Shown piece by piece: positions 1 through 64,000 of a stretch of DNA of 64,000 bases. Position 1 is the first letter of the stretch. Each line of letters begins with the position of its first letter. Both the position numbers and the translations under genes were made by a program. The DNA lies in NCBI GenBank assembly GCA_963751815.1, contig CAVVVY010000009.1:9578-73577 (forward strand). The letters run 5' to 3'. This stretch comes from an uncultured Solirubrobacterales bacterium. Its GTDB lineage: Bacteria > Actinomycetota > Thermoleophilia > Solirubrobacterales > 70-9. The notes beneath the pieces were generated by a model. It worked only from the letters and a program-made list of their open reading frames with translations, had not been told where the DNA came from and searched no databases.

Positions 1-1855
1 GGCCCGGTCAGCTGGGTCCGAACCCCCTTCGCCCCCGCTTCCTGGACCGCCGCCCTGCCCGGCCGCGTCAGCTTGATCGGGACGGGGGTCGTCCCCGGGC
101 CGGGGACGCTGAACTGCGCCCGTCCGATCTGGGCCCGCTTGGCGAAGCTGCGCCCGTTGCGCTTCGAGCTTGACCCGGGCGATCAGCCTGACCACCCCGG
201 TGCATCCGGCCGGGCTCGGGCAATGCACCATCACCAGCGCCGCGCCGCGCCGGACCCTGACGTTGCGACCGGCGTTCGGGAGGCGGTAGATCGTGATCGT
301 CCCGGCGGCGCTGCCGGTGTTGCCGAGGTTGTCGGCGGTGAGGATCGAGATCGGGTAGGTGCCGGGACTGGCGAAGGTGTGCTCGACCGAGCTCCCGGCG
401 GCGCCCTCCCCCCCATCGCCGAAGTTCCAATCGATCGACCTCACCGGAGACCAGTTCTCGAAGGTCGCGGCGGCGAACCGGACCGGCTGGCGGACCGTCG
501 CCGCGGCCGGGATCGAGAGCGACGGGAAGGTCGGGCCGGCGCCGTCGAAGCCGGCCGCCTGGACGATCGTGTTGGCCCCGTTTTCGCGCGACCAGATCGC
601 GGCCCCGTCGCCGGTCGCGCCGACCGCGAGCTGCGGTTCGAGTGAGCTGAAGCCGAGCTCGGACAGTTCATCGATCCCGGTCCAGGCGCCGCCGGCCGGC
701 TTCGTCCGGCCGTCGATCACCGTCGGGCTGGCGCTCGAGCGGGCCCAGGCGGCCTCGGCGTTCCCGCGCGGGTCGATCACGACATGGGGAGTGACGACGG
801 TCTGGGTCAGGCCCGGCTGGGTGAGGTCCTGGGTCGGCTGCCAGGCGCCGCCACCGGGCTTCTCGCGCGACTCGATCGAGGTGTACGGCCCCGCCGATCC
901 GAGCGACCAGACCGCGATCGCCCGCCCTCCGGCCAACGCCACGTCCGGTTCGGTCGCGTCCTCGCCGGCGCCGGTCAGATCGAGCGCTTCGAGCCAGTTG
1001 CCGCCGGGCGCCATCTCGGCCGCCTGCACGGTCGCCGCGCTCCCGACCGTGCGCGACCAGACCGCGACGGCGCCGCCGCCGGGGTCGACGGCGATCTGCG
1101 GTTCCTTCGCGTCGCCGCCGGCTTCGGAGAGGTCGTCGGCGGCGGCCCAGGCGCCGCCGCTCGACCTGAACGCCGCCTGGGCGATCGTGTCGGTGCCTTC
1201 GAGGCGGGTCCAGACCGCGACCACGTTGCCGGCTCCGTCGGCGGCCAGCTGCGGTTCCTTCGCGTTCTCGCCTTTGGCGGAGAGGTCGACGGGTTTGGAC
1301 CACGGCGCCTCCAGCCGACGGACGCGAGGAAGGCGCTCTGGACGATGGTGTTGAAGCCGTCGGACCGCTGCCAGACGGCGACCGCGCGACCCGCCGAATC
1401 GATCGCGACCTGGGGTTCGCCCGCGGTTTTTTCGGAGTCCGAGAGGTCGACGCACCGGCGTCCAGGCGCCGCCGGCCGGCTTCGAGGCGCCCTGGATGAC
1501 GACGTGGGCGCCGTTGGTCCGCGCCCAGACGGCGACCGCACTCCCGCCCGGGCCGATCGCGACCTGGGGTTCGGTCGCGCTGCGGCCCACCGCCGAGAGG
1601 TCGACGGGCGGAGTCCAGCCGCCGCCGGCCGGGCGCGAGGAGGCCTGGATGATGAAGTCCGAGCCGTTGCTGCGACCCCAGACGGCGACGGTGTCGCCGC
1701 CGGCGTCGACGGCGACCTGCGGTTCGACCGCATCGCGGCCCGGCGCCGAGAGGTCGGTGGGCGCCAGCCAGGCCGGAGCCGCCGCGGCCGGACCGGCCGA
1801 CGCCAAGGATGGCCAGCACGCCCAGCGCGATGAAGGTTGCCGCGCGCCTGATCAT
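1..1855 (-). pseudogene. Secreted repeat protein with ~50-aa propeller-like units and a C-terminal PKD-like domain. The 3' end lies beyond the window and there are at least 5 frame changes.
   Basis: ATG at 1855 overlaps the stop of 1852..2658 (ATGA). The N-terminus MIRRAATFIALGVLAILGV looks like a signal peptide. Hand translation of the minus strand shows a unit (P.DLS..G..A.EPQVA....G.AVAVW.R..G...IVQA) repeated at least 7 times while hopping between all three frames. Examples are DSEKTAGEPQVAIDSAGRAVAVWQRSDGFNTIVQSAF at ~1440-1325, then WSKPVDLSAKGENAKEPQ from ~1300. Positions 420-301 encode GDGGEGAAGSSVEHTFASPGTYPISILTADNLGNTGSAAG, which is PKD-like. The frame stays open to position 1, so the gene is absent from the ORF track. 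Confidence 0.6.
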
Positions 1856-2658
1856 GCCCCGCCGGCTTTTACCCGGCAGGAGCGGGTCAGCGTCGCCGAC
1901 AGCTCACGCCCGTCCTCGAAGGCCATTTCCGCGAAGACGAACGGAAAGAAGGCCTTCTTGAGGTCGCCGGGAGCCTCGCACGGGGCGGACAGATAGGTCC
2001 GGTGCTGGCCGTGGAAGGTGTAGTTGCGATGGAGACGGAGGCTGATCCGCTTGAGGAAGCCCCAGCGGGTCAGCCCTGGTGGTGAAACGCCGTGCAGGAC
2101 GGTGCTGTACTTGCCCTTGGTGTGGCGGACGTCGAAGACGATGACGTTTGCGTTCGGGGCCGGGTCTTCGCCGTAGACGTGGGCGAGGATCGTCTCGTGC
2201 CCGTGTTCGAACCCGTTGAAGGCGGTGATGCTGCCGTGGGTCGGCGAGCGCGATTGTTCGGGGAAGGTGCTCCTCGCCCGGTAGGTCCCGGTGCCGACCA
2301 GCGCGTCGCGGCACTCTTCGAGGGCCTGCTTGCGCGAGGCGGCGATCAGCTCGCCCTTCTTGCACCGCGGCAGGCCGCGCGTTTCGAGGTGGCCGTTGCG
2401 GTTGAGGGCGAGCGTGATGCTGCTCAGCGACGGCGGGTCGTCGCCCTTCAGCGTCCTCACCTTGCCGTCCATCCAGACGGTGATCGGCGCCAGTTCGTGG
2501 CGGGGCAGCGCGACCGGTTCGATGCCGCCGCTGAAGTTGACGAAGAGGTTGCCCTTCGAGGTCAGCTCCGCTCTCGCGAAGGTCGCCATGACGCCGGCCA
2601 GCACGAGCACAGCCGCCCCCAGGGCAAACGCCCTCCCTTTGCCTGACAGTCCTCTCAT
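1852..2658 (-). CDS. Secreted hypothetical protein, paralog of 8706..9536 (the F family)
   Basis: Intact 268-aa ORF with signal peptide MRGLSGKGRAFALGAAVLVLAGVMATFA. It aligns along its length with the 8706..9536 product: GGIEPVALPRHE vs GGIKPRKLPRDE, CRDALVGTG vs CGDSLVGRG, YLSAPCEAP...TRSCRV vs YLNASCPVP...VRSCRV. Its stop overlaps the next start (ATGA). Confidence 0.75.
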   Translation of the reverse strand: MRGLSGKGRAFALGAAVLVLAGVMATFARAELTSKGNLFVNFSGGIEPVALPRHELAPITVWMDGKVRTLKGDDPPSLSSITLALNRNGHLETRGLPRCKKGELIAASRKQALEECRDALVGTGTYRARSTFPEQSRSPTHGSITAFNGFEHGHETILAHVYGEDPAPNANVIVFDVRHTKGKYSTVLHGVSPPGLTRWGFLKRISLRLHRNYTFHGQHRTYLSAPCEAPGDLKKAFFPFVFAEMAFEDGRELSATLTRSCRVKAGGA

Positions 2659-2709
2659 CCCCCCGCCGAATGATAGTCGCGGAGCGGAATTCCGGGGCGG
2701 ATTCTCAGA

Positions 2710-3557
2710 TCAGAGACCGGCCGCCTCGGCGAGCAGGTCGATCTGGTCGATCTCGGCGCTGCAGGGGAAGAAGGTGAGCTCGTCGCAGCCGGCCTCGCGG
2801 TAGCCGTCGATCTGCTGCCGGACGGCGTCGGCGTCGGTCGCGGCGCCGGCGATGATGAACCCCGCCACCTCCTCGCCGAGCCAGGCGTAGTAGTGGCCGA
2901 GGTCCCTCCGCGCGTTCTCCTCGGCCTGCTCGCCGAGCGAGTAGTAGGCGATCGCCAGCGTGCGCGCCTCGCCGCTGCGGCCGGCCTCGCTCCAGGCCGC
3001 GCGCGCTTTCGGCGCCAGCTCGGCGAACTGTTCGAACCCGGTCGCTCCCTGGATCCAGCCGTCGCCGAACTTGGCGACCCGCTCGAAGGCCTTGTCGACC
3101 TGGCCGCCGATGATCAGGCTGCGGCGGAGCATCGACCGTGGGGCCGACCCCGCCGTCCTTCCAGGCCGCGGTGAGATCGGTGAGGAGCTGGTCGAAGAGG
3201 CGACCGCGTTCGCCGGTCTCGACGCCGCTCGCCTCGTAGTCGTCGTCGCGGGCGCCGAGGCCGATCCCGAGCGTGAGGCGGCCGCCCGAGAGCGCCTGAA
3301 CCGACTGGGCCTGCTTCGCCAGCAGCGGCGCGTTGGAGCGAAGCGGCCCGAGCAGAACCGCGGTGAGCAGTCCGATCCGCTCGGTCACCGCCGCCGCGGC
3401 GGCGAGCGCCGTCAGCGGCTCGTAGCTCTCGTAGAGAATCCGGTCGAGGGTCCCGAGGCTGGAGAAGCCGCGCTGCCTCCGACCGCTTCGCCCACTCGAC
3501 GATGGCGTCACGATCGGCGCCGGGGATCATGTTCGGAAGACCGATGCCGATGTCCAA
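2710..3557 (-). pseudogene. LLM-class (luciferase-like) F420-dependent oxidoreductase with two frame changes
   Basis: ORF-track pieces 3114..3557, 2705..3511 and 2710..3132 read consecutively as one LLM protein. The segments are MDIGIGLPNMIPGADRDAIVEWAKRSEAA, then GFSSLGTLDRILYESYEPLTALAAAAAVTERIGLLTAVLLGPLRSN...GGRLTLGIGLGARDDDYE, then LIIGGQVDKAFERVAKFGDGWIQG...CDELTFFPCS. Frame changes fall near ~3470 and ~3130. Confidence 0.75.
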
Positions 3558-3615
3558 CTGGGGACCTCCAGGTTCGAGTTGCGTTCAGCGATCCTGAGCC
3601 TAGCCAAGCGTTAGA

Positions 3616-4059
3616 TTGGGCAGGATGGGCGACGCCGACGGGATCGAGGCGCTGACCGAGGCGATCGGTCGCTACAACGACGCCTGGAACGCCCACGACC
3701 TCGACGCGATCATGGCGCTGCACGCGCCCGACATGGTCTTCGCCAACCACACCGCGGGCGAGTCGGCCGAGGGGGACGAGGTTCGGTCCCACATCGCCTC
3801 GATCTTCGAGAGCTGGCCGGACCTGAGGTTCGAGACCCGCCGGCTCTACGTCCGCGAGGGCCTGGTCGTCCAGGAGTGGACCGCGACCGCGACCCAGACC
3901 AAGACGATGCGGCGCGGCGACCTCGAGGCGGCGCCGAGCGGCAACACGGTGAGCTGGGACGGGATCGACTCGATCCCGTTCGAGAACGGCCTCGTCAAGC
4001 GCAAGGACGTCTACTCGGACTCGGTCTCGATCCTGCGCCAGGTCGGCCTGCTCGACTGA
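3616..4059 (+). CDS. SnoaL-like / NTF2-fold (polyketide cyclase-like) protein
   Basis: Intact 147-aa ORF. It carries EAIGRYNDAWNAHDLDAIMALHAPDMVF...VVQEWTATATQ...NTVSWDGIDSIPFENGLVKRKDVYSDS, typical of SnoaL-like domains. Confidence 0.8.
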   Translation: MGRMGDADGIEALTEAIGRYNDAWNAHDLDAIMALHAPDMVFANHTAGESAEGDEVRSHIASIFESWPDLRFETRRLYVREGLVVQEWTATATQTKTMRRGDLEAAPSGNTVSWDGIDSIPFENGLVKRKDVYSDSVSILRQVGLLD

Positions 4060-4065
4060 GCCGGC

Positions 4066-4491
4066 TCAACCCCGCAGCCGGCGCACCCGGCTGCGGACGA
4101 ATCGGGGCCATGACCGCGGCCGCCGCGCGGCGGCGAGGAGGAGCGGGGTCGGGTCGAAGTAGGAGATCCGCTCGGTCGCCAGCCCGTCCTCGCCGATGAC
4201 GAGGCGGTCGATCGCCTCGAGGGTGATCGGCCGGCCACCGAGTCGGCCTCGGAGGATGAGCTCGATCAGGACGCCGTCCTCGGTCGCCCCCCAGCGCCGG
4301 ACCTCTCCGGTCAGCCCCTCGATCAGGGAGAAGATCTCGGCGAACGCGTCGCGGCCGTCCTCGAGGGTCACGGTCGTCGGGGTCATCGGGGTGACGAGGC
4401 GCACCCGCTCACCGAGCACCTCGCCGAGTCGCTCGACGCTCGGGGCCGACCAGAAGTCCGCGAAGCGGTCCACGTACTCGCCGGCGGTCAT
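4066..4491 (-). CDS. NTF2/SnoaL-like domain protein
   Basis: Intact 141-aa ORF (YVDRFADFWSAPSVERLGEVLGERVRL...GRPITLEAIDRLVIGEDGLATERISYFD). Its 4-nt overlap with 4488.. suggests co-transcription with the TetR gene. Confidence 0.65.
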   Translation of the reverse strand: MTAGEYVDRFADFWSAPSVERLGEVLGERVRLVTPMTPTTVTLEDGRDAFAEIFSLIEGLTGEVRRWGATEDGVLIELILRGRLGGRPITLEAIDRLVIGEDGLATERISYFDPTPLLLAAARRPRSWPRFVRSRVRRLRG

Positions 4492-5099
4492 CCGGACCCC
4501 TCGAGGATGCGATCGGTCGCCCGGCGGGCGAGGTCGAAGACCCGGCGATCGCCGCTGAGGCGGTGGCGGGAGTTGGCCCCCATCACGACCGCGTAGAGCT
4601 CGAAGGCGACCCGGTCGGGCTCGTCGAGGCCGGCGAGCGCGGCCTGACGCTCGAGCTCGCCGAGCCAGGCGTCGATCGCGGCGGCGATCGCGTCGCGGAC
4701 GGGGCCCGGCCGGTCGTCGTACTCGGCGGTGGTCGCGGCCCAGAAGCAGCCGCCGGAGTACGGCGACGAGTCGAGGTAGGCGAAGTAGGAGTCGACCATC
4801 GCCCGCAGGCGGGGGGCGCCCTCGGGCGCCTCGGCGGCGGGCGCGAGCACGGTGCGGGTGAAATGGAGGGTCGCCGACTCGACCGCCGCAAGCTGCAGGT
4901 CCTGCTTCGAGCCGAAATGGGCGAAGAGGCCGCTCTTGCTCATCTCCATCTCCGACGCGAGGCGCCCGATCGTCAGGCCCTCGAGCCCGTCGGTCGAGGC
5001 GAGGTCGACCGCCCGCTCGAGGATCGCGGCTCGGGTCTCCGCGCCCTTGCCGGCCTCCGGGGGCGCCGCGGTGGGGGTCTTCGCCTCGATCGGGTCAGG
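4488..5099 (-). CDS. TetR/AcrR family transcriptional regulator (start codon unresolved)
   Basis: The ORF track starts at 4949. The same frame upstream encodes the HTH (ETRAAILERAVDLASTDGLEGLTIGRLASEMEMSKSGLFAHFGSKQDL). That frame is open from 5099, just after an in-frame TAG at 5100-5102. There is no ATG, GTG or TTG before 4949. Confidence 0.75.
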   Translation of the reverse strand, partial: PDPIEAKTPTAAPPEAGKGAETRAAILERAVDLASTDGLEGLTIGRLASEMEMSKSGLFAHFGSKQDLQLAAVESATLHFTRTVLAPAAEAPEGAPRLRAMVDSYFAYLDSSPYSGGCFWAATTAEYDDRPGPVRDAIAAAIDAWLGELERQAALAGLDEPDRVAFELYAVVMGANSRHRLSGDRRVFDLARRATDRILEGSG

Positions 5100-5110
5100 C
5101 TACAGAAAAG

Positions 5111-5124
5111 CACGAACGTTCGTG
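5111..5124. promoter_or_regulatory. 14-bp perfect palindrome CACGAACGTTCGTG, a candidate TetR operator in the divergent intergenic region
   Basis: Read directly from the sequence. It lies between the TetR gene (minus strand) and the cupin gene (plus strand) and is flanked by the imperfect outer repeat CTACAGA...TCTGTA. Confidence 0.5.
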
Positions 5125-5174
5125 CGATCTGTATAGGATCCGCCGAAAGGGACAAGACCACTGGAGGAGGAGCG

Positions 5175-5567
5175 ATGAGCGAGTACGCGGTGAGGAAGAT
5201 CGATGAGATGGAGTCGGTCTATCTGGGTGCCTTCAAGCGCGCCCGGGCAGAGCTCGGCGTCGAGTCGTTCGGGCTGTCGATCATCGACCTGCCCCCCAAC
5301 TTCGAGAACTACCCCGAGCACGACCACTCCGGCGACGGACAGGAGGAGGTCTTCATGGCGCTGCGCGGCGGCGGCGAGATCGAGATCGAGGGCGAGCGCT
5401 TTCCGCTCGACGCCGATCACGTGATCCGGGTCTCCGCCGGAACCAAGCGCAAGGTCTGGCCGGGAGACGACGGGGTTCGCCTGCTGGCGATCGGCGGCGT
5501 GCCGGGTGGGCCCTACGAGCCGCCGGCGAACTCGAAGCTCGGCGAACCCGACCCGATGGCGAGGTAG
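5175..5567 (+). CDS. Cupin domain protein
   Basis: ATG at 5175 is preceded by GGAGGAGG (5163-5170). The sequence MSEYAVRKIDEMESVYLGAFKRA...YPEHDHSGDGQEEVFMALRGGGEIEIEGERFPLDADHVIRVSAG carries a cupin His motif. It is the downstream part of ORF 4563..5567. Confidence 0.8.
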   Translation: MSEYAVRKIDEMESVYLGAFKRARAELGVESFGLSIIDLPPNFENYPEHDHSGDGQEEVFMALRGGGEIEIEGERFPLDADHVIRVSAGTKRKVWPGDDGVRLLAIGGVPGGPYEPPANSKLGEPDPMAR

Positions 5568-5578
5568 TCTCCTGCCCG

Positions 5579-6471
5579 GTGCGATGGCTCCCGGTCCTCC
5601 TCGGCACCCTGCTGTTGGCGCTCGTCTCCGCTGCCCCGGCGCCGGCCGCGATCGAGCAACAACTCCGAAGACCCGGTCGTCGTCATCGCCGGCGACGTCG
5701 AGATCGAACCCGAAGAGGTCGTCGATGAGGATCTTTCTCGTCAACGGCCACGCGCAGGATCTTCGGCCGGGTCGACGGCGACGTCGTCGTCGTCGACGGT
5801 GACCTCGTGCTGCACGGGCAGATCGACGGCAATGTGGTAATGGTTGCCGGCCGCGGCCCATCTCCTGCCCGGGTCCAGCGTCGGCGGCGACATCACCTAC
5901 GGCGACGAGGCTCCTCGAATCGCCCGCACCGCGCAGGGTCGGAGGGGATGTTCAGAAGGAGACCTGGTCTGACGTCGTCGGCCTCTACTCGATCGTCGGC
6001 GCCTTCGTCCTCTGGCTGGCGGTCGGCGTCTCCGCTGCTGATCCTCGGGATCCTCCTGTTGCTCATCGCCCCGCGCGCCGCCGACGCGGTCTTCGAACAG
6101 GCACAGGGCGGTTCTGGACGGCGGTCGGGATCGGGGTCGGGATGCTGATCGCGGTCCCGATCGCGATCTTCGTCGCCGCGATCACCCTGGTCGGCCTGCC
6201 GCTCGCGATCGGCCTCGGCCTCGCGGCGCTGCCCTTTGCGGCGATCGCCTATGTGACGGCGGCCTGGGCGCTCGGCCGGGTCATGGTCAGGCCGCCGCGG
6301 GGCCGGATCCTCGCCTTCCTCGCCGGTCTCGCGATCCTGCGGCTGCTGGCGCTCGTGCCCGCGATCGGCCTGCTCGTCGGGCTCGGCGCGGTGATCGTCG
6401 GCATCGGCCTGCTCGGCGCCGCTATCGGGGCGGCTCGCGAGCCGGCCGTTGCTCATACCCCCGGCAGCTGA
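5579..6471 (+). pseudogene. Signal peptide, bactofilin-like beta-helix repeats and a polytopic membrane domain in one gene, with at least 5 frame changes
   Basis: GTG at 5579 gives VRWLPVLLGTLLLALVSAAPAPAA. Other frames then give DPVVVIAGDVEIEPEEVV, GRVDGDVVVVDGDLVLHGQIDGNVVMVAGR, SSVGGDITYGDEAPRIA, and LLILGILLLLIAPRAADAVFEQAQGG. The intact tail is ORF 6142..6471 (MLIAVPIAIFVAAITLVGLPLAIGLGLAALPF...). Confidence 0.45.
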
Positions 6472-6616
6472 GCACCGGCAGCCGCGGGTAGCGCGGGTAC
6501 TCGGGTTCGGTCCGGGACCGCAGGCAGAGCGAGAAGACCGAGCCCCTGGTGTTGGGGACGAGCTGCTGGTGGACGCACTCGTCGCAGAGACCGCGGCCGA
6601 TCGGTCGATCGCTCAC
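6422..6616 (-). CDS. Small Cys-containing conserved hypothetical protein
   Basis: 64-aa ORF with CDECVHQQLVPNTRGSVFSLCLRS...YPRYPRLPVLSCRGYE. The C..C...C...C spacing recalls small zinc-ribbon-like proteins. It overlaps the 3' end of 5579..6471 by 50 nt. Confidence 0.4.
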   Translation of the reverse strand: MSDRPIGRGLCDECVHQQLVPNTRGSVFSLCLRSRTEPEYPRYPRLPVLSCRGYEQRPAREPPR

Positions 6617-6633
6617 ACGGTGAAGCTAGCGCC

Positions 6634-7236
6634 CTAGCAGGGGCGTTTCTCGGGGGCGCCTTCCCAGAGCGTCCTGCCGGACCCACTGAGGCTGACCAGG
6701 CGCTCCGGGCACCAGGGGCCGCGGACCGAGAAGGCGGCGTACCGCAGACCGGCGAGCCCGCCGCCCCGCGATTGGTCGGTGCTGAGCTCGTTGGCGGCGA
6801 TCGTCGCCGTCGTGCCGTCCGAATCCGTGATCTGCACGCGGCGCACCTTCGAGGAGAAGATCATTCCCACCGCCGTCAGCTGGGCCTGCGGGCCGCTGCT
6901 GGGGACGACTCCGCTGGCGACCAGCGGCGCCTCGGTCGCGGCGAGGGTTCCGGGGCTGTCGGCGCACTGCTGGTAGCGGCTGCCGCCGTAGCTGAATCGT
7001 CCGCGCAGCCATTTCGTCCCGACCAGCAGGCAGGGCTTGCGGGCATCGCTCTGGGACCCCGCCGCGTCGGGGCCGCCGGAGCGGCTCGCCTTCACCGACC
7101 AGAGGTAATCGCCCTGGCGCCCGCTGTCGAGGACGACCCAGGCACTCGACGCTCCGGGAGCGGCGATCGCGGCGCAGGCGGACATCGCCAATACGGCCAC
7201 TGCGGTAAGCGCGATTTTCTTCAGGGCCCGGTTCAT
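6634..7236 (-). CDS. Secreted protein or lipoprotein, hypothetical
   Basis: An internal ATG at 7236 gives MNRALKKIALTAVAVLAMSACAAIAAPGASSA, a signal peptide with a lipobox-like MSAC. It lies 4 nt downstream of the TetR stop at 7241, so it is probably co-transcribed. Confidence 0.6.
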   Translation of the reverse strand: MNRALKKIALTAVAVLAMSACAAIAAPGASSAWVVLDSGRQGDYLWSVKASRSGGPDAAGSQSDARKPCLLVGTKWLRGRFSYGGSRYQQCADSPGTLAATEAPLVASGVVPSSGPQAQLTAVGMIFSSKVRRVQITDSDGTTATIAANELSTDQSRGGGLAGLRYAAFSVRGPWCPERLVSLSGSGRTLWEGAPEKRPC

Positions 7237-7240
7237 CGAC

Positions 7241-7921
7241 CTAGCTCCGCAGCGCGCGCTTCGCCTCGTCGCCACCGAGGTAGGGCGTGAGGATGATCTG
7301 GACGAGAGCGGTGGTCAGCTCCGGCATCGGGCCGATCCGGTCGTTGGCGAGACACGATCCGACGATCGAGATCGCGGCGCCGACCGCGGCCTGCTCGGTG
7401 AGGTCGCTGGGCGACCGGGCGTCCGGGCAATTCCGGGAGCCGTCGCGCAGAAGTTCGACCAGCCACTCGTTGGCGGAGATCCCGTCGCGGGCCAGCTGCG
7501 GCTCCGAGGACGGGTGGCTCGAGGCGAGGATGAGACGCGCGTCCTGGGGGAACTCGGCGACGAAATCGAGCGCCGAGGCGACGCCGGCGGCGACGCCGCG
7601 CGGCCACTCCTGCTCGGCGGAGCAGGAGGTGACGATCGTCGCGTGGAGGCGGTCGAAGGCGCGCTGCTGGGCGGCGAGCAGGCAGTCGAATTTGTTGTCG
7701 AAGATCTCGTAGAAGGTCCCGCGCGAGACCCCTGCCTGCTGGATCACATTGGCGACCGCCAGCGCGGCGTAACCCTGGTCGGAGAAGATTTCCGTCGCCG
7801 CGTCGAGCAGCCGGTCGCGCTGGTTCTCGGTGACGAGCGCCTGCGGAATCCCGTGGCGGCCCCGCGGGAGGCGGGATCCGTATTCGACTCCCTCGACGAC
7901 GATCGTGCCCTCGTAGCTCAT
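7241..7921 (-). CDS. TetR family transcriptional regulator
   Basis: HTH region NQRDRLLDAATEIFSDQGYAALAVANVIQQAGVSRGTFYEIFDNKFDCLLAA. I place the start at ATG 7921 (MSYEGTIVVEG...) because the ORF-track start at 7957 lies inside the promoter-like motif. The -10-like hexamer ends 7 nt before this ATG, which suggests a leaderless mRNA. Confidence 0.8.
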   Translation of the reverse strand: MSYEGTIVVEGVEYGSRLPRGRHGIPQALVTENQRDRLLDAATEIFSDQGYAALAVANVIQQAGVSRGTFYEIFDNKFDCLLAAQQRAFDRLHATIVTSCSAEQEWPRGVAAGVASALDFVAEFPQDARLILASSHPSSEPQLARDGISANEWLVELLRDGSRNCPDARSPSDLTEQAAVGAAISIVGSCLANDRIGPMPELTTALVQIILTPYLGGDEAKRALRS

Positions 7922-7926
7922 GTCCA

Positions 7927-7960
7927 GAATAAGAACATGAACGGACCCGTAAGTCAAGGG
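7927..7960 (-). promoter_or_regulatory. Conserved promoter/operator-like motif, copy 1
   Basis: The minus strand reads CCCTTGACTTACGGGTCCGTTCATGTTCTTATTC. That gives TTGACT, a 17-nt spacer and TCTTAT, with the core GGTCCG-N5-GTTC inside the spacer and -10 region. Confidence 0.5.
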
Positions 7961-8009
7961 TAAATTCTAAAAAGAGGCTAATTCGTGCGTGAAGAAACCG
8001 TACGAGCCT

Positions 8010-8525
8010 CTACCTAAGGCCCCGATACGGCAAAAGAATCAGGTACGCCAGGTCCGGAGCGAGGTCCGGAAGCTGCTTGGCGGAGCCGATCACGAGGTGG
8101 CTGCGGACGATCATCGCGATCGAGGCGACCATCGCCCTGTCGGCGGCGATCGGGAACAGCTTCTCGTCGGGCGCCGCATCGTGGAGCAGCTGCGTGAAGT
8201 AGGCGATCACGTCGTCCTGGCGGTCGACGGCGGAGTCGGCGGCGCGCGCTTCGATCGTCAGCGCCCTGGCCTCCGCCGGATGCGCGGCGGCGAACTCGAG
8301 CGCGGCGCGGACGCCGGCCGCGACCCGGGCCTCCCACCCGGTGACGCGGCCGCATGCGCCCTCGACCTCTCCCTGGAGCTGCCCGAAGCTGGTCGAGAAA
8401 CCCTCCCCCTGGGCACGCCTGCCGATCGGAGCCGGAGCGGCTTCGCGACGGCTCGTCCTGCTCCCGTTCGGGTGCGCGGCCGCTTTGGCCGATTGCCACT
8501 CCCTTGTTGGTCTGGGGACGTGCAT
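8010..8525 (-). CDS. TetR C-terminal-domain-like protein lacking the HTH
   Basis: From ATG 8525 the sequence is MHVPRPTREWQSAKAAAHPNGSRTSRREAAPAPIGRRAQGEGFSTSFGQLQGEVEGACGRVTGWEARVAAGVRAALEFAAAHP... This aligns with residues after the HTH of the 7241..7921 product (QQRAFDRLHATIVTSCSAEQEWPRGVAAGVASALDFVAEFP). Only about 45 aa precede that point, and no frame encodes an HTH. Confidence 0.5.
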   Translation of the reverse strand: MHVPRPTREWQSAKAAAHPNGSRTSRREAAPAPIGRRAQGEGFSTSFGQLQGEVEGACGRVTGWEARVAAGVRAALEFAAAHPAEARALTIEARAADSAVDRQDDVIAYFTQLLHDAAPDEKLFPIAADRAMVASIAMIVRSHLVIGSAKQLPDLAPDLAYLILLPYRGLR

Positions 8526-8537
8526 CGAGGTCGGAAT

Positions 8538-8571
8538 CAATAAGAACATATGCGGACCCGTTCTGTCAAGG
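8538..8571 (-). promoter_or_regulatory. Conserved promoter/operator-like motif, copy 2
   Basis: The minus strand reads GCCTTGACAGAACGGGTCCGCATATGTTCTTATTG. That gives TTGACA, an 18-nt spacer and TCTTAT, with the same GGTCCG-N5-GTTC core. It sits 14 nt upstream of ATG 8525. Confidence 0.5.
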
Positions 8572-8629
8572 CACGCTGCGGAGTCCATTTTTCGCTCAGT
8601 TTGCCTAAACCGCCGCAAATGGCTTGAAT

Positions 8630-8671
8630 TAGCGGAAAACGGGAAACGAAAAGGGCTCGAAATATCGAGCC
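8630..8671 (-). terminator. Intrinsic terminator after the last operon gene (F)
   Basis: The minus strand reads GGCTCGA-TATT-TCGAGCC (7-bp perfect stem, 8654-8671) followed by CTTTTCGTTTCCCGTTTTCC. It lies 35 nt downstream of the stop at 8706. Confidence 0.6.
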
Positions 8672-8705
8672 TGCGGCGTACCACTATGCCCCAATGCGCC
8701 GCGTC

Positions 8706-9536
8706 TCAGCGGACGCGGCAGCTGCGGACCGACTCGGTGACGATCTTCTCGCCGCCGGCGAAGCTGTAGGTGGCGCGCGCGAAGGAGAGGAAACCGGCCG
8801 AGAACCCCTCCGGCACCGGGCAGGAGGCGTTCAAATAGCTTTTCCGGTTGCCGGCGTGGTTGTAGATCCGCGAGACCTTGACCGCGAAGCTCGCGACGTG
8901 CGGCCAGGGCCCGACCGAGCGCCTGATCGTCGTCACCAGGACGGTCCGGTTGTCTTCGTTGCGGACCGTGAACGGGATCACGAACGAGGTCGGCGGATCC
9001 ATCGAGTAGGCGTGGGCCCAGACCGCCGGGCGCCCGGCTTTCGTGCGTCCGTTGAAGGTCAGCAGGTTGGCCCTGACCCGGAACGCCGGCTGGTTGGGGA
9101 CGAATATCTGCGCCGAGAGCTCGCCGCGGCCGACCAGCGAGTCGCCGCATGCTTCCGAGCGCCTGTTTGCGTCGTCGTGCTGGTCAGGCGTTCGCGGGGG
9201 CAGACCGGGAGGCCGTGGGTGTTCATCGCGCCCCGCCACGCGAGTTCGAGCCGGATCCAGTTGACCCGTCGGGATCGGCGAGCCGTCGGTGGTCTGGACC
9301 CCTCCGGAGAGGAAGACCGAGACCGGGACTTTTTCGTCTCGCGGAAGCTTCCGCGGCTTGATCCCGCCGTTGATCATCGCGATCACGTTTTCGCGCTGGG
9401 CGCGCTCGGCGCCGGCGGTTCCGGCCCAGCTCGCGACGGCGAGGAGGACGACCAGAGTCAGAGCGAGGCGAGCGCGTTTAGCCCGCAGCAAACGGACGAC
9501 CAGATGAACCTTCGGCCCGCCGTCCGGCTCGACCAT
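8706..9536 (-). CDS. Operon gene F: secreted or signal-anchored hypothetical protein, paralog of 1852..2658. The ORF is open but contains a compensated frameshift pair.
   Basis: 276-aa ORF with a hydrophobic N-terminus, LALTLVVLLAVASWAGTAGA. Between ~9262 and ~9175 a different frame matches the paralog much better: VNWIRLELAWRGAMNTHGLPVCPRERLTS aligns with SITLALNRNGHLETRGLPRCKKGELIA. The listed frame there gives QLDPARTRVAGRDEHPRPPGLPPRTPD. Confidence 0.7.
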   Translation of the reverse strand: MVEPDGGPKVHLVVRLLRAKRARLALTLVVLLAVASWAGTAGAERAQRENVIAMINGGIKPRKLPRDEKVPVSVFLSGGVQTTDGSPIPTGQLDPARTRVAGRDEHPRPPGLPPRTPDQHDDANRRSEACGDSLVGRGELSAQIFVPNQPAFRVRANLLTFNGRTKAGRPAVWAHAYSMDPPTSFVIPFTVRNEDNRTVLVTTIRRSVGPWPHVASFAVKVSRIYNHAGNRKSYLNASCPVPEGFSAGFLSFARATYSFAGGEKIVTESVRSCRVR

Positions 9537-9608
9537 TTCCTATTCGCTCTCCTCGTACTTCCCGTTTGCGCCCGACCCAATCGGGCGACGTTGAAGAAGA
9601 CACTAGCG

Positions 9609-9645
9609 CCTCTGAGAGGGGTTTGCGGTCCGCGTATGTTCCCAA
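9609..9645 (+). promoter_or_regulatory. Conserved motif, copy 5, in inverted orientation within the E-F intergenic region
   Basis: The plus strand reads CCTCTGAGAGGGGTTTGCGGTCCGCGTATGTTCCCAAAC. It shares CCTCTGAG and GGTCCG-N5-GTTC with copy 3 but has poor -35 and -10 hexamers. Confidence 0.35.
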
Positions 9646-9676
9646 ACCGTAAGAGACCGTAGGAGCAGGGAAATTG

Positions 9677-12426
9677 TCAGTGCCGCTTGCGCTTGGCGCC
9701 GCTTCGGATGCGACCGCAGGCGGTCTTCGGCGACCGTCTGGCTCGTTTCCCGACCGCTCTGGGCCGTGTAGGCGACTGCGATCTTCGGCGGCGAGGCGCA
9801 GAGGCTTCTTGTGTTGACCAGGTAGCCCTGTTTGCCGCCGAGGAGGTCGAGCTTGAAGTAGCCGATCGGCGCGTCCGGGATCACCGGGACGACCGTGGTC
9901 AGCTTGCCGCCCTTCGAGAAGGATTCAGCCTGCGGAACAAGCCGGACCTGGCCGTCGAGGATGAAGGCGAGACGAGGCAGCTTGCCGAAGCCCGGAGACC
10001 GCGTAGGCGGGGCCGCGTCAGCGGCGCGTCGAGCAGCGGCGTCCTCGTTTCGACCGTTCCGATCGGCTGGCGCCCGGCGCAGGATTCGGCTGCGAGCTGG
10101 GCTTTCGAGCAGATGTTGCCGAGGTGGCGCTGGTCGATCGCGAAGGCTTTCGGCAGGGTGACTGCGAGCGACTTGATGTTGGCGTCGCCGTTGCGGGTGC
10201 GGAGCTCGAACCGCATCCGCGGATTGCGGCTCCGCTTGGTGTCCTTGCGGGTGCCGAGCTGGCGGACGGTCATGCTCGGCTTGAACGGCAGGGCCGAGCA
10301 GTTGACCGCGTTGAAGGACGAGGAGAAGTCGGTAACCGTCCCCTGGTCGCCGATGCCCTGCGAGTCGACCGAGAAGGTCGAGCAGTTGGTCGGGTTGATC
10401 GTGAAGTTCGGCTTGTCGATGTTGACCTCGATCGAGCGCATCCGGATCGGGACGCCCGCCGATGATGCTCGGCACCGTGTCCGAGACCGCGCTCACCTGG
10501 GCGGTCAGCGGGTCGACGTGGAGGGCGACGCGGACGACGACGACGCCGTAGTCATAGGGCCCGGCCAGCGCCGGCGTGACCGCCGCCAGGCTGAGCGGCG
10601 CCCCCTTGAACGGGCCCGGAGAGGTACATCTTCCCGATCGCGTGGAACGGGTGGCCGCCGGGGCCGCGCGGCGACGTTGGTCGTGCCGATCTGGGACGAG
10701 GCGGGGCAGCTCGGGGTCGCCAGCTCGGCGCGGCCGAGCCTCTGGGCGGCGGCGAGGATCGCGGATTCCGGGCAGTAGCCGATGCCGCGCAGGTCGCCGG
10801 TGAAGCCGGGCGGCATCCTGAAGTTGAGGTCGCCGAGGAACTGGTCGCCGTCGTCGCGGTCGAGTTTGAGGTGGAAGTTGGAGAAGGCGCCGGCGTTGGG
10901 TTTGAGGTCCCCGCCTCGAGCCGCGGCTGGAACGGGCGGACCTGGCCCGGGCAGGGGCGCCGTGCGGGCCCTGGCGAGGCCGAAATGCTGCGTCGAGTCG
11001 ACGTCGGGAAGCGATTTCGTTCCAGGGGAAGAAGTGGCGCGCGAGGTCGTAGATCGTGCAGAGGGTCGGGGTCGCGACGAGGCCGCGATCGGAGGCGAAG
11101 AGGTGGATGTCGAAGTCTTCGAACGGGACCTGGGGCAGGTCTTCGAAGTAGACCGTGATCTGCCCGGTCTGGGGGTTCGGTCTGACCGACCCGACCAGCT
11201 TGGCGTGCATGCCGAACCCGTCGAAGATCATGAAGAGCCGGTACTGGTCGCCGGGCTTCGGTTCGCCGAAGTAAAGCGAGCCCTTGAGGCGCCCGTCGAG
11301 CGTCGGCGAGCCGACGCTGAGGGTCCCGATCTTGGCGTTGTCGGGGCATTTGGCCGGGCCCTCGGACCCGAAGTTGGCCTGCGCGTCGGTGCAGGCGCTC
11401 TGGCCGTCGGCGGCGTCCGGGTTGATCGTCAGCCCTTGCGGGAAGGTGACGACCGCGGACTTGATCTCCGAGGGTGAGGCGGCGAATCCCTCGAACTGCT
11501 GGCGCTGAGATTCAGGTCGAGGCCCGACGGCCGAATCGGTTTCGTTGGTCGTCGGACTGGCCGTGGAGCAGCGGTTTGAACGTCTCCGCTCAGCATCCGG
11601 TCATCTCCGGATAGGTGCTCTCGGCATGGGAGAAGTACGCCGGGGTCCTGGTAGGTCTCGACCAAGAGTTTGGTCACGAGGTTCATGGCCGCTGCAGTGG
11701 GTCGGGTTGTCGGTGAACGGCTTGTTGGGAATGCTCGCTTTCGTCGGCGACGGTGATGCAGCTTGCGTCGGCCAGCCCGGGGCAGCCGGCGGATTGCCCG
11801 GGGAGCCCTTGGCGAACCGGTCGTCGTTGTGACTGAGATCGGCGGGGAAGCCCCAGATCGTCAGGTTGACGCGCGGCGAGCGGTGTCAGCTGGGTGATGT
11901 CGGAGACCTTGAAGCGCAGCCCGTAGTCGGTCGCCGTGCGCACCGTGATCGGGATCGCGATCGGGATGTCCAGGGTCGGGACGATGAACTCGATCAGCGC
12001 CGTCTGATCCGCTTGGGGGAGATGTCGTAGAGGGGCGCCGTGCCGAGAAGGTACCGGAGTAGTCGGAGTACCGTGATCAGGCCGAGCTGGGAGTTGGCGG
12101 GCATTGATCGAGGGCGAAGTCCGCGGCGGTGCAGTTGGTGATCGCGTTGATGTTGCCGAACAGGCCCTGCGGGGCGTTGAAGGTGATGTTTTTGGCCGCC
12201 TCGGGGTTGCCGGGATTTTCGAGCGAGAAGTTCGTTTCCAGGTCGGGATGGCCGCCCGCCTGGGTGTAGGGCCCTCCCCCTGCGGGTCGGTCATCGTTGT
12301 CACGAATGATTCGATCTGCTCGCTCGCCATGACCGGCGCGGCCACCGCCAATGAGAGCGCGACTGCCGCCAACAGGGCTACGGTGATCGTTCTTGGGATC
12401 ATTCTTGTGGTCTCCTTGCCGATCAT
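9677..12426 (-). pseudogene. Operon gene E: paralog of gene C (QAGGHPD / Cys-loop family), heavily frameshifted with well over 10 frame changes
   Basis: ATG at 12426 lies 8 nt after the D stop. The signal peptide is MIGKETTRMIPRTITVALLAAVALSLAVAAPVMA. Conserved segments are scattered over all three frames. Examples are IESFVTTMTDPQ, AGGHPDLETNFSLENPGNPEAAKNITFNAPQGLFGNINAITNCTAADFALDQCPPNSQLG, VNLTIWGFPAD and FEGFAASPSEIKSAVVTFPQGLTINPDAADGQSACTDAQANFGSEGPAKCPDNAKIGTLSV. Further examples are MIFDGFGMHAKLVGSVRPNPQTGQITVYFEDLPQVPFEDF, MPPGFTGDLRGIGYCPE, FKGAPLSLAAVTPALAGPYDYGVVVVRVALHVDPLTAQV and PIRMRSIEVNIDKPNFTINPTNCSTFSV. The inferred end is PKTACGRIRSGAKRKRH* (stop at 9677-9679). Confidence 0.6.
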
Positions 12427-12433
12427 CAGCCGC

Positions 12434-15400
12434 TCACCGATCGCCGCGGGTCGAGTGGCGCCGAACGTGATGCTTCCTCCTGTGCTTGGGCTTCCTCACA
12501 CACTTGCCCTTGTGCTTGGAGAAGCCCTTCTTGCAGGCCCCCGACGGGGAGGAATTGCCCGGAGTCCCGGCGATCGTCCCGATCGGAGGCCGGGCAGGGG
12601 CCTGGGTCCCCGGTCCGTGACACTCGTCCGACGCTGCGCAGAGTGCGGGCGGGGGCACATCAAAGAAACCACCTTCAATGCGGGCGTCATAGATCTTCGT
12701 GACCGGGCCGTTCAGGTCCTCATGGGCAAGCGAATCGTGGGTGAAGAAGTAGGCGTCGGTGGCGTCCGCGCCCGCCGAGAGAAGTCCTGAATCGTGGGGG
12801 CTCGAGCCCGCAGAGATCAGGCTGAGACAGTTTCCTGTGAAGGCGAAGTAGTTCGGGTTGTTGTTGCTGGCGACACAGTTCCCAGTCCCGGGAGGCTCCC
12901 ACTCATAGACGTCTTTGCGCCCGTTGGAGTCCAGCAGCGCAATTGCATCGGTCGAGTCGAAGAAGACACGGCCATCGTCGGTCAGGCTGAGGCCGTTTGG
13001 CGCAAGACTCGAATCGCCGATCACTTCCCCGTTGGTCGGGCTGCAGGACACGCACTCCAGTTCCTGTTGGGGGACGTCATAGCGATAAAGCTCAGTGTGG
13101 CCACCGTTGTCGACCTGCGGCAGCAGTTTTTGAACCGAGGGGAAGACCGCATAATTCCCGTCGGGTGACACCTGGAAATCTTCCGTGTGCCGTACGTCGG
13201 CGTCCTTGATTGCACGAACAACGGTCGAATTGTCGATGGGGCCCGGCCGAGGAGTGAAAACGGCGATGTGGTCTCCCACCGATGCGTAGATGACGCCGGT
13301 GTTGCCATTGATCGCGACCCCGCGAGAGCCGGGCGCGATGTCGGCTGATCCGAAGGTCCTGAGCTTGTTCCCCGATGAGTCAAACCTCAAGAGCTGGGTG
13401 CCCTCGTCGACGTAGAAGTCTCCGTTGATCGCATCGGTTGAGACTGCATTCGCGTTGAGCGACACTTTGTTCGGTTGTGAGATTTGCCTGGGGAATCCAA
13501 GCGTCAGGTCGGAGGTATGGGCCAGCCACATTTCGCCGCTGCTGTACGTTTCGCCGAAGATGACGTTGCCCGAACCGGCAGCAATCTCACACGGATAGAG
13601 AACCGGGACGCCGAAACCTCCAAGGGTGAGACCTCCGGTGTAGTCGGTCTCTTTCGGGTACGCACCCGAGGGCGTGTAGCGCCAAACCTGATTCGAGTAG
13701 TCGCCGACGTAAACGCTGCCGGTGTCGTGGTCCACCGCAACTCCACACGACTCGCCGAATCCGCCGTTGTAGTTGCCGGAGCCATTCAGGGTCGACAGGT
13801 ACTCACCCGTTGAGTCGAAAATATCGATCCCTCCGAAACTGGCGACGTAGATGTTCCCGCTCGCCGGCCCTTTCGAATCGTCAACGGCCACCTCGGAGGC
13901 GGACGGGCCATCGAAGGCGAATGAGCCAAAGGGAGCGGGGAGCGTGTTGCCGGAGCACGTGCCGCAGGTGAAGTCGTCGGGACTTCCATCGGGCTTGTAG
14001 CGCGAGACCGTTCCTGCTGCCGAATCGACCACATAGACATCGCCGCTTGTCGAATTGCCGGTGCTCTGGTCGACCGTCAGGGCTTCGGCAGCCGTGAAGG
14101 ACCCGAACGTTCCTGAGAATTCGGCCGGCAGAGGTGGTTTTCCTACGGTCGTGTCGATGGTCGCGACGAAAGTGGGGAGAGGATCCCGGCCTGGCCACAT
14201 ACAGATTCGCCTGGTCCTGGGTGCCGTGCGTGGGACCGTCGAGCAACTCCGGCGAGAGGAAATAGATGGTGCCGTCTCCGGCTGCGACGCCGCCGGCGCC
14301 GCCGATTGCGACCGCGTCGCAGTTGTTTTCACCGGAGACCGAGTTCCAGCCCTCGGCCGGCGAGCAGGCGTCGGTGTCGCCGGTGCCGGAGCCTCCTGTC
14401 GAGAGCCTGGTCAGCTCGGCGCTTGTACTTCCAACGTCTGCCCTAAAGATGTCGGCGCTGGTGTCGTCGTCGGAGGCTCCTGAGGGCACATCGGTCGTCG
14501 TGAAGAACACCTTCGTGCCGTCCGAGGTCATTCCGTCATAGAGCGCGCCGTCGGGAGTGTTCGGCGTCAGTTGGACCGAATTCGGCACCCCGGCGATATG
14601 CATATAGAGGTCATAGAAGTGGTTGCCGGCAGCGTCCGTTGCGACAAGGTCGCCGATCAGGGTCCGCGATCCGTCCCCGGAGACATCGAGCTCGACGACG
14701 TTGGAGCCGTCGGCGAGGGCGCTGCCGGACGTATCGGTCGAAACGATTTCGGTGGTATGGGTTTGGAGGTCGCGGCTATAGATCGTCAGGTCGGAGTTGT
14801 TGCTGTTCGCTCCCGGCTCGAACGCCTGTTTCGAGCCGAACATGAAGTGGGAGCCATCGTCCGAGAACGACTTCTTCACGGTGCCCGCGGAGACCGGATT
14901 CGAGACCGGAATCGAACCGACCATCCCCTGGGTCAGCGTCCCGTCGGGCTGGTGGACCGGCACGCCCTGGCTGCCGTCCGCGAAGCACGGATTGCAGACG
15001 CCGGGGCCGCCGAAGGCGAAGACGCTCAGGCTGGCGTCGGCTCCCTGGAGGGACGAGGAGAACGGAGCCGCTGACGGCGCGTCGGCCGGAATGCCGACGT
15101 ATTGGGTCGTCCAGCCGCTGGGCCCGCGCGTCGCTACGTAGGGATCGATTCCGCGATTGGTCGGGTTGCCGCTGACACCGGGTATCGCGCCGTTGTGGAC
15201 GCCATATAGGACCTGTGAGGGGCTGCTTGCGCGCGGGTAGCCCGAGAATGGGGCCTGGCCCGGCACCAGGCTCGACTCCACGTCGTACCCTCCAGCGTGC
15301 GCAGCTGACACGAGCTCAAACGCCCGACAGTCCAGCAATTGCGTCGCCCCGGTCTGCTGGCGCGCCAGCTTGTTGGCGCAGGTGTCGCTCAGAGTGTCAT

Positions 15401-17508
15401 TGAACGGCTGCGTGGCAAAGACCTTGTCCGGCCCCGACACGCTTCCGACCGAGTTCGTCGCGACAACCCGGTAGTAGTAGGTGGTGTTCGGTTCGAGGCC
15501 CTCGTAGATCCTGCTCTGGCCATCGAAGATGGAGTTCGACCCGATGTGGGCGTCAGAGGCCGGCGTCGAGGCACAGGTGTTGGGCACATCGGAGCACGGG
15601 CTCGTCCCGAACTCGAAATGGTATGTCGTATCCGTGCCGCCCGGATTGACTTCGGTGTTGAATCTCACTCCGTTGGAGTGCACTGCGCTGACCGACTCCC
15701 TCACCTGCGGGAGAACAGGCGCAGTCTTGAGAAACTGGTCGTCGCTCGCGCTGCTGCCGGCAGCGTTGACGGCAACAATCCGAAAGTGATAGATGCTCGC
15801 CGGTTCGAGGCCACTGATGGGGTATTCCTCGGCGGCTTGCTCGCCTACGCCGGGTGAGCCTGCATCGTCTCCTGGCGGATTGGCGGATTTGTGGTTGTAG
15901 CTCGTCGTGGTCCCCCACTCGAAGTAGTAGTGCGTCGAACTTCCATCACCAGTGAAGGAGCCGTTGAGCGTCGCACTCGTCGAGGTGACATTGGTCGCAG
16001 GGTCGGCCCGCAACCCCACGACCTTGTGAAGGATGAATGTCTGATCGGGCCCCGACACCGTTCCTTCCGCGTTCGTGATCACCACCCGATAGTGGTACTC
16101 CGCCTCCGGAGTCAGCCCGCCGACGTCTGCATGAACTTCCGTTGAGCCACTGAAGCTACCCGCGCCCGGGTCGGGTGAACAGGTGGCAGTACCGTGAGAC
16201 GCTCCGCCTCCATACGGATTGGTGCTATCGGCTTGGTAGTCCGCGTCCGCGACGTAGTCGAAGTGGCACCCGCTGATCGCGGATGTGCCGTTGGGATCAA
16301 CCGTGGCGTTCAGCGTGATCGAGGTCGCGCCCAGATTGGATTCGGGTTTGTAGGCGACCGACTCCATCGCCGGGCGCGGGCTGTAGATGTCGACGACCCC
16401 GTGGGTGCCATCGTTGACATACAGATAGCCTTGAGAGTTGACGGCCAACCCGACGACGAAGTCGTAGCAGTAGATGCTCGCGGGCGGGTTGAGGCCGCCG
16501 AAGCACTGGTAACCGAATTCCCCGGCGGGCGCGTCGGAGCCGTCGATGTGGCCGAGATATTCTCCCGACGGAGAGAATTCGTCGACCCAGAAGTTTGCTC
16601 TGTCGGATACGAGGATGTTTTCATTGGTCGGGTCGATCGCGATCCCCCGAATCCCGCAAAGTCTCCCCCCCAGTCGGGGGTCGACGCCGCGGGCGTGTTT
16701 GGGTTCGAAGGGACTCCGGAGGAAGCCGCGGTGATCCGCCGGATGAAAACACCGCTCGGCGCGAACTCGTATATGCCGCGGTTTGTCGGGTTATAGGCGC
16801 CAGCATCGGTGACCCAAATATTGCCGTGGGAATCGACCGCTATCCCTGCCCGATATCGGAATACTGGTCGCCTCCGGCGTATTGCGAAAAGCTTCCATAG
16901 GGTGACCCGGTGATCTTGTTTCCAACGATGTAGCTGGAATTACCCGAGAAGTTGACCGGGTTACCGTAACCATCGAAGACCTGAATGAAGTTATTTCCGT
17001 AGAGGTAGACCCGCCCTCTCGACGGGCCGTTAGTGTTGTCGACCGCAGTGTTGAGCTCGGTGGAGGGTTCCGCCCCCTTCATCTGACCATAGAATTCGCC
17101 GAAATTATCGAAGATGTTGTAATTGAACTGGCCCCCCGGGACCGGGGCGTAGAGAAAGCCGTTCGAGTCGTTGAAGGACGGGCCGTGGACCTGGTTTCCA
17201 CCACCCCACCGACCACCTCCGTCCTGTTCTCCGATCTTTGTATGCGTCGGATAGGCGTCGTAGTGAGTCAGCACGCTGCCCCTCCCGACGTCGGAGATCC
17301 AAACCGAGTCGTCGCCGCTGTGATCGACGAAAACGCCTCCGGGCTTGCCGAAGCCGGTTATCTGGGAGTCATATGTTCGAGGAGCGAACGCCCCGAACGC
17401 AGGGCTGACAGCGCCTGCCAGCACAACAAGAATCGCGCACAGGGTCGCGAGGCCGGCTACTCGCGGGTAAGCCCGGGCTGAATTCGCCGACTTGGAGTGC
17501 ATCTTCAT
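12434..17508 (-). pseudogene. Operon gene D: ~1690-aa secreted protein with three frame changes. Modules in order: NHL-like propeller, 3 fn3/PKD-like units, TolB-like propeller, second NHL-like propeller, TolB-like module, Cys/His/Lys tail.
   Basis: The RBS AAGGGAG lies just upstream of ATG 17508. The signal peptide is MKMHSKSANSARAYPRVAGLATLCAILVVLAGAVSPAFG. The gene joins several pieces. The first is 16840..17508, part of ORF 16840..18222. The second is an unlisted frame at ~16645-16850 (GIAVDSHGNIWVTDAGAYNPTNRGIYEFAPSG). The third is ORF 13881..16448, whose frame is open upstream to ~16645. The fourth is ORF 12434..14332, which is real from ~14175 (VATIDTTVGKPPLPAEFSG). Frame changes fall at ~16850, ~16650 (next to G runs) and ~14175. 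Confidence 0.7.
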
Positions 17509-17531
17509 TGGCTCCCTTGGTCTCAACATGC

Positions 17532-20269
17532 CTAACGCACCGCCCTTGCCCGGTGGCCGTCCAAGTTGTCCCTTTGACCGGCATGAGTACGTCAGCTTGG
17601 GCCGGCTGGAGTGCTTCCCGTTGTTGTAACCCCGCATCGCAGCCGCGGCCCGCACGTTTCGACCGCACAGTGTGTCGGTGTTCTGAACGAGCCCTTTGGA
17701 GCCTCCGAGGAGGTCGAGGGAGGCGTGGGAGAAGGGCACATCGGGTACCCCTTCGAATGTCGATCGCAGGCGACCGTTGACGCTGTCTATCCTGGCGGCG
17801 ATTTCAAGATCCACCTGTCCTTCCAGGTCGAGGACCAGGTCTGGAAGTTCGTGGCTCGAGGTGCGCAGGTAGACGGATCCGCTAAGAGGCTGGTCCAGCA
17901 GTGGGGTCGTGATTCTTGCCTTTCCGACCCTTGAGTCGGAAGGACACGCATTCCGCGCGAAGTCGGCCCTGGAGCAGACGCTTCCGATGTGACTATTGTC
18001 GAGCAGCTCCCCTTCCGGCAGGGTCACCGAGATTCGTTTCGGGTTCGCTTCGCCGGGTCCACTGGAGAGCTCGGCATGGATCGCCGGATGCCCCCGCCGT
18101 CGCACCCCGCCGCCCAGTGATATCGACAACTTCGGGTGGAACGGCAGGAGCGCGCAATTGGCGACCTGGTAGTGGGAGACCAGGTCGGACACCGCCGGAC
18201 TGATTTCCTCCGACCGCTGCACCCACGCTGAGTGGGTCGCAGTTCGTGGGATTCAGGGTGAATCCGGGGCGGTCGAGGTTCACTCGGATGTGCCGCAGCC
18301 GAAGCGGGATCCCCTCGACGATCTTCGGCAGACGATCCGTGATCGCGGTGACATGAGCATCCCGCTGGTCGACCTCGAGAGCAGTCCGCACGATCACGTT
18401 CCCGAGGTCATAGGGACCCGACACGGCGGGAACGACGATGGCGAAGCTCAGCGGAGCGCCGTTGTAGGGGCCCGCCAGGTAAACCCTCCCTGACACGTAG
18501 ACCGGCCGCGTTCCGGCACCCGCTCCGACGATCGCCGTACCGACCTGGGAGGCGGCGGGGCAGACAGGGCTCTGCAGCTCGGCAAGTCCGGAGTACGCGT
18601 CGCCTTCCAGTGCGCTCAATGTCGCGTCCGGGCAGTAGGGAATGCCGGCGAGCGTGCCCGTGAAGCCGGGTGGGGTGGTCACGGTCAGGGAGGAAAGTTC
18701 CTGATCTCCGTCGATCCGGCTCAGGTCGATCGAGAACGGACTGTGGGCACCGGCTGTGTTGCCCTGCGAGTTCGCCTGGAAGCCCGGGTTGAATGGCCGG
18801 GTCGGGCCGGGGCAGGGCCGCCCGCCGGGGCCGGAGTCGATCGTGAAGAACTGGGTCGACGTCTGGCTCGGGAGCGCTTCATCCCATGGAGTGAAGGTGC
18901 TTACCACCGGATATGTACCGCACTGTCCGGGCGTTGCCAACAGGCCGCGCTCCGCCCCGAAGAAGTGCAAATTGAACTCGGTGAGAGGGCTCTGGGGCAG
19001 ATCATTGAACGTCGAGACCACCTGGCCCGTCTCTGGGTCCGGGTGAATCGAGCCGGCCAGCTTGATGTGCGTGGCGAATCCATCCGCCGTGAGGAACATC
19101 CGGTATCGGTTTCCGGGCTGAGGATCTCCGATGTAGATCGAGCCCGGAATCGGCTGGGGCAGGGCAGAGCTATCGACGCTGACTGTGCCGATCTTCGAGA
19201 ACTCCGGGCAAATGGCGGCGGCATTGGATCCAGTGCCGATGTTGGCGGCCACGTCTGAGCAGGACGTCTTACCGTCGGCCGCATTCGGATTGAGCGAAAA
19301 GCCCTGTGGCAGAGTGACGGTCGCGGCTTTCAACTCGGATGGGGAGGGGAATTTGGCGCTGAGCAGCTGGGGTACCGTGAGGTCAACGTCAACACCCGAG
19401 GCGGAGTCGGCCTGCGTCGTGGTGGGCCTCGCGCTCAGGCTCGGGTCGAAGTTGAGCTGGTCACAGCCGACGGCGGTGGGCCACGGAGAGCTTGCGGTGC
19501 TTACGCTGCCGTCGTAGCCCTTCACGGTGGCCGTGGTGCTCAACGTTCCCGAGCATTTGGTCGGGTTCTGGAGGAACGGGGTGAGCGGACTGTTCGAGGG
19601 CGTCGGCGTGGTCGGGTTTGCGTTGCTGAACACACGCAGGGCGTCATGGCTGGGATCCGCCGGAACTCCCCACAGCGTCAGGTTGAATGATTGCGGCTCC
19701 GCGAAGTGTGTGAGCTCGGTTTCGGCGGTGAGGCCGTAGTCGCTGCCGGTTCTCGCTTCAAACACGGTGTAGAACGGAATGTTGAAAAATTCGGGCGCAA
19801 GCATGAACGCGAGCAGACCCGCCTGGTTGGGGTTGGGAACCATGTTGTAGACGGGCTTATTTGGGTCGGTGAGGTAAAACCCCAACACCTTGACCGCGAC
19901 GCTGATGACGCCGACCTGGGAATCGGCCGGGCATACGTTACGCACGAAGTCGGCCGCGAGGCACTGAGGTGTTGCGTGAGGGTTGCCGATGAAGCCGGCG
20001 GGGAAATCGAGTTTGAGGTTCTTCGGCTCGTTGCATTGGCAATTTTTCCCCAGGTCGGGTTCACTGGCGGTCTCCCCGGCATAGGAAATCCCGAGATCGG
20101 GGTGACCGCCGGCCTGGACCGAGCTCGGCCCGGCGACGAAGCTCCGGATTTCGATCGCCTTGGCCTGAGGTGCAAGGCCGAGGATGCCGACGAAGAGCGC
20201 GGCGGCAACTCCGCCCAAAATGAACTGCCTTCTGAGTGTCACGCGGTTCACCATCGAGCGATCAACCAT
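17532..20269 (-). pseudogene. Operon gene C: ~900-aa secreted protein of the QAGGHPD / four Cys-loop family with a Tat-like signal. It has one internal frame change and an unresolved 3' end.
   Basis: ORF 17993..20269 (758 aa) starts MVDRSMVNRVTLRRQFILGGVAAALFVGILGLAPQAKA and overlaps the B stop (ATGGTTGA). After ...FTLNPTNCDPLSV (~18225) the conserved sequence continues in the frame of ORF 16840..18222: SDLVSHYQVANCALLPFHPKLSISLGGG...CPSDSRVGKARITTPLLDQPLSGSVYL...LVQNTDTLCGRN...KLTYSCRSKG. That frame runs without a stop into gene D. An out-of-frame TAG at 17532-17534 is the nearest plausible stop. Confidence 0.7.
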
Positions 20270-23200
20270 TCCCGTGCCCCCTAGAGTGCGACTTTCCGTG
20301 AAGCCGGTGCCGCCTGTGCGATTTCCTCGGCTTCTTCTTGCCCGGTGCCGCCTTGGCAGAAGGGAGATTTCCCGATGCCCCCAGATCGGCCCGGGTGCCG
20401 ATGCTCATGCCTGCGGGTTCCGAGCTACTTGCGCCATGGCACTCGTCGGCCGCGGCACAGCCGGGCGGTGGAGGAACAAACGCGAAGCCTCCACCCGTTC
20501 GGGCGTCGTAGATCTTCACGTTGCTGCCGTTTCGATCCTGTTTGACGAGGGTGTCCGTCGTCGAGAAGTACACGTCGGTCCCGTCCGCACTCACCCCAGT
20601 CAAACCGACCACCGAGAAGACCGTGGACAGGCCGAAGCTGTTGTTGGCCGGCGCGGTCCCGCTGGTAATCAGCTGGGGACGCCCGTCGACGTACTCGTAC
20701 ACATCGGTCGTTTGGTTGGTGTCCTGAGGAACCAATTGCTCGTCCGTGTTGAAGAATGTCCGACCGTCGTCAGTCATGAAGCGGCCATCGTGACTCGCGG
20801 TCACGTCCATGCTCGGCGTCTCGCCGTTCGGCAGACAGGACGTACATCTCAAGTCGCCTGTCGCCGGTGTGTAGAGGTAGATCTCGGAGTGCCCCGCGTT
20901 GTCGTAATTGGTGACCAGACTTGACGTCAGGAATGCCATATGGCTGTCGTCCGGCGAAATCTCCATCCGAGCAACTGCTGTGGCGCTGCAGGCCGGCGTG
21001 CCCTGGTTGTAGACACAGGATGGGGAATCCGGCGTGAGGGCTGTCACGAACTGCAGTTCCCCCTCTCTATAGTCGTAAAGGTTTTCCGCGCCTGGGACGC
21101 CATTGTCGCCATCAAGCTGCTCCGGCGAGATGAAATAGATATCGCCGTTACCCGGAGCGACAATGTTCTCGAACTGCGGATTGCCGCCCGCCCCTCCCAG
21201 CTGGTCCGTGTACTGCAGATTGAAGATGTCTTTGCCGAGAACGTGATGATCCCGACATTGCACTTCGTCGTCCACGATGCGTTGCAAGAGTCCGAATTTC
21301 CACTGCTGCCGTCGTTGCCTTTTGAGATCAAGGTGAGAGCACTCGGCGTGCTCTCATTCCACATGTAGAGGTCCTTGCTGGTGTCTTTATCGCTGTCGTC
21401 GGAGGTGAGCCTCTCGCCCGAGGTGAAATAGACCTTTGAGCCGTCCGGCGTCATGTCCACATACTGAACCTGGTGACCCGCAGCTATGTCATAGGTCATT
21501 GCGTCGTCGACCCTCATGAACAGTTCGCCCGGCCCGCTCGTCTTCGCCCACGTGCCGGGTTCCCGTGCTCCTCCGACGGTCATGAGGATGTGAGAGCCGT
21601 CGGTCGAGGTCTCGACTGGCATCGCCTGAAGTGGATCCCCTTCGGAGTCGCGAGACACGATGGAGAGCGTGCCGTCCGCAATATCGTTGTCGTACATGTC
21701 GCCGGGGTTGCCGCCCGGGATGGCCTGTCCCGGAGGAGAGGAGCCGGGCAATCCACCTGGGACAAACGGAATATTCGAAGTGAATATGAAATGGCTCATA
21801 TCGGCCGACGCAACCGTGTGGCCGACGAACTTCTCACCGAACGGCACCGTTGCCACATTGGTCGGCCAACGATCCGTAATTGCCCCCGTCGCTGAGTCGA
21901 CTATGTAGGGCGCATCTGAATGCCCTTTCGGGACATCCGGGAGACCGTAGGCACCCTCTCCCGAGCCGTCGGTCTGGCAGGTGGCGTAGTCATTGACGTT
22001 GCAGTAGTAGTAGCCACGGTCCCAGATCCCGACCTGCGACATGCTGGGATTCGTGAGCACATCCTCGAAATTCCCGGCGTAGTAAGAGTTGTTGTATGCG
22101 AGGTTCCACGGCGGGCCGCCCGACCACACCGCCAGGCTCGACGGAAGGCCCACATACTTAGTGGTCCAGCCTGTGGAGCTCCGAGTGGACAGATAGAGGT
22201 CACCCCTGTGATTCGGAGGACTGCCTGCGCCGGGAACGGCGCCGAAAAGGCCGGCAAACGTCGTTCGCGAAGGAGAGGTCGCCGTCGGGCTCTGGGGCGT
22301 CGGGCCACTGAAAATGACCACCGTGCCGGCGTCTTCCGGCGTGACCAGCTCGTATGCGCGGCAATCCGGGAGACTGCTCGCGTTCGTTTGTTGGCGGACC
22401 GTCTCGTTCGGACAGTTGGGGGGATAGAAGTTGAACGACAGGTCACCGGATTTCGCGGTGCCGTATTCGTTGGTCGCCACGACCTGGAAGTGGTAGACCA
22501 CATGTGGGGTCAGGTCGCTCAGGTGCACGCTGACCGGTTCGGCGGCGTCACTGGCGCTGAGAGCCCCGTCCGGAATCGGAGCACTGAACCCGTATGACGG
22601 TGTTGGTCCATACTCGAATCGGTAGGTGGTCGCCGAGTTGTGCGGATTGATCGTCGCATTCAGGTCCGCGGAGGTGGCCGTCACGTTCGATACCGATTGA
22701 CTGACAATCGCTGGAATCTCCGGGGCCTCGAACGTCACATCCTCTCCGTAGCTGGTTCCGAATGAGTTGGTGGCAACAACCCGATAGTGGTAGGTGTTGC
22801 CGGGGACGAGGCCGACGATGTCGCTGCTTACGGACTGTGTACCGCTGGGCTGCTGATCAGGGCCCACCAGCGGCGTGGTATGCGAATAGCTCGTGGAGGG
22901 GCCCCACTCGAAGTGGTAGGTGGTTGCGTCGTTGGTTCCGAGGTAGGACCCGTTTAGTGTCACCGACGTGGGTTTCAGGTTGGTGGGGGGATCCGTCATC
23001 AGGCTCGTTACCGCAGGCGGTGTCGTGAAGGAAGAGTCTGTGCCTTTGCTGACTCCTGTCGAGTTTTCCGCGACGATCTGGAAGTGATAGGTGTGCCCCC
23101 CTTCCAGGCCGGTGAGTTCAAAGGACAAGGGAGTCATGCCGGCTGTCGGCCCTTGGACCGCGCCCGGCGGAATAGCGGTCTGTTGTCCGTAGGCCGTCGT

Positions 23201-24825
23201 GGGCCCGTAGTTGAAGTACCAGTGCGTCGTTTCATTGGTGCCTTCATAGGAGGCGTTCAGTTTCGCCGCGCCCCGGGTGACTTCGGTTGCCGGCTGTGTG
23301 ACGAGATTGGGGACTGCCAGCTGGGTCGTGAATGACTGGTCAGTCCCTTTGCTGATCCCTTTGGAGTTTTCCGCGACGATCTGGAAGTGATAGGTGTGCG
23401 CCGGTTCCAGGCCCGTGGCTTCGAAGGACAGCGGAGTCGCTCCGACCGTCGGGCCTTCGACCGCGCCGGGCGGAATTGCGGACTGTTGTCCGTACGCCGT
23501 CGTGGGCCCGTAGTTGAAGTACCAGTGCGTCGTTTCATTGGTGCCTTCATAGGAGGCGTTCAGTGTCGCTGTGGTACGTGTGACTTCTGTCGCCGGCTGT
23601 GTGACCAGGCTCGTCACAAAATGTGGCGTGAAGGTTCTGTCTGCGCTCGTGTTGCTGCCACTCGCGTTCCCCACTTTGAGACGGAAGTGGTAGAGGGTCT
23701 CGCCCGTCACGGCACCCGTCACGTCGGCGGTTACATCCTGTTCGCTGGCGTAATTGGGGCCGGGTGAGCAGGGAGCAGTCGCTGGGCTGCTGTAGTTGGC
23801 GGAGGTCGAGAATTCGAACACGCAACTGGTGACTTCACCCCCACCCGCCGGGTCGACGTGGCCGTGCAGCGTCGCCAGGCCCGTCGGTTCGCTGGTTGTG
23901 ACATCCGGCACGATCACGCCGGGGAATCGTTTGATCTTGCTGTTGCTGGCGTCGGCGACAAAGACGTCTCCGCTGGCCTCGTCGATCGCTATCCCCCTAT
24001 AGCTCCCCCCAAGCCCGGACGCAAATTCCTCGATCAGAGTCCCGGTTCGGTTCATACACGCTTACGTTTCCCGTCTGGGCGACATAGACCCGATGGCTCG
24101 TGGCGTCAACGGCCAGGGCCTGGGTGCTGCCCGTACTCACCTGGTTGAATGACGTGTATCCGCTGGCCGCCGTGAACCTGTAGACGGGCCCGTTGTAGTT
24201 GGCGCTGAGAAAGGTCGCCGTTGGCACGGTCGAAGGCGATGTGGCAGGGTCGGCCAGAGCCGGCGCCGGAGACACTGATCGAACCTTCCGAGGATCCGGT
24301 CGAACTGTATTTCTTCACCGATTGGGTGCCGTAGTCGCCAACCCAGGCGTGACCGCTGCCGTCGGTCGCGGCGCCGCAGGGATCGCCAAAGCCGCTGACC
24401 GAGAAGATGCTCGAGCCAGTGGAGGTGAACCCATAAAGGCCACTGTTCTCCGATACGAAGTAGATGTTGCCATTACCGCTGTCGACGGCGAGGTCGGGCA
24501 CTGACCCGGGGGGATTCACAGTGAACGGGAAGCCACCGAGAGGCGTGTAGGTGCCGGGCGTCGATGCGTCGAAGCCGTAGACTCGCGACGAGCCTGAGTC
24601 GAGGACATAAAGGCGGTGCGTGGCCTCGTTGAAGGTGAGAGGCCCGGTGGACCCGGAGAAGCTGGTAGCTCCGGTCCCGTCGGTCCCAAAGGAAGAGGTC
24701 GCAGTCGGGTGGACGAACGCCGCCGACGCCGAGCTCGCTGCAATGGCCAGCATCGATGCCGTGACGGCGATGAGAATTCCAACTCGGTGCGTCATTCGCC
24801 CTCTCTTGTCTCGTCTTTCAGCCAT
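20262..24825 (-). pseudogene. Operon gene B: ~1520-aa secreted protein with three frame changes. Modules in order: NHL-like propeller, 5 fn3/PKD-like units, TolB-like propeller, Cys motif and basic His-rich tail.
   Basis: The pieces 24106..24825, 23997..24275, 21044..24055 and 20262..21287 join into one protein. They are MAERRDKRGRMTHRVGILIAVTASMLAIAASSASA..., FLSANYNGPVYRFTAASGY..., MNRTGTLIEEFASGLGG... (1003 aa) and ...DIFNLQYTDQLGGAGGNPQFENIVAPGNGDIYFISPEQLDG...KIYDARTGGGFAFVPPPPGCAAADECHG...KKKPRKSHRRHRLHGKSHSRGHGNG. Frame changes fall at ~24215, ~24040 (an extra C in AACCGGG relative to the gene A paralog YEPNGKLIEEF) and ~21250. The start overlaps the A stop (ATGGCTGA). Confidence 0.7.
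23061..23666 (-). repeat. Two tandem 303-bp near-identical copies inside gene B, each encoding one fn3/PKD-like unit
   Basis: gagttttccgcgacgatctggaagtgataggtgtgc occurs at 23061 and at 23364. An identical run of over 60 nt, ccgtcgtgggcccgtagttgaagtaccagtgcgtcgtttcattggtgccttcataggaggcgttcagt, is in both copies. The encoded units are LVTQPATEVTR..A.LNASYEGTNETTHWYFNYGPTTAYGQQ.AIPPGAV.GPT.G.TPLSFE.TGLE..HTYHFQIVAENS.G.SKGTD.SFTT. Confidence 0.8.
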
Positions 24826-27145
24826 GCTTGGCGCCCCTCTGCTTGTGGTGGCGTTTGCGACGGTGCTTCTTCTTCACGCATTTGCCCTGCTTCTTGACGA
24901 AACCGGACTTGCAGGCGGTGGTGGGGGCCGATGGGCCGGCGGGCGCCGCCGTCGTGAAGACCTGATCGGGGCTGGCGACCCTGCCGTTCCCGTTGACGGC
25001 GACGATGCGGTAGTGGTAGGTGGTTCCGGGGGCAAGGCCGGACACGGCCGCGCTGACCGAATGCGCGGAGTTGTCCGCCCCCACCGATGGATCGTCCGGC
25101 GTGCTCGAGCCGTAGGAGTCGCTGGTCCCGTACTCGAAGTGGTAGGTCGTGGCGCTGAGGCCGGGATTGACGACCGCGCCGAGGGTCGCGGAGGTCTGAG
25201 CTATCGCCGACGCCGCGAGCGAGTCGACGCGCGGCGCGGAGGGGGTGGTGAAGGTTTCGTCCGGCCCTCGCACCGTGCCGCTGAAGTTGGTGGCGACGAC
25301 ACGGAAATGGTATGTGCCTCCCGGCACGAGATCGGAGACATCGGCGCTTGCGGTGTGGAACTGGGCGTCGGCAGGGGTCGGGCCACCGGGATAGGTCTGC
25401 GTTTCATATGACGTGGTGAGCCCATACTGGAAGCGATAGACGGTGGGCCCCGAGCCCGGATTGATCGAGGAACTGAGCGTTGCGCTGCTCTTGGTGACGG
25501 ACGCAGCGGAGGTGCTCGCGATCACGGGTAGATCGGGCGGTGTGGTCACGACCACCTGGTCTTCACCGTAGTTGTAGCCGAAGGAATTGTGCGCGACCAA
25601 TCGGTAGTGGTAGGTCCCGTTCGCTTCGAGATCGGTCAGGTTCGCGCTGACGTTTTGGGGCCCGGTACCGCTTCCGTTGCTGACGCCCGGGGGCACGGCT
25701 GTCGTTTTGCCGTATTTCGTGTCGAGCCCGTATTCAAAGAGGTACTGAATATCGGCACCATCGCCGTTGTAGACGCCATTGAGGGTTGCGGTGAATTTCG
25801 TGATGCCGGTCGCCATACCCGTGGTGACGCCCCCCACCGCGATGGGCGTCCTGAAGGTCGCGTCTTCTCCCGGGTGCGGATAGCTGGCATTCGCGACGAC
25901 GAGTCGGAAGTGATATCCGGTGTCCGCCGTGAGGCTCGATAGATCGGCGTGGACATCGGTTTGCGTCGTGATCGGGTTGCCCGGGGTGCCGACCACCGCG
26001 CCGTTGCCATTCCGGCAGCCGACGCTCCCCAAGCCGTAGCTCGTGTCGGTGCCGTAGTCGAAATGACAATCGACGACGTTGCCGGCGCCCGCCGGGTCCA
26101 CGTGCCCACGAAGCGTGACCGACGTCCTGGTCAGGCTGGAAACTGAGCTGTTGGACGCATCGGGCACGCTGATGCCGGGGAAGACGCGGACCTTGCCGCC
26201 GCCGTTGGCATCGGTGAGATAGACGTCGCCGGTCGTGGAGTCGACGGCAACTCCCGTCCAGTTTGCGCCGAGCCCGGTCCCGAATTCCTCGATCAGTTTC
26301 CCGTTTGGTTCGTATGCGAAGACGGAACTGGATGCGGCGATGTAGATCGTGTGGGTATTCGAATCGACGGCAACTCCGGTCGTCTGCCCGAATGTGATCG
26401 GCATGCTTTCGGTGTATCCGCTGCTGTTCGGGTAGCGGCGGATGCCGCCGCTGTATTCGCCCACATACATGTCGTCGTTGGACTGGTCGAACGCGAGGCG
26501 GCATGGACTCGACGAGGGGGTGCCATCTGCAGTGCCGGTGAAGACCCCCGCCGAGGTGTACCTGAGGATCGGCTTCGAATAGAAGTTGCCGACCCAGATG
26601 CTGCCTCCGGCATCGACGGCCGACCCGCAGATGTATTCCGACACGCCTGCGGGATAGGTGGGGTCGATCGGGAAGTTGCCGCCGAGGGCGGACCCGGCGG
26701 AATCGAAGCCGGCGATCTTCCCGGTTTCGCCCGTGCCGGAGTAGTAGAGCTTGCCGGTGGCGCCATCGACGCTCATGCCGGCGTAGGGGCCCCCGGCTTC
26801 GACGTTGATCGGGAAGTTGCCGGTCAGCGGCGCGAAGGGGGCGGGAGTGGAGGTGGTGTCGAAGCCGTAGATCCTCGGCGTGCCGGAGTCGTCCTCGACG
26901 TAGAGATGATGGGTGTTCTTGTCGACGGCGATCGCCCGGATCTGATTCGAGAAGGTCGTCCCCGACGTTCCATCCACGCCGAAGCTGGCTGTCTGGATGG
27001 TGTGGACGAAGGAGGCCGATGCCGACGAGACGGCGAGGACCAGCGGGACGAGGGCGGCGACGGCGACGGCGATCGAAAGGCGCCGCCCGCTGCGCGCGGC
27101 GAGGTCGCCGCTCAAAGCCATCGGCCGTCCCTTCGGGCGTCTCAT
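24818..27145 (-). CDS. Operon gene A: 775-aa secreted protein, intact. Modules in order: NHL-like propeller, 4 fn3/PKD-like units, Cys/Lys/His C-terminal tail.
   Basis: The RBS GGAAGGAG lies upstream of ATG 27145. The signal peptide is ...SGRRLSIAVAVAALVPLVLAVSSASA. Propeller blades include LYVEDDSGTPRIYGFD, SIWVGNFYSKPILRYTSAG and DVYLTDANGGGKVRVFPG. Four ~100-aa units carry TATLNG..N..G....Y.FEYG....YG and GT(Y/G)YH(F/Y)R(L/V)VA.N. The tail is CKSGFVKKQGKCVKKKHRRKRHHKQRGAKHG. Confidence 0.85.
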   Translation of the reverse strand: MRRPKGRPMALSGDLAARSGRRLSIAVAVAALVPLVLAVSSASASFVHTIQTASFGVDGTSGTTFSNQIRAIAVDKNTHHLYVEDDSGTPRIYGFDTTSTPAPFAPLTGNFPINVEAGGPYAGMSVDGATGKLYYSGTGETGKIAGFDSAGSALGGNFPIDPTYPAGVSEYICGSAVDAGGSIWVGNFYSKPILRYTSAGVFTGTADGTPSSSPCRLAFDQSNDDMYVGEYSGGIRRYPNSSGYTESMPITFGQTTGVAVDSNTHTIYIAASSSVFAYEPNGKLIEEFGTGLGANWTGVAVDSTTGDVYLTDANGGGKVRVFPGISVPDASNSSVSSLTRTSVTLRGHVDPAGAGNVVDCHFDYGTDTSYGLGSVGCRNGNGAVVGTPGNPITTQTDVHADLSSLTADTGYHFRLVVANASYPHPGEDATFRTPIAVGGVTTGMATGITKFTATLNGVYNGDGADIQYLFEYGLDTKYGKTTAVPPGVSNGSGTGPQNVSANLTDLEANGTYHYRLVAHNSFGYNYGEDQVVVTTPPDLPVIASTSAASVTKSSATLSSSINPGSGPTVYRFQYGLTTSYETQTYPGGPTPADAQFHTASADVSDLVPGGTYHFRVVATNFSGTVRGPDETFTTPSAPRVDSLAASAIAQTSATLGAVVNPGLSATTYHFEYGTSDSYGSSTPDDPSVGADNSAHSVSAAVSGLAPGTTYHYRIVAVNGNGRVASPDQVFTTAAPAGPSAPTTACKSGFVKKQGKCVKKKHRRKRHHKQRGAKHG

Positions 27146-27288
27146 CGCTCTCCTTCCCTTGTCCCCTGGCCACCCGCCGTCGGCCCCGACCCGCTGTGCG
27201 AGTCCCCTGGCCCCGGGCCGGGTGGCCCATTTACTTTTCTCTCCCGCCCTCCGGGTGGCGCTTGCGAGCGCTCCCCCTCAGGCGGCCG

Positions 27289-27322
27289 TAATGAGAACAC
27301 AAACGGACCAGGATGTCAAGCC
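27289..27322 (-). promoter_or_regulatory. Conserved promoter/operator-like motif, copy 4, proximal to operon gene A
   Basis: The minus strand reads GGGCTTGACATCCTGGTCCGTTTGTGTTCTCATT. That gives TTGACA, a 17-nt spacer and TCTCAT, with the core GGTCCG-N5-GTTC. It sits about 140 nt upstream of ATG 27145. Confidence 0.5.
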
Positions 27323-27433
27323 CGTCTTTTCGGTAGAGGCAGCTCCTTCACATCATCTGGCTTTGTAGAGGGGTTTCCATTACAGCGATCGGTGCATAGT
27401 CGGCCAGAAAAAGAGTTTCCAACGTACCGGAAG

Positions 27434-27451
27434 AAGAACAATGTCGTTCTT
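27434..27451. promoter_or_regulatory. Inverted repeat AAGAAC-AATGTC-GTTCTT
   Basis: Read directly from the sequence. Its half-site AAGAAC/GTTCTT is the same hexamer present in motif copies 1-3. It lies in the lower-GC intergenic region. Confidence 0.3.
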
Positions 27452-27565
27452 TGACGGTCGAGCTCGAGGTCCTCGGGGCGGCGATCCAGCCCGGGCCGGC
27501 TCAGCTGGCTCCAGGAGCGGCGATCCGGCACCTGGATTCGCTGGCTTTGGAACGCCGGTGGGTCA

Positions 27566-27580
27566 CTTTTGACGCAAAAG
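27566..27580. promoter_or_regulatory. 15-bp palindrome CTTTTG-ACG-CAAAAG
   Basis: Read directly from the sequence. It is AT-rich, unlike the surrounding genome, and sits between the operon and the divergent TetR gene. Confidence 0.3.
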
Positions 27581-27598
27581 CCATTGCGGGTACCATTT

Positions 27599-27632
27599 CA
27601 ATAAGAACTTTAGCGGACCAATAACTCAGAGG
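27599..27632 (-). promoter_or_regulatory. Conserved promoter/operator-like motif, copy 3, distal to operon gene A
   Basis: The minus strand reads CCTCTGAGTTATTGGTCCGCTAAAGTTCTTATTG. It has the same core and TCTTAT hexamer but a weak -35 (CTGAGT). Confidence 0.4.
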
Positions 27633-27722
27633 TAAACCCAGAGGAGTCTTAGGAACCAGGCAGTATCTAGACCCCTGAATAGAGTCGGTGTCGTACCGTA
27701 AAAATTGGCTCTGCGAGCGAGC

Positions 27723-27752
27723 TTGAGTGACGTATGCGTACCCGGCTATGGT
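27723..27752 (+). promoter_or_regulatory. Putative sigma70-like promoter of the double-TetR gene (near-leaderless)
   Basis: TTGAGT (27723-27728), an 18-nt spacer and TATGGT (27747-27752). The ATG at 27762 is 9 nt downstream. Confidence 0.35.
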
Positions 27753-27761
27753 GGTGCCAGG

Positions 27762-29058
27762 ATGGTGCAGACGCCCTGGGGGGACTCACTCGCCCTCCGC
27801 TCCAAGAAGATGCGCCCGGGCCGAGGAAACGTGCCCGAGGATTCGCGACGCAGCCAGCGCGAGCGGTTGTTCGGCGCAATGGTCTCCATTAGCTCGGAAA
27901 AGGGCTATGAGGCGACGCGGATTGCGGACCTCGTGAAGATGGCCGGCGTCTCCCGCGCCGCCTTTTACGAGCACTTTGAGGATAAGAAGGAGTGCCTATT
28001 GGCGGCGGTCGACGCCCTGGTCGAGCCGACCATCGCGCTGATGGAGCGGGCCGAGGACGCGCCGACCGGTGAGGCCCGGGTGCGGCAGGCCGTCGAAGCC
28101 TTCCTCGGCCTGGTCGCGAGGCAGCCGGCCGCGTCGCGGATGATCTTCATCGAGGTCTACGCCGCGGGGCCGGAGGGGGAAGCGGCGGTGGAAAGGGTGC
28201 TGGACACCTTCGAGCGATTCGGCGTCAGCCAGCTGAACCAGATCCGGGGCCGCGAAGCGATGCCGCCGCAGATGGTCCGGGCGATGCTCGGCGGATTCCA
28301 GAAGGTGATCGAGAAGCGCCTCTACAGCGAGGAAGCCGACCAGCTGCCGCGGATCGCGGAGGACATCGCCAACTGGGGGCTGTCCTACCCGCCGCCGCCC
28401 GGCCCGCTCGATGCGCCGCGCCGGCGGGGCAGAAAACCGCGCACGTTCGCCGAGCGCCAGGCGGTCGCCCACCCGCCCGGAGCGGGTCCTGCGGGCGCTG
28501 GCGGCGACGGTCGCCGAGAAGGGCTACAAGGAGACGACCGTCGCCGAGGTGGTCGACCGGGCCGGGACCTCCCACAGGGTCTTCTACGGGCACTTCGCGA
28601 ACAAAGAAGAAGCGCTCCTCGCCGCCCTCGACAGCGGCTCGGCGCAGATGCTGGCCGCGGTCCTCCCCGCCTTCCGCCGCGCCCGCAGCTGGCAGGAGTC
28701 GGTGCGGGCCGCCTACGAGGCGATGTTCGCGTTCGGGATCGAAGAGCCCGAGTACACCCAGCTCGGCGCGGTCGAGATGTACACGGTCGGCAAGCGGGCG
28801 CTGCAGACGCGCGACACGGTGATGGAAGGCCTCGAGGCGCTGCTGGTCCCCGGCTATGAGCTCTCCCCCGACACGCCGCCGATCGCGGCCGAGGCAATCG
28901 GCGGCGCGATCTACGCGCTGATCCACGACCAGGTCAAGAGAAAAGGCCCGGAAAGCATGCCCGAACTGGCGCCGATGGCCACCTACATGACGCTGGCGCC
29001 GTTCGTCGGCGCCGAGGAGGCCTACGAACGGGCGATCGAGGAGAGCGACAAATGGTGA
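27762..29058 (+). pseudogene. Tandem double-TetR regulator: two complete TetR modules joined across one frame change at ~28470-28480
   Basis: Module 1 is in ORF 27705..28859, with HTH RERLFGAMVSISSEKGYEATRIADLVKMAGVSRAAFYEHFEDKKECLLAA. Module 2 is ORF 28411..29058, with HTH ERVLRALAATVAEKGYKETTVAEVVDRAGTSHRVFYGHFANKEEALLAA. Module 1 has no stop in its frame. The RGR..P arm that precedes the HTH in the related regulators (PRGRHGIP, RPGRGNVP) is encoded for module 2 (RRGRKPRT) in the frame of module 1. Confidence 0.7.
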
Positions 29059-29082
29059 GCGCGGCCGGCTCCCCTCAGCGGG

Positions 29083-29780
29083 TCACTTCGCCTGGGTGAC
29101 GACCACCGAGACCTGAAAGGTCGAGTCAGGTGTGCAGGATCCCCCGAGGCCTCAGACGGATGCGCTGACGCTCTGTGGCACCCCGGGCTGGGTCAGCCCG
29201 ATCGGGACCTCGACCCCGCTGCTTGGGACGCCGCTGTCCCGAACGGCCCGGGCAGGGCGCCCCGGCGAGACCAGCAGGAGCAGCTTTCCGCAATGCCATT
29301 GGGCTTCCGTTCACGACCGGGAACGGAACGACCGCGCACGGCGTTTTCCCGCTGCGTGGCTGTGAGCGCACCGCGCGATTCGAAGTGCAGGGTCAGCAGC
29401 TGCCCGGCCACCGGTGTCACGGTCAACGGCGGATTGAGCGGCACAGGGCCCATTCTGGCTGGCCGGAATCGACCTCGCTGTCGCACTGGCGATCGACGTC
29501 CGTCCCGGCGCCAGTTTTCGCGAAGTTGACCGCGCCGTCGGCGACATTCGGCGTTCTTGACCGCGTTCTTGGCCAGTTTCGGCGAGGTCACCGCGTTCTT
29601 GGCCAGGTTCTTGTTCTTGACGGCGTTCTTGGCCAGGTTCTTGTTCTTGACCGCGCCCTTGCCGATCTGCTTGCTGGTGATTTTGTTCGCGGCGTAGACG
29701 GCGCCGCCGCTGAGGGCCAGGAACAGGGCAAGGGTGGCGACGACGTTGGTATAGGTGAGGCCCGAGCGGAGTCTCCTCAT
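29083..29780 (-). pseudogene. N-terminally anchored protein with KNAVKNKNLA repeats (copy G1), frameshifted
   Basis: The N-terminus is MRRLRSGLTYTNVVATLALFLALSGGAVYAANKITSKQIGKGAVKNKNLAKNAVKNKNLAKNAVTSPKLAKNAVKNA. There is an extra G (attcggcg versus attcgcg in G2) at ~29550. Further shifts follow. The inferred end is ...VSVVVTQAK* (stop at 29083-29085). Confidence 0.6.
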
Positions 29781-29789
29781 CGGATCGAC

Positions 29790-30486
29790 CTACTTCGCCT
29801 GGGTGACGACGACCGCGACCTGGTCGACCCTCGACCCGGCGCACAGTCTTCGCCGCCGCCGAGCAGCTGCAGGCCGATGCTCTGCGCAACTCCCGGCTGG
29901 GTGAGCCCGAGCGGAAAGCTGGCGCCCGAGACCGGGATCCCGTTCGGGAACGGCGGTTCGGGCGGGTTGTCCGGAGACTCCAGCAGCGCCAGACTCGCCG
30001 ACCAGGATCGGATTCCCGTTGACGATCGGAATCGGGACCACCTCACAGGTGACTGGTCCCGCGGGGGATCAGGGTGGCCGCGGGCCTCGAGGCTGACGGT
30101 CAGCGGCTGGCCGGCGACCGGCGTCACGGTCAGCGGCGGGTTCAGTGGGACGTCGCGAGATCCTGGTTGGCCGGGATCGGGCCTCCCGGTCGCGCTGGCG
30201 ATCACGTCCGTCCCGGCCGCGAGTTTCGCGAAGTTGATCGCGCCGTCGGCGACATTCGCGTTCTTGACCGCGTTCTTCGCCAGTTTCGGCGAGGTCACCG
30301 CGTTCTTGGCCAGGTTCTTGTTCTTGACCGCGTTCTTGGCGAGGTTCTTGTTCTTGACCGCGCCCTTGCCGATCTGCTTGCTGGTGATCTTGTTCGCGGC
30401 TAGACGGCGCCGCCGCTGAGGGCCAGGAACAGGGCCAGGGTGGCGACGACGTTTCCGTAGCTCAGCCTCCTGCGAACGCTCTTCAT
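29790..30486 (-). pseudogene. Tandem paralog of G1 (copy G2), frameshifted
   Basis: ATG at 30486 gives MKSVRRRLSYGNVVATLALFLALSGGAV. GTCTAGCC follows where G1 has GTCTACGCC, a 1-nt deletion that creates a TAG. The sequence continues in ORF 29777..30655 (AANKITSKQIGKGAVKNKNLAKNAV...NANVADGAINFAKLAAGTDV). The inferred end is VDQVAVVVTQAK* (29790-29792). Confidence 0.6.
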
Positions 30487-30612
30487 CAGTTTGCTCTCTC
30501 CTTGGTGAAAGACCCGAGGAATCAGGCCATTTCCACGCCGATTCGCGGCCCGGGGGCGAATTCCCTCCCGACGCGATCGATCTGCCGCTGCGGCCGCCGC
30601 TAGCTTTGAGCG

Positions 30613-32742
30613 ATGGACTCGGCCGCGACCCTCTTTGACGCCGATGCGGCGGCATTCACCGGCACGATCGAGGTGCTGGGCGTCATCTTCAGCGCCGAGG
30701 ACGACGGCTATGCCGTGCTCGAGGTGCAGGACGCCGAGTCGGGCGAGGGCTTCGCGCTGGTCGGTCCCGTCGCCCACCTGAACGCCGGCGAACGGGCCGA
30801 GGTCAGCGGCGACTGGCAGACCCACTCGCGCTACGGGCGGCAGCTGAAGGCGCGGGGCGCCCTGCCGCTCGACCCGGCCGATCGCGAGGGCCGCGTCGCC
30901 TACCTGACGACGCTTCGCAACATCGGGCCGACCCGGGCCGAGCGGCTGGTCGACGAGCACGGCGAGGGGGTTCTGGGGGCGATCGCCGCCGACCCGGCCG
31001 GCGTCTTCGGCGCGCTGCGCGGGGTCAGCGCCAAGCAGGCCGCGGCGGCGGCCGACTCCTGGCACGCGTCGCGGGCGATCCGCGACCTCCACGTCGAACT
31101 CGCCCCCCACGGGCTCGCCCACCTGGCGGCGCCGATCCACCGCCGCTTCGGCGATCGGGCGATGGCGATCCTCCACGAGGACCCCTACCGCCTGACCGAG
31201 GTCGACGGGGTCGGCTTCGCGCGCGCCGACAGGATCGCCCTCGCCGGCGACGTCCCGCCCGAGTCCGACCGCCGCGCCCAGGCGGCCGCGGTGTACGCGA
31301 TCTCCGAGGCGGAGACCCAGGGCCACTCGCACCTCCCGGTCGCGGAGCTGGTCGAGCGGACCGCGAAGCTGATCGAGCTGGCGCCCGACCCGGAGGTCCT
31401 GGTCGCCGCCAGGGGGATGGTGCTCGACGAGGGCCGCGCCTATCGCGAGCGCACCCACGCCAGCGAGGTCGCGGTGGCGGCGACGATGCGCGCCCGCGCC
31501 TCCGCCCCGCCGACGATCGACCACGAGCCCCCCGAGGCGCCGCCGCCCGAGCAGGCCGGGCTGACGCCGGAGCAGTGGTCGGCGGTGCGCGCCGCCTTCA
31601 CCTCGCGGATCACGGTCCTGACCGGAGGGCCCGGGGTGGGAAAGACGGTCTGCACGGCGGCGGTCGTCGCCGAGGCGAAGCGCGCCAACGCCTCGGTCGC
31701 GCTCTGCGCCCCGACCGGCCGGGCCGCCCGCCGCCTCGAGGACGCGACCGGGCACGAGGCGTCGACGATCCACCGGCTGCTGGAGTGGCAACCCGGCCGG
31801 GAGCCGGCCTACGGGCCGGCGCGACCGCTGCCGGCCGACCTCGTCGTCGTCGACGAGTCCTCGATGCTGAACCTGCGGATGATGGAGGTGCTGCTGGCCG
31901 GGCTGGCCGAGTCGACGCACGTCGTCTTCGTCGGCGACGCCGACCAGCTGCCGCCGATCGGGGCGGGAAGGCCGTTCGACGACCTGATCGAGGCCGGGAT
32001 CGCCCCGGTGGTGCGGCTGAGCCAGATCTTCCGCCAGGCGGCGCGCTCGATGATCACGACCGCGGCCCACGAGATCAACCAGGGCGAGACGCCCCACCTC
32101 GAGCCGCGCGAGGGGCAGGAGCGCGACTTCTTCTTCATCGACCGACCCGACCCCGGGCGCGCGCTCGCCACCGTCGTCGAGGTCGTCGCCGAGCGCGCCC
32201 CGGGCCGCTACGGGGTCGACCCGATCCGCGACGTCCAGGTGCTGTCGCCGATGTACCGGGGGGCGGTCGGGATCGACGCCCTCAACGAGCGCCTCCAGGC
32301 CCAGCTCAACCCCGACGGCCGCCGCGCCCTCAACGACCGCTTCCGGGTCGGCGACCGCCTGATCCAGACCCGCAACTCGCACGACCTCGGGCTGATGAAC
32401 GGCTCGATCGTCTTCCTCCGCAGGGACGACCCCGAGGAGGAGGAGATCGTCGTCGACACCGACGACGGCCCGCTGAAGATCCCCTACGGGGAGACCGGGA
32501 CGCTGCGGCTCGCCTACGCGATCTCGGTCCACAAGGCCCAGGGCTGCGAGGTCCCGATCGTCGTCGCCGTATGTCACCGCTCGCACGCCCGGATGCTGAC
32601 CAGGCCGCTGGTCTACACCGCGATCACCCGCGCGCGCCGGACCTGCGTCGTGGTCGGCGACCCGGGCGCGCTGGCGATGGCGGTGCGCCGCGACGAGGGC
32701 GGCGGCCGCCACTCCGGGCTGGCCCAGCGCCTGCGCGGCTAG
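30613..32742 (+). CDS. recD2: RecD2/YrrC-like SF1 ATP-dependent DNA helicase
   Basis: Intact 709-aa ORF. It has a Walker A motif (VLTGGPGVGKT), VVVDESSMLN, VFVGDADQLPPIGAG, AYAISVHKAQGCEVPIVV and YTAITRARRTCVVVG. Confidence 0.85.
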   Translation: MDSAATLFDADAAAFTGTIEVLGVIFSAEDDGYAVLEVQDAESGEGFALVGPVAHLNAGERAEVSGDWQTHSRYGRQLKARGALPLDPADREGRVAYLTTLRNIGPTRAERLVDEHGEGVLGAIAADPAGVFGALRGVSAKQAAAAADSWHASRAIRDLHVELAPHGLAHLAAPIHRRFGDRAMAILHEDPYRLTEVDGVGFARADRIALAGDVPPESDRRAQAAAVYAISEAETQGHSHLPVAELVERTAKLIELAPDPEVLVAARGMVLDEGRAYRERTHASEVAVAATMRARASAPPTIDHEPPEAPPPEQAGLTPEQWSAVRAAFTSRITVLTGGPGVGKTVCTAAVVAEAKRANASVALCAPTGRAARRLEDATGHEASTIHRLLEWQPGREPAYGPARPLPADLVVVDESSMLNLRMMEVLLAGLAESTHVVFVGDADQLPPIGAGRPFDDLIEAGIAPVVRLSQIFRQAARSMITTAAHEINQGETPHLEPREGQERDFFFIDRPDPGRALATVVEVVAERAPGRYGVDPIRDVQVLSPMYRGAVGIDALNERLQAQLNPDGRRALNDRFRVGDRLIQTRNSHDLGLMNGSIVFLRRDDPEEEEIVVDTDDGPLKIPYGETGTLRLAYAISVHKAQGCEVPIVVAVCHRSHARMLTRPLVYTAITRARRTCVVVGDPGALAMAVRRDEGGGRHSGLAQRLRG

Positions 32743-32770
32743 AGCGACGCGCCCCGCGATACTGCCCCCG

Positions 32771-33469
32771 ATGGAGACGCCGAGACCGTCGCCGGCCGCG
32801 ATCGCCGCCACCGTCGGCGGAATCGTCCTGATGGCGGCGCTGGTGGTGGCGATCGATCCGCTGCGCGAAGCGGCGGCGGCGGCGGTCCGCGGAGACTCCG
32901 CCGAGGTCCGCAGCAGCCTCGACAGCCTCGGCGCCGGCGGCCCGCTGCTGATCCTGGCGCTGGCGCTGCTGCACTCCTTCGTCTTCTTCCCGGCCGAGAT
33001 CGTCGACGCGGCGGCCGGGTTCCTCTACGGCTTCTTCCCGGCGCTGGCGCTGGCGATGACCGGCTGGCTCCTCTCCGGGCTGATCTGCTTCGCGATCGGC
33101 CGCTCCCTCGCCCGCCCGCTGCTCGACCGCTGGTTCGGAGAGGAGCGCTTCGAGCGAATCGAGGCGACGATCGAGCGCGGCGGGGCGACCCTGCTGCTGG
33201 CGATGCGGCTGATCCCGATCCTCCCCTTCAGCCTCGTCTCATACGCCGCCGGCGCCGCCCGGGTGCCGACCTGGCGGTTCATCTGGACGACCGCGGTCGG
33301 CTACCTGCCGATCACCGCGCTGGCGGTCTACTTCGGGACCAAGCTCGAGGGCCTCAGCCTCACCGACCCGATCGTCCTCGGCTCGGCCGCCGCGCTGCTG
33401 GTGCTGCTGCTCGCCGGCCACCGGATCGCCCGGCGCCAGGGCGCTACGGCTTCTCGACCCGGAAGCTGA
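32771..33469 (+). CDS. TVP38/TMEM64 (DedA/SNARE-associated) family membrane protein
   Basis: Intact 232-aa ORF with FFPAEIVDAAAGFLYGFFPALALAMTGWLLSGLICFAIGRSLARPLL and RLIPILPFSLVSYAAGAARVPTWRF. Confidence 0.8.
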   Translation: METPRPSPAAIAATVGGIVLMAALVVAIDPLREAAAAAVRGDSAEVRSSLDSLGAGGPLLILALALLHSFVFFPAEIVDAAAGFLYGFFPALALAMTGWLLSGLICFAIGRSLARPLLDRWFGEERFERIEATIERGGATLLLAMRLIPILPFSLVSYAAGAARVPTWRFIWTTAVGYLPITALAVYFGTKLEGLSLTDPIVLGSAAALLVLLLAGHRIARRQGATASRPGS

Positions 33470-35900
33470 ACGCGGCCGGCGTGCGATCGACATTGCCGAG
33501 CGGGTCGCTGGCCTTGACCTGCAGCTTGTGCTTGCCGTGCTTGAACCTGCGGACCAGCTTCGCCGAGCAGGCGCGGTAGGCGGCGCCGTCGATCCGGCAG
33601 AGGAAGGTCGAGCCCGGCTCGTCGGCGGAGAAGCGGAAGGTCGTCCTCACCTTTGCCTTCCTGGTCCGGATCACCTTCTTCGGATGCTTGCGGATGGTCA
33701 CTTCCGGCGGCGTGGTGTCGATCGTGAAGTCCTCGGGTTCGCTCGATCCCGAGCGGCCGGCGAGGTCGGTCCCGCTGACGGTGATGGTGTGTTCGCCGTC
33801 TTCCAGCGGCGTCGCCGGCACGAACGGCGAGGAGCACGGGGTCGGCACCGCTTCGTCGACCGAGCAGAAGAAGGTCACCGGCCGGCTGGCGACGAAGGCG
33901 ACCCGCGGGCTGGGATTGGAGCTGAGATCGGCCGGGGATTCGGTGATTTCGACGTCGGGCGGGAGCGCGACACGGCCGACCGCGTCACGGGCGTCGACGA
34001 GGCCGGCGCCGACGACGTCGGGCCCGAGGCTGCCGATCGGCCTGGCGCTGGCCGCGAGGGCGGTGCGGATCTGGGCGACGGTCATCCCCGGGTTCGCGTC
34101 CCGCATCAGAGCCGCGACCGCGGCGGCGTGGGGCGCCGCCGCCGAGGTGCCGCAGAACCGGTTGATTCCCGGAGTCGAGGTCGGGACGAAGAACGTGGTC
34201 AGGCCGCAGTCGGTCGCGACCAGATCGGGCTTGGTGATCTCGAGCGGCTGGGCCAGCGGCGCCGCGGCAAGCGCGGTTTTCGCCGTCCCGAAGTAGTGGG
34301 TGACGGGGCCGTGCGAGGTGTAGGGCTCGACGACGGTGCTGTTGTTGAACGGCGCCGCGCCGACGCTGATCGTGGCCGGGGTCCCGGCGTGGCCGTAGAT
34401 CGTCGGGCCCACCGTGTCGGCGCCGGCCGATTTGGGGTACTCGGTCTCCGAGATCCCGCCGCCGTTCTCCAGGAACGCGACCTTGACCCGCGGTTTCGCC
34501 GCCGTGTTGGCGCCCGGGTTGCAGGTCCCGAAGCAGCGGTTGACGACCAGCCGGACTTCGACGTCTTCTTCGGAGGTGTTTTCCCAGCCGAAGAACTCGA
34601 CCGGCTGCTCGGTGCTTTCGAAGCCGCCGGCGATGTTGTTGCCGGCGCTGCCGACGAAGGTTTTTTCGCTGCCTTCGCCTTCGGTCAGGACTTTGTCTTC
34701 GTCGTCGAGCAGGAAGGCGTCGAGGTCGGATTCGACGCCGAAGCGCGGTTCGGCCCACTGCAGGTCGACGTTGAGCACTTCCCCCGGTTCGACCGTGATC
34801 CCGAAGGTCGGGTCTTCGCCGCCTTCTTCGGGATCGAAGTCGAGGCATTCTTTGAACGGCCCCAGGGTTTCGAGTTCGGGCGGGCAGGCGGTGTCGCGGT
34901 AGGAGGGCGTTTCCCAGGAGGCGATGTCGTTGCCTTCGGCGTCGCTGAGGTTGTCGTTGCCGGCGGCGGAGAAGTAGGCGGCGCCGGCGCCGGACACTTC
35001 TTCGATCGCGGCGCCGATCGGGCCGTCCTGGAAGAACGGCTCTTCGAAGTAGGCGATGTCGTCGACCAGGATTTCGGCTTCGGCGCCGCCCGCCGCCACG
35101 GGCGCGGCCAGCCGTTTGATGTTTTCGGCGAACGCGAATTCGTTCGGGTAGGCGGTGGCGAACGCGATGTCGGCGCCGGGGGCCAGGTCGTGGACGATCT
35201 GGGCCATCCCCCGGCCCTCGTCGATCGTCGGTTCTTCGATGTCGGAGAAGTCCTGCAGCACTTCGACCGGGTCGGTGCGGTCACAGGGGTTGCCGGGCCC
35301 GGGAAGGTCGCCGCTGGCGACGTCGTCGGCGGCGTCGGTCGGCCATTCGGGGCTGGTGTCGAAGGAGTCGGAGAGGACGCCGACGGTGACCCCCGTCCCT
35401 TCGACGTTGAAGGAGTTGCGGGCGGAGGAGGCGGCGAGCTGGGTGTCCCCCTCCGAGGTGACCAGCCCGTGGCAGCTGCTGGCGGCGGTGATCGGGGCCA
35501 GCGCCTCGGTCACCCCTTCGACGCCGGCGAGAGCGCCGATCTGGGGCAGGATCGCGGGCCGCGCGAACGCCGCGACCACCCCGTAGGCGCCGCTGACGTG
35601 CACCACCGCGGCCCCGGCGGCGGTGAGCTCATCGGCGCCGCCGCCGGCGTTGAACCCGGGGCCGAAGCGGACGTTGACGAGGACCTGGCCTCCGTTGCGG
35701 ACGAGGCTGCCGGGACCCCTCCGCGGCAGGCTGAGGCGCGCGGCCTGCACCCGTTGGGGCGCGGTGCGGATCGCCGGCTTGACCAGCTCGGAGAGCCGAG
35801 AGGAGAGCTCCGGGTTGCTCGGCGGGCCGAGATCGGCGGCTGCGATCGCGGGTGTCAGCGCCGAGGCCACAAGCGCAAGCGCGAGCGAGGCCCCCACCAT
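33444..35900 (-). CDS. Secreted subtilisin-like (S8) serine peptidase with C-terminal Ig-like domains
   Basis: ORF 33444..35987. I start it at ATG 35900 (MVGASLALALVASALTPAIAAA signal peptide). VGVLSDSFD matches the Asp motif and CGTSAAAPHAAAVAALM matches the Ser motif. The C-terminus carries F.C..D......C repeats (VTFFCSVDEAVPTPCSSPF, STFLCRIDGAAYRACS). Confidence 0.85.
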   Translation of the reverse strand: MVGASLALALVASALTPAIAAADLGPPSNPELSSRLSELVKPAIRTAPQRVQAARLSLPRRGPGSLVRNGGQVLVNVRFGPGFNAGGGADELTAAGAAVVHVSGAYGVVAAFARPAILPQIGALAGVEGVTEALAPITAASSCHGLVTSEGDTQLAASSARNSFNVEGTGVTVGVLSDSFDTSPEWPTDAADDVASGDLPGPGNPCDRTDPVEVLQDFSDIEEPTIDEGRGMAQIVHDLAPGADIAFATAYPNEFAFAENIKRLAAPVAAGGAEAEILVDDIAYFEEPFFQDGPIGAAIEEVSGAGAAYFSAAGNDNLSDAEGNDIASWETPSYRDTACPPELETLGPFKECLDFDPEEGGEDPTFGITVEPGEVLNVDLQWAEPRFGVESDLDAFLLDDEDKVLTEGEGSEKTFVGSAGNNIAGGFESTEQPVEFFGWENTSEEDVEVRLVVNRCFGTCNPGANTAAKPRVKVAFLENGGGISETEYPKSAGADTVGPTIYGHAGTPATISVGAAPFNNSTVVEPYTSHGPVTHYFGTAKTALAAAPLAQPLEITKPDLVATDCGLTTFFVPTSTPGINRFCGTSAAAPHAAAVAALMRDANPGMTVAQIRTALAASARPIGSLGPDVVGAGLVDARDAVGRVALPPDVEITESPADLSSNPSPRVAFVASRPVTFFCSVDEAVPTPCSSPFVPATPLEDGEHTITVSGTDLAGRSGSSEPEDFTIDTTPPEVTIRKHPKKVIRTRKAKVRTTFRFSADEPGSTFLCRIDGAAYRACSAKLVRRFKHGKHKLQVKASDPLGNVDRTPAAFSFRVEKP

Positions 35901-36137
35901 GTGCCCGTGGCGCGCTTTCCCTGGCGACGTCACAAGGTCAAAGGTATCGGTTGTCACCATCTCTCCCTGAACCCTGAATGAATCCATGAGGTGCGCAGGC
36001 GGCCAATCGCGCGCCCGACCATGCTACGGTCCGGCCACCAGTTCGGGTCCATACCCGAAGAAAAGCTGTGCCTAGCGCTCGCGTCGTTGCTTCACCAGCA
36101 TCCTCCGCGTTCGCAGCACACGAAGTGGAGGCAATGC

Positions 36138-36344
36138 ATGCCAACCGGAACAGTCAAGTGGTTCAGCGACGACAAGGGCTACGGGTTCATCACTCCCGAT
36201 GACGGCTCGAAGGACGTCTTCGTCCACCACAGCGCCATCCTCGGCGAGGGCTTCAAGTCCCTGACCGAGGGCGCGAAGGTGAGCTACGAGTCCGAGGAAG
36301 GGCCGAAGGGCCCCGCCGCGGCGAGCGTCCAGCAGACCTCGTAG
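36138..36344 (+). CDS. cspA: Cold-shock protein (CspA family)
   Basis: [34 protein letters not shown] carries the RNP1 and RNP2 motifs. GGAGG lies 8 nt upstream of ATG 36138. Confidence 0.9.
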
Positions 36345-36369
36345 ACGCGCCAAGTATTTCGCGCTGACG

Positions 36370-36400
36370 AGGCCCGCCACCGGCGGGCCTCTTCTTTTCT
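36370..36400 (+). terminator. Intrinsic terminator between csp and typA
   Basis: AGGCCCGCC-ACC-GGCGGGCCT forms a 9-bp perfect stem and is followed by CTTCTTTTCT. The T-tract ends 5 nt before the typA ATG. Confidence 0.6.
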
Positions 36401-36405
36401 CCTAG

Positions 36406-38229
<1,824 letters not shown>

Positions 38230-39574
38230 GCGTCTCTCCGCCTCGAGGCGACCGCTCTTGATCGCCTCGAGGAGGGCGGCGTGGTCGCGCTCGTTCTGGT
38301 CGGCGTAGGCGGCCGAGAACTCGGCGATCGCCGAGTCGAAGGTCGCTCCCGAGCCCAGGTAGGCGCCGATCGCGACCGGGTCCCCGGAGCGGGCGTGGGC
38401 CCGTGCCAGGGTCCAGCCGCAGACGCGCGCGTAGATCTCCATCGCCCGGGGAGCCATCGTTTCGATGTCGCTCGACCCCTTCTGGTCCCAGAGCTGGCGC
38501 ACGTAGAAGTCGCGGCGGCGGCCGTCGGGGCCGACGTTGGAGCACCAGCCGAGGAAGATGTCGCTGGCGGCCTGCATCAGCCACTGTCCCTCGACCACCC
38601 GCCGGCCGTGGTTGCGAAAGCGGCCGCTGCCGGCGTACGGCTCGAGCACCGAGGACTGCGCTTCCTTGGCCTGGAGGAACAGGGGGTCGCCTTCGTCGCG
38701 GCCGGTCAGGAGGATGATCCAGGCGCGGGTCCCGACGCTGCCGACGCCGACGACCTTGTGGGCCAGGTGGCGGAACTCGTAGCCCTCGAGCAGGTGGGCG
38801 CGGTCCCCCTTCAGGGTGTCCGTGTATTCGTCCAGGACCTTGCGGATCACCGTTTCGAAGTCGTAGTCGGCGGCGCCCTCGATCTCCTCGACGGGCACGA
38901 TCAGCGGCGGTTTGCTGATGATCCGAAGCTCGCCATCGACCCTGTGGGTGAGGCGGGCCTGGGCCCGCAGGCTGTCCTTCGCGCGGGCCTTCGCCGCCGC
39001 CTTCTCGACTTTTTTCACCGACTTCGGGCGCTCGGCCTGAAGCGACTGCAGCACCTGCTCGGCGTCGAGCCGCGCGTACCAGATCTCGAGATTGCGCAGT
39101 TTCGCGAACTCGCGAATCGCCTCGCGGTAGGTGCGCGCGACCGTTTCCACCACCGCGGTTCGCTCCTTGCGCTTGAAGCCGTTGTCGCGGGCGGCGATCT
39201 CGAAGCTCGCGGCGAGCCGCTTGACGTCCCACTCCCAGGGGCCCGGCAGCGTCTCGTCGAAGTCGTTGAGGTCGAAGACCAGCCGCCGGTCGGGAGCGGC
39301 GAAGACGCCGAAGTTGGAGAGATGGGCGTCGCCGCACATCTGGACCCGCAGGCCCGAGGTCGGGGTCGTGGCGAGGTCGGCGGCCATCACCGCCGCGGCG
39401 CCGCGGTAGAAGGTGAACGACGAGACCGCCATCCGCCCGTAGCGGATCGGCAGCAGCTCCTGCACCCTTGCGTCCGCCTGCTGTTCGAGGATCTCGACCG
39501 GGTCGGCCCGGTCCTCCGGGGCATCCCACCTGCCATGGGTGCTCCGGGGAACCCGGGCACGTGCCTCCTTGCCG

Positions 39575-40882
39575 CTAGCGGCGCGCTCTGAGACCCCCAT
39601 TGCCCCCGATCCTACGCCCGGCGATCGGGGGGAGCAACCGCCTCCGTCTCAGACGGTGGCGGCCGCCTGCTCGGCCTGGCTTTCCTCCGACTGCTTCGCG
39701 GCGAGCGCCTCGGCCTCGGGCGTCGGCTCCTCGGCCTGCGCGCGGCAGCAGCACTTCTTTGGCGATCACGAGCCGCTGGATCTGGCTCGTGCCCTCGTAG
39801 AGCTGCATGATCTTCGCGTCGCGCATCAGTTTCTCGACCGGGTACTCCTTGATGAACCCGTAGCCGCCGTAGACCTGGACCGCGTCGACGCAGATCTCCA
39901 TCGCCGAGTCGGCGGCGAACCGCTTCGCCATCGAGGAGACCTTGCTGTTGCGGAGGCCCTGGTCAAGCTGGACCGCGGACTCCCAGACGAGCAGCCGCGA
40001 GGCCTCGACCTTGGTCGCCATGTCGGCGATCATGAACTGGATCGCCTGGTGCATCGCGATCGGGACGCCGAACTGGACCCGTTCTTTGGAGTAGTCGGTG
40101 GCGAACTCGGTCGCGGCGCGGCCGATGCCGACGGCCATCGCCGAGACGCCGGGGCGGGTCCGGTCGAGGGTCATCATCGCCAGCTTGAATCCCTTGTTTT
40201 CCTCGCCGAGCAGGTTCTCGGCCGGGATCTCGACTTCGTCGAAGGAGATGGTCGCGGTGTTCGAGGCCCGCTGGCCCATCTTGTCCTCCTTCTTGTCGAC
40301 GGTGACCCCGGGGAGGTCGGCCTCGACGACGAAGGCGCTGATCCCGCGGTGCCCGCCCTCGGGATCGGTCTTGGCGTAGACCGTGAAGTAGTCGGCGTAG
40401 GTGCCGTTGGTGATGAAGCACTTGGAGCCGGAGATGACGTACTTGTCGCCCTTCTTGACGGCGCGGGTCTTCATCCCGGAGACGTCGGAGCCGGCGTCGG
40501 GCTCGGTCAGGCAGAACGAGGCGAGTTTCGGCGACTCGCAGAGCGCGCCGAGGTATTTCTTCTTCGTCTCCTCCGACCCGCCGAGGGTGATCGGCGCCGA
40601 GGCGAGGCCGTTGGCCATCAGCGAGGTGCCGATCCCGGAGCAGCCCCAGCCCATCTCCTCCTCGATGATGCAGCCGGAGAGGTAGTCGAGGCCGGGACCG
40701 CCGTAGGCCTCGGGGATGTGGGTGTTCATCAACCCCACCTCCCAGGCCTTCTCGATGATCTCCTGAGGCCAGGTGCCCTCTTTGTCGAACTCCCACGCGA
40801 CCTTGCGGATCTCTTTGTCCGCGAAATTGTGCGCCAGCTCGCGCAGGTCCTTCTGCTCATCGGTCAGGGTGAAGTCAACCAC
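39575..40882 (-). CDS. Acyl-CoA dehydrogenase (3' end ambiguous)
   Basis: GTG at 40882 lies 9 nt after AAGGAG (VVDFTLTDEQKDLRELAHNFADKEI...). The sequence includes CLTEPDAGSDVSGMKT and YEGTSQIQRLVIAKEVL. After KEVLLP the listed frame gives an Arg/Gly-rich tail that overlaps the next gene. A +1 frame instead gives RAQAEEPTPEAEALAAKQSEESQAEQAAATV*, ending at 39649. Confidence 0.85.
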   Translation of the reverse strand: MVDFTLTDEQKDLRELAHNFADKEIRKVAWEFDKEGTWPQEIIEKAWEVGLMNTHIPEAYGGPGLDYLSGCIIEEEMGWGCSGIGTSLMANGLASAPITLGGSEETKKKYLGALCESPKLASFCLTEPDAGSDVSGMKTRAVKKGDKYVISGSKCFITNGTYADYFTVYAKTDPEGGHRGISAFVVEADLPGVTVDKKEDKMGQRASNTATISFDEVEIPAENLLGEENKGFKLAMMTLDRTRPGVSAMAVGIGRAATEFATDYSKERVQFGVPIAMHQAIQFMIADMATKVEASRLLVWESAVQLDQGLRNSKVSSMAKRFAADSAMEICVDAVQVYGGYGFIKEYPVEKLMRDAKIMQLYEGTSQIQRLVIAKEVLLPRAGRGADARGRGARREAVGGKPGRAGGRHRLRRRRLLPPIAGRRIGGNGGLRARR

Positions 40883-40968
40883 TGCTCGAAGCTCCTTCTT
40901 TCGGGTGGGAGTAGTGCCGATTGACTGGTCAGTCAACCAAGGCGAAGAGTAGCGAATACCCTTGGCCC

Positions 40969-41440
40969 ATGGCTGCGATCGCGATCTCGAGCGGCACGGT
41001 CATCGCCCTGATCACCATCGCCGTGGTGCCGATCGCGGCGATCAGCTTCGCCCGCGCGGGGCGGGCCTGGAGCGGAATCGGCGGCGGCAGGTTCTCGATC
41101 GAACAGGCCCCTCCGCCCCGCCGGCCGGCCGCCCCCGACGGCGAGGTCGACCGCGCCCTGCAGGAGACCGAGGCGCGCCAGATGCTGGAGGCGAAGGCCT
41201 ATCGCCGGCGGCGTCGCGGGGACGGCCGAGGAGGTCGACGTCGACGCCGAGCTCGCCCGCCTGCTCGACCTCGATGCCGAGGGGACGGGCGGCGGCCACG
41301 ACGAGGCGCTGCGGGCCGAGGTCCGGGCGCTCGTCATCGCCCGCAACGAACGCCGCGCCCGCCGCGGTGAGGAGCCCCTGGACGTCGAGGCCGAGACCGA
41401 TCGCCAGCTCGCAGATCTCATAGGATTGGAGGAGACATGA
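40969..41440 (+). pseudogene. Small membrane-anchored hypothetical protein with one frame change near ~41215
   Basis: MAAIAISSGTVIALITIAVVPIAAISFARAG...QETEARQMLEAKAYRRRRRG is followed in a second frame by EEVDVDAELARLLDLDAEG...ALVIARNERRARRGEEPLDVEAETDRQLADLIGLEET*. The stop overlaps the next ATG (ATGA). Confidence 0.45.
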
Positions 41441-41775
41441 CTGCGGCACGGGAGAATCTCTACGAGGTCGAGGAGCTGCTCGTTCAGCCGGGGACCTACT
41501 TCAACCCTCAGACCGAGGTGATCGTCGTCGTCGACGACTCCGCCTCGCTCGACCAGGAGGTCTTCAACATGGAGGACTACGAGGGGGCGGACTGGGTCAG
41601 GGTCTCCGACGAGGTCCCGATCGACGAGGACCGCCGCGACGAGGCGCTGGAGCACTTCCAGACCCACTATCACCCCGGATCCGCCAAGTCGGTCTCGGCG
41701 ACCGCGCTCGAGCAGAGCGACGACGACGAGGAAGACGAGGACGAGCCCGGGCAGGAGCCGGGCCGCGAGGACTAG
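41437..41775 (+). CDS. Acidic hypothetical protein
   Basis: Intact 112-aa ORF, translationally coupled to the preceding gene, with an Asp/Glu-rich C-terminus. Confidence 0.55.
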   Translation: MTAARENLYEVEELLVQPGTYFNPQTEVIVVVDDSASLDQEVFNMEDYEGADWVRVSDEVPIDEDRRDEALEHFQTHYHPGSAKSVSATALEQSDDDEEDEDEPGQEPGRED

Positions 41776-41779
41776 CGAC

Positions 41780-42250
41780 GTGCTCGAGGCCGGTCAGCAG
41801 GCTCCCGACTTCACCCTGCCCGACCAGAACGGCGACGATCTGACCCTCTCCGATCTGCGCGGGCAGACGGTGGTCCTCTACTTCTACCCCCGCGCCGACA
41901 CCCCGGGCTGCACGACGCAGGCCTGCGGGATCCGCGACCACCACAACGACTACGCCGACACCGGCGCGCGGGTGGTCGGCATCTCCCCGGACGAGGTCGA
42001 CGCGGTCAGGAAGTTCGCCGACAAATACGACCTCGACTTCACCCTCCTCGCCGACGCCGACCACGCGGTCGCCGACGCCTACGGGACCTGGGGCGAGAAG
42101 TCGATGTACGGCAAGAAGTACATGGGCGTGGCGCGGGCGACCTTCCTGATCGACGCCGAGGGCACGATCGCGAAGGTCTTCCCGAAGGTCTCTCCGAAGA
42201 CCCACGACGAGGTCGTGCTGGAGGCCCTCGCCGAGCTCCAGGCCGCCTGA
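41780..42250 (+). CDS. bcp: Thioredoxin-dependent thiol peroxidase (Bcp-type peroxiredoxin)
   Basis: QAPDFTLPDQNGDDLTLSDLRGQTVVLYFYPRADTPGCTTQACG, including the peroxidatic Cys motif PGCT. Confidence 0.9.
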   Translation: MLEAGQQAPDFTLPDQNGDDLTLSDLRGQTVVLYFYPRADTPGCTTQACGIRDHHNDYADTGARVVGISPDEVDAVRKFADKYDLDFTLLADADHAVADAYGTWGEKSMYGKKYMGVARATFLIDAEGTIAKVFPKVSPKTHDEVVLEALAELQAA

Positions 42251-42263
42251 GCCCCGCTCAGGC
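42245..42263. terminator. Hairpin between the convergent bcp and antiporter genes
   Basis: GCCTGAGC-CCC-GCTCAGGC forms an 8-bp perfect stem that spans both stop codons. There is no T-tract. Confidence 0.3.
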
Positions 42264-43259
42264 CGTGGCGATGACGACGATGATGTAGCTCGCGTAGAGC
42301 GTGAACCAGGCGACGACCACCGCCAGGGAGAAGCGTCCGCGGCGATGCAGGGCCTCGTAGGCGAGGAACCCGCCGACCATGCCGAGGGCGATCGAGAGCA
42401 TCGCGTTCCCGGTCAGGTCCCACTTGGTGAAGATCAGGCCGATCCCGAACGGGATCGTCGACTGGAAGACCATCGCGCCGGTGATGTTGCCGAGGGCCAG
42501 CGAGTCCTTGCCTTCCCTGACCCAGAAGAAGCTGTTGACCTTCTCCGGCAGCTCGGTCGCGAGCGGGGCCAGGACCAGCGCCAGGACGACGGCGTCGATT
42601 CCGAGGCTCTCGGCGATGTGGAGCAGCTCCTCGACGAAGAGGTGGGCGCCGCCGACCATCGCCCCGAGCCCGACGATGAGCTGGATCACGCAGAGGGCGA
42701 GGCCGGGATCGGTGCGGTACTCCTCGCGGCGCTCGAAGATCAGCGGGTTGAGCGACCCGTGTGACTGGACCTCGCCGCCGCCCTGCAGGGTGCGCCGGAT
42801 GTAGAAGACGTAGGCGAGGAAGACGAGGACCCCGATCGGGATCCGGACCGGGTCCGGCGCACCCCAGGAGAGCGCCAGCGAGAGCGTGAAGAAGACGAGG
42901 AAGAAGATCAGGTCGCGCTCGAGGGTCGGGGCGTGCGCGTCGAGCTTCAGCCCCTGGGTCCGTTTCTCGCGATAGAGGTAGGCGAAGAGGCCGACCAGGC
43001 CCATCGCCAGCGTCGCCAGCAGGAAGGGCGCGCCGACGATCGCGCCGATCGCGACGTCTTCGCCGCCCTCGGCGCTGCCGACCAGGGCGACGATCGCGAT
43101 CAGGGTCTCCGGCATCGCGGTCCCGACCGCCGCCAGGATGCTGCCGACCGCGCCTTCGCCCAGCTTCAGCCGGTGGCCGATCCACTCCACCGCGTTGGTG
43201 AAGAGCAGCGCGCCGGCGAGGATGACGGCAAAGCTGAGCGCCAGGAGGACGACGCTCAT
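42258..43259 (-). CDS. Ca2+/cation antiporter (CaCA, YrbG-like) family protein
   Basis: Intact 333-aa polytopic ORF with two alpha-repeat-like motifs, GSILAAVGTAMPETLIAIVA and LALGNITGAMVFQSTIPFGIG. Confidence 0.85.
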   Translation of the reverse strand: MSVVLLALSFAVILAGALLFTNAVEWIGHRLKLGEGAVGSILAAVGTAMPETLIAIVALVGSAEGGEDVAIGAIVGAPFLLATLAMGLVGLFAYLYREKRTQGLKLDAHAPTLERDLIFFLVFFTLSLALSWGAPDPVRIPIGVLVFLAYVFYIRRTLQGGGEVQSHGSLNPLIFERREEYRTDPGLALCVIQLIVGLGAMVGGAHLFVEELLHIAESLGIDAVVLALVLAPLATELPEKVNSFFWVREGKDSLALGNITGAMVFQSTIPFGIGLIFTKWDLTGNAMLSIALGMVGGFLAYEALHRRGRFSLAVVVAWFTLYASYIIVVIATA

Positions 43260-43266
43260 GGAATGG

Positions 43267-44395
43267 CTACAGCTCTTCGGAGCACTTCTGGAGGTCGGCC
43301 GCCGAGTGGGCTCCCCTCACGCATTCGGCATAGGACAGCGCCCGTTCGGCGCCGCCTTCCCCGCCCTCCGCTGCTGCCGCTGGTCCCGCCGCCGAGCCCG
43401 GGGAGGCCCTTCTTTTCGAACTGTTTCAGGATCGACCCCAGGCCTTCGCCGCGCTGCAGCGCCCCGGCGAGTTCGAGCGGATTGATGTCGAGCTTGAGGA
43501 AGAGCGCGCTGAGCGGCTTGGCTCCGGTCGGCGCGACGATTTCCTGTTCCTCGTTGACGCCGTTCAGCGTCAGGTCGAGGTCGATTTCGCTCTTTTCGCC
43601 GCCGGAGTCCTTCGGTTCGACGACGACGTCGGCGACGATCCGGCGGACGATGTCGTCGTCGCCGACGTAGAACTCGACGTGCGCGGTCTTCAGCGAGTCG
43701 CTGAGTTCTTCTCCCGACTTCTTCAGGTCACCGACCGACGGGATCTTGCCGGCGGCGCTGAGCTGGCCCTTGCAGGCCGGGTTTTCGGTCAGTTCGGTGA
43801 GCAGGTCGCTGGCGCCCTTCGGGTCGAGCTCACCGCTGAGCTTGGTCGTTTCGGTCCCGCCGACGTCGGCGCTGCCTTCGTTCTTGAGGCCTTCGCCGAG
43901 CTTGGTGAAGTCGAGCGCGCCGACCGCTTCGCGGCATCCCTTGATGCCGTTCGATTCGGCGCCGCTTTCCTTCTGGCTGTGGTCGAGGAGAGATTCGACG
44001 AAGCTGAAGCTGGTCGGGTCGACTTCGTACTCGACCCCTTCGTAGCGGACGAAGGCGCTGCTGGGGAGCAGGACCAGGCCGCCGTCGAAGTCGACGTCAT
44101 CGCCTTTGTAGTTCCCCTTCGCGGTGACCTCGATGTCCATCTGGGGAAGCTCGCTGCCTTCCTGTTCTTCGAACGGGCCGGAGACGGAGATGTCGAGGTC
44201 GCTGGCTTCCTTGCCGGTCGACTTGACCTGGAGCGAGAGGTCGAGGTCGGCGCTTTCGATCCCTTCCAGCGTCGCATTTTCGAGCACGGCCTCGGGGCTT
44301 TCATCGCTGCTGCCGCCGCCTCCGCACGCCACGAGGCCGACGCCGAGGGCGGCGATGGCGGTGAGTGCGAGGGCGATTCGAAGTCTGCTGCTCAA
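43267..44395 (-). CDS. Lipoprotein, hypothetical, with a frame change close to the 3' end
   Basis: TTG at 44395 lies 8 nt after GGAGG and gives (M)SSRLRIALALTAIAALGVGLVACGGG, which contains a lipobox. Near ~43385 a +1 frame gives AAAEGGEGGAERALSYAECVRGAHSAADLQKCSEEL*, with the stop at 43267-43269. The listed frame instead gives an Arg-rich tail (ORF 43256..44455). Confidence 0.65.
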
Positions 44396-44464
44396 AAGGG
44401 GGTCCTCCTGGAGGTCGGGATCCGAGTCGGAATCGTACGGCAACCGATCTAACAACCCGGCGCG

Positions 44465-44704
44465 CTAGCGCGGGTTGTGGACCTCGGGAGGCGTGCTCTC
44501 GGTGAGGTTGATCGCGATCGGGAAGAGCAGCGCGCCGATGACGATCAGGGCGATCCCCGCCCCGACGAGCCAGCGGGTGGTCGACATGTAGCCGAGGATC
44601 CCGAGCGCGAACCCGGCCAGGACCATGAGTATGTAGGGGGTGCCGCTGTGCGGCAGCAGCGAGGCGAGGGGCAGGGCGAGCTCGAGCATGGCGGTGACTA
44701 TCAT
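44465..44704 (-). CDS. Small two-TM membrane protein
   Basis: ATG at 44704 gives MIVTAMLELALPLASLLPHSGTPYILMVLAGFALGILGYMSTTRWLVGAGIALIVIGALLFPIAINL... This is the 3' part of the otherwise spurious ORF 44465..45622. Confidence 0.5.
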   Translation of the reverse strand: MIVTAMLELALPLASLLPHSGTPYILMVLAGFALGILGYMSTTRWLVGAGIALIVIGALLFPIAINLTESTPPEVHNPR

Positions 44705-44716
44705 CGCTTGACTCCG

Positions 44717-47026
44717 ATGGCCGACGCGCCGACACCCGCTTCCGTCGCCGAGATGAAGGAGGCCCTCGCGGCCGCCGACTACCTCGCCGACGAGCCCGCG
44801 GCGCTGGTCTCCTACCTCGCCCAGCAGCTCGGCAAGCCGGTCCTGGTCGAGGGCCCCGCCGGCGTCGGCAAGACCGAGCTGGCGAAGGCGCTCTCGCGGG
44901 CGAGCGGCCGCGAGCTGATCCGCCTCCAGTGCTACGAGGGCCTCGACGAGGCGAAGGCGCTCTACGAGTGGAACTACCGCAAACAGCTCCTCGCGATCCA
45001 AGCCCGGTCCGCCGCCGAAGACAGCGAGCGGCGGCCAGAGGGCGCGCTGGACGACATCTTTGCCGAGGACTTCCTGCTCGAGCGGCCGCTGATGCAGGCG
45101 ATCGCCAGCCCCGACCCGGTCGTCCTCCTGATCGACGAGATCGACAAGACCGACCAGGAGTTCGAGGCGATGCTGCTCGAGCTCCTCTCCGACTTCCAGA
45201 TCACGATCCCCGAGCTCGGCCAGATCTCGGCGACGACGATGCCGATCGTGATCCTCACCTCGAACAACTCGCGCGAGCTGACCGAGGCCCTGAAGCGCCG
45301 CTGCCTCTACCTCTGGCTCGACTATCCCGAGCTCGAGCGCGAGATGGAGATCGTCCGCCTCCACGCCCCGGACCTCTCCGAGACCCTCGCCCGCCGCCTG
45401 GTCGAGGTGGTGCGGATGGTGCGCGGGCTCGACCTCAAGAAGCCGCCCTCGATCGCCGAGTCGATCGACTGGGCGCGGACGCTGCTGCTGATGGGCGCCG
45501 ACGACATCGACCAGGAGACCTTCAAGCAGTCGATGTCGATCATCGTCAAGCACCGCACCGACATCGACCTCGTCTCCGAGCGGGTCGGGATGAAGATGCC
45601 GGAGCGCCGACCAAGGCGACATGAGCTCGGCTCGCCCTACGGGCCTCGGGCCCAGACCGGGCCCCCGGGCCTGGCGCCGAAGCTGCTCGGCTTCTGCGAG
45701 GAGCTGCGGTCGGAGGGGGTCGCGGTCGGGACCTCGGAGATCCTCGACGCGTTCGCGGCCCTCGAACAGGTGCCCTGGACCTCGCAGGACGACTTCCGCG
45801 AGGCGCTGGCGGCGACGATCGCGAAGTCGCAGGAGGACCGTCGCCTGTTCGAGCTGCTGTTCGAGCGCTGGTTCTTCCGGATGGCCGAGGCCGAGGCGGT
45901 CGAACGCGAGATCGGCGAGTCAGAACACCGGCACGAGGGCGCCGAGCGCCTCGACATCGACGAGCTCCGCGACCAGATCCGCGAAGCGATCCTCGAGGGC
46001 GAGGACGGCGAGATGCGGGACCTGGCCCGGCTCGCGATCGCCGCCTTCGGGCGCCAGGGCGAGGGCTCGGGCGTCGTCGGCGTCGACGTCCAGCGGATCC
46101 GCCGCACCCTCGGCCTCTCGACCGGCCCGCAGCCCGCCGACGAGGACGGCGGCGAGGAGATCCCGCCGATCGACCGCGACCAGCTCAACCGCTTCGAGCG
46201 CCACCTGCGCCGCGAGCTCGAACGCGACCTGATCGAGCGCACCTCGACCCTTCCTCCCTCGCGGCCGCTGGCGGAGCTCGACCGGGCGCTGCCGACCAGC
46301 CCGACCCAGGACCTGGCCGCGGTCCACCGCGCGGTCTCGCAGATGAAGCGCCGGCTCGCCACCCTCGGCCACGAGCAGCGCGGGCGGCGCAAGGGCCGCT
46401 CGGTCGACGTCCGCCGAACCATGCGCTCCTCGCTCGAGACCGGCGGCGTCCCCCTGCGCCTCCGCTACCGGCCGAAACGGCCGCGCCGGCCCGAGATCTA
46501 CGTCCTCTGCGACGTCTCGACCTCGGTCACCTCGGCGAGCGTCTTCTTCCTATCGGTCCTCCATGCCCTCCACGACTCGTTCCGGAAGCTGCGCAGCTTC
46601 GTCTTCATCGAGCGGATCTCGGAGGTGACCGAGATCTTCGAGCACGAGAAGGACTTCCGGGTCGTCGCCCAGCGGATCTCCAGCGAGGGGGGCGTCGCCG
46701 ACGTCTCCGGCTACACCGACTACGGCCGGGTCTGGCTCGAGTTCCTCGGCGAGATCTCCGACGAGCTCGACCCGCGCTCGACCGTGATCGTCCTCGGCGA
46801 CGCCCGCACCAACGGCCGCGAGCCCCACGCCGAGGTCTTCGCCCAGGTCTCGGAGCGGGCCGGGCGCCTGTTCTGGCTCAACCCCGAGCCGAAGCTCTAC
46901 TGGAACTACGGCGACTCGGTGATGGCCGCCTACGAGCGCCACTGCGACGGGGCCTTCGAGTGCTGGACCACCCGGCACCTGGAGAACTTCGTCAACGTCG
47001 TCGCCGGCGGGACGCCGCGCGACTAG
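44717..47026 (+). CDS. MoxR-like AAA+ ATPase continuous in frame with a VWA (CoxE-like) protein
   Basis: ATG at 44717 gives MADAPTPASVAEMKEALAAADY... The ATPase part has Walker A (VLVEGPAGVGKTELAKAL) and Walker B (VVLLIDEIDK). From ~45640 the sequence is CoxE/VWA-like: LLGFCEELRSEGVAVGTSEILDAFAAL...IYVLCDVSTSV...VIVLGDARTNG...FWLNPEPKLYWNYGDS. There is no stop between the two parts. Confidence 0.75.
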   Translation: MADAPTPASVAEMKEALAAADYLADEPAALVSYLAQQLGKPVLVEGPAGVGKTELAKALSRASGRELIRLQCYEGLDEAKALYEWNYRKQLLAIQARSAAEDSERRPEGALDDIFAEDFLLERPLMQAIASPDPVVLLIDEIDKTDQEFEAMLLELLSDFQITIPELGQISATTMPIVILTSNNSRELTEALKRRCLYLWLDYPELEREMEIVRLHAPDLSETLARRLVEVVRMVRGLDLKKPPSIAESIDWARTLLLMGADDIDQETFKQSMSIIVKHRTDIDLVSERVGMKMPERRPRRHELGSPYGPRAQTGPPGLAPKLLGFCEELRSEGVAVGTSEILDAFAALEQVPWTSQDDFREALAATIAKSQEDRRLFELLFERWFFRMAEAEAVEREIGESEHRHEGAERLDIDELRDQIREAILEGEDGEMRDLARLAIAAFGRQGEGSGVVGVDVQRIRRTLGLSTGPQPADEDGGEEIPPIDRDQLNRFERHLRRELERDLIERTSTLPPSRPLAELDRALPTSPTQDLAAVHRAVSQMKRRLATLGHEQRGRRKGRSVDVRRTMRSSLETGGVPLRLRYRPKRPRRPEIYVLCDVSTSVTSASVFFLSVLHALHDSFRKLRSFVFIERISEVTEIFEHEKDFRVVAQRISSEGGVADVSGYTDYGRVWLEFLGEISDELDPRSTVIVLGDARTNGREPHAEVFAQVSERAGRLFWLNPEPKLYWNYGDSVMAAYERHCDGAFECWTTRHLENFVNVVAGGTPRD

Positions 47027-47031
47027 ACCGG

Positions 47032-47490
47032 CTAGCGGGCGGCCCAGGCGTCGGGCTGATTCGAGAGCTGCTCGACCACGTCCGGCATCTGGCCGGAGAC
47101 GAGGTCGGCGAGGGTGACGTGCTCGAGGACCGCCCGGAGGTTGGCGCGGACCGCGATCCAGACCTCCTGCAGGTGCTCGGCGTTGCCGCGGTATTCGATC
47201 GACTCCGGCGGGTCGGACTGGACGTGGGCGATCGGGCCCTCGACCGCGCGGACGAGGTCGGCGATCGTGATCTCCTCGGCCGGGCGCGCCAGCCAGTAGC
47301 CGCCCTTGGCGCCGCGGCGGGCGCGGACCAGGCCGGCGTGCTTGAGCTCGAGCAGGATGTGCTCGAGGAACTGCAGCGGGATGTCCTGCGCCTCGGCGAG
47401 CCGCTCCCCCTTGACGGGGCCGTCCTCACCGGCGGCGGCAAGCTCTGCCGCCGCCCGCACTGCGTAGTCGGCCTTGGCGGACACCCTCAT
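47032..47490 (-). CDS. Rrf2 family transcriptional regulator
   Basis: MRVSAKADYAVRAAAELAAAG...ERLAEAQDIPLQFLEHILLELKHAGLVRARRGAKGGYWLARP. Confidence 0.9.
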   Translation of the reverse strand: MRVSAKADYAVRAAAELAAAGEDGPVKGERLAEAQDIPLQFLEHILLELKHAGLVRARRGAKGGYWLARPAEEITIADLVRAVEGPIAHVQSDPPESIEYRGNAEHLQEVWIAVRANLRAVLEHVTLADLVSGQMPDVVEQLSNQPDAWAAR

Positions 47491-48500
47491 GATCGATCCT
47501 GAGCTTCACTCACGGCGCAGGGAACCAGATATGGATGCTTGCTCGCTCCGCACTCATCTGAATCGGCGCGGGCGCGAATCCGGCTATCCGGCGTCTCGGG
47601 GGTGAGCTTGCCCGCCTTGCGTTCGCGTTCGCGGCGGCGGTGCAGCCAGCGAGGAGCGGCGAGGACCCCGCCGAGCCCGAGCGCCGCGACGGCGGCCGCG
47701 ATCGGCCAGACGTTCGGGTCGCCTTTCTTCAGGGTGAAGTAGCCGGAGGCGATCAGGACGACGCCGAGCGCGGTGCGGAGGAACCCCTGCGGGGCCTTGT
47801 CGGAGAGAGCGGCGCCGAGCACCACTCCCGGCAGCGAGCCGACGAGGATGTTGCCGGCCAGGCCGAAATCGATGTTGCCGCCGATCCAGTGGGCGACCGC
47901 CGCGGCCGAGAGCAGGATCGCCGCGTGGACGACGTCGGTGCCGACGACTTTCTTCGGCGAGAGCCGGTAGACGGCGATCAGCAGGATCGCGATCACGGTG
48001 CCGGAGCCGGCCGACGTGATCCCGATGATGAATCCGGTGGTGGCGCCGATCACGACCGCGGCGACCTTGTGGCGGCGCTCGACGTCGAAGCGGTCGCGCT
48101 CTTCGACCAGGTCGCGCAGGATCAGCGCCCGCGCCAGGGTGATGATCCCGACCATCAGCAGGGTGCCGCCGAGCACCGCGTAGACCAACGAGTCGAGCCG
48201 TTCTTCGCTGACGTGCTTCTCCAGCACCGAGACCAGCGCCACGCCCGAGACCGCCGCCGGCACGCTGCCGTAGGCCAGCCAGCGAACGAGCTCCATGTTC
48301 ACCGTCTTCAGCTTCAGGTGGCGCCAGCCGCCGACGGTCTTGGTGATCGCCGAGTAGAAGATGTCGGTGCCGATCGCCGTCGTCGGCTGGGTGTTGAAGA
48401 TCAGGATCAGGAGCGGCGTCATCAGGGATCCACCGCCCATGCCCGTCATGCCGACGAGTACGCCGATGCCGAATCCAAAAAGGATGATTGCCGGGTCCAC
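47487..48500 (-). CDS. TauE/SafE family sulfite/anion exporter
   Basis: Intact 337-aa polytopic ORF with GFGIGVLVGMTGMGGGSLMTPLLI and ITSAGSGTVIAILLIAVY. It overlaps the Rrf2 gene by ATGA. Confidence 0.85.
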   Translation of the reverse strand: MDPAIILFGFGIGVLVGMTGMGGGSLMTPLLILIFNTQPTTAIGTDIFYSAITKTVGGWRHLKLKTVNMELVRWLAYGSVPAAVSGVALVSVLEKHVSEERLDSLVYAVLGGTLLMVGIITLARALILRDLVEERDRFDVERRHKVAAVVIGATTGFIIGITSAGSGTVIAILLIAVYRLSPKKVVGTDVVHAAILLSAAAVAHWIGGNIDFGLAGNILVGSLPGVVLGAALSDKAPQGFLRTALGVVLIASGYFTLKKGDPNVWPIAAAVAALGLGGVLAAPRWLHRRRERERKAGKLTPETPDSRIRARADSDECGASKHPYLVPCAVSEAQDRS

Positions 48501-48587
48501 GTTGTTCCTCGCGCGGGTGGAGTGGTGCTTATCGACTTTCCTGACTACTTTGGTCAGGAGCGCGGAGTGCGCCAGGATACCAACAAG

Positions 48588-49367
48588 GTGCTGACGGAAG
48601 CGATCGATCTATCCGCCGGGGTCGTCATTCGCGGCCTGCGCCACGCTTACGGCGATCTGAGCACGATCGACGGCCTCGAGATCGAGGCGCCCCCGCACGG
48701 GGTGCTCGGGATCGTCGGCCCGTCGGGGTGCGGAAAGTCGACCCTGCTCGAGCTGATCGCCGGGCTCCAGACGCCGAGCGCCGGAGAGGTCACGGTCGGC
48801 GGCGCGACCGAGGCCGACGACCGCCTGGCGACCTGCGCCTTCATGCCCCAGCGGGACATGCTCCTCCCCTGGCTCTCGGCGCTCGACAACGCCGCCCTGG
48901 CGCTGCGCAACCGCGGCGCCCGCAGGTCCGAGGCCAGGCGCGAGGCGGCCCGCCTCTTCGAGCGCTTCGGGCTCGCCGGGTTCGAGCAGGCCGCGCCGGC
49001 CGAGCTCTCGGGCGGGATGCGACAGCGGGTCGCCTTCCTCCGCACCCTGGTCACCGGCAAGCCGGTCCTCGCCCTCGACGAGCCGTTCGCCTCGCTCGAC
49101 GCGATCACCCGGGCCGAGATGCAGGCCTGGCTGGCGGGCGCGCTGGCGACCGACCCGCGCACCGTCGTCCTCGTCACCCACGACGTCGAGGAGGCCCTCT
49201 ACCTCTCCGACCGGGTGATCGTCCTCTCGGCCCGCCCGGCGCGGGTGATCGCCGAGCTGAGCGCCCCGACCGCGCGCGAGCCCGACCGCGACGCCGCCGT
49301 CACCGACCCGAGCTTCATCGCCGCCCGCGAGCGGGCGATGGCGGCGCTCCACGAGGGCTCACGATGA
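48588..49367 (+). CDS. ABC transporter ATP-binding protein (NitT/TauT-type, ThiZ-like)
   Basis: GTG at 48588. GIVGPSGCGKSTLLELIAG is Walker A, LSGGMRQRVAFLRTL is the signature motif and VLALDEPFASLD is Walker B. It is the 3' part of ORF 47640..49367. Confidence 0.85.
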   Translation: MLTEAIDLSAGVVIRGLRHAYGDLSTIDGLEIEAPPHGVLGIVGPSGCGKSTLLELIAGLQTPSAGEVTVGGATEADDRLATCAFMPQRDMLLPWLSALDNAALALRNRGARRSEARREAARLFERFGLAGFEQAAPAELSGGMRQRVAFLRTLVTGKPVLALDEPFASLDAITRAEMQAWLAGALATDPRTVVLVTHDVEEALYLSDRVIVLSARPARVIAELSAPTAREPDRDAAVTDPSFIAARERAMAALHEGSR

Positions 49368-50116
49368 AGCGGTGGCTGCTGCCGGCGCTGCTGCTGGTCG
49401 GCCTGATCGCCGCCTGGCAGATCGCGGCCGACACCGGGGCGATCGCCAACCTGCTCAACCTCGAGGACTTCCTCGTCCCCTCCCCCTCGGAAATCGCCTC
49501 CTCGCTCTGGGAGAACCGCTCGCTGCTCGCCGAAAACGCCTGGGTCACCCTGCGCGAGGTCGTGCTCGGGTTCGCCTGCGGCCTCGTGGCCGGGATCGCG
49601 TTCGCGATCGCCCTCCATCTCTCCGAGACCCTGCGGCGCGCGGCGTACCCGCTGGTGATCGCGTCGCAGACGATCCCGATCGTCGTCATCGCCCCGATCC
49701 TCGTCGTCTGGTTCGGCTTCGGGATCGGCCCGAAGCTCGCGATCGTCGCCCTGATCTGCTTCTTCCCGATCACCGTCAACACCCTCGACGGTCTGCGCTC
49801 GGTCGACCCCGAGGCGACGAAGATGATGCGCACCCTCGACGCCTCGAGGAGCCAGATCCTCTGGCGGCTGGAGGCGCCGACCGCCCTCCCCTACGCCTTC
49901 AGCGGCGCCAAGATCGCCGTCGCCGTCGCCGTCATCGGCGCCGTCTTCGGCGAGTGGGCCGGCTCCAACTCCGGGCTCGGCCACCTGATGCTCCAGGACA
50001 ACGCCCAGCTCGAGACCGCGCGGCTGTTCGCGGCGGTCGCCGTGCTGTCGGTGATCGCGGTCGCGCTGTTCGGCCTGCTCGCGCTCGCTGAGCGCCGCAT
50101 CGTCACTTGGCGATAG
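49364..50116 (+). CDS. ABC transporter permease (NitT/TauT-type)
   Basis: ATG at 49364 overlaps the upstream stop (ATGA). The sequence includes MKRWLLPALLLVGLIAAWQI and an EAA-like loop, TKMMRTLDASRSQILWRLEAPTALPYAFSGAKIA. Confidence 0.85.
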   Translation: MKRWLLPALLLVGLIAAWQIAADTGAIANLLNLEDFLVPSPSEIASSLWENRSLLAENAWVTLREVVLGFACGLVAGIAFAIALHLSETLRRAAYPLVIASQTIPIVVIAPILVVWFGFGIGPKLAIVALICFFPITVNTLDGLRSVDPEATKMMRTLDASRSQILWRLEAPTALPYAFSGAKIAVAVAVIGAVFGEWAGSNSGLGHLMLQDNAQLETARLFAAVAVLSVIAVALFGLLALAERRIVTWR

Positions 50117-50125
50117 AAAGTAAGG

Positions 50126-51169
50126 GTGAGGCGCTTCCGATCCGCGGCCGTAATGACGGTCATCGCAGTCGCAGCCATCTCGCTGGGGCTCGCCTCCTGC
50201 GGGGAGAAGAGCGAGGGCGGGAGCGCCGAGGCGGACCCGTTCACGCTGACGCTCGACTTCTACCCGAACGCCGACCACGCCGGGATCTACATGGCGCAGA
50301 AGCTCGGCTACTTCGAAGAAGCCGGCCTCGACCTGACGATCCAGACGCCCTCCGATCCGGCGGCGCCGATCAAGCAGGTCGCCGCCGGGCGCACCGACCT
50401 CGCGATCTCCTACGAGCCGGAGGTGATCCTCGCCGAGGAGAAGGGGCTCGACGTCCTCGCGGTCGGCGCCCTCGTCGACACCCCGCTGACCTCGATGATC
50501 TGGCTCAAGGACTCGAAGATCGGCGGCGTCCCGGACCTGCGCGGGAAGACGATCGCGACCGCCGGGATCCCCTACCAGGACGCCTATCTGAAGACGATCC
50601 TGGCCCGGGCGGGGCTCTCGACGAACGACGTGACGACGGTCAACGTCGGCTACGGGCTGCTGCCGGCGATCGTCGGCGGCCGCGCCCAGGCGATGCTCGG
50701 AGGCTTCAGCAACGTCGAGGGAGTCGACCTGCGGCTGCGCGGGAAAAACCCGGTCGTCACCCCGGTCGACCAGCTCGGCGTCCCCACCTACGACGAGCTC
50801 GTCTTCGTCGCCCAGGGCCAGAGGCTGGAAGAAGACCCGCAGGCGGTCCGTCTGTTCCTGGCGGCTCTGGCGCGCGGCACCGCCGCCGCCGCCGCCGACC
50901 CTCAGGCCGCGACCGAAGCGCTGACCGAAGCGAACCCCGACCTCGACCCGAAGCTGACCGCGGCCGAGGTGCAGGCGACCCTGCCGCTGCTGAAACCGCC
51001 GCCGCGCAAACAGGCGGGCGAGGAAACGAGGCCCGCCTTCGGCGAAATGAACCCGGAGGAGTGGGAAGCGTTCATCGGCTGGATGCGCGACCACGGCCTG
51101 ATCAGCGGCCATCCCACCCCCGCCGAAGTGCTCAGCAACGAGTACCTACCGGGCAGGATTCCCGAGTAG
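50126..51169 (+). CDS. NMT1/THI5-like (ThiY-type) substrate-binding lipoprotein
   Basis: The signal and lipobox are MRRFRSAAVMTVIAVAAISLGLASCG. LTLDFYPNADHAGIYMAQKLGYFEEAGLDLTIQTP...AISYEPEVILA is typical of NMT1/THI5-like binding proteins. Confidence 0.8.
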   Translation: MRRFRSAAVMTVIAVAAISLGLASCGEKSEGGSAEADPFTLTLDFYPNADHAGIYMAQKLGYFEEAGLDLTIQTPSDPAAPIKQVAAGRTDLAISYEPEVILAEEKGLDVLAVGALVDTPLTSMIWLKDSKIGGVPDLRGKTIATAGIPYQDAYLKTILARAGLSTNDVTTVNVGYGLLPAIVGGRAQAMLGGFSNVEGVDLRLRGKNPVVTPVDQLGVPTYDELVFVAQGQRLEEDPQAVRLFLAALARGTAAAAADPQAATEALTEANPDLDPKLTAAEVQATLPLLKPPPRKQAGEETRPAFGEMNPEEWEAFIGWMRDHGLISGHPTPAEVLSNEYLPGRIPE

Positions 51170-53462
51170 CTCGAGCTCGCCCTCGCGGATCAGCCGGGTG
51201 ATGTCGTCGGCCGGGAGCGGCCGCGAGAAGAGGTGGCCCTGGCCGTAGTCGCAGCCGAGGCGGCGCAGCTCGGAGAGCTGGACCTCGCTCTCGACCCCGA
51301 CCGCGATCGCGTCGAGCGAGAGGGCGCGCGCCATCCCGATGATCGCCTCGACGATCGCCGTCCGCTCCTGCTCGACCCCGAGCCCCTCGATGAAGGAGCG
51401 GTCGATCTTGAGCGCGTCGAAGGGGAAGCGGCTGAGGTAGGCCAGCGACGAGTAGCCGGTGCCGAAGTCGTCGAGGATGAGGCGGACGCCGAGCTCGCTC
51501 AGCGCCTCCAGCGTCGTCGTCGCCATCGCCGACTCCTCGACCAGGATGCTCTCGGTGATCTCGAGCTGGAGATGGGCGGGGTCGAGGCCGGTCCGCGCCA
51601 GCACCTCGGCGACGTTGTCGGCGAGATCGCGGTTTGCGATCTGGCGGGCGGAGACGTTGACCGAGACGTCGAGCGGCCGTCGGTCGGGTCGCTGATCGTG
51701 CCACTCGACGGCCTGGCGGCAGGCGGTCTCCTCGACCCAGCGGCCGATCGGGCCGATCAGCCCGCAATCCTCGGCGACCGAGATGAACTCCTCGGTCTCC
51801 AGCGAGCCCCGCCGGGGGTGCTCCCACCGCAGCAGGGCCTCGAGCGAGACGATCTCGCCGTTGGCGAGGTCGACCAGCGGCTGGTAGTGGAGCCGCAGCT
51901 CGTCGTTGGAGAGGGCATCCCGGAGGTCGCGCTCGACCTCCAGCCGCCGCGCCGCGCGGGCCCGCATCTCGGCGTCGAAGAGCTCGCTGCGGGCGCGGCC
52001 CCGCTCCTTGGCCCGGTACATCGCCGCGTCGGCGTCGCGGATCAGCGACTCGGCCCCGATCGGCTCGCTCCGCGAGGGGCGGCCGACCGCGATCCCGATG
52101 CTGGCGCTGACGAAATGCTCGACGCCCCCCATCGAGTAGGGCTCGGCGAAGGCCGCCGTGACCCGGTTGGCGATCGCGATCGCCTCGTCCTCGTCGGCGA
52201 GGCGGTCGATCAGGATCCCGAACTCGTCGCCGCCGAAGCGGGCGACGATGTCTCCCGGGCGCAGGTGCGACCGCAGGCGAGGGGCGATCGCGCGCAGCAG
52301 TTCGTCGCCGCCGTGGTGGCCGATGCTGTCGTTGACGAGCTTGAAGCTGTCGAGGTCGAGGAACAGGACCCCGACCGGGGTGCCGGCGACGGCGCCGCGC
52401 TGGAGGGCGACCTCGAGCGACTGGACGAAGCTGGTCCGGTTGGGGAGGCCGGTGAGCGAGTCGTGGAGGACCCGGTGGCGGAGGGCGCGGTCGGTCGCGT
52501 GGCGCTCGACCGCATCGGCGAGGACGTTGGCCGAGGCCTGGACGAAGTGGACGTCCTGCGGCGTGAACTGATTCGGCTCCCGCGAGTGGATGTCGAGGAC
52601 GCCGAACGGGCTGCTCGCGGCCGTCGATCGGGACCGCGAGGCTGCTGCGGACGCCCATCACCCGGAGCGCCGGCGGCATCGAGAAGCGCCCCTCGGTCTC
52701 CCAGTCGTCGACGATCACGTGCAGGCCCGACTCGAGCGCGGCTCCCGCGTGTGAGTTGCGGGCCGCCGAGGCCCGGCGGCTGCCGTCGGTTCCCTGGATC
52801 TCGGCTCCGGCGAGCATCTGCAGGCGGCGGCCGTCGCGGCCGACCTCCCAGATGCAGGCGCAATCGACCCCGTCGATCGCGACCATCAGCGAGACCGCCT
52901 CGTCCATCAGCGCATCGGACTCGCCGTGCTGGAGGGCGTGGCTCGAGAGGCGGGCGACGGTCGCCTGCTGGGCGACCGCCCGGCGCAGCTCCTCCTCGAC
53001 GATCTTGCGCTCGGTGATGTCGTAGAGGACGCCGTGCCAGACCTGGACGCCATCGGGGTCCGGTTCCAGCACCGCCTCGTCGAGGATCCAGACGACGTCG
53101 CCCTCGCGGGTGTGCATCCGATAGTCGATCGGGCGGCCGTTGCGAAGGTTCCCCGCTTCCTGTTCTTGCTCCTGGGCGAGGGCCCGCTCGCGGTCCTCGG
53201 GATGCAGCTGGCGGGCCCAGAGGGTCGGGTCGGCGACCCATTCCTCCGGCGTGTAGCCGAGGATCTCCTCGATCTGGGGGCTGACGTAGCGCCAGCGGCC
53301 GTTCTCCCCCACCTCGCAGGCGTAGACGATCGCCGGCAGGCGCTCGACGAGGCGGCGATAGTCCTCCCCGGCCTCGGAGATCTGGTCGAGAAACTCGCTC
53401 ACCCGGTCGTCGGGCCAATGCTTTCCGGCGGGCTCACCGTCCATGTATCTGACTATCGGCAT
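51146..53462 (-). pseudogene. PAS-GAF-GGDEF-EAL signalling protein with one frame change at ~52610
   Basis: The N-terminal part is ORF 51132..53462 up to ...SLAVPIDG, with PAS (VYACEVGENGRWRYVSPQIEEILGYTPEEW) and GAF domains. By hand translation the sequence continues SSPFGVLDIHSREPNQF...LTGLPNRTSF...RFGGDEFGIL (GGDEF), into ORF 51146..52132, which has the EAL motifs (EALLRWEHPRRG, LQLEITES, LILDDFGTGYSSLAYL). Confidence 0.8.
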
Positions 53463-53519
53463 TTTCGGGCCGCCGGCTTGATGCCTGAGGCCCTGAATTT
53501 GACGCCTGGAAGGGCGTTT

Positions 53520-54409
53520 TCAAACGCCGGTCAGCCATGACCCGGCGAGGCCGCGGAATGGCGCGTACGGCACGAAGAACTCCTCGACCTCCTCGACGGT
53601 CGCCCGGCGCCCGAGATGGGCGAGCTTTCCCACCAGCTTGAGGAACATCAGGTCGCCGGCGGGAAGCGAGTCGGGTTCGCCGCGGCCGAAGAGGCCCAGG
53701 CACTGGACCGTCCAGGGCCCGATCTCGGGAACCCGCAGCAGCCGCGCGTCGGCGACCGGCTCGCCGGGGTCGCAGCGGCCGGCGGCGATGTCCCTGGCGA
53801 CCGCCCGCAGCGCGATCGAGCGGCCGGCGGACAGCCCCATCGACTCCAGTTCGGCCGGCGCCCGGCCGGCGATCGTCGCCGGCCCCGGGACGTCGCGGAG
53901 GGCCCCGGAGTCGCGGGTCATCCGCGGGCCCCAGCGGCCGACGATCCGGCGCTGGATCGTGGCCGCGCGGCGGCTCTCGATCAGCTGCTTGACGATCGCC
54001 CAGGCGAGCGCCTCCCAGGGCCAGGGGCGGCGGTGGGGACGGCGGTGCGGACGGCGGCGCAGGAGCGGGCCGAGCAGGGGGTCGCGGCGGAAGCCGCGGA
54101 AGAACTCGCCGAGGTCCTCGTCGACCCCGAGCGCGAAACGCATCCGCTCGATCGCCACCCGCAGGTCCTCGTCCGCCGCCGGCGGCGCCGACGGTCGCAT
54201 CCCGGCCGCCCGGTTCGGCCCGGAACTTGACCCGCCGAGCCTCCGACCTGCCAGGCCCGGACCAGCACCGGGCTGCCGCCGACATCGAGGAGCCGGGTGG
54301 CGACCCCGCCCTCGATCCGCATCACCCGGTCCTCGCCGCCGAAGCGCGGCATCAGGAACGGCGAGGGGGGCGTGACCTCGACCTCGAGAGCCGAGGACCT
54401 GGCGCTCAC
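53520..54409 (-). pseudogene. HhH-GPD superfamily DNA glycosylase (AlkA-like), frameshifted around 54200-54240
   Basis: The N-terminal domain is in ORF 53981..54409 (PSPFLMPRFGGEDRVMRIEGGVATRLLDVGGSPVLVRAWQ). The catalytic part is in ORF 53520..54200 (WEALAWAIVKQLIESRRAATIQRRIV...LLRVPEIGPWTVQCLGLFGRGEPDSLPAGD). Confidence 0.7.
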
Positions 54410-54723
54410 CGACCCAGGAGGTGAACGTCGACCAGGAACGAGCGGCTGGCGACGACGTTGGTCGGCCGCTGCTCCTTGCGACGGCGCAGACGGCGCGGGC
54501 TCGAGCCGCGGGAGGCCGCGGCGCCGACCGCCCTGACGGCGGCGACCGTCGCCGCCCCCGCGAGCACTCCGCCGGCGGCGGCGAGCGCGGCGGTGCGAAC
54601 CTCGGTCCGGAGGACGGGCGAGCCGGCGGGCCGGTAGGCCTCGAGGGCGCGGACCGGCTGCTCGGGCCCGGCCTCGACGTCCTCCTCGGCGAGGACCTCG
54701 CCCTGGACTTCGATTTCGCTCAA
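54406..54723 (-). CDS. Hypothetical protein
   Basis: 105-aa ORF with a 4-nt overlap with the downstream glycosylase gene. It has an acidic N-terminus and an Ala-rich hydrophobic stretch, with no recognisable motif. Confidence 0.4.
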   Translation of the reverse strand: MSEIEVQGEVLAEEDVEAGPEQPVRALEAYRPAGSPVLRTEVRTAALAAAGGVLAGAATVAAVRAVGAAASRGSSPRRLRRRKEQRPTNVVASRSFLVDVHLLGR

Positions 54724-54816
54724 GATCGTTCCTCGCGCATCACCCGGCCGACTGTAGCGATGCGCGCGGAGGAGTTAGGAAGGGCCGGTCCGGAAGCCCG
54801 CAAGTTGCGAGTTTCC

Positions 54817-55959
54817 TCAGAGCGCCTTCTCGAACATCCGATAGCGCTTGACGATCTTGCCTCCCATGCCTTCCATCGCCCTGTTCATCGGCTCGTTCGT
54901 CTCCAGGATCCAGCCGGTCTCGCCGGCCGGGACGCCGTCCGGGCTGGCGGCCTCGAGGTGTTTGAGGTAGAGGCCGGCGGCGACGCCGGTATGGCGATAG
55001 GCGTGCTTGACGCCGAGCGCGAAGACGCGGACCCGGTCGACCTTCGGCTTCTGGCGCAGGAAGGTGAGCCAGCCCAGCGGCAGCAGCCTCCCCCCCATCT
55101 GGGCCAGGACCTGGTTGATGTCGGGGAGGGTGAGGGCGACGCCGACGGTTTCCCCCTCGCGCTCGGCGACGAACGCCCACCTCTCGTCGATCACCTGTTT
55201 CAGCAGTTTGGCGTGGAACTCGATCTCGGCTTCGGTCGGCGGCACGAAGCCCCAGTTGTCGGCCCAGGCCTCGTTGTAGACCTCGGCGAAGCTCCGCATC
55301 TCCTCGGCGAGGTTGCCCTTGTCGATGTTGCGGATCGTCACCCCTTCCTCGCGCAGGGCGTTTTCCGCGGCGGCGTGGATCGAGGCGTCGAACTGGTCGC
55401 CTTCCTTCAGCTCGCCGAGCGCCAGGTACCACATCAGAAGGTCGATCTCCTTGCTGTAGCCGGCGCCTTCGAGCAGGTCGCGGTAGAACCGCGGGTGCCA
55501 GTTCTGGAGAATCATCGGCCGGACGTCGTAGCCCTCGATCAGGAGCCCGACCTCGTCGTTGGTGGTGAAGTCCATCGGCCCGAGCAGGCGCTTGCGGCCG
55601 TGGCCCCGCAGCCACTCCTCGGCGGCGGAGAGGAGCGCATCGGCGACCTCGCGGTCGTCGACCGACTCGAAGAACCCGAACATCCCGTCCTCGCCGCCCT
55701 GGAACTCGTCCCAGCGGCGGTCGAACTGGGCGGTGATCCTGCCGACCGGCACCCCGTCGCGCTCGGCGAGGAAGTACTCGGCCTCGGCGTGCTCGAAGAA
55801 CGGGTTCTTCTGCCGGTTCAGGAACTGCATCCGGTCGAGGATCAGCGGCGGCACCCACTGAGGGTGGTCGCGGTGGAGATCGAACGGGACCCTGACGAAG
55901 CGCTTCAGGTCGCGCCGTGATCGCACCGGTCGTATCGAGACGCCCGCCATCTGCATCAA
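54817..55959 (-). CDS. GNAT-like N-acetyltransferase family protein (~380-aa type)
   Basis: Intact 380-aa ORF with FVRVPFDLHRDHPQWVPPLILDRMQFLNRQKNPFFEHAEAEYFLAERDG and a C-terminal acetyltransferase-like segment, VFALGVKHAYRHTGVAAGLY. Confidence 0.65.
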   Translation of the reverse strand: MMQMAGVSIRPVRSRRDLKRFVRVPFDLHRDHPQWVPPLILDRMQFLNRQKNPFFEHAEAEYFLAERDGVPVGRITAQFDRRWDEFQGGEDGMFGFFESVDDREVADALLSAAEEWLRGHGRKRLLGPMDFTTNDEVGLLIEGYDVRPMILQNWHPRFYRDLLEGAGYSKEIDLLMWYLALGELKEGDQFDASIHAAAENALREEGVTIRNIDKGNLAEEMRSFAEVYNEAWADNWGFVPPTEAEIEFHAKLLKQVIDERWAFVAEREGETVGVALTLPDINQVLAQMGGRLLPLGWLTFLRQKPKVDRVRVFALGVKHAYRHTGVAAGLYLKHLEAASPDGVPAGETGWILETNEPMNRAMEGMGGKIVKRYRMFEKAL

Positions 55960-56023
55960 GCTCCGCGCGCAACCTACACTTCCGCGCCCCCCGGCAGCCC
56001 ATTGGGCGCGCCGGCGGGCGAGG

Positions 56024-56817
56024 CTAATGGCTGTGGTCGCGGCCCCGGACCGTCAGCCAGGAATCCCAGGTGATCTTGAGGATGACCGTGGTGATTCCGA
56101 GACCGATGCAGCGGGTCCGCAATCGGGAACCCGATGGAAACGACCAAGGCGCTCGCCACGACCGCGAGGCTGACGTAGGAATCTGCCCTGGCGTGATTGC
56201 CGTCAGCGATCAGCGCCGGGCTGTCGAGCCGACGGCCTGCGCTCGTCCGGATCGAAGCCGCGATCCAGTTTGCCGCCGAACCCGATCAACCCGGCGATGG
56301 CGAGCGCGAACAGATGGGTCGGTTCCTCCGGGTGAATCAAACGAGCAACCGCCTCCACCCCGGCGACGGCAGCCGAGGCGAAGATTGCCGCGACGACGAA
56401 TAGCCCGGCCATCCGCTCTGCTCGACCGGAACGGAGCAGGAATGCAACCCCGAGAGGGATCGCCGTACTCGCGTCGCCAAAGTTGTGGATCAGGTCGGCG
56501 AGGAGAGCAACGCTGCCGCTGGCGAGGAAGATCGTCAGCTGAGCCACGGCAGCCACGCCGAGGACGGCCAGCGACAACCCGACAGCCTTCAGGCCCTCGC
56601 GGGAGCGTTTGATGCTCGGGTCAATCAGGCCGTGCGAGTGCCCATGGCCCTGTCCCCCGCCTTCGTGGGTGTGGGGGCCGTGATGGTGGTGAGAATGGGT
56701 GAGTCCCCCGTGCCGGTGCAGGTCGCCGCTCAGCTCTTCATATGTCCCGGTGCCCACGCTCCAGAGGTTAGACCTGCCATCCGCGTCCCGATCCCCTGCC
56801 TGCCTGCCGGCTCCCAC
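56024..56817 (-). pseudogene. Cation diffusion facilitator (CDF) transporter with a His-rich N-terminus and two frame changes. It ends without a cytoplasmic C-terminal domain.
   Basis: ORF 56203..56817 gives HSHHHHGPHTHEGGGQGHGHSHG...LLADLIHNFGDASTAI. An extra A (GGCAAACTGG) at ~56275 shifts the frame to NWIAASIRTSAGRRLDSPALIADGNHARADSYVSLAVVASALVV. An extra C (CTGCATCGG) at ~56115 shifts it to IGLGITTVILKITWDSWLTVRGRDHSH*, with the stop at 56024-56026. Confidence 0.7.
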
Positions 56818-56844
56818 GGCGGCGGCAACCTACACTTTCCACCC

Positions 56845-58102
56845 ATGAGCGAGGCAACCAGGGCCGCGTCCGACGTATTCGAGAAGGCTCGCAGCCACGA
56901 TCGGCTCGAGCAGCTCGAAGCGGCGAAGGAGCACGACCTGCTCCCCTACTTTCGGCTGCTGACCTCGGCGGCGGGGCCGGTGGTCGAGATGGAGGGGCGC
57001 GAGACGATCATGCTCGGCTCCAACAACTACCTGGGCCTGACCGGCGACGAGCGGGTCAAGCAGGGGGCCCGCGACGCCCTCGAGGCGTTCGGCACCGGCG
57101 TCACCGGATCGCGCCTGCTGAACGGGACCACTCCACTGCACCTCGAGCTCGAGCGCGAGCTGGCGGAGTGGATGGGCGAGGAGGACGCGATCGTCTACAC
57201 GACCGGCTACCAGGCCAACGTCGGGTGCATCGGCGCGATCCTCGAGCCGGGCGACACCGTGATCTGCGACTCCGGCGACCACGCCTCGATCCTCGACGGC
57301 TGCCGCCTCTCCGGGGCGAAGCTCCGACCGTTCCGCCACAACCGGATGGACAAGCTGGAGAAGATGCTCGGCCGCGCCGCCGAGGACGGCGGCGGCGTCC
57401 TCGTCGTCGTCGACGGGGTCTTCTCGATGGAGGGCGACGTCTGCGACCTGCCGCGGACGGTCGAGCTCTGCCGGGCCCACGGGGCACGGCTGCTTGGTCG
57501 ACGAGGCGCACGGCGCCGGCGTCCTCGGCCGGCGCGGTGCCGGCGCCTGCGAGCTCTTCGGCCTCGAGGACGAGGTCGACCTCCGGATGGGCACCTTCTC
57601 GAAGAGCCTCGCCTCCTGCGGCGGCTTCATCGCCGGCCCCGCCGACGTGGTCGAGTACCTGAGGATCTCGTCGCGCTCCTTCGTCTTCAGCGCCTCGGCC
57701 GTCCCGGCCGCGGTCGGCGCGGCGCTGGCGGCGCTGCGGGTGATCCGCAGCGATGGCCCGGCCCTGTTCGAGAAGCTGCTCGCCAACGCCGAGTACCTGC
57801 GCGAGGGGCTCCGGGCTCTCGGGCTGCAGGTCGTCGAGCCCGGCTCGCTCGCCGACGGCTCGGTGGTGACGACTCCGGTGGTCCCGGTCGTGGTCGGCGA
57901 CGACTGGCAGGCGGTCCTGCTCTGGAAGGCGCTGTTCGAGAAGGGCGTCTACACCAACGTCGCGATCCATCCCGCGGTCCCGCCCGGCGGCGCGCTGCTG
58001 CGGACGAGCCTGATGGCGACCCACGAGACCGAGCACCTCGACGCCGCGCTCGAGACGATCGCCGGGGTCGTCGCCGACTTTCCCGATCTCCCGCGGACCT
58101 GA
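56845..58102 (+). pseudogene. PLP-dependent alpha-oxoamine synthase (BioF/KBL/SPT family) with one frame change at ~57495
   Basis: ATG at 56845 gives MSEATRAASDVFEKA...IMLGSNNYLGLTGDERV...YTTGYQANVG...DSGDHASILDG. CTTGGTCGACGAGGCGCAC contains one extra G, and the sequence resumes as VDEAHGAGVLG...MGTFSKSLAS (PLP lysine) in ORF 57494..58102. Confidence 0.8.
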
Positions 58103-58224
58103 AATCGAGTTTGTAGTTACCCCCGTCGGGGTAGTTTCGGGCTTGTCCGGATCCGGACGATTCGGCTGGGCCGAGAAATTGTTGCTCTTAGCGAACGACT
58201 CGGCACCAGTTCGTCCGGCGTGGG

Positions 58225-58253
58225 TTGACGCTCAGGTTCGGGCGGAATAGCTT
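58225..58253 (+). promoter_or_regulatory. Putative promoter of the mIHF-like gene
   Basis: TTGACG (58225-58230), a 17-nt spacer and TAGCTT (58248-58253). It lies about 125 nt upstream of GTG 58378. Confidence 0.35.
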
Positions 58254-58377
58254 GCCTCTCTCGCCGCCACTTCCCGGGGCAGGGAGGTGGCGGGGGACAC
58301 ACTCGACGCGACTGGCGCGGCTGGCCTGGGCGCGGGAGATACCCCCAGTTTCAGTCACCCCCAGGGAAGGAGCCCTT

Positions 58378-58737
58378 GTGAATTCTGCTGCGATTGCCCC
58401 TGCTTCAACGACCGCCACGGCCCCTCAGCACATGCAGGCGCTTGCTCGCGCCAACCGGGTCAGACTCGCGAGAGCCGAGCTGAAGCGCTCGATTGCCCGC
58501 GGGGAGGTCGACGTCGCCGGGGTCATCGAGGAGTCCCCCTGGGAGACGGAGAGCATGACCCTGGCCGAGCTTCTGACCAGCCAGCGGCGCTGGGGCCGGA
58601 CCCGGGCGAGGAAGTTCCTTCAGGGCCTGGCGCTGAACGAGAACAAGAGGCTGGGGACGCTGACCTCCCGCCAGCGCTCGCTTCTGGCCGGCGCCCTGCT
58701 GGCGAAATCGAGCCCGCGCGACTCGATCTTCGCCTGA
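58378..58737 (+). CDS. mihF: Actinobacterial integration host factor (mIHF)-like protein
   Basis: GTG at 58378 lies 5 nt after GGAAGGAG. RLARAELKRSIARGEVDVAGVIEE...MTLAELLTSQRRWGRTRARKFLQGLALNENKRLGTLTSRQRSLL parallels the mycobacterial mIHF layout (RRARAELK...V..LL..LP.VGK.KA......L.I...RRL.GLG..QR..LL). Confidence 0.65.
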   Translation: MNSAAIAPASTTATAPQHMQALARANRVRLARAELKRSIARGEVDVAGVIEESPWETESMTLAELLTSQRRWGRTRARKFLQGLALNENKRLGTLTSRQRSLLAGALLAKSSPRDSIFA

Positions 58738-58744
58738 GCCGCCG

Positions 58745-59155
58745 CTAGCCGCGGAGGCCGCCGACCTTGTAGGAGAGGCCGCCCGAGGCCCGACGGAAGG
58801 CGGCCCGCAGCCCCAGAAAGGCGGCGATGAAGGCGACGACCCCCGCCGCCAGTGAGACCGCCAGGACGAGGCCGCCGAGGTAGAGAAGGCCGCCGGTGAC
58901 GATCACGAACACCGTTCCCGCGAGCAGCGTCGAGTGGGAGCGGTAGCCGGCGAAGTGCTCGCGGGCCGAGACCTCGAGGCCGCCGAGCGCGCCGAGGACG
59001 ATGCCGAGCCCGAGCGCGGTCGGGTTGCCGCCGATCAGCCCGATCGCGAGCAGGATGATCCCGGCGAGGATCGTCAGCTCGGCGAGGGGGAATTTGCCCC
59101 ACGGCGCCGGCGGGCGCTCATCCTTCTGACCTGCCTTATCGCTCAACGGCCGCAA
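58745..59155 (-). CDS. Membrane protein, hypothetical
   Basis: Intact 136-aa ORF with four hydrophobic segments (LTILAGIILLAIGLIGG, LGLGIVLGALGGL, GTVFVIVTGGLLYLGGLVLAV, AAGVVAFIAAFLG). Confidence 0.55.
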   Translation of the reverse strand: MRPLSDKAGQKDERPPAPWGKFPLAELTILAGIILLAIGLIGGNPTALGLGIVLGALGGLEVSAREHFAGYRSHSTLLAGTVFVIVTGGLLYLGGLVLAVSLAAGVVAFIAAFLGLRAAFRRASGGLSYKVGGLRG

Positions 59156-59631
59156 GCCGTCCGGATAACGGGCATCCGGACGAGACCTTGACCCGCCACC
59201 AGCCCATCAGCATCCCGAGCGGTCCGAGTCGCGGGAGCGAGTGCCAGTGCCCACAGCCGGGCTCGCCGATGTCGTTGCGGGATATCCGCAGCCAGCGGTG
59301 CTTCTCCGGCGCCGCCAGCATCTGCTCGAGCAGCTCGCGATTCGAGGTCTCGAGATCGGCCCGGGCCGAGAGCTGGCGACGGCCTTCGGCAACCTGGTCG
59401 GCGAGGGCGTCGCGAACCGACTCGAGCTCTCCCAGGCCCAGGGCCCGGGGCTCGTCTGGAGACGGCAGGCACGCCGACGTCGACTCGGAAGCGGGGGAAG
59501 GCCTCGGCGACGATCGCGGCCAACTGCCGCTCCAAGCGTCCGATCTGGCGCCTCAACTCCGCGCGAGCCAGAAGCTCGCTTCCGCCTGAAAGAGGCTCAG
59601 TCCGGCTATCTCGATAAAGCAGATCCGGCAT
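59136..59631 (-). pseudogene. Conserved hypothetical protein (coiled-coil plus C-terminal GEPGC.HWH...WWRVK.SSGCP motif) with one frame change near ~59460
   Basis: ORF 59143..59631 gives the N-terminus (LARAELRRQIGRLERQLAAIVAEAF). The frame of ORF 59136..59321 is open upstream and encodes PRALGLGELESVRDALADQVAEGRRQLSARADLETSNRELLEQMLAAPEKHRWLRISRNDIGEPGCGHWHSLPRLGPLGMLMGWWRVKVSSGCPLSG. Confidence 0.5.
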
Positions 59632-59701
59632 AACCCGAACCGAGTGTAAAACACCGCAGGGACCGCGATGCGGTGACTTCGTTAAGGGCCTGAGGGGCCC
59701 T

Positions 59702-60374
59702 TCAGGCCGACTCGAGCGTCGCCGCGGTCATCCAGAGGGCCTCGTCGATGGCGATCTGGGGGACGCCGCCGACCCCGATCGCGGCGATCGCGATCCGGCG
59801 CGTCACCTGGGTCACCGCGCTGCTCTCGGAGGTGGCGCCGAAGAGCAGGCCGACGGGCGCCCCTTCGTCGGCGATCACGAGGGTGCCGTGCGGAAGCTCC
59901 CCGGGGCGCCCGGGCAGCGCCTCCGCCGGGGCCGAGTCGCGGATGCAGAGCTTGCCGTGGACCTGGTCGGCGTCGAAGAGCCGCAGCGCGACGCCGGTCT
60001 CGATCGTCGCGATCGTGACCGCGTCGGTCGGCAGGCCCGCGGGCTTTGAAGGCGCCCTCGCGGAGCCGCTCCAGCGCCAGCTCCTCGACCGGGGTCCGGG
60101 TCCGGTCGGGGTCGAGCCCGATCTGGCGGAAGAAGGCGCGGTAGGCCCACGGGATCGGCCGTTCCCGCATCCGGATCGCGTGGGAGCCGTAGAAGCGGTC
60201 GGAGATGTCGCGGAGGCGGCGGCGGACGCCGTCGGGGCTGCGACCGGGCCTGCCGTCGACGGCGATCGAGGAGATCGAAAGGCCGGGGAACTCGGCGGCC
60301 ACATGCGGGGCGACCCAGCCCGGCTCGGGGGCCGGCTCCCAGCCGAGGTCCGATTGGGCGGGGTCGACTCCCAT
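59702..60374 (-). pseudogene. B3/B4 tRNA-binding-domain protein (PheT-related) with one frame change near ~60040
   Basis: ATG at 60374 gives MGVDPAQSDLGWEPAPEPGWVAPHVAAEFPGLSISSIAVDGRPGRSPDGVRRRLRDISDRFYGSHAIRMRERPIPWAYRAFFRQIGLDPDRTRTPVEELALERL. The sequence continues in ORF 59702..60304 (GLPTDAVTIATIETGVALRLFDADQVHGKLCIRDSAP...GTLVIADEGAPVGLLFG). Confidence 0.65.
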
Positions 60375-60375
60375 C

Positions 60376-61035
60376 TCAGCCCCGTTCCGCGGCGGCGGTC
60401 GCCTGCAGCAGCGAGTCGAGCCGGGCCCCGAGCTGCTGCGCGGTGAGGATGCCGGTGCTGGCGCTCTGCAGGGTCCCGCCGGGATAGACGTAGGCGAAGG
60501 TCGGGCAGCCGCCGACCCGGTAGAGGCTGGCGACCGCGCCGTCGCGGTCATAGCCGACCGGCATCTGCCAGTGGTGTTCGTGGATCAGGTCGCGGACCGT
60601 GTCCCGATCGTCGCGGACGTTCAACGAGAGGAAACCCACCCGCCCACCGTAGCGCCTGAAGGTCGCCTCGACCGAGTCCTGCTCGGTGACGCAATCGCCG
60701 CCGCCCTTGGTGAACCAGAACGAGATCAGCGACGGGCGCCCGAAGAGGTCGCAAACGCGGATCGCTTCCGGTTCGGAGAGCCGGCAGGCCGGCTTGCGTT
60801 GGGCGTCCTCGGGGCAGGGGACCTCCGAGGTCGAGCAGTCGTCCTGGGCGATGTTCGCGTCGCCTTCGAGCTGGCCGGCGGCGTCGGGGACGGCGAACTC
60901 CGGCAGCGGCCAGCGCTCCGGGCGCTGTTCGAGACCGAGGATCCCCTCTCCCCCGTCGCCGATTTTGCTGATGACCGCGACCACGATGACGGCCAGGAAG
61001 ACCAGGCCGACGAGGATCGTGTACCTAGAGGTCAC
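60376..61035 (-). CDS. Membrane-anchored thioredoxin-fold (TlpA/redoxin-like) protein with an atypical active site
   Basis: The N-terminal TM segment is MTSRYTILVGLVFLAVIVVAVI. The thioredoxin-fold core is RPSLISFWFTKGGGDCVTEQD...GFLSLNVRDDRDTVRDLIHEHHWQMPVGYDRDG...YRVGGCPTFAYVYPGG. GGDC stands in place of C..C. Confidence 0.65.
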   Translation of the reverse strand: MTSRYTILVGLVFLAVIVVAVISKIGDGGEGILGLEQRPERWPLPEFAVPDAAGQLEGDANIAQDDCSTSEVPCPEDAQRKPACRLSEPEAIRVCDLFGRPSLISFWFTKGGGDCVTEQDSVEATFRRYGGRVGFLSLNVRDDRDTVRDLIHEHHWQMPVGYDRDGAVASLYRVGGCPTFAYVYPGGTLQSASTGILTAQQLGARLDSLLQATAAAERG

Positions 61036-61965
61036 TCAATCCATCGAGAGCGGACCGGTGACGTCCGCCTTGAGGAACTGCGCGACGAAGGCGTTTTCGG
61101 AGTCGAAGAGTTCTTCTTTGGGCCCCGACTCGACGATCTTTCCGTTCCACAGCACCGCCAGGAAGTCGGCGATCCGGCGCGCGGTGTTGAGGTCGTGGCT
61201 GATCGTCAGGTAGCAGCCGCCGTTCTCGGCGTGGACCTCGCGGATCAGCTCGCAGAGGAGCGCGGTCCGGACCGGGTCGAGGCCGGAGTCGGGCTCGTCG
61301 AACATGACGATCGCCGGTTCGAGGACGAGGGCGCGGGCGAAGCCGGCGCGCTTGCGCATCCCGCCCGAGAGCTCGTTCGGCATCTTGTAGGTCGCCTCCG
61401 CGAGGCCGACCTCCTTGAGCCGGCGGCTGACGATCTCGCCGATCTCCTCCTCGCCTTTGTCGGTGTGCTGGCGCAGCGGGAAGGCGGTGTTGTCATAGAT
61501 GTTCATCGAGCCGAACAGGGCGCCGTCCTGGAACAGCAGGCCGAACTTTTTGCGCACGTCGAAGAGCTCGTCGTCGCTCATGTTCGGGATCGATTCGCCG
61601 TGGACGAGGACGTCGCCCGAGTCCGGGTAGAGGAGCCCGACGATGTGCTTGATCAGCACGCTCTTGCCGGTCCCGGAGGGGCCGAGGACCATCGAGACCT
61701 GGTCTTCGGGAAGGCCGAGGTTGAGCCCGTTGAGGATCCGGGCGCGGCCGAACTGCTTGACGAGGTCGATGATCTCGATCGCGTCCTCGCCGCCGTGGTC
61801 GCGCTTGCGGCCGGTGTGGAAGCGGTAGGGATCGGTCTCGTCCGGGGCGACGCCGGGGATCACGAAGTCCCGGCCCATGACCGCCCCGTCCTCGCTCACG
61901 TAGGGCCCGGTGTTCTCCGGGGCCGCGGCGGGCTCGTTCTGTGGCTCCTGGTTCTCCGTCTCCAT
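61036..61965 (-). CDS. MlaF/Mkl-like ABC transporter ATP-binding protein
   Basis: ATG at 61965 (METENQEPQ...). About 70 aa of N-terminal extension precede MVLGPSGTGKSVLIKHIVG (Walker A), LSGGMRKRAGFARAL (signature) and IVMFDEPDSGLD (Walker B). It is the 3' part of ORF 61036..62502. Confidence 0.85.
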   Translation of the reverse strand: METENQEPQNEPAAAPENTGPYVSEDGAVMGRDFVIPGVAPDETDPYRFHTGRKRDHGGEDAIEIIDLVKQFGRARILNGLNLGLPEDQVSMVLGPSGTGKSVLIKHIVGLLYPDSGDVLVHGESIPNMSDDELFDVRKKFGLLFQDGALFGSMNIYDNTAFPLRQHTDKGEEEIGEIVSRRLKEVGLAEATYKMPNELSGGMRKRAGFARALVLEPAIVMFDEPDSGLDPVRTALLCELIREVHAENGGCYLTISHDLNTARRIADFLAVLWNGKIVESGPKEELFDSENAFVAQFLKADVTGPLSMD

Positions 61966-61973
61966 GACCGGCG

Positions 61974-62771
61974 TCAGCCTCCTATCGGCGCCCTCGGGTT
62001 GGCCCCCCAGAACACCAGGGTCCCCAACATCCCGATGATGTGGACTAAGACGATGTTTAGCACCATCGACTTGGCGGTCGCCGTACCCACACCCACGGGC
62101 CCTCCGGACGCGGTGTAGCCGTAGTAACAGCCGACCATCACGATCGCGGTCGCCATCACCATCCCCTTGATCAGGCTGTAGAAGAGGTCGAGCGGGTTCT
62201 GGAACATCCAGAAGATCAGCAGGTACCCGCCCGAGGAGACGTCGCCGATCTGTTCGACGACGGCCAGGTAGCTGGCGAAGTACATGACGCCGATCCCGAC
62301 CAGGTACATGAACGGGAAGGTGATCCAGGCGGCGAGCAGCCGGGTCGCGCAGAGGAAGGTGACGGGCTGCACGCCCATCACCTCGAGCGCGTCGATCTCG
62401 TCCGAGATCCGCATCGCGCCGAGCTCGGCGACGATCCCGGTCCCGACCTTGGCCGAGAGCATGTACCCGAAGGCGTAGGGGAGCACCTCGCGCAGGTCGC
62501 ACCAGGCGGAGAACAGGCCGGCGTAGGCGGGCGCGCCCTGGGCGCGGAAGAGGTAGGCGCCCTCGATCCCGCAGGTGAGGCCGAGGACGAAGATCAGGCC
62601 CCAGATGATCAGCGCCGAGCCGAGGATCAGGATGCCCGCCTGGCGCAGGCTCTCGCCGAAGAACTTGAGGACGCGGCCGGAATAGACGAGGCCGGCGACG
62701 CGCGAGCCGAAGCGGGCGATCTCGCCGAACGAGTCGAGCCAGCCGCGGGGGACGTCGAGCCAGGCGTTCAC
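61974..62771 (-). CDS. MlaE/YrbE family ABC permease
   Basis: Intact 265-aa ORF with VGTGIVAELGAMRISDEIDALEVMGVQPVTFLCATRLLA, the conserved MlaE loop. Confidence 0.85.
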   Translation of the reverse strand: MNAWLDVPRGWLDSFGEIARFGSRVAGLVYSGRVLKFFGESLRQAGILILGSALIIWGLIFVLGLTCGIEGAYLFRAQGAPAYAGLFSAWCDLREVLPYAFGYMLSAKVGTGIVAELGAMRISDEIDALEVMGVQPVTFLCATRLLAAWITFPFMYLVGIGVMYFASYLAVVEQIGDVSSGGYLLIFWMFQNPLDLFYSLIKGMVMATAIVMVGCYYGYTASGGPVGVGTATAKSMVLNIVLVHIIGMLGTLVFWGANPRAPIGG

Positions 62772-62775
62772 GGCG

Positions 62776-63585
62776 TCACCTGATCGTCTGCAGCTCTGGG
62801 TTGGTCGCGAGCAGGGTCTGGGTGAAGACGTAGTTGAACGCGAAGACGCCCATGAACGAGATCACCACCGCCTGGTTGACGGCGCGGCCGACGCCGGCGG
62901 CGCCGCCGGACGCGGTCATCCCCTTGTAACAGCAGACGACCGAGATGATCGCCCCGAACAGGGTGCACTTGAGCACCGACCCCCAGAGGTCGGTGATCGA
63001 GGCGTTGGAGAAGAGGGTGGCGAAGAACCCGCCGAGCGGCTGGTTGTAGAGGATCTCGGCGAGGATGCCGCCGCTGATCCCGAAGATCAGGGCGTAGATG
63101 TCGAGCAGCCCGGTGATCAGCATCAGCGCCAGGAAGCGGGGGACGACGAGGTTCTTGATCGGGTCGACGCCGAGCACCTGGAGGGCGTCGAGCTCCTCGC
63201 GGATCTTGCGGGCGCCGAGGTCGGCGGTGATCGCCGTGCCGGCGACGCCGGCGACGACGACCGCGGTGACCGCCGGGGCGATCTCGCGGATCGCGGCGAG
63301 GACGAAGAAGCCGCCGAGCCGGTCGAGGGCGCCGAAGAGGTTGAGCACGTTCGCCGCCTGCAGGCCCGGGGCGCCGAAACAGATCGCCACCGTCGAGACC
63401 AGCAGCGGGAACCAGCAGAGCTGGAGCGCGAAGAGGAACTGGCCGATGAACTCCTCGCCATACGGGTAGGGCGGGCGGATCGCGGAAATGATCGTGCGCC
63501 CCGTGAGGAGCATCATTTCGCCCACCTGTTCGAAGAACGACTTGGCGGGCAAGAACCTCCTGCCTATCGATGCGGCTGCTTCCAT
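62776..63585 (-). CDS. MlaE/YrbE family ABC permease
   Basis: Intact 269-aa ORF with AGVAGTAITADLGARKIREELDALQVLGVDPIKNLVVPRFLA. Confidence 0.85.
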   Translation of the reverse strand: MEAAASIGRRFLPAKSFFEQVGEMMLLTGRTIISAIRPPYPYGEEFIGQFLFALQLCWFPLLVSTVAICFGAPGLQAANVLNLFGALDRLGGFFVLAAIREIAPAVTAVVVAGVAGTAITADLGARKIREELDALQVLGVDPIKNLVVPRFLALMLITGLLDIYALIFGISGGILAEILYNQPLGGFFATLFSNASITDLWGSVLKCTLFGAIISVVCCYKGMTASGGAAGVGRAVNQAVVISFMGVFAFNYVFTQTLLATNPELQTIR

Positions 63586-63744
63586 CAGCTCTCCTCCGGC
63601 GGGTGAGCCACTTCCACGTGGCTCCGCTCAGTGGACTGAGTTTATGGGATGGGATCGGCGCAACTGTTGAGATAGGGCTAACCCAACCGCGGGCGGCGGC
63701 GAGGTCGCTGAGGCCGCAAAAACACATGGTATGTTCCGGCCGCT

Positions 63745-64000
63745 TTGGAGCTCTCGGGGGGGAACCGCCTCAGAATCCGCCGGCGTTCCCGCATCGGCGC
63801 CGCCGTCACCCTGGCCGCCGTGGTCGGGGCCGCGACCCTCGCCGGTTGCGGCGGCTCCTCCTCGGACGAACCGAGCGGAACCCGCGAAGTCAGGGTGGTG
63901 AACGCGGAGTTCCCGGCGAAGCAGAGCCTCGGCCAGACCACGCTGCTGCAGCTCGGGGTCAGCAACGAAAGCGAAGACACGATCCCCGGCCTCACCTTCA
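63745..64000 (+). CDS. Lipoprotein, hypothetical (partial, runs off the right edge)
   Basis: The hand-translated frame from TTG 63745 gives (M)ELSGGNRLRIRRRSRIGAAVTLAAVVGAATLAGCGGSSSDEPSGTREVRVVNAEFPAKQSLGQTTLLQLGVSNESEDTIPGLTF, which contains a lipobox (LAGC). A 7-G run at 63756-63762 makes the start uncertain. Confidence 0.5.
   Translation, partial: MELSGGNRLRIRRRSRIGAAVTLAAVVGAATLAGCGGSSSDEPSGTREVRVVNAEFPAKQSLGQTTLLQLGVSNESEDTIPGLTF

Follow-up and report, generated by a model that had tools for sequence, protein, structure and literature searches.

Why are so many reading frames interrupted in the 64-kb stretch of DNA analysed here as a whole (the window)? Frameshift-aware alignment against intact orthologs, paralogs and a metagenome contig 91–96% identical to the window enumerated about 60 frame-breaking single-base indels, and comparison with closely related genomes found the orthologs intact; this metagenome contig, JGI L059 (91–96% DNA identity), carries every gene uninterrupted. 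The initial annotation, which had named both comparisons as checks, had described widespread frame changes at many loci, and nearly every specific point of that description was reproduced. We thus confirmed that the broken reading frames are real in the deposited sequence. An Rfam scan of the window returned no match. The affected genes of its left end are the following:

1..1855, minus strand: PKD-domain protein gene, with five one-base insertions (166, 1303, 1314, 1452 and 1809)
2713..3557, minus strand: LLM (Bac_luciferase) oxidoreductase gene, with two one-base insertions (3119 and 3475)
5646–6447, plus strand: bactofilin-like gene, with about six frame changes (insertion type at 5718, 5755, 5855, 5934 and 6040; deletion type at 6108)
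8709..9536, minus strand: gene F (275 aa), with three one-base insertions (9153, 9169 and 9269)

The PKD-domain gene extends 42 nt past the window start and encodes 632 aa in close relatives; its PKD domain is a Pfam match, and a frame caller changes frame at the same insertion points. A reading of 1–1851 as an intact gene, with a single-frame homology coverage of 88–94%, was rejected once frameshift-aware alignment gave the five insertions. The 617-aa single-frame ORF at 1–1851 conceals all five shifts. The ortholog of the LLM gene in L059 is annotated as Bac_luciferase and has 281 aa. Gene F, in which no Pfam domain was found, encodes a protein with 98% identity to its intact L059 ortholog despite its three insertions. 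It belongs to the operon, read on the minus strand, whose other genes are:

9680..12426, minus strand: gene E (916 aa in L059), where events are densest, about 21 single-base indels in all
12434..17470, minus strand: gene D, an Fn3/NHL-type secreted protein, with an insertion at 14171 and events at about 16659–16803 and 16856 (deletion type)
17530..20269, minus strand: gene C, divided by an insertion at about 18196 into ORFs of 758 and 460 aa
20262..24825, minus strand: gene B (NHL and Fn3, about 1520 aa), with insertions at about 24245 and 24030 and a deletion-type event at about 21215
24818..27145, minus strand: gene A (775 aa), without frame changes

Gene E carries insertions at 9994, 10017, 10454, 10615, 10667, 11014, 11527, 11558, 11592, 11637, 11685, 11752 and 11875, and deletions at 10904, 10956, 10970, 11499, 11585, 11785, 12015 and 12095. 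The ORFs at 13881–16448 and 12434–14332 are parts of the single gene D, and the event at 18196 in gene C was placed with more than 15 independent paralog references. From an ORF listing and GC3 phase the operon had seemed free of breaks and the statement on gene E mistaken, a view overturned by the paralog references, by L059 and by the placement of gene E at 12426 to 9680. The resulting numbers agree with those reported before: five changes in 1..1855, six in 5646–6447, three each in genes B, D and F, and 21 in gene E. The rest of the window contains intact and affected genes:

27705..29058, plus strand: double-TetR regulator, with an insertion at about 28476
29190..30655, minus strand: G1/G2 tandem paralogs, a stretch about 97% identical, with four single-base indels in G1 (about 29495–29551) and one in G2 (about 30400)
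30610–32742, plus strand: RecD2 helicase, no events
33444–35987, minus strand: S8 peptidase, no events
36406–38229, plus strand: TypA/BipA, no events
39652..40928, minus strand: acyl-CoA dehydrogenase, with a single insertion close to the C-terminus (39739)
40966..41419, plus strand: small conserved gene, in which the frame changes at about 41224 (four extra bases)
44673..47026, plus strand: AAA ATPase gene and VWA CoxE-like gene, fused, with a one-base loss near 45600
51149..53456, minus strand: PAS-GAF-GGDEF-EAL protein, with an insertion at about 52610
53523..54600, minus strand: HhH-GPD (AlkA-like) glycosylase, with insertions at about 54207 and 54235
56027..56817, minus strand: cation-efflux (CDF) transporter, with insertions at about 56108 and 56271, placed with a single paralog of 80% identity as the sole reference
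56828..58099, plus strand: class I/II aminotransferase (alpha-oxoamine-synthase-like), with an insertion at about 57493
59139..59631, minus strand: conserved 171-aa gene, with an insertion at about 59460
59705..60584, minus strand: B3/4-domain protein, with an insertion at about 60038 (GG to GGG)

Events were thus found at each of the loci already named as frame-changed, that is, the LLM oxidoreductase, the double TetR (where a second event, at 28106, was seen with two references only), the GGDEF-EAL protein, the AlkA-like glycosylase, the CDF transporter, the alpha-oxoamine synthase and the B3/B4 protein. The exception was the lipoprotein at 43267, whose ORF (43256–44455, minus strand) aligns to its ortholog in one frame. 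The zero counts given for typA, recD2, the S8 peptidase and gene A also held, and 30610..38229 forms a clean stretch without any frame change. On the other hand, the changes at 39739, about 41224 and 59460 and the one-base loss near 45600 had been overlooked. This last event takes a stop codon out of frame and in this way fuses the AAA ATPase and VWA CoxE-like genes, which occupy separate frames in five relatives, into an artefactual 849-aa ORF at 44477–47026. The single-base differences quoted for G1 and G2 were located in the sequence, and the two copies differ by five single-base indels in about 260 nt against about seven substitutions. A placement of G1 and G2 as inverted copies at 27.7–29.1 and 29.1–30.7 kb was discarded, since these segments have no similarity and the copies stand in tandem at 29.2–30.6 kb. 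For the right half of the window, a metagenome scan for a near-identical reference gave a best match of 86% identity, on short contigs.

Is the phenomenon restricted to this window? A self-trained six-frame caller found candidate shifts on all 19 contigs of the assembly, at 1.9–6.2 per 10 kb, with a total of 1,206 candidates (951 insertion-like and 255 deletion-like), compared with 0.36–0.93 per 10 kb when the same caller was applied to five high-quality relatives (271 kb). Among 165 orthologs (185 kb) taken from a 400-kb sample of the complete relative G009, 71 (43%) were affected, with 107 insertion-type and 24 deletion-type shifts or 0.71 per kb, and this proportion of disrupted genes is around 6–10 times that of the high-quality relatives used as controls. 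The same pipeline run between high-quality genomes gave 0.095 events of insertion type and 0.093 of deletion type per kb. Insertions in this genome reach 0.58 per kb, about sixfold the control, whereas deletion-type events stay at the control level, and the excess is therefore almost purely made of one-base insertions. Over 12 kb aligned with L059, the private one-base changes of the window are 26 insertions and 8 deletions. The same signature appears in G006, an assembly of few contigs that is 75% complete (10 insertion-like to 1 deletion-like candidates in 20 kb), and is missing from five high-quality congeners.

These figures bear on the possibility that all or most of the frame changes are real and reflect a massive inactivation of genes in the organism or in the consensus of its population. 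Two observations would fit it: the insertion rate drops with rising gene conservation, from 0.97 to 0.17 per kb, as purifying selection predicts, and the rRNA operon is nearly indel-free, since about 3 private insertions would be expected in its 4.7 kb and only one (in the 16S gene) is present. However, inactivation would have to extend to 43% of the sampled orthologs, including enolase, MetH, Mfd, KdpB, an FtsH-like protease and elongation factor G:

C14:46768–48879: EF-G, the only ortholog in the genome, with five shifts in 2.1 kb

The segments of this EF-G show 83–96% identity and are free of stops, and the next best match is only 42% identical. In general, multiply affected genes keep 83–98% identity in every segment. 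No independent nonsense mutation was found in the window or in the ortholog sample, every flagged in-frame stop adjoining a shift as an artefact of the alignment path. Bacterial pseudogenes show a deletion bias, the opposite of the insertion-only excess seen here, where deletion-type events amount to noise. With the signature also recurring in low-completeness G006 and in none of the five high-quality congeners, we consider massive inactivation very improbable.

Could the frames instead be restored in vivo by programmed ribosomal frameshifting or some other recoding mechanism? Frames do resume with conserved sequence past each shift, which is nothing specific to recoding, but at these sites the orthologs in three to five relatives, and in the 96% identical contig L059, each run through as one unbroken ORF. 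Moreover, no shared sequence motif was seen at the insertion sites, and as many as 21 sites would have to be recoded in one gene. This explanation is hardly credible, even less so than wholesale gene loss.

The initial annotation had read the changes as indel-type sequencing error, which is strongly supported, and had proposed from their uneven density that some loci are genuine pseudogenes. The unevenness itself is real (dispersion of about 2), and a mixed origin, with isolated events being mostly assembly errors and the densest loci (gene E, 5561–6427 and perhaps G1) being true pseudogenes, deserves consideration. Gene E has about 8 events per kb, compared with 0.7 per kb for the genome as a whole, is uniquely rich in one-base deletions as well, and has diverged by 13% from its L059 counterpart against 3–4% in the neighbouring genes; it also belongs to a family of up to 13 copies, a redundancy that would tolerate the loss of one. 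The segment 5561..6427 (plus strand), which hosts the bactofilin-like gene, is missing at the same site from all relatives compared (L059, G010 and G005) and shows six shifts in 0.8 kb. Nevertheless, gene E retains a substitution pattern of purifying selection. Third codon positions account for 63% of the substitutions in gene E, and for 61%, 79% and 85% of those in the PKD gene, the LLM gene and gene F, respectively; in none of them was the even spread over codon positions of relaxed selection seen. Once its frames are followed, the gene E protein keeps 84% identity, and its lone flagged stop (11590) sits between two adjacent shifts. The five insertions to one deletion of 5646–6447, with no in-frame stops, reproduce the genome-wide artefact signature. 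EF-G is a similar hot spot and cannot be a pseudogene. The uneven density belongs to the error process because essential genes show it too, and the pseudogene part of the proposal did not stand in view of the clustering in EF-G, the 98% identity of gene F, the third-position bias of gene E and the lack of independent nonsense mutations. A mixed origin thus appears unlikely. We give a similarly low probability to the idea that the hot spots are truly heterogeneous loci, for example hypervariable alleles of the multi-copy Fn3/NHL family of the operon (including gene E), or a decaying relic of recent insertion at 5561–6427; if so, the indel clusters would represent real microdiversity or pseudogenes over a uniform background of errors.

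What determines where the events fall? The association with same-base runs noted previously, a usual trait of consensus errors from nanopore or PacBio CCS data, was not borne out: isolated bases account for 65% of the well-placed insertions against 56% expected by chance, and in the L059 comparison only 8 of 26 insertions lie inside a base run. Other candidate determinants were set aside, namely multi-copy DNA (0.46 vs 0.49–0.59 per kb), GC content (a weak correlation, rho 0.19) and an alternation of dirty and clean multi-gene blocks (lag-1 correlations of at most 0.1, adjacent genes being uncorrelated).

Taken as a whole, the frame changes are very probably consensus errors of the deposited assembly rather than mutations of the organism, an origin in sequencing or consensus building that we infer from the sequence data. 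The assembly (about 2.9 Mb) looks like a long-read assembly, probably metagenome-derived and inadequately polished, because it has only 19 contigs and a full 16S gene mid-contig, yet is 77% complete, where congeners of comparable size reach 93%. The proposed error process would insert single extra bases at about 0.5–0.7 per kb, at essentially random positions outside homopolymers and with few deletions; it would affect every contig, with moderate clustering and at a lower rate where conservation is highest. An extra base would each time divide a gene into at least two ORFs and occasionally join two genes. The clustering may stem from uneven coverage or polishing, or from reads of several strains piled up together. 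Several facts count against this explanation. An insertion spectrum outside homopolymers is unlike the usual nanopore pattern of homopolymer deletions; the rRNA operon has fewer private insertions than expected; the conservation trend is also what selection on real mutations would produce; gene E, with 8 one-base deletions and its divergence, is unlike its neighbours; and 5561–6427 is a lineage-specific insertion that may be a real relic.

Indel errors that fragment genes have been documented for bacteria and metagenomes assembled from long reads (PMC12007338, ‘Kastor’; PMC9262707, Sereika et al. 2022), and in the Kastor example 23% of the genes were affected, 89% of those by frameshifts only (PMC12007338). 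In those artefacts, as here, few wrong bases create many apparent frameshift-only pseudogenes, marker-based completeness is lowered, and the changes are genome-wide and missing from the accurate assemblies of relatives (PMC12007338, PMC9262707). The errors reported there lie mostly in homopolymers and, with nanopore, are mostly deletions (PMC12007338, PMC9262707), whereas the excess here consists of one-base insertions without homopolymer enrichment. The decay of genomes in host-restricted bacteria also shares with this genome many frameshifted genes at a density that varies by gene. Unlike such decay, the present case shows no nonsense mutations, no deletion bias, affected essential genes, a preserved pattern of purifying selection and intact close relatives.

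With around 40% of its genes affected, gene calls, pseudogene counts, completeness and findings of split or fused genes from this genome are unreliable unless frames are traced across the insertions, and long open frames can mislead at 70–74% GC. The same caution applies to G006. The frame changes are almost certainly an ordinary artefact that tells nothing new about the organism; they bear on the quality of its annotation, not on its biology.

In the window, frame changes were enumerated with a protein-to-DNA aligner that allows changes of frame, written for this analysis, against three kinds of reference. All the evidence is comparative. The references were intact orthologs in five high-quality congeners, paralogous ORFs from the remainder of the studied assembly (G000) and from a relative (G006), which resolve the minus-strand operon, and L059, a 91.8-kb JGI metagenome contig found by searching a database with the translation of 1-1851. 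L059, in which every gene is intact, shares synteny and 91-96% DNA identity with the leftmost 12 kb of the window. At the sites listed against orthologs, ORFs that are single in three to five relatives fall on two frames of the window.

Frame changes in the window
Against relatives' orthologs:
3119, 3475, LLM oxidoreductase
5646-6447, six sites in one gene
39739, acyl-CoA dehydrogenase
~41224, one change
52610, PAS-GAF-GGDEF-EAL protein
54207, 54235, HhH-GPD glycosylase
57493, class I/II aminotransferase
59460, one change
60038, B3/4 protein
Against paralogs:
minus strand, gene A, 0 events
~24245, ~24030, ~21215, minus strand, gene B, three events
18196, minus strand, gene C, one event (>15 paralog references)
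~16856, ~16659-16803, 14171, minus strand, gene D, three events
28476, double TetR, one event
CDF transporter, two events
Against L059:
166, 1303, 1314, 1452, 1809, PKD gene, five events
gene F, three events
gene E, about 21 events

The events number about 60 across the 64-kb window, and the orthologs of the relatives and the L059 genes are intact where the window is broken. The counts of single-base changes proposed by the initial annotation proved right almost everywhere: none in typA, recD2 or the S8 peptidase (minus strand), whose alignments, like those of many other genes, stay in a single frame, or in gene A; three each in genes B and D; well over ten in gene E; and at least five each in 1..1855 and 5579..6471. 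The strings quoted to distinguish G1 from G2 are present, and these tandem paralogs (29.2-30.6 kb) differ by five single-base indels and ~7 substitutions over ~260 nt. Two points were not borne out. Frameshift-aware alignment did not confirm a change in the 'lipoprotein' ORF (43256-44455), and the changes do not favour same-base runs, as 65% of the well-placed insertions lie at isolated bases against 56% expected and only 8 of the 26 private one-base insertions relative to L059 (which come with 8 one-base deletions) lie in runs. A one-base loss near 45600 had been overlooked: an AAA (MoxR-like) ATPase gene no longer has its stop codon in frame and is thus fused with the downstream VWA CoxE-like gene in an artefactual 849-aa ORF (44477-47026), whereas in five relatives the two genes are separate, overlapping and in different frames.

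Because all three frames can stay open at 70-74% GC, the length of an ORF does not show that the gene is intact. In 1-1851 and 978-1851 (74% GC), the three minus-strand frames are all open for several hundred codons, and the 617-aa single-frame ORF of 1-1851, which has a Pfam PKD match, conceals five frameshifts. Gene E had appeared intact from ORF lists and 1-1855 from single-frame coverage; both readings were rejected, given the events found by frameshift-aware alignment, which in the PKD gene are all insertions. Those database homologs of the PKD protein that carry a name are assigned to 'Solirubrobacterales bacterium', a hint of the genome's lineage.

These events are not particular to the window. 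Its density without gene E is ~0.64 per kb, the same as the genome-wide mean. With a self-trained six-frame Viterbi caller, every G000 contig gave 1.9-6.2 candidate shifts per 10 kb (1,206 candidates, 951 of them insertion-like), against 0.36-0.93 per 10 kb in 271 kb of high-quality relatives. In an ortholog sample drawn from 400 kb of the complete relative G009 (165 genes, 185 kb), 71 of the 165 G000 orthologs carried at least one interior shift, with 107 insertion-type and 24 deletion-type events (0.71 per kb). The same pipeline between pairs of high-quality genomes gave symmetric noise of ~0.095 per kb for each type; therefore, what G000 truly has in excess is almost exclusively insertions of one base, at ~0.5 per kb.

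Are these changes errors or decay? The initial annotation had proposed a mixture. Its first component, sequencing or assembly indels, is supported by the comparisons, through the genome-wide spread, the insertion excess and the breakage of essential genes. EF-G, whose sole ortholog (C14:46768-48879; the next-best match in G000 is a 42% paralog) has five shifts in 2.1 kb, retains segments 83-96% identical to the G009 protein with no stop. Also broken are genes that, from their conserved motifs, we take to encode enolase, MetH, Mfd, KdpB and an FtsH-like protease. The in-frame stops that the aligner flagged all adjoin shifts, which leaves effectively no nonsense mutations in 185 kb. Gene F carries three insertions, yet its protein identity to the intact ortholog is still 98%. 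Bacterial mutation and bacterial pseudogenes are deletion-biased, the opposite of an insertion-only excess.

The second component, real decay, is not supported by these data. A real pseudogene at one of two loci, gene E or 5561-6427, seems improbable. Gene E has eight one-base deletions too and is 13% diverged from L059, against 3-4% for its neighbours, but third codon positions take 63% of its substitutions, against about one third under neutral decay. The 5561-6427 segment is not present at this site in L059 or in the relatives G010 and G005. Its ~870 nt, with a bactofilin-like gene whose G005 ortholog sits elsewhere (L010:6821-7813), are inserted between genes adjacent in all three.

Why are the events so unevenly spread? 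The unevenness is real (per-gene dispersion 2.05, p about 7e-14), with no events in 30.6-39.7 kb; since EF-G is also clustered, uneven density alone cannot indicate pseudogenes. Hot spots also lie outside the window, EF-G among them; a membrane-protein gene (G000:C9:83917-84997) carries 10 insertion-type shifts within 1.1 kb. Neither multi-copy DNA nor multi-gene blocks account for the density differences, GC content is only weakly linked to them and no motif was found at insertion sites. The insertion rate falls with gene identity, from 0.97 per kb (<=70%) to 0.17 per kb (>90%), also after control subtraction, and the rRNA operon, with one insertion in 4.7 kb, matches the low end. This trend could arise because the shifts themselves depress measured identity, because polishing or frame correction works better on conserved sequence, from strain mixtures among the reads piled up at variable loci, or from selection, if some events are real.

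The assembly (2.93 Mb, 70% GC) has few contigs (19), resolved repeats, with a whole 16S-23S-5S operon midway along a 189-kb contig, and low marker completeness (only 77%, against 93% for congeners of similar size), and so looks like a long-read assembly with uncorrected indels. A one-base T insertion at position 188 of its 16S rRNA (G000:C8:126445-127990), the one private indel in a comparison of six congener 16S genes, probably reflects the same error process. G006 (6 contigs, 75% complete, no Pfam match for rpoB) has the same signature, with 10 insertion-like changes against 1 deletion-like in 20 kb (L025, G006:C1:620001-640000), which is absent in five high-quality congeners. Long-read indel artefacts are well documented (PMC12007338; PMC9262707), although the usual nanopore consensus error is homopolymer deletion (PMC12007338), whereas G000 has insertions without homopolymer enrichment.

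The minus-strand operon (9680-28000) belongs to a large family of paralogous clusters of lower GC (61-65%) encoding huge secreted proteins of Fn3/NHL/PKD type, with up to 13 copies in G000 (further clusters at C3:331-343k, C4:1-10k, C6:1-13k, C6:92-103k, C12:185-228k, C14:80-136k and C15:39-53k) and many in G006, and largely absent from the other congeners searched. The frame changes themselves represent a common, previously described type of artefact with little biological interest; their importance is as a warning about the quality of all other findings from this genome.

Follow-up and report, generated by a model that had tools for sequence, protein, structure and literature searches.

A predicted 31-bp promoter-plus-repressor-site module conserved in soil Solirubrobacterales and a fused double-TetR protein as the most probable candidate for its repressor

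The window (the whole 64-kb stretch of DNA that was analysed) contains three genes of one TetR subfamily, two of them on one side and one on the other of an operon for giant secreted proteins. TetR1 (7241..7921, minus strand; 226 aa, GC3 0.92) is a single-domain TetR-family regulator with a TetR_N domain (PF00440, E 2.9e-12); its gene is apparently leaderless, and both halves of the double TetR described below are its homologues. The neighbouring gene (8010..8525, minus strand; GC3 0.87) encodes a TetR-like protein of 171 aa that lacks the helix-turn-helix (HTH) and consists of the TetR C-terminal (ligand/dimerisation) domain alone. This protein has no TetR_N match and a weak TetR_C_33 match, aligns with the C-terminal domain of TetR1 at 29% identity over 129 aa (E 4e-4), and also matches both halves of the double TetR. 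The third gene (27762..29058, plus strand) was rightly taken for a regulator in the preliminary description, where it and TetR1 were named as candidate binders of the motif, but it has to be corrected to a single fused double TetR of Mce3R-like architecture that carries a 1-nt frameshift in this assembly. Its two TetR_N matches fall in the frames 27705-28859 (E 7e-11) and 28411-29058 (E 1.9e-11), which are separated by a 1-nt insertion at about 28479 when compared with the loci L104, L026 and L073. Orthologues form a single ORF of 431-432 aa with both HTHs, 41 of 42 copies being intact, and database relatives measure 392-479 aa; one double TetR is 97% identical to the window copy.

The operon itself (9603-27145) encodes large secreted NHL/fn3/beta-propeller proteins. 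Its first gene, gene A (24818..27145, minus strand; Pfam NHL, SGL, fn3 and PhoD_N-like), is one of a family of 46 members whose genes follow the motif in other genomes. At the other end, the ORF 9603-11231 switches frame by GC3, which means that the assembly carries indels there; the ORF as annotated was consequently rejected, and the stop codon of gene E probably lies at 9677-9679. Gene F (8706..9536, minus strand; 276 aa, GC3 0.86, no Pfam family) follows.

Five exact matches to GGTCCG-N5-GTTC, named c1 to c5, occur in the window against 0.63 expected, a count reached in none of 100 dinucleotide-preserving shuffles of the window. An exact pattern scan recovered all five where the preliminary description had placed them, strands included, although the strings it quoted for c2 and c5 are 1-2 nt longer than their intervals. 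Allowing one mismatch yields no excess (12 seen, 11.8 expected in the window), and the five exact copies therefore make up the entire local set. A core stands in front of all three TetR-subfamily genes. In c1, c2 and c4, all on the minus strand, the core is framed by TTGAC[AT] and TCT[TC]AT at the spacing claimed earlier. c1 (7927..7960, core 7933-7947; TTGACT, N4, GGTCCG, TTCAT, GTTCTTATT) is a full module before the leaderless TetR1 gene, whose ATG (7921) indeed lies 7 nt past the TCTTAT hexamer, and it is invariant in 8 orthologous loci while its flanks diverge. c2 (8538..8571, core 8544-8558; TTGACAGAACG-GGTCCG-CATAT-GTTCTTATT) is a full module before the HTH-less gene and is likewise kept in 8 loci. 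The third full module, c4 (27289..27322, core 27295-27309; TTGACATCCT-GGTCCG-TTTGT-GTTCTCATT), leaves 143 nt between its end and the ATG of gene A (27145), in line with the earlier estimate of about 140 nt, and is conserved in L026, L066, L067, L073 and L104.

The two remaining copies differ in kind. c3 (27599..27632, minus strand; core 27605-27619) retains the core and TTATT with neither a -35 nor the TG. A distance of 143 nt separates it from the ATG of the double-TetR gene, which is divergent, and c4 follows 310 nt downstream of it; c3 is conserved together with its flanks in six loci (L026, L066, L067, L070, L073 and L104). It stands as a copy of the motif but not as a copy of the promoter, and is better described as a core-only site beside the double-TetR gene. 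A consensus scan places a candidate canonical promoter towards that gene at 27569..27596 (plus strand; TTGACG-16-TACCAT), in a flank conserved in c3-type loci; transcription from this promoter would possibly begin at the c3 core, which would then occupy about +1 to +17. c5 (9609..9645, plus strand; core 9627-9641) is inverted between genes E and F, with gene F starting about 90 nt downstream on the minus strand, and has neither a -35 nor TYATT; it is bordered by GGTTTG and CAAACC, which could pair. Taken alone, c5 could be a chance match given the number expected per window. It is intergenic, and a 32-nt block around it (TTTGCGGTCCGCnnATGTTCCCAAACCGyAAG) is kept in four orthologous loci (L118, L119, L120 and L123), where its position relative to c2 and c1 is also retained. 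Since the cores of c3 and c5 are conserved in orthologues without the hexamers, the asymmetric 15-bp core behaves as a separable, predicted protein-binding site in its own right.

The full module is a feature of the lineage rather than of the window. A search of 185,579 species genomes with C-TTGACA-N4-GGTCCG-YnTnT-GTTCTYATT returned at least 117 matches, where about 4 would be expected by chance according to our estimate, and among the matches listed 116 of the at least 117 come from Solirubrobacterales/Thermoleophilia-type MAGs. Within each genome the full-pattern sites are confined to at most 64 kb. The regulon proposed earlier, linking the TetR genes to the operon, agrees with the comparative evidence but is too narrow, as the regulon extends far outside the window into other Solirubrobacterales genomes, where HTH-less TetR paralogues, a small RNA (sRNA), collagen-like proteins and giant secreted NHL/fn3 proteins are the presumed targets. 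In the loci collected, GGTCCG lies exactly 5 nt upstream in 127 of 135 occurrences of GTTCTYATT. Across 110 non-redundant sites even positions left unconstrained are conserved (T at +10 in all 110, T at +8 in 100), C precedes TTGACA in 90, and no conservation is seen outside -11 to +19. In aligned orthologous intergenic regions the 31-bp unit accordingly appears as a conserved island in diverged surroundings. The five copies are real instances of what, from comparative sequence evidence, would be a promoter-plus-repressor-site module of about 31 bp conserved in soil Solirubrobacterales. A literature search gave no relevant report of a Solirubrobacter promoter motif or of GGTCCG in connection with TetR.

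A structured RNA of 95-153 nt, ending in a terminator-like hairpin, follows the unit in about 30 genomes. This sRNA forms two hairpins with C-rich loops (CCCUG), shows compensatory changes in 14 of 20 base pairs, and is always adjoined by an HTH-less TetR-like gene. Rfam 15 gave no match in the window, none in 18 loci at gathering score, and none in 7 sRNA loci even at E <= 1, which places the leaders and the sRNA of the window and these 25 loci outside known families.

A degenerate relative of the core, here called box 2, occurs in the same orientation farther upstream. Box 2 of c2 (GTGGTACG-CCGCA-GGCTC; 8667..8685, minus strand) lies about 124 bp upstream of the c2 core, has GGTAC invariant in 8 loci, and overlaps a terminator-like hairpin (8654-8671) that follows gene F. 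Box 2 of c4 (GGTACG; 27423..27428, minus strand) lies 119 bp upstream of its core, and the corresponding distance is 117-121 bp in L026, L067 and L073. GGTACG is not enriched window-wide (13 seen, 17 expected), so only the local positions of box 2 matter. Distances between core and box 2 peak at 75-79, 119-124 and 130-133 bp; helical phasing of these distances (resultant length 0.47-0.58, and 0.21 on unique distances) is suggestive and confounded by shared ancestry. Box 2 also appears in the double-TetR gene's own control region (27692..27752, plus strand), as CGTACC at 27692-27697, exactly -70 from the ATG. The promoter there consists of TTGAGT (27723-27728), an 18-nt spacer and TATGGT (27747-27752), and because the ATG follows 9 nt after TATGGT the gene is leaderless or nearly so. 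The arrangement aGTC-N5-CGTACC...tGAG-17-TATnnT-9-ATG is common to 48 double-TetR paralogues, with CGTACC at -70 in 35 of them.

Association with TetR-subfamily genes is strong: 100 of 124 sites (81%) lie within 450 nt of such a gene, compared with 19% of random positions in the same loci. In motif-seeded loci the core is divergent to 54 of 55 double-TetR genes, at 139-144 or 182-199 nt from the ATG. The expectation of a core at every double-TetR gene did not hold for those found independently of the motif, which have a core nearby in just 37 of 79 cases. Within these protein-seeded loci, presence of the core follows the recognition helix of domain B, with a core in 33 of 52 genes with TS[QH]R and in 0 of 22 with ISLS or NSLV (Fisher p = 7e-8, kinship ignored), a correlation that could instead reflect subfamily-specific gene neighbourhoods. 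Both recognition helices are highly conserved in 40 double-TetR paralogues, matching the invariance of the DNA site. An AF2 model of the double TetR (pLDDT 88.8, pTM 0.87) has Mce3R (9b7y_A) as its top PDB match in Foldseek (407 aligned columns, TM 0.55/0.60, E 3e-9) and as the sole full-length one, the other matches covering one half only. The modelled protein is thus predicted to fold as an intramolecular asymmetric pseudo-dimer like Mce3R. Based on these observations, we propose the fused double TetR (27762-29058) as the most probable candidate for the repressor that reads the core. Against it count about 30 sRNA promoters that have no adjacent double TetR, the weak sequence similarity to Mce3R, and the several paralogues per genome that would have to share one site, an uncommon situation for repressors; box 2 could also be the double-TetR operator in place of the core.

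Alternatively, the same promoter-operator could be read by a TetR1 homodimer, or by TetR1 together with its HTH-less paralogue, while the double TetR acts on box 2 (CGTACC). TetR1 is equally well placed as the binder: c1 sits directly on its promoter in a classic autoregulation layout, TetR1-like or HTH-less genes follow 26 of the motif sites, TetR1 has a recognition helix similar to the one in double-TetR domain A, and the fixed -70 position of box 2 described above would give the double TetR a site of its own. A homodimer would, however, be expected on a palindrome, and GGTCCGYnTnTGTTCT compared with its own reverse complement coincides at only about 2 of 6 conserved positions per half. A heterodimer with the HTH-less partner would have one DNA-reading head, TetR1 orthologues were found in 9 loci only while the motif occurs at least 117 times, and presence of the core goes with the type of domain-B helix in the double TetR. 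This alternative is therefore considered unlikely, and the double TetR is retained as the preferred reader.

The geometry of the module is that of a promoter with one conspicuous deviation. The -35 and spacer are of sigma-70 type: 17-18 bp separate the -35 from TCTYAT, and 89 of 110 sites have A as the sixth -35 base, on which the seed pattern, with its fixed TTGAC, placed no constraint. The -10 region is TG-extended (TGT-TCTYAT-T). Set against the canonical sigma-70 -10 (A at position 2, that is -11, and T at position 6), TCTYAT departs by having C at -11 in every site, and for this reason a canonical sigma-70 consensus scan does not call full sites, c1, c2 and c4 included. The hexamers of the preliminary description thus stand, corrected in that the canonical A at -11 is missing from the -10 part. 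The view that these are promoters (TTGAC[AT]-17/18-TCT[TC]AT) whose spacer and -10 accommodate a repressor site is supported by comparative evidence, namely the conserved island, the fixed distance to the ATG, the non-coding RNA downstream and the association with the TetR subfamily. In all TetR1 orthologues (9 loci) the ATG follows 5-6 nt after TYATT without a Shine-Dalgarno sequence, and a purine peak is seen at +26 across the 110 non-redundant sites. Three other readings of the letters were discarded: the promoter TTCACG-18-TAGAAT called by the canonical scan just upstream of c1 has a -10 that is unconserved in orthologues and is attributed to chance, a sigma-54 promoter (GG-N10-GC) lacks the -12 GC on inspection, and a restriction or methylation site is contradicted by the presence of CGGTCCG in c5 only.

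Ordinary promoters of this lineage look like TAnnnT, and the missing A at -11 accordingly suggests that the promoter may need more than the housekeeping holoenzyme. This could mean that the 31-bp unit is a specialised promoter, with TTGAC as -35 and GTTC as an ECF-like -10, for an alternative sigma factor or a polymerase-bound factor, and that no separate repressor is involved. The silence of the canonical scan fits this possibility, as do the three invariant blocks and their spacing, which resemble the regulon of a dedicated sigma, and the TTGAC-N16-GTTC spacing, which can be read from the sequence as ECF-like. Yet a two-block motif leaves both GGTCCG in the spacer and TYATT after GTTC unexplained, GTTC as a -10 would be too far from the leaderless ATG (11 nt), and the c3 and c5 cores persist without TTGAC and TYATT. 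The companions of the sites are of the TetR family, and no gene for a sigma factor was observed beside them. A dedicated sigma is held to be decidedly improbable.

Perhaps, instead, the same protein binds the same site as a FasR-like activator that opens a promoter with a defective -10. The invariably non-canonical -10 region would be in keeping with this, and the activator FasR is the best NCBIfam match of TetR1 and of double-TetR domain A. At 91 and 53 bits these matches stay far below the cut-off of 330 and so do not indicate family membership; no NCBIfam equivalog was found at cut-off for the double TetR. From what is generally known of promoter complexes, sigma regions 2 to 3 would collide with a protein that occupies -26 to -12 on this face of the promoter. 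Moreover, nearly all characterised TetR-family proteins, including Mce3R, repress (PMC11667970). Activation is accordingly given a poor chance, and repression is the mode assumed below.

That the motif is a dispersed repeat or recombination site (MITE/REP-like, or an invertase/integrase target), as the many near-identical copies per genome region, the inverted c5 and the large surface-protein families among the targets, a gene kind that is often phase-variable, might suggest, is extremely unlikely, since conservation stops at the edges of the 31 bp without terminal inverted repeats, the sites occupy orthologous positions in the same orientation in different species with no inversion variants among syntenic loci, without exception they lie between genes and are directed towards a gene or RNA downstream of them, they cluster within one region of at most 64 kb per genome beside defined gene families and not genome-wide as a generic repeat would, and the full pattern is absent from viral contigs, which also speaks against a phage origin.

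With moderate confidence, the module is interpreted as a composite promoter-operator controlled by a TetR-subfamily repressor, likeliest the double TetR, with an auxiliary box 2 and core-only sites. At c1, c2 and c4, RNA polymerase with a housekeeping-type sigma would use TTGACA, the 17-18 bp spacer and the TG-extended -10, in which the 15-bp non-palindromic operator GGTCCG-N5-GTTC would be embedded at about -26 to -12. The operator halves start 11 bp apart and hence lie on one face of the helix. A lineage-specific repressor, most probably the double TetR 27762-29058, would read them as a pseudo-dimer like Mce3R, each of its two different HTH heads contacting a different half-site. Once bound it would occlude the -10 and repress transcription until some ligand releases it. 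The core-only copies, c3 beside the regulator's own gene and c5 in the operon between E and F, would then serve as extra binding sites without promoter function. Box 2 (GGTACG-N5-GnCT), a weaker related site about 75-135 bp upstream, is perhaps an auxiliary operator for looping or cooperative binding. TetR1 and the HTH-less protein (8010-8525), which belong to the same subfamily and would themselves be under the promoter-operator, probably modulate the system.

A more far-reaching version, which we regard as tentative and rather doubtful, would have one 31-bp promoter-operator run an entire super-locus of surface or secreted proteins, collagen-like proteins and a 6C-like sRNA. Several Mce3R-like double TetRs per genome, possibly with different ligands, would act on it, HTH-less proteins would serve as decoys or anti-repressors, and the defective -10 (C at -11) would itself contribute to the switching. 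If true, such a many-sensors, one-operator logic would extend across an entire uncultured soil actinobacterial lineage, and we know of no description of it for TetR regulators. Should the core prove to be an ordinary repressor site, the result would be a useful annotation without a new principle.

With this motif the Solirubrobacterales, an abundant and almost uncultured soil group, would gain a first defined signal of cis-regulation. The regulon that it marks out would comprise HTH-less TetR paralogues and a new structured sRNA besides collagen-like proteins and giant secreted proteins of the NHL/fn3 kind. Among known RNAs, the 6C small RNA (Rfam RF01066) has a design with C-rich hairpin loops, which the two CCCUG hairpins of the motif-driven sRNA resemble; the latter differs in being longer (95-153 nt), in having no Rfam match at E <= 1 and in always lying beside an HTH-less TetR-like gene. 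As a promoter, the module resembles extended -10 (TGn) sigma-70 promoters in its perfect TTGACA, 17-18 bp spacing and TG one base before the hexamer, and it resembles leaderless actinobacterial genes in having the ATG 5-7 nt past the hexamer. It departs from the former by TCTYAT, with C for the near-universal A at -11, which makes the module of interest for promoter recognition. With TetR/tetO, QacR/IR1 and KstR the system shares a regulator that adjoins its target and would be autoregulated, a putative operator overlapping the -35 to -10 and the TetR_N HTH. In contrast to their palindromes for homodimers, the core here is asymmetric (GGTCCG...GTTC), and the site is practically invariant over more than 100 instances.

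To our knowledge, double TetR repressors were explained structurally only in 2024, from the single example of Mce3R, the one double TetR shown on a non-palindromic operator. The locus offers a second and very large double-TetR family, of which databases contain at least 1,621 proteins under no more specific name than "AcrR family", and a sharply defined candidate for its asymmetric operator. In the Mce3R monomer the two HTHs differ from each other and stand about 32 Å apart; its operator is 25 bp long and non-palindromic, there are two such sites 53 bp apart, and the homodimer bridges two DNAs (PMC11667970). The double TetR is not an orthologue of Mce3R (Rv1963c): phmmer against 9b7y gives E 7.7e-6 with sequence likeness at the HTH only, and identity in the structural alignment is 16%. 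The site here also lies inside an invariant promoter common to many genes and faces many paralogous regulators, and, in place of the lipid-metabolism genes of Mce3R, its presumed targets comprise an sRNA, collagen-like proteins and giant NHL/fn3 proteins that are secreted. What the double TetR has in common with Mce3R of M. tuberculosis (PDB 9b7y) are two fused TetR modules in about 400-430 aa, a predicted fold that matches over 407 columns, and a gene that is divergent from the operon it presumably controls and itself stands beside a site. Likewise, the asymmetric core and the related box 2 have a counterpart in the two sites, tens of bp apart, of Mce3R's own non-palindromic operator.

The window contains exactly five matches to GGTCCG-N5-GTTC against 0.63 expected, and none of 100 dinucleotide-preserving shuffles of it reached five. 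Allowing one mismatch gave no excess in the window (12 observed, 11.8 expected), so the five exact copies are the complete local set. Their places and sequences agree with the preliminary description: c1 (7927-7960), c2 (8538-8571), c4 (27289-27322) and c3 (27599-27632) carry the core on the minus strand and c5 (9609-9645) on the plus strand. The hexamers described around c1, c2 and c4 are likewise present, with TTGAC[AT] upstream and TCT[TC]ATT downstream; c3 retains only TTATT, and c5 has neither TTGAC[AT] nor TYATT.

The copies lie among four features: TetR1 (7241-7921, minus), a TetR-family regulator; an HTH-less TetR-like gene (8010-8525, minus) homologous to the TetR1 C-terminal domain (29% identity over 129 aa, E 4e-4); a row of genes for large NHL/fn3/beta-propeller proteins (9603-27145, minus); and a double TetR (27762-29058, plus) with two TetR_N matches in two reading frames. 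An alignment to three orthologous loci shows one extra G (in CCCGGAG) at about 28479 in the window copy of the double TetR; this 1-nt insertion splits the fused gene into two frames, which means that the assembly is in error or that the gene is a pseudogene. Orthologues encode a single protein of 431-432 aa with two TetR modules, and 41 of 42 copies taken from related loci are intact fusions. In gene E, at the c5-side end of the operon (9603-11400, minus), several switches of the highest GC3 from one frame to another indicate that the assembly carries indels, and the annotated 542-aa ORF is probably an artefact of these. A conserved ...KRKRH* ending suggests that the real stop codon lies at 9677-9679; c5 then most probably falls in the intergenic stretch from this codon to the start of the neighboring gene F at 9536. 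A terminator-like hairpin 3' of gene F (8654-8671, minus; GGCTCGATATTTCGAGCC followed by a T-rich tail) suggests that this gene is the last of a transcription unit that stops short of the c2 promoter.

Across one genome per species from 185,579 species, the full pattern TTGAC-N5/6-GGTCCG-N5-GTTCTYATT was found at no fewer than 117 loci, where an estimate from 19.5 specified bases, 596 Gb, both strands and both gap lengths gives about 4 by chance. Among the matches listed, 116 came from Solirubrobacterales/Thermoleophilia-type MAGs; viral contigs gave no match to the full pattern. GGTCCG stands exactly 5 nt before GTTCTYATT in 127 of 135 occurrences within 900 kb of fetched loci, and the three blocks act together as a single unit. 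Conservation over 110 non-redundant sites extends to positions that the search left unconstrained, namely T at +10 (110/110) and +8 (100/110), Y at +6, T at -1, the A completing TTGACA (89/110) and the C preceding it (90/110), and it ends abruptly beyond -11 to +19. When the c1 and c2 regions of eight genomes are aligned, the module forms an invariant island amid diverged intergenic DNA. The c5-c2-c1 arrangement is retained with its orientations and spacings in four genomes, and c3-c4, 308-314 bp apart, in five others.

The proposal that the full copies are promoters is supported by their conserved geometry, a fixed distance to the start codon and the presence of a non-coding RNA downstream. 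TTGACA is followed after 17 bp (18 in c2-type sites) by TCTYAT with a TG one base before the hexamer, and the 110 sites show a purine preference at +26. In every orthologue the TetR1 ATG lies 5-6 nt past TYATT; conserved coding sequence begins there, with no Shine-Dalgarno sequence, an arrangement as would be expected for a leaderless mRNA. In about 30 genomes the module is followed by no ORF and instead by a conserved unit of 95-153 nt (e.g. L049:7258-7406, minus; L050:3321-3467, plus; L002:5002-5096, minus; and about 27 other loci). Few explanations other than a promoter would account for a conserved signal placed right before a non-coding RNA, and the module appears to behave as one. Two hairpins of this sRNA carry C-rich loops (CCCUG), it ends in a terminator-like 3' hairpin, compensatory changes occur in 14 of 20 pairs, and no Rfam family matches it even at E <= 1. 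The gene immediately upstream of its promoter is always another HTH-less member of the TetR subfamily.

Downstream targets were tallied over 156 sites, core-only sites included. They comprise 46 large secreted NHL/fn3 proteins akin to the product of gene A, the first operon gene (24818-27145), the sRNA (about 27-30 copies), TetR1-like or HTH-less TetR-like genes (26), collagen-like membrane-anchored proteins (7-8; L032, L034, L036, L053, L056, L086, L096, L117) and YdeI-like proteins (5, including L072, L087 and L090). The collagen-like targets combine a GPAGPAG repeat with a membrane anchor at the N-terminus (MLxRLRxQIGTAGL...). The leaders of the giant-protein genes, about 140 nt long, contain a hairpin, then GGCGGGAGAGA and, directly ahead of the start codon, a second GGAGAG (window 27145-27288; L003, L008, L042, L055, L094 and others), and many of the proteins start (M/V)RRHAKAxSAGS; no known family matches either the leader or this start.

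The connection to TetR genes extends well beyond the window: of 124 motif sites, 100 have a subfamily gene no more than 450 nt away, compared with 19% for random positions drawn from these loci. The members of the subfamily (TetR1, HTH-less proteins, each half of the double TetR) are homologous to one another and have a common C-terminal ..PEL..LLPYLG..EA tail. Proteins of about 140-180 aa consisting of the TetR C-terminal domain without an HTH are widespread, motif-driven or adjoining the motif (window 8010-8525, minus; L105 and about 25 loci upstream of the sRNA; L007, L025, L028, L072, L074, L108), and may be decoys or anti-repressors.

Copies of the c3 and c5 types retain the core without the -35, and c5 also without TYATT, and are conserved in orthologues together with their own flanks; the core is thus a putative separable protein-binding site. 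At 143 nt from the double-TetR ATG, c3 directly follows a canonical plus-strand TTGACG-16-TACCAT, so that it may in addition be an operator for a second promoter of this gene. The core is non-palindromic, and its halves (GGTC.. and GTTC) begin 11 bp apart, which places both on one helix face.

At E <= 1e-20 the databases contain 1,621 relatives of the double TetR, whose annotation goes no further than "AcrR family". The AlphaFold2 model of the double TetR (pLDDT 88.8, pTM 0.87) has one full-length structural match, which is also the best, Mce3R (9b7y_A; 407 aligned columns, TM 0.55/0.60). Mce3R is the one known double TetR to have a solved DNA complex: a single polypeptide folds into an asymmetric pseudo-dimer whose two non-identical HTHs are about 32 Å from each other, the 25-bp operator is non-palindromic and present in two copies at a distance of 53 bp, and two DNA segments are bridged by homodimers (PMC11667970). 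An asymmetric site such as the core, with its 11-bp half-site spacing, is what one would expect a protein of this type to recognize. In motif loci, the core is divergent from the double-TetR gene in 54 of 55 cases, 139-144 or 182-199 nt from the ATG. Reciprocally, 37 of 79 double-TetR loci fetched by protein similarity alone have a divergent core within 700 nt; the remainder have no motif-like promoter. The core accompanies 33 of 52 genes with the module-B recognition helix TS[QH]R and 0 of 22 with ISLS or NSLV (Fisher p = 7e-8, uncorrected for phylogeny). This split fits direct reading of the core by the module-B helix, and would also arise if two clades merely occupied different neighborhoods. 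The ISLS helix characterizes a separate clade (L168-L196, e.g. OY970304.1, OY969581.1, OY970329.1), present about once per complete chromosome and never with the core nearby.

A second element, box 2 (GGTACG), lies 111-140 bp upstream of 65 of 128 motif sites in the same orientation; it has the consensus agtGGTACG-N5-GnCTc and is related, in degenerate form, to the core. In the window it precedes c2 (8677-8682) and c4 (27423-27428), two places at which no regulator gene begins, and occurs at 27692-27697 and 27737-27742; the hexamer is not enriched window-wide. Distances from core to box 2 (overall about 75-135 bp) cluster at 75-79, 119-124 and 130-133 bp, weak evidence of helical phasing. By analogy with the paired Mce3R sites, box 2 may serve as an auxiliary operator; an equally good reading is that the double TetR has its true operator there. 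Box 2 stands at exactly -70 from the double-TetR ATG in 35 of 48 copies.

The best-supported reading is a strong -35/TG promoter whose spacer and -10 region would be occupied by a TetR-subfamily repressor, most probably the double TetR, with the core-only copies c3 and c5 and box 2 as extra binding sites and TetR1 and the HTH-less paralogues as co-regulated modulators. That TetR1 itself binds the core is unlikely, although its gene directly follows the module: the helix-core split concerns the double TetR. c1-type sites (7933-7947 and orthologues) always have TTCnT as N5, giving GTTC-nT-GTTC, and c2-type sites (8544-8571 and orthologues) have an extra inverted repeat AGAAC-N12-GTTCT; a different family member, acting as a homodimer, might bind at these extras. 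A specialized promoter that an alternative sigma or a polymerase-bound factor recognizes is distinctly unlikely. The C found at hexamer position 2 of every site is a caveat to the promoter reading in general, as a canonical promoter scan passes over these sites for that reason, and ordinary promoters in the same loci, e.g. that of the double-TetR gene, read tGAG-17-TATnnT with the ATG 9 nt later; the core persists in copies lacking the -35. Activation by the bound protein is very unlikely for a core overlapping the spacer and -10 region of the promoter, even one with a non-canonical hexamer. A repeat or recombination site is hardly tenable despite the many copies, as all 15 contigs above 0.5 Mb with at least two seeded loci (counts per contig being lower bounds) have loci within 64 kb of each other (e.g. 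OY969925.1, 224-248 kb; OY968772.1, 1968-1992 kb), marking one super-locus per genome and not the dispersed repeat that the preliminary description named as its refutation.

The preliminary interpretation of a promoter with a repressor site linking the TetR genes to the giant operon is thus borne out in its main lines. The arrangement is of a known kind, a TetR-type operator within a promoter, here predicted to be read by a double TetR. Unusual are the invariant 31-bp module, common to many genes and many paralogous regulators, the HTH-less paralogues, the new sRNA and the non-canonical -10 region.

Follow-up and report, generated by a model that had tools for sequence, protein, structure and literature searches.

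What kind of system is encoded by six adjacent genes whose products are all large, exported repeat proteins, and can it be functional if most of its reading frames are broken as deposited? This question is raised by an 18.4-kb region of the window, i.e., the 64,000-nucleotide stretch of DNA from an uncultured Solirubrobacterales bacterium that was analysed here. We favor the reading, at a probability of roughly 0.55, that the region represents one copy of an undescribed operon, conserved and with many paralogs, from uncultured Solirubrobacterales (class Thermoleophilia), that its products would form an exported envelope complex, and that the breaks are errors of assembly.

Gene order, conservation, and putative control of the cassette

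The six genes A to F follow each other on the minus strand of the window, and all of their start and stop codons are found at the positions assigned to them in an earlier note made from the sequence. Gene A (24818..27145) is a single ORF of 775 aa and the sole clean gene of the six. The product of gene B (20262..24825) comprises 1522 aa in an intact ortholog (L001, positions 5440-10008), that of gene C (17532..20269) 913 aa in ortholog P0001, and that of gene D (12434..17508) about 1690 aa. Gene E (9677..12426) codes for a paralog of C with the C-terminus ...GAKRKRH, and gene F (8706..9536) for a protein of 276 aa. Stop and start codons overlap between A and B in ATGGCTGA and between B and C in ATGGTTGA, exactly as had been claimed, and spacings of 7 nt between D and E and of about 140 nt between E and F agree with the earlier description of small gaps except for the last one. 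Purine runs resembling SD sequences precede six of six starts.

For comparison, 81 related loci were considered, all from metagenome-assembled genomes (MAGs) of Solirubrobacterales/Thermoleophilia. With Cmod denoting the C-terminal module of B and D and Cfam the family of C and E, the order (propeller-fn3) / fn3-Cmod / Cfam / fn3-Cmod / Cfam / (F) is kept in 81 of 81 loci, so that the search for the A-F order in other Thermoleophilia genomes revealed a conserved neighborhood. Of 230 junctions between successive long ORFs, 208 (90%) show an overlap of 1, 4, or 8 nt; overlapping stop and start codons, the signature of translational coupling, therefore occur in the window and are conserved across the 81 loci. 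Because of this conserved order and these overlaps, genes A to F are probably transcribed as one unit, in line with the operon proposed earlier. It had been overlooked that the locus in the window is one of many paralogous cassettes: a genome harbors at least seven of them, some in tandem arrays, and at least 14-17 Cfam genes, and one tandem array extends over about 100 kb. A literature search combining Solirubrobacterales/Thermoleophilia with NHL, fn3, or S-layer returned nothing relevant.

The earlier note had also placed promoter-like motifs only upstream of A and a terminator only after F. Upstream of A (27290..27325, minus strand), the sequence itself shows an exact TTGACA -35 hexamer and, after it, DNA richer in AT, a faint indication of a promoter; a consensus promoter scan reported no minus-strand site, this hexamer included. 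Just 3' of F, the hairpin GGCTCGA-TATT-TCGAGCC (8654..8671, minus strand; 7 pairs, 5 of them G-C), followed by CTTTTCGTTT, is the top-ranked minus-strand terminator-like site, in a scan that detected 17 such sites versus 13.6 expected, which is not above chance. Hexamer and hairpin thus exist where they had been described, whereas the exclusiveness of their positions is not statistically established, as the promoter scan gave no site and the terminator-like count does not exceed chance.

A dedicated regulator gene had escaped attention as well. Divergent from the operon, the plus strand carries a gene with two TetR_N helix-turn-helix domains (27678..29055). A frameshift near 28475 breaks this gene into overlapping ORFs, in both of which Pfam detects TetR_N. 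By tblastn (frame 3, then frame 1) the gene is 75-89% identical to intact tandem-TetR genes encoding 431-473 aa that are located upstream of other cassettes. Two TetR_N stretches are present in 8 of 10 upstream genes tested at other loci, and tblastn finds TetR matches at 46 of the 81 loci, about 35 of which are near-full-length tandem genes, upstream and on the divergent strand, the rest being short, weak, or downstream. The divergent double-TetR protein probably controls the operon.

Domain composition of the six products

Protein A starts with a signal peptide and a six-blade NHL propeller; four or five fn3-like units follow, and the C-terminus carries Cys-X10-Cys and a polybasic tail. In B, signal peptide and NHL propeller are followed by five fn3 units, a Cmod of about 710 aa that contains PD40-like blades and a CxxxxxC motif, and a polybasic tail. 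Protein D displays a signal peptide, a divergent propeller, fn3 units, a first part of Cmod, an inserted NHL-like propeller, the second part of Cmod, and again Cys-X10-Cys with a polybasic tail. Judged from sequence, the assignments of NHL-repeat β-propellers and of fn3 units are both solid, which bears out the earlier annotation of these modules. In A, Pfam recognizes NHL (28.2 bits versus a cut-off of 20), fn3, and Pur_ac_phosph_N, and the propeller of B matches Pizza6 (E 1e-15) and PknD (1RWI, E 2.9e-9) in a phmmer search of the PDB. Scores for fn3 are 49.1 bits in A, 50.4 in a piece of B, and 46.0 in a piece of D, versus a cut-off of 25, and fn3 domains of titin are matched in the PDB sequence search. 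At the N-terminus, A and B therefore resemble by sequence the extracellular sensor of Mycobacterium tuberculosis PknD and the PknD-derived Pizza designs. Although the NHL domain is extracellular in both cases, the cassette proteins possess neither a kinase nor a transmembrane segment, and their propeller shares the chain with fn3 arrays and, for B and D, also with the unannotated Cmod.

Paralogy over the N-terminal part, which had been proposed for A, B, and D together, holds for A and B (39% identity over 325 aa, E 1.5e-60) but was overstated for D, since the first 330 aa of D match A weakly (E 0.07) and the clear match is the propeller inserted inside D. That B and D share a module opening with RQQT..DCRA[YF]ELV is confirmed. 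The TolB/PD40-like blades described earlier find a sub-threshold counterpart in this module. Cmod repeats of the type DG..VFF.....D.N...DVY recall the blades of TolB/PD40 propellers and of the actinobacterial LpqB (Gmad1) propeller, but all matches stay below the Pfam cut-offs, with PD40 in 6 of 20 members (best E 0.0024, cut-off 20.9 bits) and Gmad1 in 3 of 20, and a Cmod profile gives zero matches in the PDB.

Proteins C and E constitute a second family, as had been noted, and are paralogs with 36-40% identity. In C, a signal peptide is followed by about six to seven disulfide-rich β-sandwich domains (Cfam) and a basic tail, and an AF2 model of C (pLDDT 87) is a chain of β-sandwich domains. 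Foldseek searches with this model (PDB, BFVD) retrieve only multi-Ig chains of a generic kind, adhesins and S-layer proteins among them; a family assignment on this basis was rejected, as TM-scores do not exceed 0.15. Gram-positive multi-Ig surface proteins such as the MSCRAMMs ClfA and SdrD or the S-layer proteins SbsB and EA1 likewise carry signal peptides and are chains of β-sandwiches, and Foldseek retrieves all four, with probabilities of up to 1.0 for ClfA, but with such TM-scores the match is one of fold class only and Pfam finds nothing. Moreover, LPXTG, sortase, SLH, and CWB2 are missing from the cassette, whose proteins end in Cys and a polybasic tail. A single-sequence search of the PDB with C yields zero matches. 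Cfam comprises about 9,800 clusters at 50% identity; its members contain a median of 20 Cys residues, 18 of which are invariant in an alignment of 20 sequences and 14 in one of 102 sequences. Fusions of fn3 and Cfam exist among the homologs, and in longer homologs fn3 is the sole partner, nothing more informative being found. Protein F combines an N-terminal signal or anchor helix with a β-rich domain, and for the AF2 model of its ortholog P0121 (pLDDT 86) Foldseek reports no fold match in the PDB at E<0.01. Searches of Pfam, NCBIfam, PHROGs, and PADLOC are negative for C and F and give Cmod no match better than sub-threshold PD40, and Cfam, Cmod, and F are without relatives in Pfam, NCBIfam, or among solved structures (PDB).

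Frame breaks in the deposited sequence

Whereas the earlier note treated A to F as continuous ORFs and silently read through the breaks, at least 17 frame-changing indels are spread over B, C, D, E, and F, leaving A alone clean. In B the frame changes at 24212, at 24045, and at about 21236-21191, in C at 18194, and in D at 16851, 16646, and 14168. A 5-nt deletion at 17556 fuses the tail of C into the frame of D and removes the normal stop context, and E contains at least seven changes. Gene F is open throughout, but three +1 insertions (at about 9262, 9170, and 9156) garble some 40 residues, roughly residues 101-140. The clean gene models proposed previously are therefore idealised, and frameshifts in the deposited sequence have to be corrected before it is annotated or used for expression work.

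Old gene decay was rejected because of the pattern of substitutions, as dN/dS values of 0.12-0.29 for all six genes in comparison with a 94%-identical relative reveal purifying selection (0.12 for B and 0.16 for C, D, and E, although E is the most broken). The frame is open in both genomes in each block between indels, and in-frame nonsense codons have not accumulated. The relative L001 is broken at other sites, B and C being intact there and broken in the window, and the reverse being true for A. The breaks were initially thought to be unique to the cassette, as the region at 30-47 kb contains seven large genes without a break, but this idea was dropped once split genes were found at about 3.1, 4.95, 28.5, 52.1, and 57.45 kb, one of them for an α-oxoamine synthase, so that frameshifts also affect genes of the housekeeping type in other parts of the window. 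Related MAGs were assembled from Nanopore reads only, with Flye and one round of Medaka (PMC12313526). Purifying selection, the different break sites in the relative, and the frameshifts outside the operon make it most likely that the breaks are consensus (indel) errors of a Nanopore-type long-read metagenome assembly, which may have been aggravated at a strain-variable locus.

Alternatively, the cassette might be a recently pseudogenised copy in which real frameshifts are tolerated while paralogous cassettes supply the function. Such recent frameshifts would account for the density of breaks, at least 17 in 18.4 kb (about 1 per 1.1 kb) versus some 5-6 in the remaining 45 kb or so (about 1 per 8 kb), a difference of about sevenfold, and for the fact that most of them fall outside long homopolymers. 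The adjoining regulator is broken as well, most other cassettes are intact, including orthologous ones in other Nanopore MAGs, and in F one inserted A is common to the window and L001, after which different compensating insertions follow in each and sum up to +3. As purifying selection extends to every gene, even to the most broken one, and L001 is disrupted at other sites, we consider recent decay unlikely, though it is the alternative that fares best.

Export, retention, and possible roles of the products

On the reading that the locus is a functional cassette with assembly errors, export is the first step. All six N-termini resemble signal peptides, as claimed, and this is so for about 95% of the family members. 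With Pfam, NCBIfam, PHROGs, and PADLOC, the products reveal no domain of an enzyme, a transporter, or a sortase, matches in these libraries being limited to NHL, fn3, and weak PD40, which upholds the earlier statement that recognizable catalytic or machinery parts are lacking. What had been overlooked are conserved polybasic C-terminal tails. The net charge of the last 30 residues amounts to +16 in A, +15 in B, +11 in C, and +15 in D. Tails of Cfam proteins have a median charge of +9 and 96% of them reach at least +6, versus a background of -0.5, and the median for Cmod proteins is +16.5.

None of the described ways of assembling proteins at the surface suits the cassette, in line with the earlier note. 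LPXTG proteins and pili combine a C-terminal LPXTG motif, a hydrophobic segment, and a basic tail with a nearby sortase gene; LP.[TSA]G is absent from A-D and F, the tails have no hydrophobic segment, and neither the cassette nor the tested flanks encode a sortase domain. S-layer proteins carry SLH, CWB2, or another known anchor and self-assemble into lattices, and no SLH or CWB2 domain was found with Pfam or NCBIfam. PEP-CTERM/exosortase signals consist of a PEP or equivalent motif, a transmembrane helix, and an Arg cluster at the C-terminus; a regular expression detected no PEP motif in the last 60 residues, and inspection of the last 40 revealed no hydrophobic helix. Type VII substrates are small, helical WXG100/ESX-like proteins without Sec signal, encoded beside EccC-type ATPases, whereas the products considered here are all-β proteins of 276-1690 aa with signal peptides from a cassette without ATPase. 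The sole NCBIfam match, the NHL part of ScyF, is far below its cut-off.

The operon would thus give rise to six signal-peptide proteins built purely of binding or structural β modules, namely A with NHL propeller and fn3 units, B and D with propeller, fn3, and the large PD40-like C-terminal module, C and E as disulfide-rich chains of Ig-like β-sandwiches, and F as a small β-rich protein. The cassette contains two units in which a Cfam gene follows an fn3-Cmod gene and is directly coupled to it, which suggests stoichiometric B:C and D:E pairs, and the natural fn3-Cfam fusions support this idea. Conserved polybasic tails and many cysteines suggest that the exported products stay on the envelope as a non-covalent, extracellular multi-subunit complex, for example a coat, an adhesin, or a ligand binder. 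The highly basic tails may bind anionic polymers of wall or membrane and so retain the products, and divergent cassettes, often situated beside a regulator, could provide alternative surface specificities. A more specific version of this model, which we put forward tentatively, is a so far undescribed, clade-specific envelope system of the Thermoleophilia in which heteromers of propeller-fn3-Cmod and Ig-like Cfam proteins, together with A and F, would be held by a Cys-containing polybasic tail without hydrophobic segment, a new sorting or retention signal, and would be produced from at least seven ligand-regulated operons per genome as switchable coats or substrate-specific capture devices.

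The products might instead be released, as soluble binding or scavenging proteins or as polymorphic effectors, with the cassettes serving as a specificity repertoire. Signal peptides on all products, without a membrane anchor, LPXTG, or SLH on any, would fit release, many cassettes lie beside a ligand-type TetR regulator as substrate-specific loci do, and the genes have diverged unevenly (dS 0.33 for B and E versus 0.03 for A), in the mosaic manner typical of loci exchanged by recombination. However, toxin, enzyme, immunity, and transporter domains are absent from the 81 loci, selection is purifying and not diversifying, and retention on an anionic envelope accounts better for the conserved polybasic tails, all of which renders release improbable. 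An origin from phages or mobile elements (tail-fibre-like or receptor-binding proteins) or a role in anti-phage defence is very improbable and was rejected on the PHROG and PADLOC results: the GC content of the cassette (0.61-0.64) is below that of the flanks (0.70), the fold of C matches viral Ig-like tail and decoration proteins in a generic manner, and a 207-aa accessory protein of some cassettes has a weak PHROG tail-fibre match (6e-7), but PADLOC finds 0 matches, PHROGs yield for the window one weak β-propeller repeat match in B, flanks sampled at a handful of the 81 loci contain no integrase, capsid, terminase, or other phage genes, and the cassettes are arrayed in tandem on the chromosome, together with a conserved regulator of cellular type.

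Returning to a retained envelope complex, an analogy may be drawn with the polysaccharide utilisation loci of Bacteroidota, where divergent copies of paired genes (SusC/SusD) likewise occur many times per genome and often adjoin a regulator. It is one of arrangement only, as the cassettes are without SusC/SusD homologs, TonB transporters, or glycoside hydrolases, belong to another cell envelope and phylum, and have a double TetR as regulator. Solirubrobacterales are common soil Actinomycetota and almost entirely uncultured. Defining the role of the complex would give a function to a sizeable part of microbial dark matter (the Cfam clusters, Cmod, and F) and could reveal, in the polybasic tails, a new way to hold proteins on a Gram-positive-type envelope. 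At 15-18 kb per cassette and at least seven cassettes, the system is estimated to take up roughly 3.5-5% of the DNA of these genomes, whose size is about 3 Mb.

Architecture and conservation of the cassette

The six minus-strand genes A-F (8706-27145), A being the first and F the last, very probably make up a single operon, which encodes repeat proteins of surface type with signal peptides for export. All start and stop codons named for them in the earlier note are present, including the two overlaps by which the ATG of B lies over the TGA of A (ATGGCTGA) and the ATG of C over the TGA of B (ATGGTTGA). Spacers of 7 nt and about 140 nt separate D from E and E from F, respectively, and purine-rich, Shine-Dalgarno-like runs are located upstream of each of the six starts. 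A terminator had been claimed after F only, and what can be upheld is that the region's strongest terminator-like hairpin (8671-8654) is situated directly 3' of F. A short G+C-rich stem-loop (GCCCGA-TTGG-GTCGGGC) on the minus strand of the E-F spacer (about 9560-9600) could be a candidate processing or attenuation site. The GC content of the cassette (0.61-0.64 at 12000-28000) is lower than that of its flanks (about 0.70), as is GC3 (about 0.83 versus 0.90-0.97); amino-acid composition, expression level or a foreign origin may lie behind the difference.

Scanning one genome per GTDB species with an alignment of Cfam, the family formed by C and E, identifies 210 relatives. The best 80 of these, all of them MAGs labelled Solirubrobacterales, Thermoleophilia, Actinomycetota or Actinomycetes, and L001, a relative locus with 94% identity, make up a comparison set of 81 loci. 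The proposed operon order recurs in all 81, on one strand, as (propeller-fn3) / fn3-Cmod / Cfam / fn3-Cmod / Cfam, where Cmod is the large C-terminal module of B and D; operon architecture and paralogy are conserved features. Consecutive long ORFs overlap by 1, 4 or 8 nt at 208 of 230 junctions, and F-family matches occur in 33 loci, in about 30 of which such a gene lies 3' of the second Cfam gene, sometimes in two copies. Some cassettes (L060, L065, L067, L070, and L071) contain, after E, two tandem F genes and the gene of an additional, roughly 207-aa protein. This protein (for example at 18674-19297 of L070), whose gene is absent from the window's cassette, consists of a signal or anchor segment, a repeat region with weak similarity to tail-fibre families of PHROGs, and a C-terminal domain that contains Cys.

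One 3.09-Mb chromosome encodes no fewer than 14 Cfam genes, or 7 cassettes, and another MAG, in which one tandem array extends over about 100 kb, possesses at least 17. With clustering at 50% identity, an exhaustive profile search for Cfam yields 9,830 representatives, 3,881 of them at E≤1e-30. Giant proteins of 3,400-7,161 aa with up to 15 tandem Cfam-profile matches occur among the library proteins P0361-P0374, and fusions of fn3 arrays directly to the Cfam module exist as well. The cassette represents a large, conserved and unannotated system in abundant soil bacteria, and our literature search found no paper describing it.

Modular products with basic tails

The products are modular and non-enzymatic and carry signal peptides. 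A and B start with an NHL six-blade propeller, for which the Pfam NHL family scores over its cut-off and PDB sequence matches to PknD-derived Pizza propellers reach E values down to 1e-15. The N-terminal paralogy claimed for A, B, and D is put too strongly for D, whose N-terminal domain resembles that of A only weakly. The propeller is followed by fn3 units (Pfam fn3, 46-50 bits) and, in B and D, by Cmod, which comprises about 710 aa and opens with RQQT..DCRAYELVSP; in D an additional NHL-like propeller is inserted within Cmod. Of the PD40-like blades proposed earlier, sub-threshold Pfam hints to PD40 and the LpqB propeller are all that Cmod gives, and its profile found no relative in the PDB.

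Cfam has no match in Pfam, NCBIfam, or PDB sequences. An AlphaFold2 model built with 102 homologs (pLDDT 87, pTM 0.76) predicts C to be an all-beta chain of about 6-7 sandwich domains, and Foldseek retrieves for it generic multi-Ig chains alone (integrin legs, factor XIII, ClfA, SdrD, SbsB, and EA1), at TM-scores of ≤0.15. The F family has at least 464 matches; its model (pLDDT 86) consists of a predicted N-terminal helix and a beta-rich domain and finds no PDB fold match with E <0.01. PHROGs and PADLOC return nothing for the six products beyond one weak beta-propeller match of B. As none of the family and fold searches (Pfam, NCBIfam, PDB, PHROGs, PADLOC) pointed to an enzyme, transporter, sortase, ATPase, or chaperone, the earlier note's view that the operon lacks genes for these stands. 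The domain kinds NHL, fn3, and Ig-like are already known, and PD40 probably belongs among them here.

The earlier note overlooked the basic tails, the cysteines, and the mosaic divergence of the locus. The C-termini of A-D are extremely basic and devoid of a hydrophobic segment, the net charge of the last 30 residues being +16 (A), +15 (B), +11 (C), and +15 (D), and E, ending in ...GAKRKRH, is likewise basic-tailed. This is a trait of the families: the median tail charge is +9 for Cfam, with 96% of tails at +6 or above and a background of -0.5, and +16.5 for Cmod. A Cys-X10-Cys motif is found just N-terminal of the tail in A and D, and Cfam proteins contain about 20 cysteines each, 18 of which are invariant in a 20-sequence alignment and 14 in a 102-sequence alignment.

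Frame breaks and mosaic divergence of the window's copy

The six genes are not all continuous ORFs: most of the gene bodies are broken, and the earlier note had evidently read through every break. An ORF and stop-codon map leaves A (24818-27145, 775 aa) as the sole clean reading frame. Homology tracing and base-level alignment to L001 (ENA ERZ25039556 contig_33191, reached via a 96%-identical C homolog) place frame changes, all on the minus strand, in B (20262-24825) at 24212, 24045, and about 21236-21191, in C (17532-20269) at 18194, and in D (12434-17508) at 16851, 16646, and 14168. C also has a 5-nt deletion at 17556, by which its tail runs into the frame of D, and E (9677-12426) has at least seven frame changes. 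In F (8706-9536) three +1 insertions (about 9262, 9170, and 9156) leave the ORF open and garble about 40 residues, one conserved Cys among them.

These breaks are most likely consensus errors at a strain-variable locus. In L001, B (1522 aa) and C (913 aa) are intact, and A, D, E, and F are broken at other positions. Within every gapless block between indels, one frame is open in both the window and L001, with a strong synonymous excess; Nei-Gojobori dN/dS values are 0.27 (A), 0.12 (B), 0.16 (C), 0.16 (D), 0.16 (E), and 0.29 (F), slightly lowered by choosing the frame per block, although most blocks have a single open frame. Purifying selection has acted through most of the divergence even on E, in which the breaks are most numerous. 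Broken frames are also present in genes beyond the cassette: an alpha-oxoamine synthase (serine palmitoyltransferase/KBL-like) is split near 57450 into two frames on the plus strand (56485-57420 and 57494-58102) matching residues 15-183 and 207-389 of a PDB homolog, a GGDEF-EAL gene (51146-52132) is cut at 52132, with the greater part of the GGDEF domain missing, a TetR gene (4488-4949) is without its HTH, and a luciferase-like gene (2705-3511) is partial. The window is therefore the product of a generally indel-prone assembly and its copy of the cassette is of poor sequence quality. Related MAGs were assembled from Nanopore reads only, with Flye and one Medaka round (PMC12313526).

True and recent decay of this cassette copy is unlikely but a serious rival, since the density of breaks is about 7 times that elsewhere, the majority are not long-homopolymer errors, one F insertion is common to the window and L001, and other cassettes, whether from Nanopore or Illumina data, are mostly intact. 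Against it stand the low dN/dS in all six genes and the breaks outside the cassette.

Divergence from L001 is mosaic. The dS is 0.03 for A and 0.33 for B and E, and identity is 81-86% in Cmod of B and 85-89% in E (low-identity stretches at 20560-22560 and 10060-12060) versus 94-99% elsewhere, which suggests that parts of the locus were replaced by recombinational exchange.

Regulator linkage and proposed working

The cassette is often accompanied by a putative regulator of double-TetR type. In eight of ten loci tested, a divergent upstream gene encodes a protein of about 450 aa with two TetR_N domains, and tblastn finds TetR matches in 46 of the 81 loci, about 35 of them near-full-length, tandem, upstream, and on the divergent strand, the others being short, weak, or downstream. 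The window's regulator (27678-29055, plus strand, two HTH), divergent from A and interrupted near 28475 by a frameshift, shares 75-89% identity with its counterparts beside other cassettes and is thereby far more conserved than the cassette proteins (about 50-55%).

We propose that the products are probably exported by Sec, because of their many disulfide cysteines, and that B and C form one pair and D and E another, because the two coupled genes recur as a duplicated unit and because fusions of fn3 to Cfam are known. Together with A and F, these pairs would assemble non-covalently into a complex that the polybasic tails retain on the anionic envelope and that acts as a coat, adhesin, or ligand-binding device, and separate cassettes would provide separate specificities, each under its own regulator. 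We give this whole scheme a probability of 0.55.

The cassette fails the defining tests of LPXTG/sortase-anchored proteins, SLH-type S-layers, PEP-CTERM sorting, and type VII secretion substrates, in agreement with the earlier view that no described surface-assembly system fits. The nearest analogues are multi-Ig Gram-positive surface proteins, at the level of predicted fold class only, and, for genome organisation, paralogous surface cassettes with linked regulators, such as Sus-like loci. That the cassette encodes a novel envelope system, with a retention signal that is likewise new, is a tentative idea, on the doubtful side. The products might instead be released as soluble factors, which we consider improbable beside the tail-held complex. 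A phage or defence origin, whose defining tests the cassette also fails, is very improbable.

Several further genes lie near the cassette. Located 3' of F is a tandem-TetR-like pair of minus-strand ORFs (8010-8684 and 7241-7957), the second of which alone matches Pfam TetR_N, and this gene (7241-8684) may be frameshifted as well. About 6 kb past the cassette, with Cfam and Cmod genes absent beside it, a lone F-family paralog (1852-2658, minus strand, 268 aa) is 30% identical to F. Not conserved beside the other cassettes checked, an 847-aa minus-strand ORF situated 6 kb upstream of the cassette (33444-35987) gives matches to subtilase (Peptidase_S8) and to the Ig-like domain Big_13.

Follow-up and report, generated by a model that had tools for sequence, protein, structure and literature searches.

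Basic modules that tether surface proteins of Gram-positive bacteria non-covalently to teichoic acids are well known, examples being the GW modules of Listeria InlB and the basic C-terminal regions of Lactobacillus S-layer proteins. Among actinobacteria, the mycobacterial heparin-binding haemagglutinin (HBHA) is a surface protein that binds sulfated or anionic glycans through Lys-rich C-terminal repeats. Anionic surfaces are also bound by small peptides, i.e., cationic hairpins closed by a single disulfide (thanatin, bactenecin and the frog “Rana box”) and histatin-5, which is Lys/Arg/His-rich and disordered. In Streptococcus sanguinis, the lysine-rich C-terminal tail of ScpH binds extracellular DNA together with FIVAR domains (bioRxiv 10.64898/2026.05.25.726231). 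Here we describe a locus of an uncultured soil Solirubrobacterales actinobacterium in which several large exported proteins end in a hairpin followed by a positively charged, His-rich tail. The window is the whole stretch of 64,000 nt that was analysed, and the genes concerned (A to F, Table 1) all lie on its minus strand; a plus-strand reading of the gene D end was rejected because its translation is nonsense. Translated on the minus strand, this segment reads KIYDARIEGGFFDVPPPALCAASDECHG-(26 aa)-CKKGFSKHKGKCVRKPKHRRKHHVRRHSTRGDR*, and the ends quoted in the original prediction for genes A, B and D are exact, as are the spacers of 26 aa (D) and 31 aa (B).

Table 1. Features of the locus, in positions of the window.
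Feature	Coordinates	Strand	Description	State in this assembly
Gene F paralog	1852..2658	minus		
Gene F	8706..9536	minus	Conserved downstream partner, ~277 aa; signal peptide, conserved Cys; no basic tail	
Gene E	9677..12426	minus	Second C-type partner, gene C paralog	Heavily frame-broken
Gene D end (flagged segment)	12434..12697	minus	TolB-like end KIYDAR..PPPALCAASDECHG, 26-aa Pro/Gly-rich linker, hairpin CKKGFSKHKGKC, tail VRKPKHRRKHHVRRHSTRGDR	
Gene D	12434..17508 (5' coordinate approximate)	minus	Signal peptide (MKMHSKS..), NHL, Fn3 repeats, TolB-like blades, C-x5-CHG, linker, hairpin, tail	Frame breaks; ORFs 16840..18222 (3' part), 13881..16448, 12434..14332
Gene C (C-type partner)	17515..20269 (3' coordinate approximate)	minus	~913 aa when intact; Tat-like signal peptide (TLRRQFILGG), Ig-like beta-sandwich chain	Frame break near 18200; 5-nt gap at ~17555 removes stop codon
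Gene B C-terminal module	20262..20516	minus	KIYDAR..PPPPGCAAADECHG, linker, polybasic His-rich tail	
Gene B	20262..24825	minus	Signal peptide, NHL, Fn3 repeats, TolB-like domain ending C-x5-CHG, 31-aa linker, tail	Two frame breaks; ORFs 24106..24825, 21044..24055, 20262..21287
Gene A C-terminal tag	24818..24913	minus	C-x10-C hairpin CKSGFVKKQGKC, then VKKKHRRKRHHKQRGAKHG and stop codon	
Gene A	24818..27145	minus	775 aa; signal peptide, NHL propeller, ~5 Fn3-like repeats, hairpin, tail	Intact

Frame breaks are found in B, C, D and E, and the tails share their ORF with at least 340 upstream codons of real protein (that of gene E, PKTACGRIRSGAKRKRH*, lies in the short frame 9677..9880). In gene A the tag follows directly after the last Fn3-like domain, the body has a pI of 4.7 (net -29) versus a net +14 for the tail, and the orthologs in P0192 and L082 have a near-identical tail. 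The start of gene B overlaps the stop of gene A; its tail, KKKPRKSHRRHRLHGKSHSRGHGNG, has no Cys loop, and the ortholog in L082 is intact (1522 aa). An intact ortholog of gene C ends in ..SC-RSKKQLGRHLHRARAVR*. Gene E shows ~28 one-nt indels against the relative L082, and its frame-corrected end is ..TAQSGRETSQTV/PKTACGRIRSGAKRKRH*; the correction, already proposed by the original prediction, is supported by the match of this end to the consensus of the C/E family, ..Q-x-V-K-x-K-T-A-C-x-x-K-K-x-K-R-H. The gene F family, present in 32 related loci, is basic overall (median pI 9.9). Sequence searches of the PDB with genes C and F gave no match.

What had been described as one module merges three separable elements, i.e., the end of a TolB-like domain, a cationic hairpin and a polybasic tail of predicted disorder. 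The PPP..CA..DECHG stretch, originally counted as part of the common module, is the end of the TolB-like domain (KIYDAR..PPP..C-x5-C-H-G) and belongs to the B/D family only, being absent from A-type and C/E-type carriers; hairpin and tail make up the portable tag, and this stretch lies outside it. In the AF2 model of the TolB-like domain, residues 1-166 have a pLDDT >90, the top Foldseek matches in the PDB are TolB (E 1e-3, probability 1.00, TM ~0.35 over ~170 columns) and one homolog has a weak Pfam PD40 match. The model thus places the C-x5-CHG domain with the TolB/PD40-type beta-propeller blades, an assignment of fold class that is silent on function. Disulfides or a metal site are probably formed by the two Cys of C-x5-CHG and a CxxC that is conserved upstream of them; a haem c site was considered and rejected, the spacing of C-x5-CH being unlike that of CXXCH. 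As the end of a separate TolB-like element, this motif deserves a study of its own.

The hairpin, which is cationic and has a single disulfide, follows a 12-residue consensus, C-[KR]-[KR]-G-[FL]-V-[KR]-[KR]-H-G-[KR]-C, followed by V-[KR]-[KR]. The spacing C-x10-C is kept in 155 of 159 cases, and the copy number ranges from 0 to 3, with tandem copies. In the AF2 model of gene D the hairpin is confident (pLDDT 84-90) and the linker and tail have low confidence, from which a beta-hairpin and a disordered tail are predicted. The number of Cys after the CHG motif is either 0 or 2 and never odd, which fits an independent extracytoplasmic disulfide. The module had been called Cys-bracketed, which is right for a part of the carriers; however, the Cys loop is missing from 72 of the 134 CHG-type tails, gene B among them, and the C/E type also lacks the hairpin. 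The almost residue-for-residue alignment proposed for the A and D tails is gapless over its first 15 positions (C-K-x-G-F-x-K-x-x-G-K-C-V-[KR]-K), but the remainder needs a one-residue gap in each, so that the proposed pattern holds approximately.

The tail occupies the last ~10-35 aa, with a net charge of +8 to +12 and 3-5 His. Together, Lys, His and Arg make up 59% of the tails versus 13% of the background (K 21.5%, H 16.4% and R 21.4% versus 2.5%, 2.4% and 7.8%), and acidic residues number fewer than 0.5 per 25. Among all ORF ends of the window, those of A, B and D alone contain at least 11 K+H in their last 30 residues (P ~9e-8 per ORF by chance, at a background K+H frequency of 4.9%), which is far from what chance would give. 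Elsewhere in the window there are ORF ends rich in Arg, but these are background from high-GC DNA read out of frame, and their K+H is near zero. That the tails themselves could be out-of-frame artefacts was rejected, as they are rich in Lys and His, are conserved across hundreds of ORFs and continue the frame of long real ORFs. It is the composition and not the sequence that is conserved, with the charge kept by substitutions between relatives that are 94% identical. B- and D-type tails have a loose R-G-G-x-[KR] finish (Gly is 23% of the last 5 residues vs 4.5% of the remaining tail), a motif that could still be a recognition element.

A total of 228 tailed ORFs were found in 1.7 Mb of related loci, and an exhaustive HMMER profile search with the tail gave 95 cluster representatives (it was used in place of a word-indexed homology search, in which the tail-only profile gave 29 candidates and 2 matches). 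The tail is common to at least three unrelated exported families and a few further protein types, which bears out the suggestion of a dedicated C-terminal module shared by exported proteins; orthologs and many other proteins have kept it, across hundreds of relatives, a point that the original prediction had proposed to check. The carriers are NHL/Fn3/TolB propeller proteins, an unrelated family of Ig-like beta-sandwich chains of ~900 aa (C/E) and a few other exoproteins. They had been described as otherwise unrelated, and this applies to A/B/D versus C/E, but A, B and D are related to each other (common signal peptide, NHL propeller and Fn3 repeats, with the TolB-like C-x5-CHG domain also in B and D). 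N-terminal signal peptides are present, and with their NHL, Fn3, InlB-B-repeat, PD40 and Ig-like chains the carriers look like extracellular adhesin or stalk proteins. Their bodies are acidic, with a median pI of 4.45 and a net -6.5 per 100 aa, versus a pI of 7.16 for neighbouring control genes. The genes form an operon whose order (B, C-type, D, C-type, F) is conserved and in which start and stop codons overlap. In soil Solirubrobacterales that are uncultured, this operon has many paralogs (>370 loci), at least 6-10 loci of ~15 kb each being present in genomes of ~3 Mb. When whole proteins and isolated tails were scanned with Pfam and NCBIfam, no C-terminal family emerged and no model matched the tag, which corresponds to no described family.

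We infer function throughout, and the reading that we prefer, with a probability of about 45%, is that the tag tethers the proteins electrostatically and without a covalent bond to a polyanion, which is most likely the cell envelope. Once a protein has been exported by Sec or Tat and its disulfide has formed, its tag would bind the polyanion by charge, most likely at the membrane surface or on an anionic polymer of the cell envelope. The body, being strongly acidic (pI ~4.5), would be pushed outward by repulsion, and the proteins would remain on the cell in a kind of surface display, with no need for cleavage or for a dedicated enzyme. We propose that binding would be stronger in acid soil, because His protonates at low pH. 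We count in support of the tether the conservation of hairpin and tail, the composition of the tail, the acidic bodies, the signal peptides, and the lack of a hydrophobic segment and of a conserved enzyme neighbour. The literature on the envelope of Solirubrobacterales and Thermoleophilia yielded nothing relevant on anionic wall polymers. A retention tag that binds anionic polymers or metals, as first proposed, remains the best class of explanation.

The combination of a basic untailed partner F with acidic bodies fits assembly of tail onto protein equally well as a tether. The cationic tail of one subunit would then bind the acidic body of its partner (B with C, D with E) and the proteins would self-assemble into a multi-protein lattice, fibre or coat, with a protein and not the wall as target. 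The extreme polarity of charge between bodies and tails argues for such an assembly, as do the strict pairing and order of the genes with their overlapping codons and the fold class of the C-type partner, which includes S-layer and adhesin-like Ig chains. However, a disordered tail of unconserved sequence is a weak basis for specific assembly, and the same tag is found on a few proteins outside the operon families; we regard this explanation as somewhat unlikely. A more ambitious reading, which we consider unlikely, takes hairpin and polybasic-His tail as the address label of a previously unknown Thermoleophilia cell-surface system. If it were true, all structural components (the propeller proteins and their Ig-chain partners) would be targeted through the tag to a large, highly paralogous, charge-assembled surface layer or appendage and locked into it. 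What the tag addresses would be either a specific receptor or a step of processing or attachment in which the hairpin or the R-G-G-x-K/R end is recognised. This would amount to a new class of Gram-positive surface-protein anchoring, different both from that by sortase signals and from that by wall-binding domains of the folded kind.

In its composition the tail suits any polyanion, and binding to extracellular DNA, acidic exopolysaccharide or clay would decorate the matrix and not the cell. The ScpH tail is a documented precedent (bioRxiv 10.64898/2026.05.25.726231), but its DNA-binding cleft also uses folded FIVAR domains, with no equivalent seen here, and neither a high His content nor a disulfide hairpin is a feature of it; a matrix tag seems to us quite unlikely. 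Capture of Zn, Ni or Cu by the His-rich end, perhaps with the Cys, for storage, delivery or metal-bridged attachment, is suggested by the enrichment in His over background and in HH pairs (z = +4), and the composition of the tail resembles that of histatin-5 and other His-rich metal-binding tails. Nevertheless, HxH is depleted (z = -3.9), Lys plus Arg are more than twice as frequent as His, the His content varies widely with many tails being mostly Lys/Arg, and no metal-transport genes are conserved nearby, all of which makes metal binding improbable.

The original prediction had also considered a sorting signal recognised by a processing enzyme, while stating that the window contains no sortase-like gene. 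The latter held for all 28 window ORFs scanned, and no cognate processing enzyme was found among the window genes scanned. A hydrophobic helix was found in 0 of 228 tails: when the most hydrophobic 15-residue stretch (Kyte-Doolittle mean) was taken from the last 80 residues of each tailed ORF, the median was 0.51, and the highest value, 1.47, stayed below 1.6. LPxTG-like strings occurred in 3 of 228 tails, there is no signature motif common to all carrier families (C-x5-CHG being confined to B/D), and no NCBIfam or Pfam sorting domain matched the tails even at E up to 10. Clustering of the genes within 10 kb to either side of the tag genes in 79 loci revealed no enzyme family as a conserved neighbour; a third-position-GC filter was applied, since shadow ORFs of the high-GC DNA, antisense or out of frame, had swamped the unfiltered version. 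An S8 subtilase at 33444..35987 was rejected as a dedicated processing protease since it is not conserved beside other loci. Recognition of the tag by an enzyme as a sortase-type sorting signal is unlikely, given that there is no hydrophobic segment, that composition and not sequence is conserved and that no enzyme is a conserved neighbour in the 79 loci. Covalent sorting of the sortase, exosortase or rhombosortase type, with cleavage and attachment by a dedicated enzyme whose gene lies elsewhere in the genome, would agree with the extreme C-terminal position, the basic end, the presence on many exported paralogs and the Cys just before the tail in most carriers, yet known signals have 3-6 basic residues, which the basic cluster here, with 10-35 residues and net +8 to +12, far exceeds in both length and charge, and we find this explanation highly improbable.

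Solirubrobacterales are actinobacteria that abound in soil and on which there is almost no experimental work. The operon family represents a large genomic investment for them; every one of its components is annotated as “hypothetical” and has a C-terminus without a domain model. If the tag is indeed a short, portable and enzyme-independent means of holding large acidic proteins on a surface, it would account for the way in which the outer face of these organisms is built, would provide a simple marker to annotate the surface proteome and might be turned into a compact, pH-tunable tag for display or immobilisation.

When compared with known systems, the tag resembles LPXTG/sortase, PEP-CTERM/exosortase, GlyGly-CTERM/rhombosortase and MYXO-CTERM signals in its basic end and its location at the extreme C-terminus of many exported paralogs. 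Unlike them, it comes without a transmembrane helix, common signature motif or model match, and no linked enzyme was found in the 79 loci. The hairpin follows the pattern C-x2-G-[FY]-[VI]-x3-G-x-C-[VI] of the C-terminal beta-hairpin of EGF-like/EB/TIL modules; repeat proteins of this type were picked up by the tail profile, and Pfam gave sub-threshold matches, to the last hairpin of each model only, for TIL_2 (17.0 bits versus a cut-off of 24, E 0.005) and EB (15.0 versus 24.3, E 0.027). Scoring below the gathering thresholds, the hairpin is not a member of these families; it differs in having one disulfide instead of three to five, 2 Cys instead of 6-10 and an extremely cationic loop as a terminal unit. 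Thanatin, bactenecin and the “Rana box” share with it the short cationic one-disulfide loop, and histatin-5 the disordered Lys/Arg/His-rich sequence, but these are free host-defence peptides, whereas the element described here forms the end of much larger proteins (700-1600 aa). HBHA is also an actinobacterial surface protein with a Lys-rich C-terminal tail, although its Lys/Ala/Pro repeats lack His and Cys, its body is a coiled coil and it has no signal peptide. ScpH is alike in being a large multidomain exoprotein with Fn/Ig-type domains and a polybasic C-terminal tail, which binds a polyanion in ScpH and may do so here, in place of a covalent anchor. It belongs to another phylum and to other protein families, and its tail is Lys-rich and not His-rich, cooperates with FIVAR domains and has no Cys hairpin. 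No Pfam or NCBIfam match to SLH, LysM, GW/SH3, CWB2, choline-binding or WxL domains was found in A, B, C, D or the isolated tails. The GW modules of InlB and the basic regions of Lactobacillus S-layer proteins are likewise strongly positive, lie at the C-terminus of exported surface proteins and bind by charge without a processing enzyme, as we suppose for the tag; they are folded domains of 80-250 aa, whereas the Solirubrobacterales proteins would achieve the same with a 12-residue disulfide hairpin and a disordered His-rich tail of 10-35 aa.

The cationic C-terminal tag (a C-x10-C hairpin followed by a polybasic, His-rich tail) is real and extends well past the window. The ends of genes A, B and D quoted in the original prediction were confirmed by translation, and that of gene D reads KIYDARIEGGFFDVPPPALCAASDECHG, 26 residues, CKKGFSKHKGKCVRKPKHRRKHHVRRHSTRGDR and a stop codon. 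Among all ORF ends scanned in the window, only these three had at least 11 Lys plus His in the last 30 residues (P ~9e-8 for a background Lys plus His of 4.9%); the many Arg-rich ORF ends found elsewhere are out-of-frame products of the 70% GC DNA. The tail of gene E, located in a short side frame, fits the family consensus ..K-T-A-C-x-x-K-K-x-K-R-H of dozens of intact homologs, indicating that the frame correction made for this gene was right. Intact gene C, found in a relative with 94% DNA identity (L082), ends ..SC-RSKKQLGRHLHRARAVR and stop, and a 5-nt gap at the same place in the window has removed the stop codon.

Features of the exported-protein cluster and its surroundings
Feature	Position	Strand	Description
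Gene A	24818..27145	minus	intact, 775 aa: signal peptide, NHL propeller, ~5 Fn3-like repeats, hairpin, tail
Gene B		minus	N-terminal architecture as A, then TolB-like domain ending C-x5-CHG; tail without Cys loop
ORF with gene B tail	20262..21287	minus
Gene C		minus	~913 aa
Gene C signal peptide	20140..20269	minus	T-L-R-R-Q-F-I-L-G-G
Gene D		minus	B-like but longer; has hairpin
Gene D, end	12434..12697	minus
Gene D, C-x5-C-H-G	12610..12640	minus	preceded by D-E
Gene D, C-x-x-C	~13130..13145 (approximate)	minus
Gene E		minus	paralog of C
Gene E tail frame	9677..9880
Gene F	8706..9536	minus	~277 aa, exported, Cys-containing, no tail
F paralog	1852..2658	minus
~220-aa family	29193..29789	minus	also in related loci L001 (14224..14862) and L022 (11601..12263)
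TetR-family regulator	7241..7957	minus	TetR genes on both sides of cluster
TetR-family regulator	28309..29058	plus	additional weak SPOR-domain match
TetR-family regulator	4488..5099	minus
S8 subtilase	33444..35987	minus	exported, Big_13 domain, ~6 kb from gene A

In the window, each of B, C, D and E is spread over several frames; in L082, a metagenome assembly, two genes are intact (B, 1522 aa; C, 913 aa) and A, D and E are broken. The two sequences differ by ~50 scattered one-nucleotide indels that are located in both assemblies, and many of the related records are MAGs whose contig names follow a long-read style, so most of the frame breaks are probably long-read consensus errors. Gene E, with ~28 indels in 2.7 kb, may be the exception, a real pseudogene that is truly decaying. 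The A, B and D tails each share a single ORF with hundreds of codons upstream and recur in L082 with charge-conserving substitutions. In the gene B tail (window 20340, L082 9927) there is a 3-nt indel within a run of AAG (Lys) codons, KKK in the window and KKKK in the relative; the tail seems to change in length through slippage at codon repeats.

The tag was located far beyond the window, with 228 tailed ORFs in 1.7 Mb of related loci and 95 matches (E up to 0.001) in an exhaustive search of 1.84 billion cluster representatives with the hairpin and tail alone. The related loci number more than 370 (one genome per species scanned); the best 80 of them came from uncultured Solirubrobacterales in all but one case and already include 6–10 loci per genome. 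The tails contain 21.5% Lys, 16.4% His and 21.4% Arg (background 2.5, 2.4 and 7.8%) and fewer than 0.5 acidic residues per 25. We also found 171 homologs of the last 247 aa of gene D, all “hypothetical” and without Pfam domains, and nearly all with the same layout. In an alignment of 60 sequences, C180, D184, E185, C186, H187, G188, C215 and C226 were invariant and an upstream C-x-x-C (C42, C45) nearly so.

The feature consists of three separable elements, the C-x5-CHG motif, the hairpin and the tail proper. The first, originally counted as part of the shared tag, has to be removed from it: the motif (C180, C186 and H187 of the alignment) is modelled as the end of a TolB-like propeller and is confined to B/D-type proteins. 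Together, the four Cys, His, Asp and Glu of this domain might bind a metal, or the Cys might close the propeller with two disulfides (AF2 confidence at the Cys site is low, pLDDT 52–66). A linker of 24–31 aa (Pro, Gly, Ala, Ser, Thr) leads from the CHG motif to the hairpin, which has the C-x10-C spacing in 155 of 159 cases, the consensus C-[KR]-[KR]-G-[FL]-V-[KR]-[KR]-H-G-[KR]-C-V-[KR]-[KR] and a confident beta-hairpin model (pLDDT 84–90). After the CHG motif there were no Cys in 72 ORFs, two in 62 and never an odd number, which makes the hairpin a disulfide unit of its own; some proteins have two or three in tandem. The tail proper, predicted to be disordered, has 10–36 residues, a net charge of +8 to +12.5 and 2.5–5 His (medians per family), and in C/E-type proteins it is preceded by just one Cys. 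In a variant of the CHG-type C-terminus, seen in six homologous proteins (P0028, P0041, P0045, P0047, P0089 and P0116), hairpin and tail are replaced by a strongly basic, Cys-bracketed and probably helical segment of ~60 aa (C..RRAKKNSNRAKRLRR...AKKARRLSKKAK.CRRSS.GNG).

The cluster occupies ~8.7–27.1 kb and has a GC content of 61–64% (window 12000..28000) vs. ~70% in the flanks, which may reflect its amino-acid composition (Lys, Asn, Thr, Ser) or a foreign origin. The common architecture of A, B and D indicates that they are related to one another, so the idea that the tag sits on otherwise unrelated proteins fails among these three and stands for C/E, the truly unrelated carriers. Gene C has over 1552 homologs, none of which is annotated, and no relative in Pfam, NCBIfam or PDB. 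Its predicted structure is a confident chain of beta-sandwich domains (mean pLDDT 82.6) that resembles integrin legs, RTX-adhesin repeats, ClfA and the EA1 S-layer protein at the level of fold class only (TM 0.1–0.15). Genes A, B and D have signal peptides of apparent Sec type; that of gene C has a twin-arginine-like motif, and the C-type partner may thus be exported folded via Tat. Family F, exported proteins with a conserved Cys and the end ..SCRV[KR], has no Pfam, NCBIfam or PDB match. Loop and tail were also present on a few other exported proteins in the loci, indicating that the tag is portable.

The dominant gene order is B, C-type, D, C-type, F, with overlapping start and stop codons between adjoining genes, and in 44 loci B lies before D, the reverse order being seen in one. 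Conserved neighbours comprise F, which follows the tailed genes in 32 loci, the ~220-aa protein (22 loci), a basic ~192-aa protein (10 loci) and TetR regulators, with 24 copies in 14 loci. The ~220-aa family matches no known family; its members carry an N-terminal membrane anchor (..LTYANVVAT..), have conserved Cys and terminate in ..YCVYPL[LV]R. Peptidases, sortases and transferases were absent from the conserved neighbours; the S8 subtilase of the window is without basic tail and is not conserved beside other loci. The remaining window genes scanned are ordinary chromosomal genes (TypA/BipA, RecD2, acyl-CoA dehydrogenase, a GGDEF-EAL protein), with no sortase among them, as had been stated. 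Group II intron reverse transcriptase/maturase genes are inserted beside these clusters in several Solirubrobacterales MAGs (TIGR04416, E 1e-123, at 11227..12588 of locus L041, and six further copies in six loci), and IS elements lie near L001.

The carrier bodies are acidic (median pI 4.45, net −6.5 per 100 residues, vs. pI 7.16 in control genes), so that each protein combines a large anionic body with a short end of intense positive charge. Composition, and not sequence, is conserved in the tails, as expected for charge-based binding by a disordered segment. As with every functional statement made here on the tag, its carriers and the operon, we infer the best-supported reading: the tag would bind a polyanion non-covalently by charge and hold the exoproteins at the cell surface, the His residues adding pH dependence. 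Alternatively, the tails may serve assembly between subunits by binding the acidic bodies of partner proteins, which fits the paired gene order and an untailed partner F that is basic overall (median pI 9.9). Binding to extracellular DNA or matrix has a precedent in ScpH of S. sanguinis, where a lysine-rich tail in place of LPXTG binds extracellular DNA (bioRxiv 10.64898/2026.05.25.726231). Metal binding would agree with the 16% His and the enrichment of HH pairs (z = +4); however, HxH is depleted (z = −3.9) and Lys and Arg dominate the tail. A sortase-type signal, and with it recognition by a processing enzyme, is very unlikely on anatomy, as there is no hydrophobic segment (0 of 228 tails), no motif common to all carriers, no matching Pfam or NCBIfam model and no linked enzyme among the conserved neighbours or the window genes scanned. 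A small opening for specific recognition is left by the loose R-G-G-x-[KR] end of the B/D types, where Gly makes up 23% of the final five residues vs. 4.5% of the rest of the tail. The predicted retention tag therefore survives in its non-covalent form, as a putative polyanion-binding tether.

Cationic C-terminal anchoring as such is a known principle. For this tag module, its carrier families and the operon we found no description in Pfam-A, NCBIfam 20.0 or the literature searched. All single-stretch matches of the hairpin and tail profile were at the extreme C-terminus, and the nine longest, compared with Pfam, combined NHL with Fn3, InlB-B-repeat or PD40 domains. The multi-stretch matches were unrelated Cys-rich repeat proteins, of TIL/EGF type or with bacterial C-P-x-G-x5-G-x-C-V repeats, and in Pfam the tails matched TIL_2 and EB below threshold, which shows the hairpin shape to be a generic EGF-like motif. 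The charge and the terminal position of the hairpin are what set it apart here.
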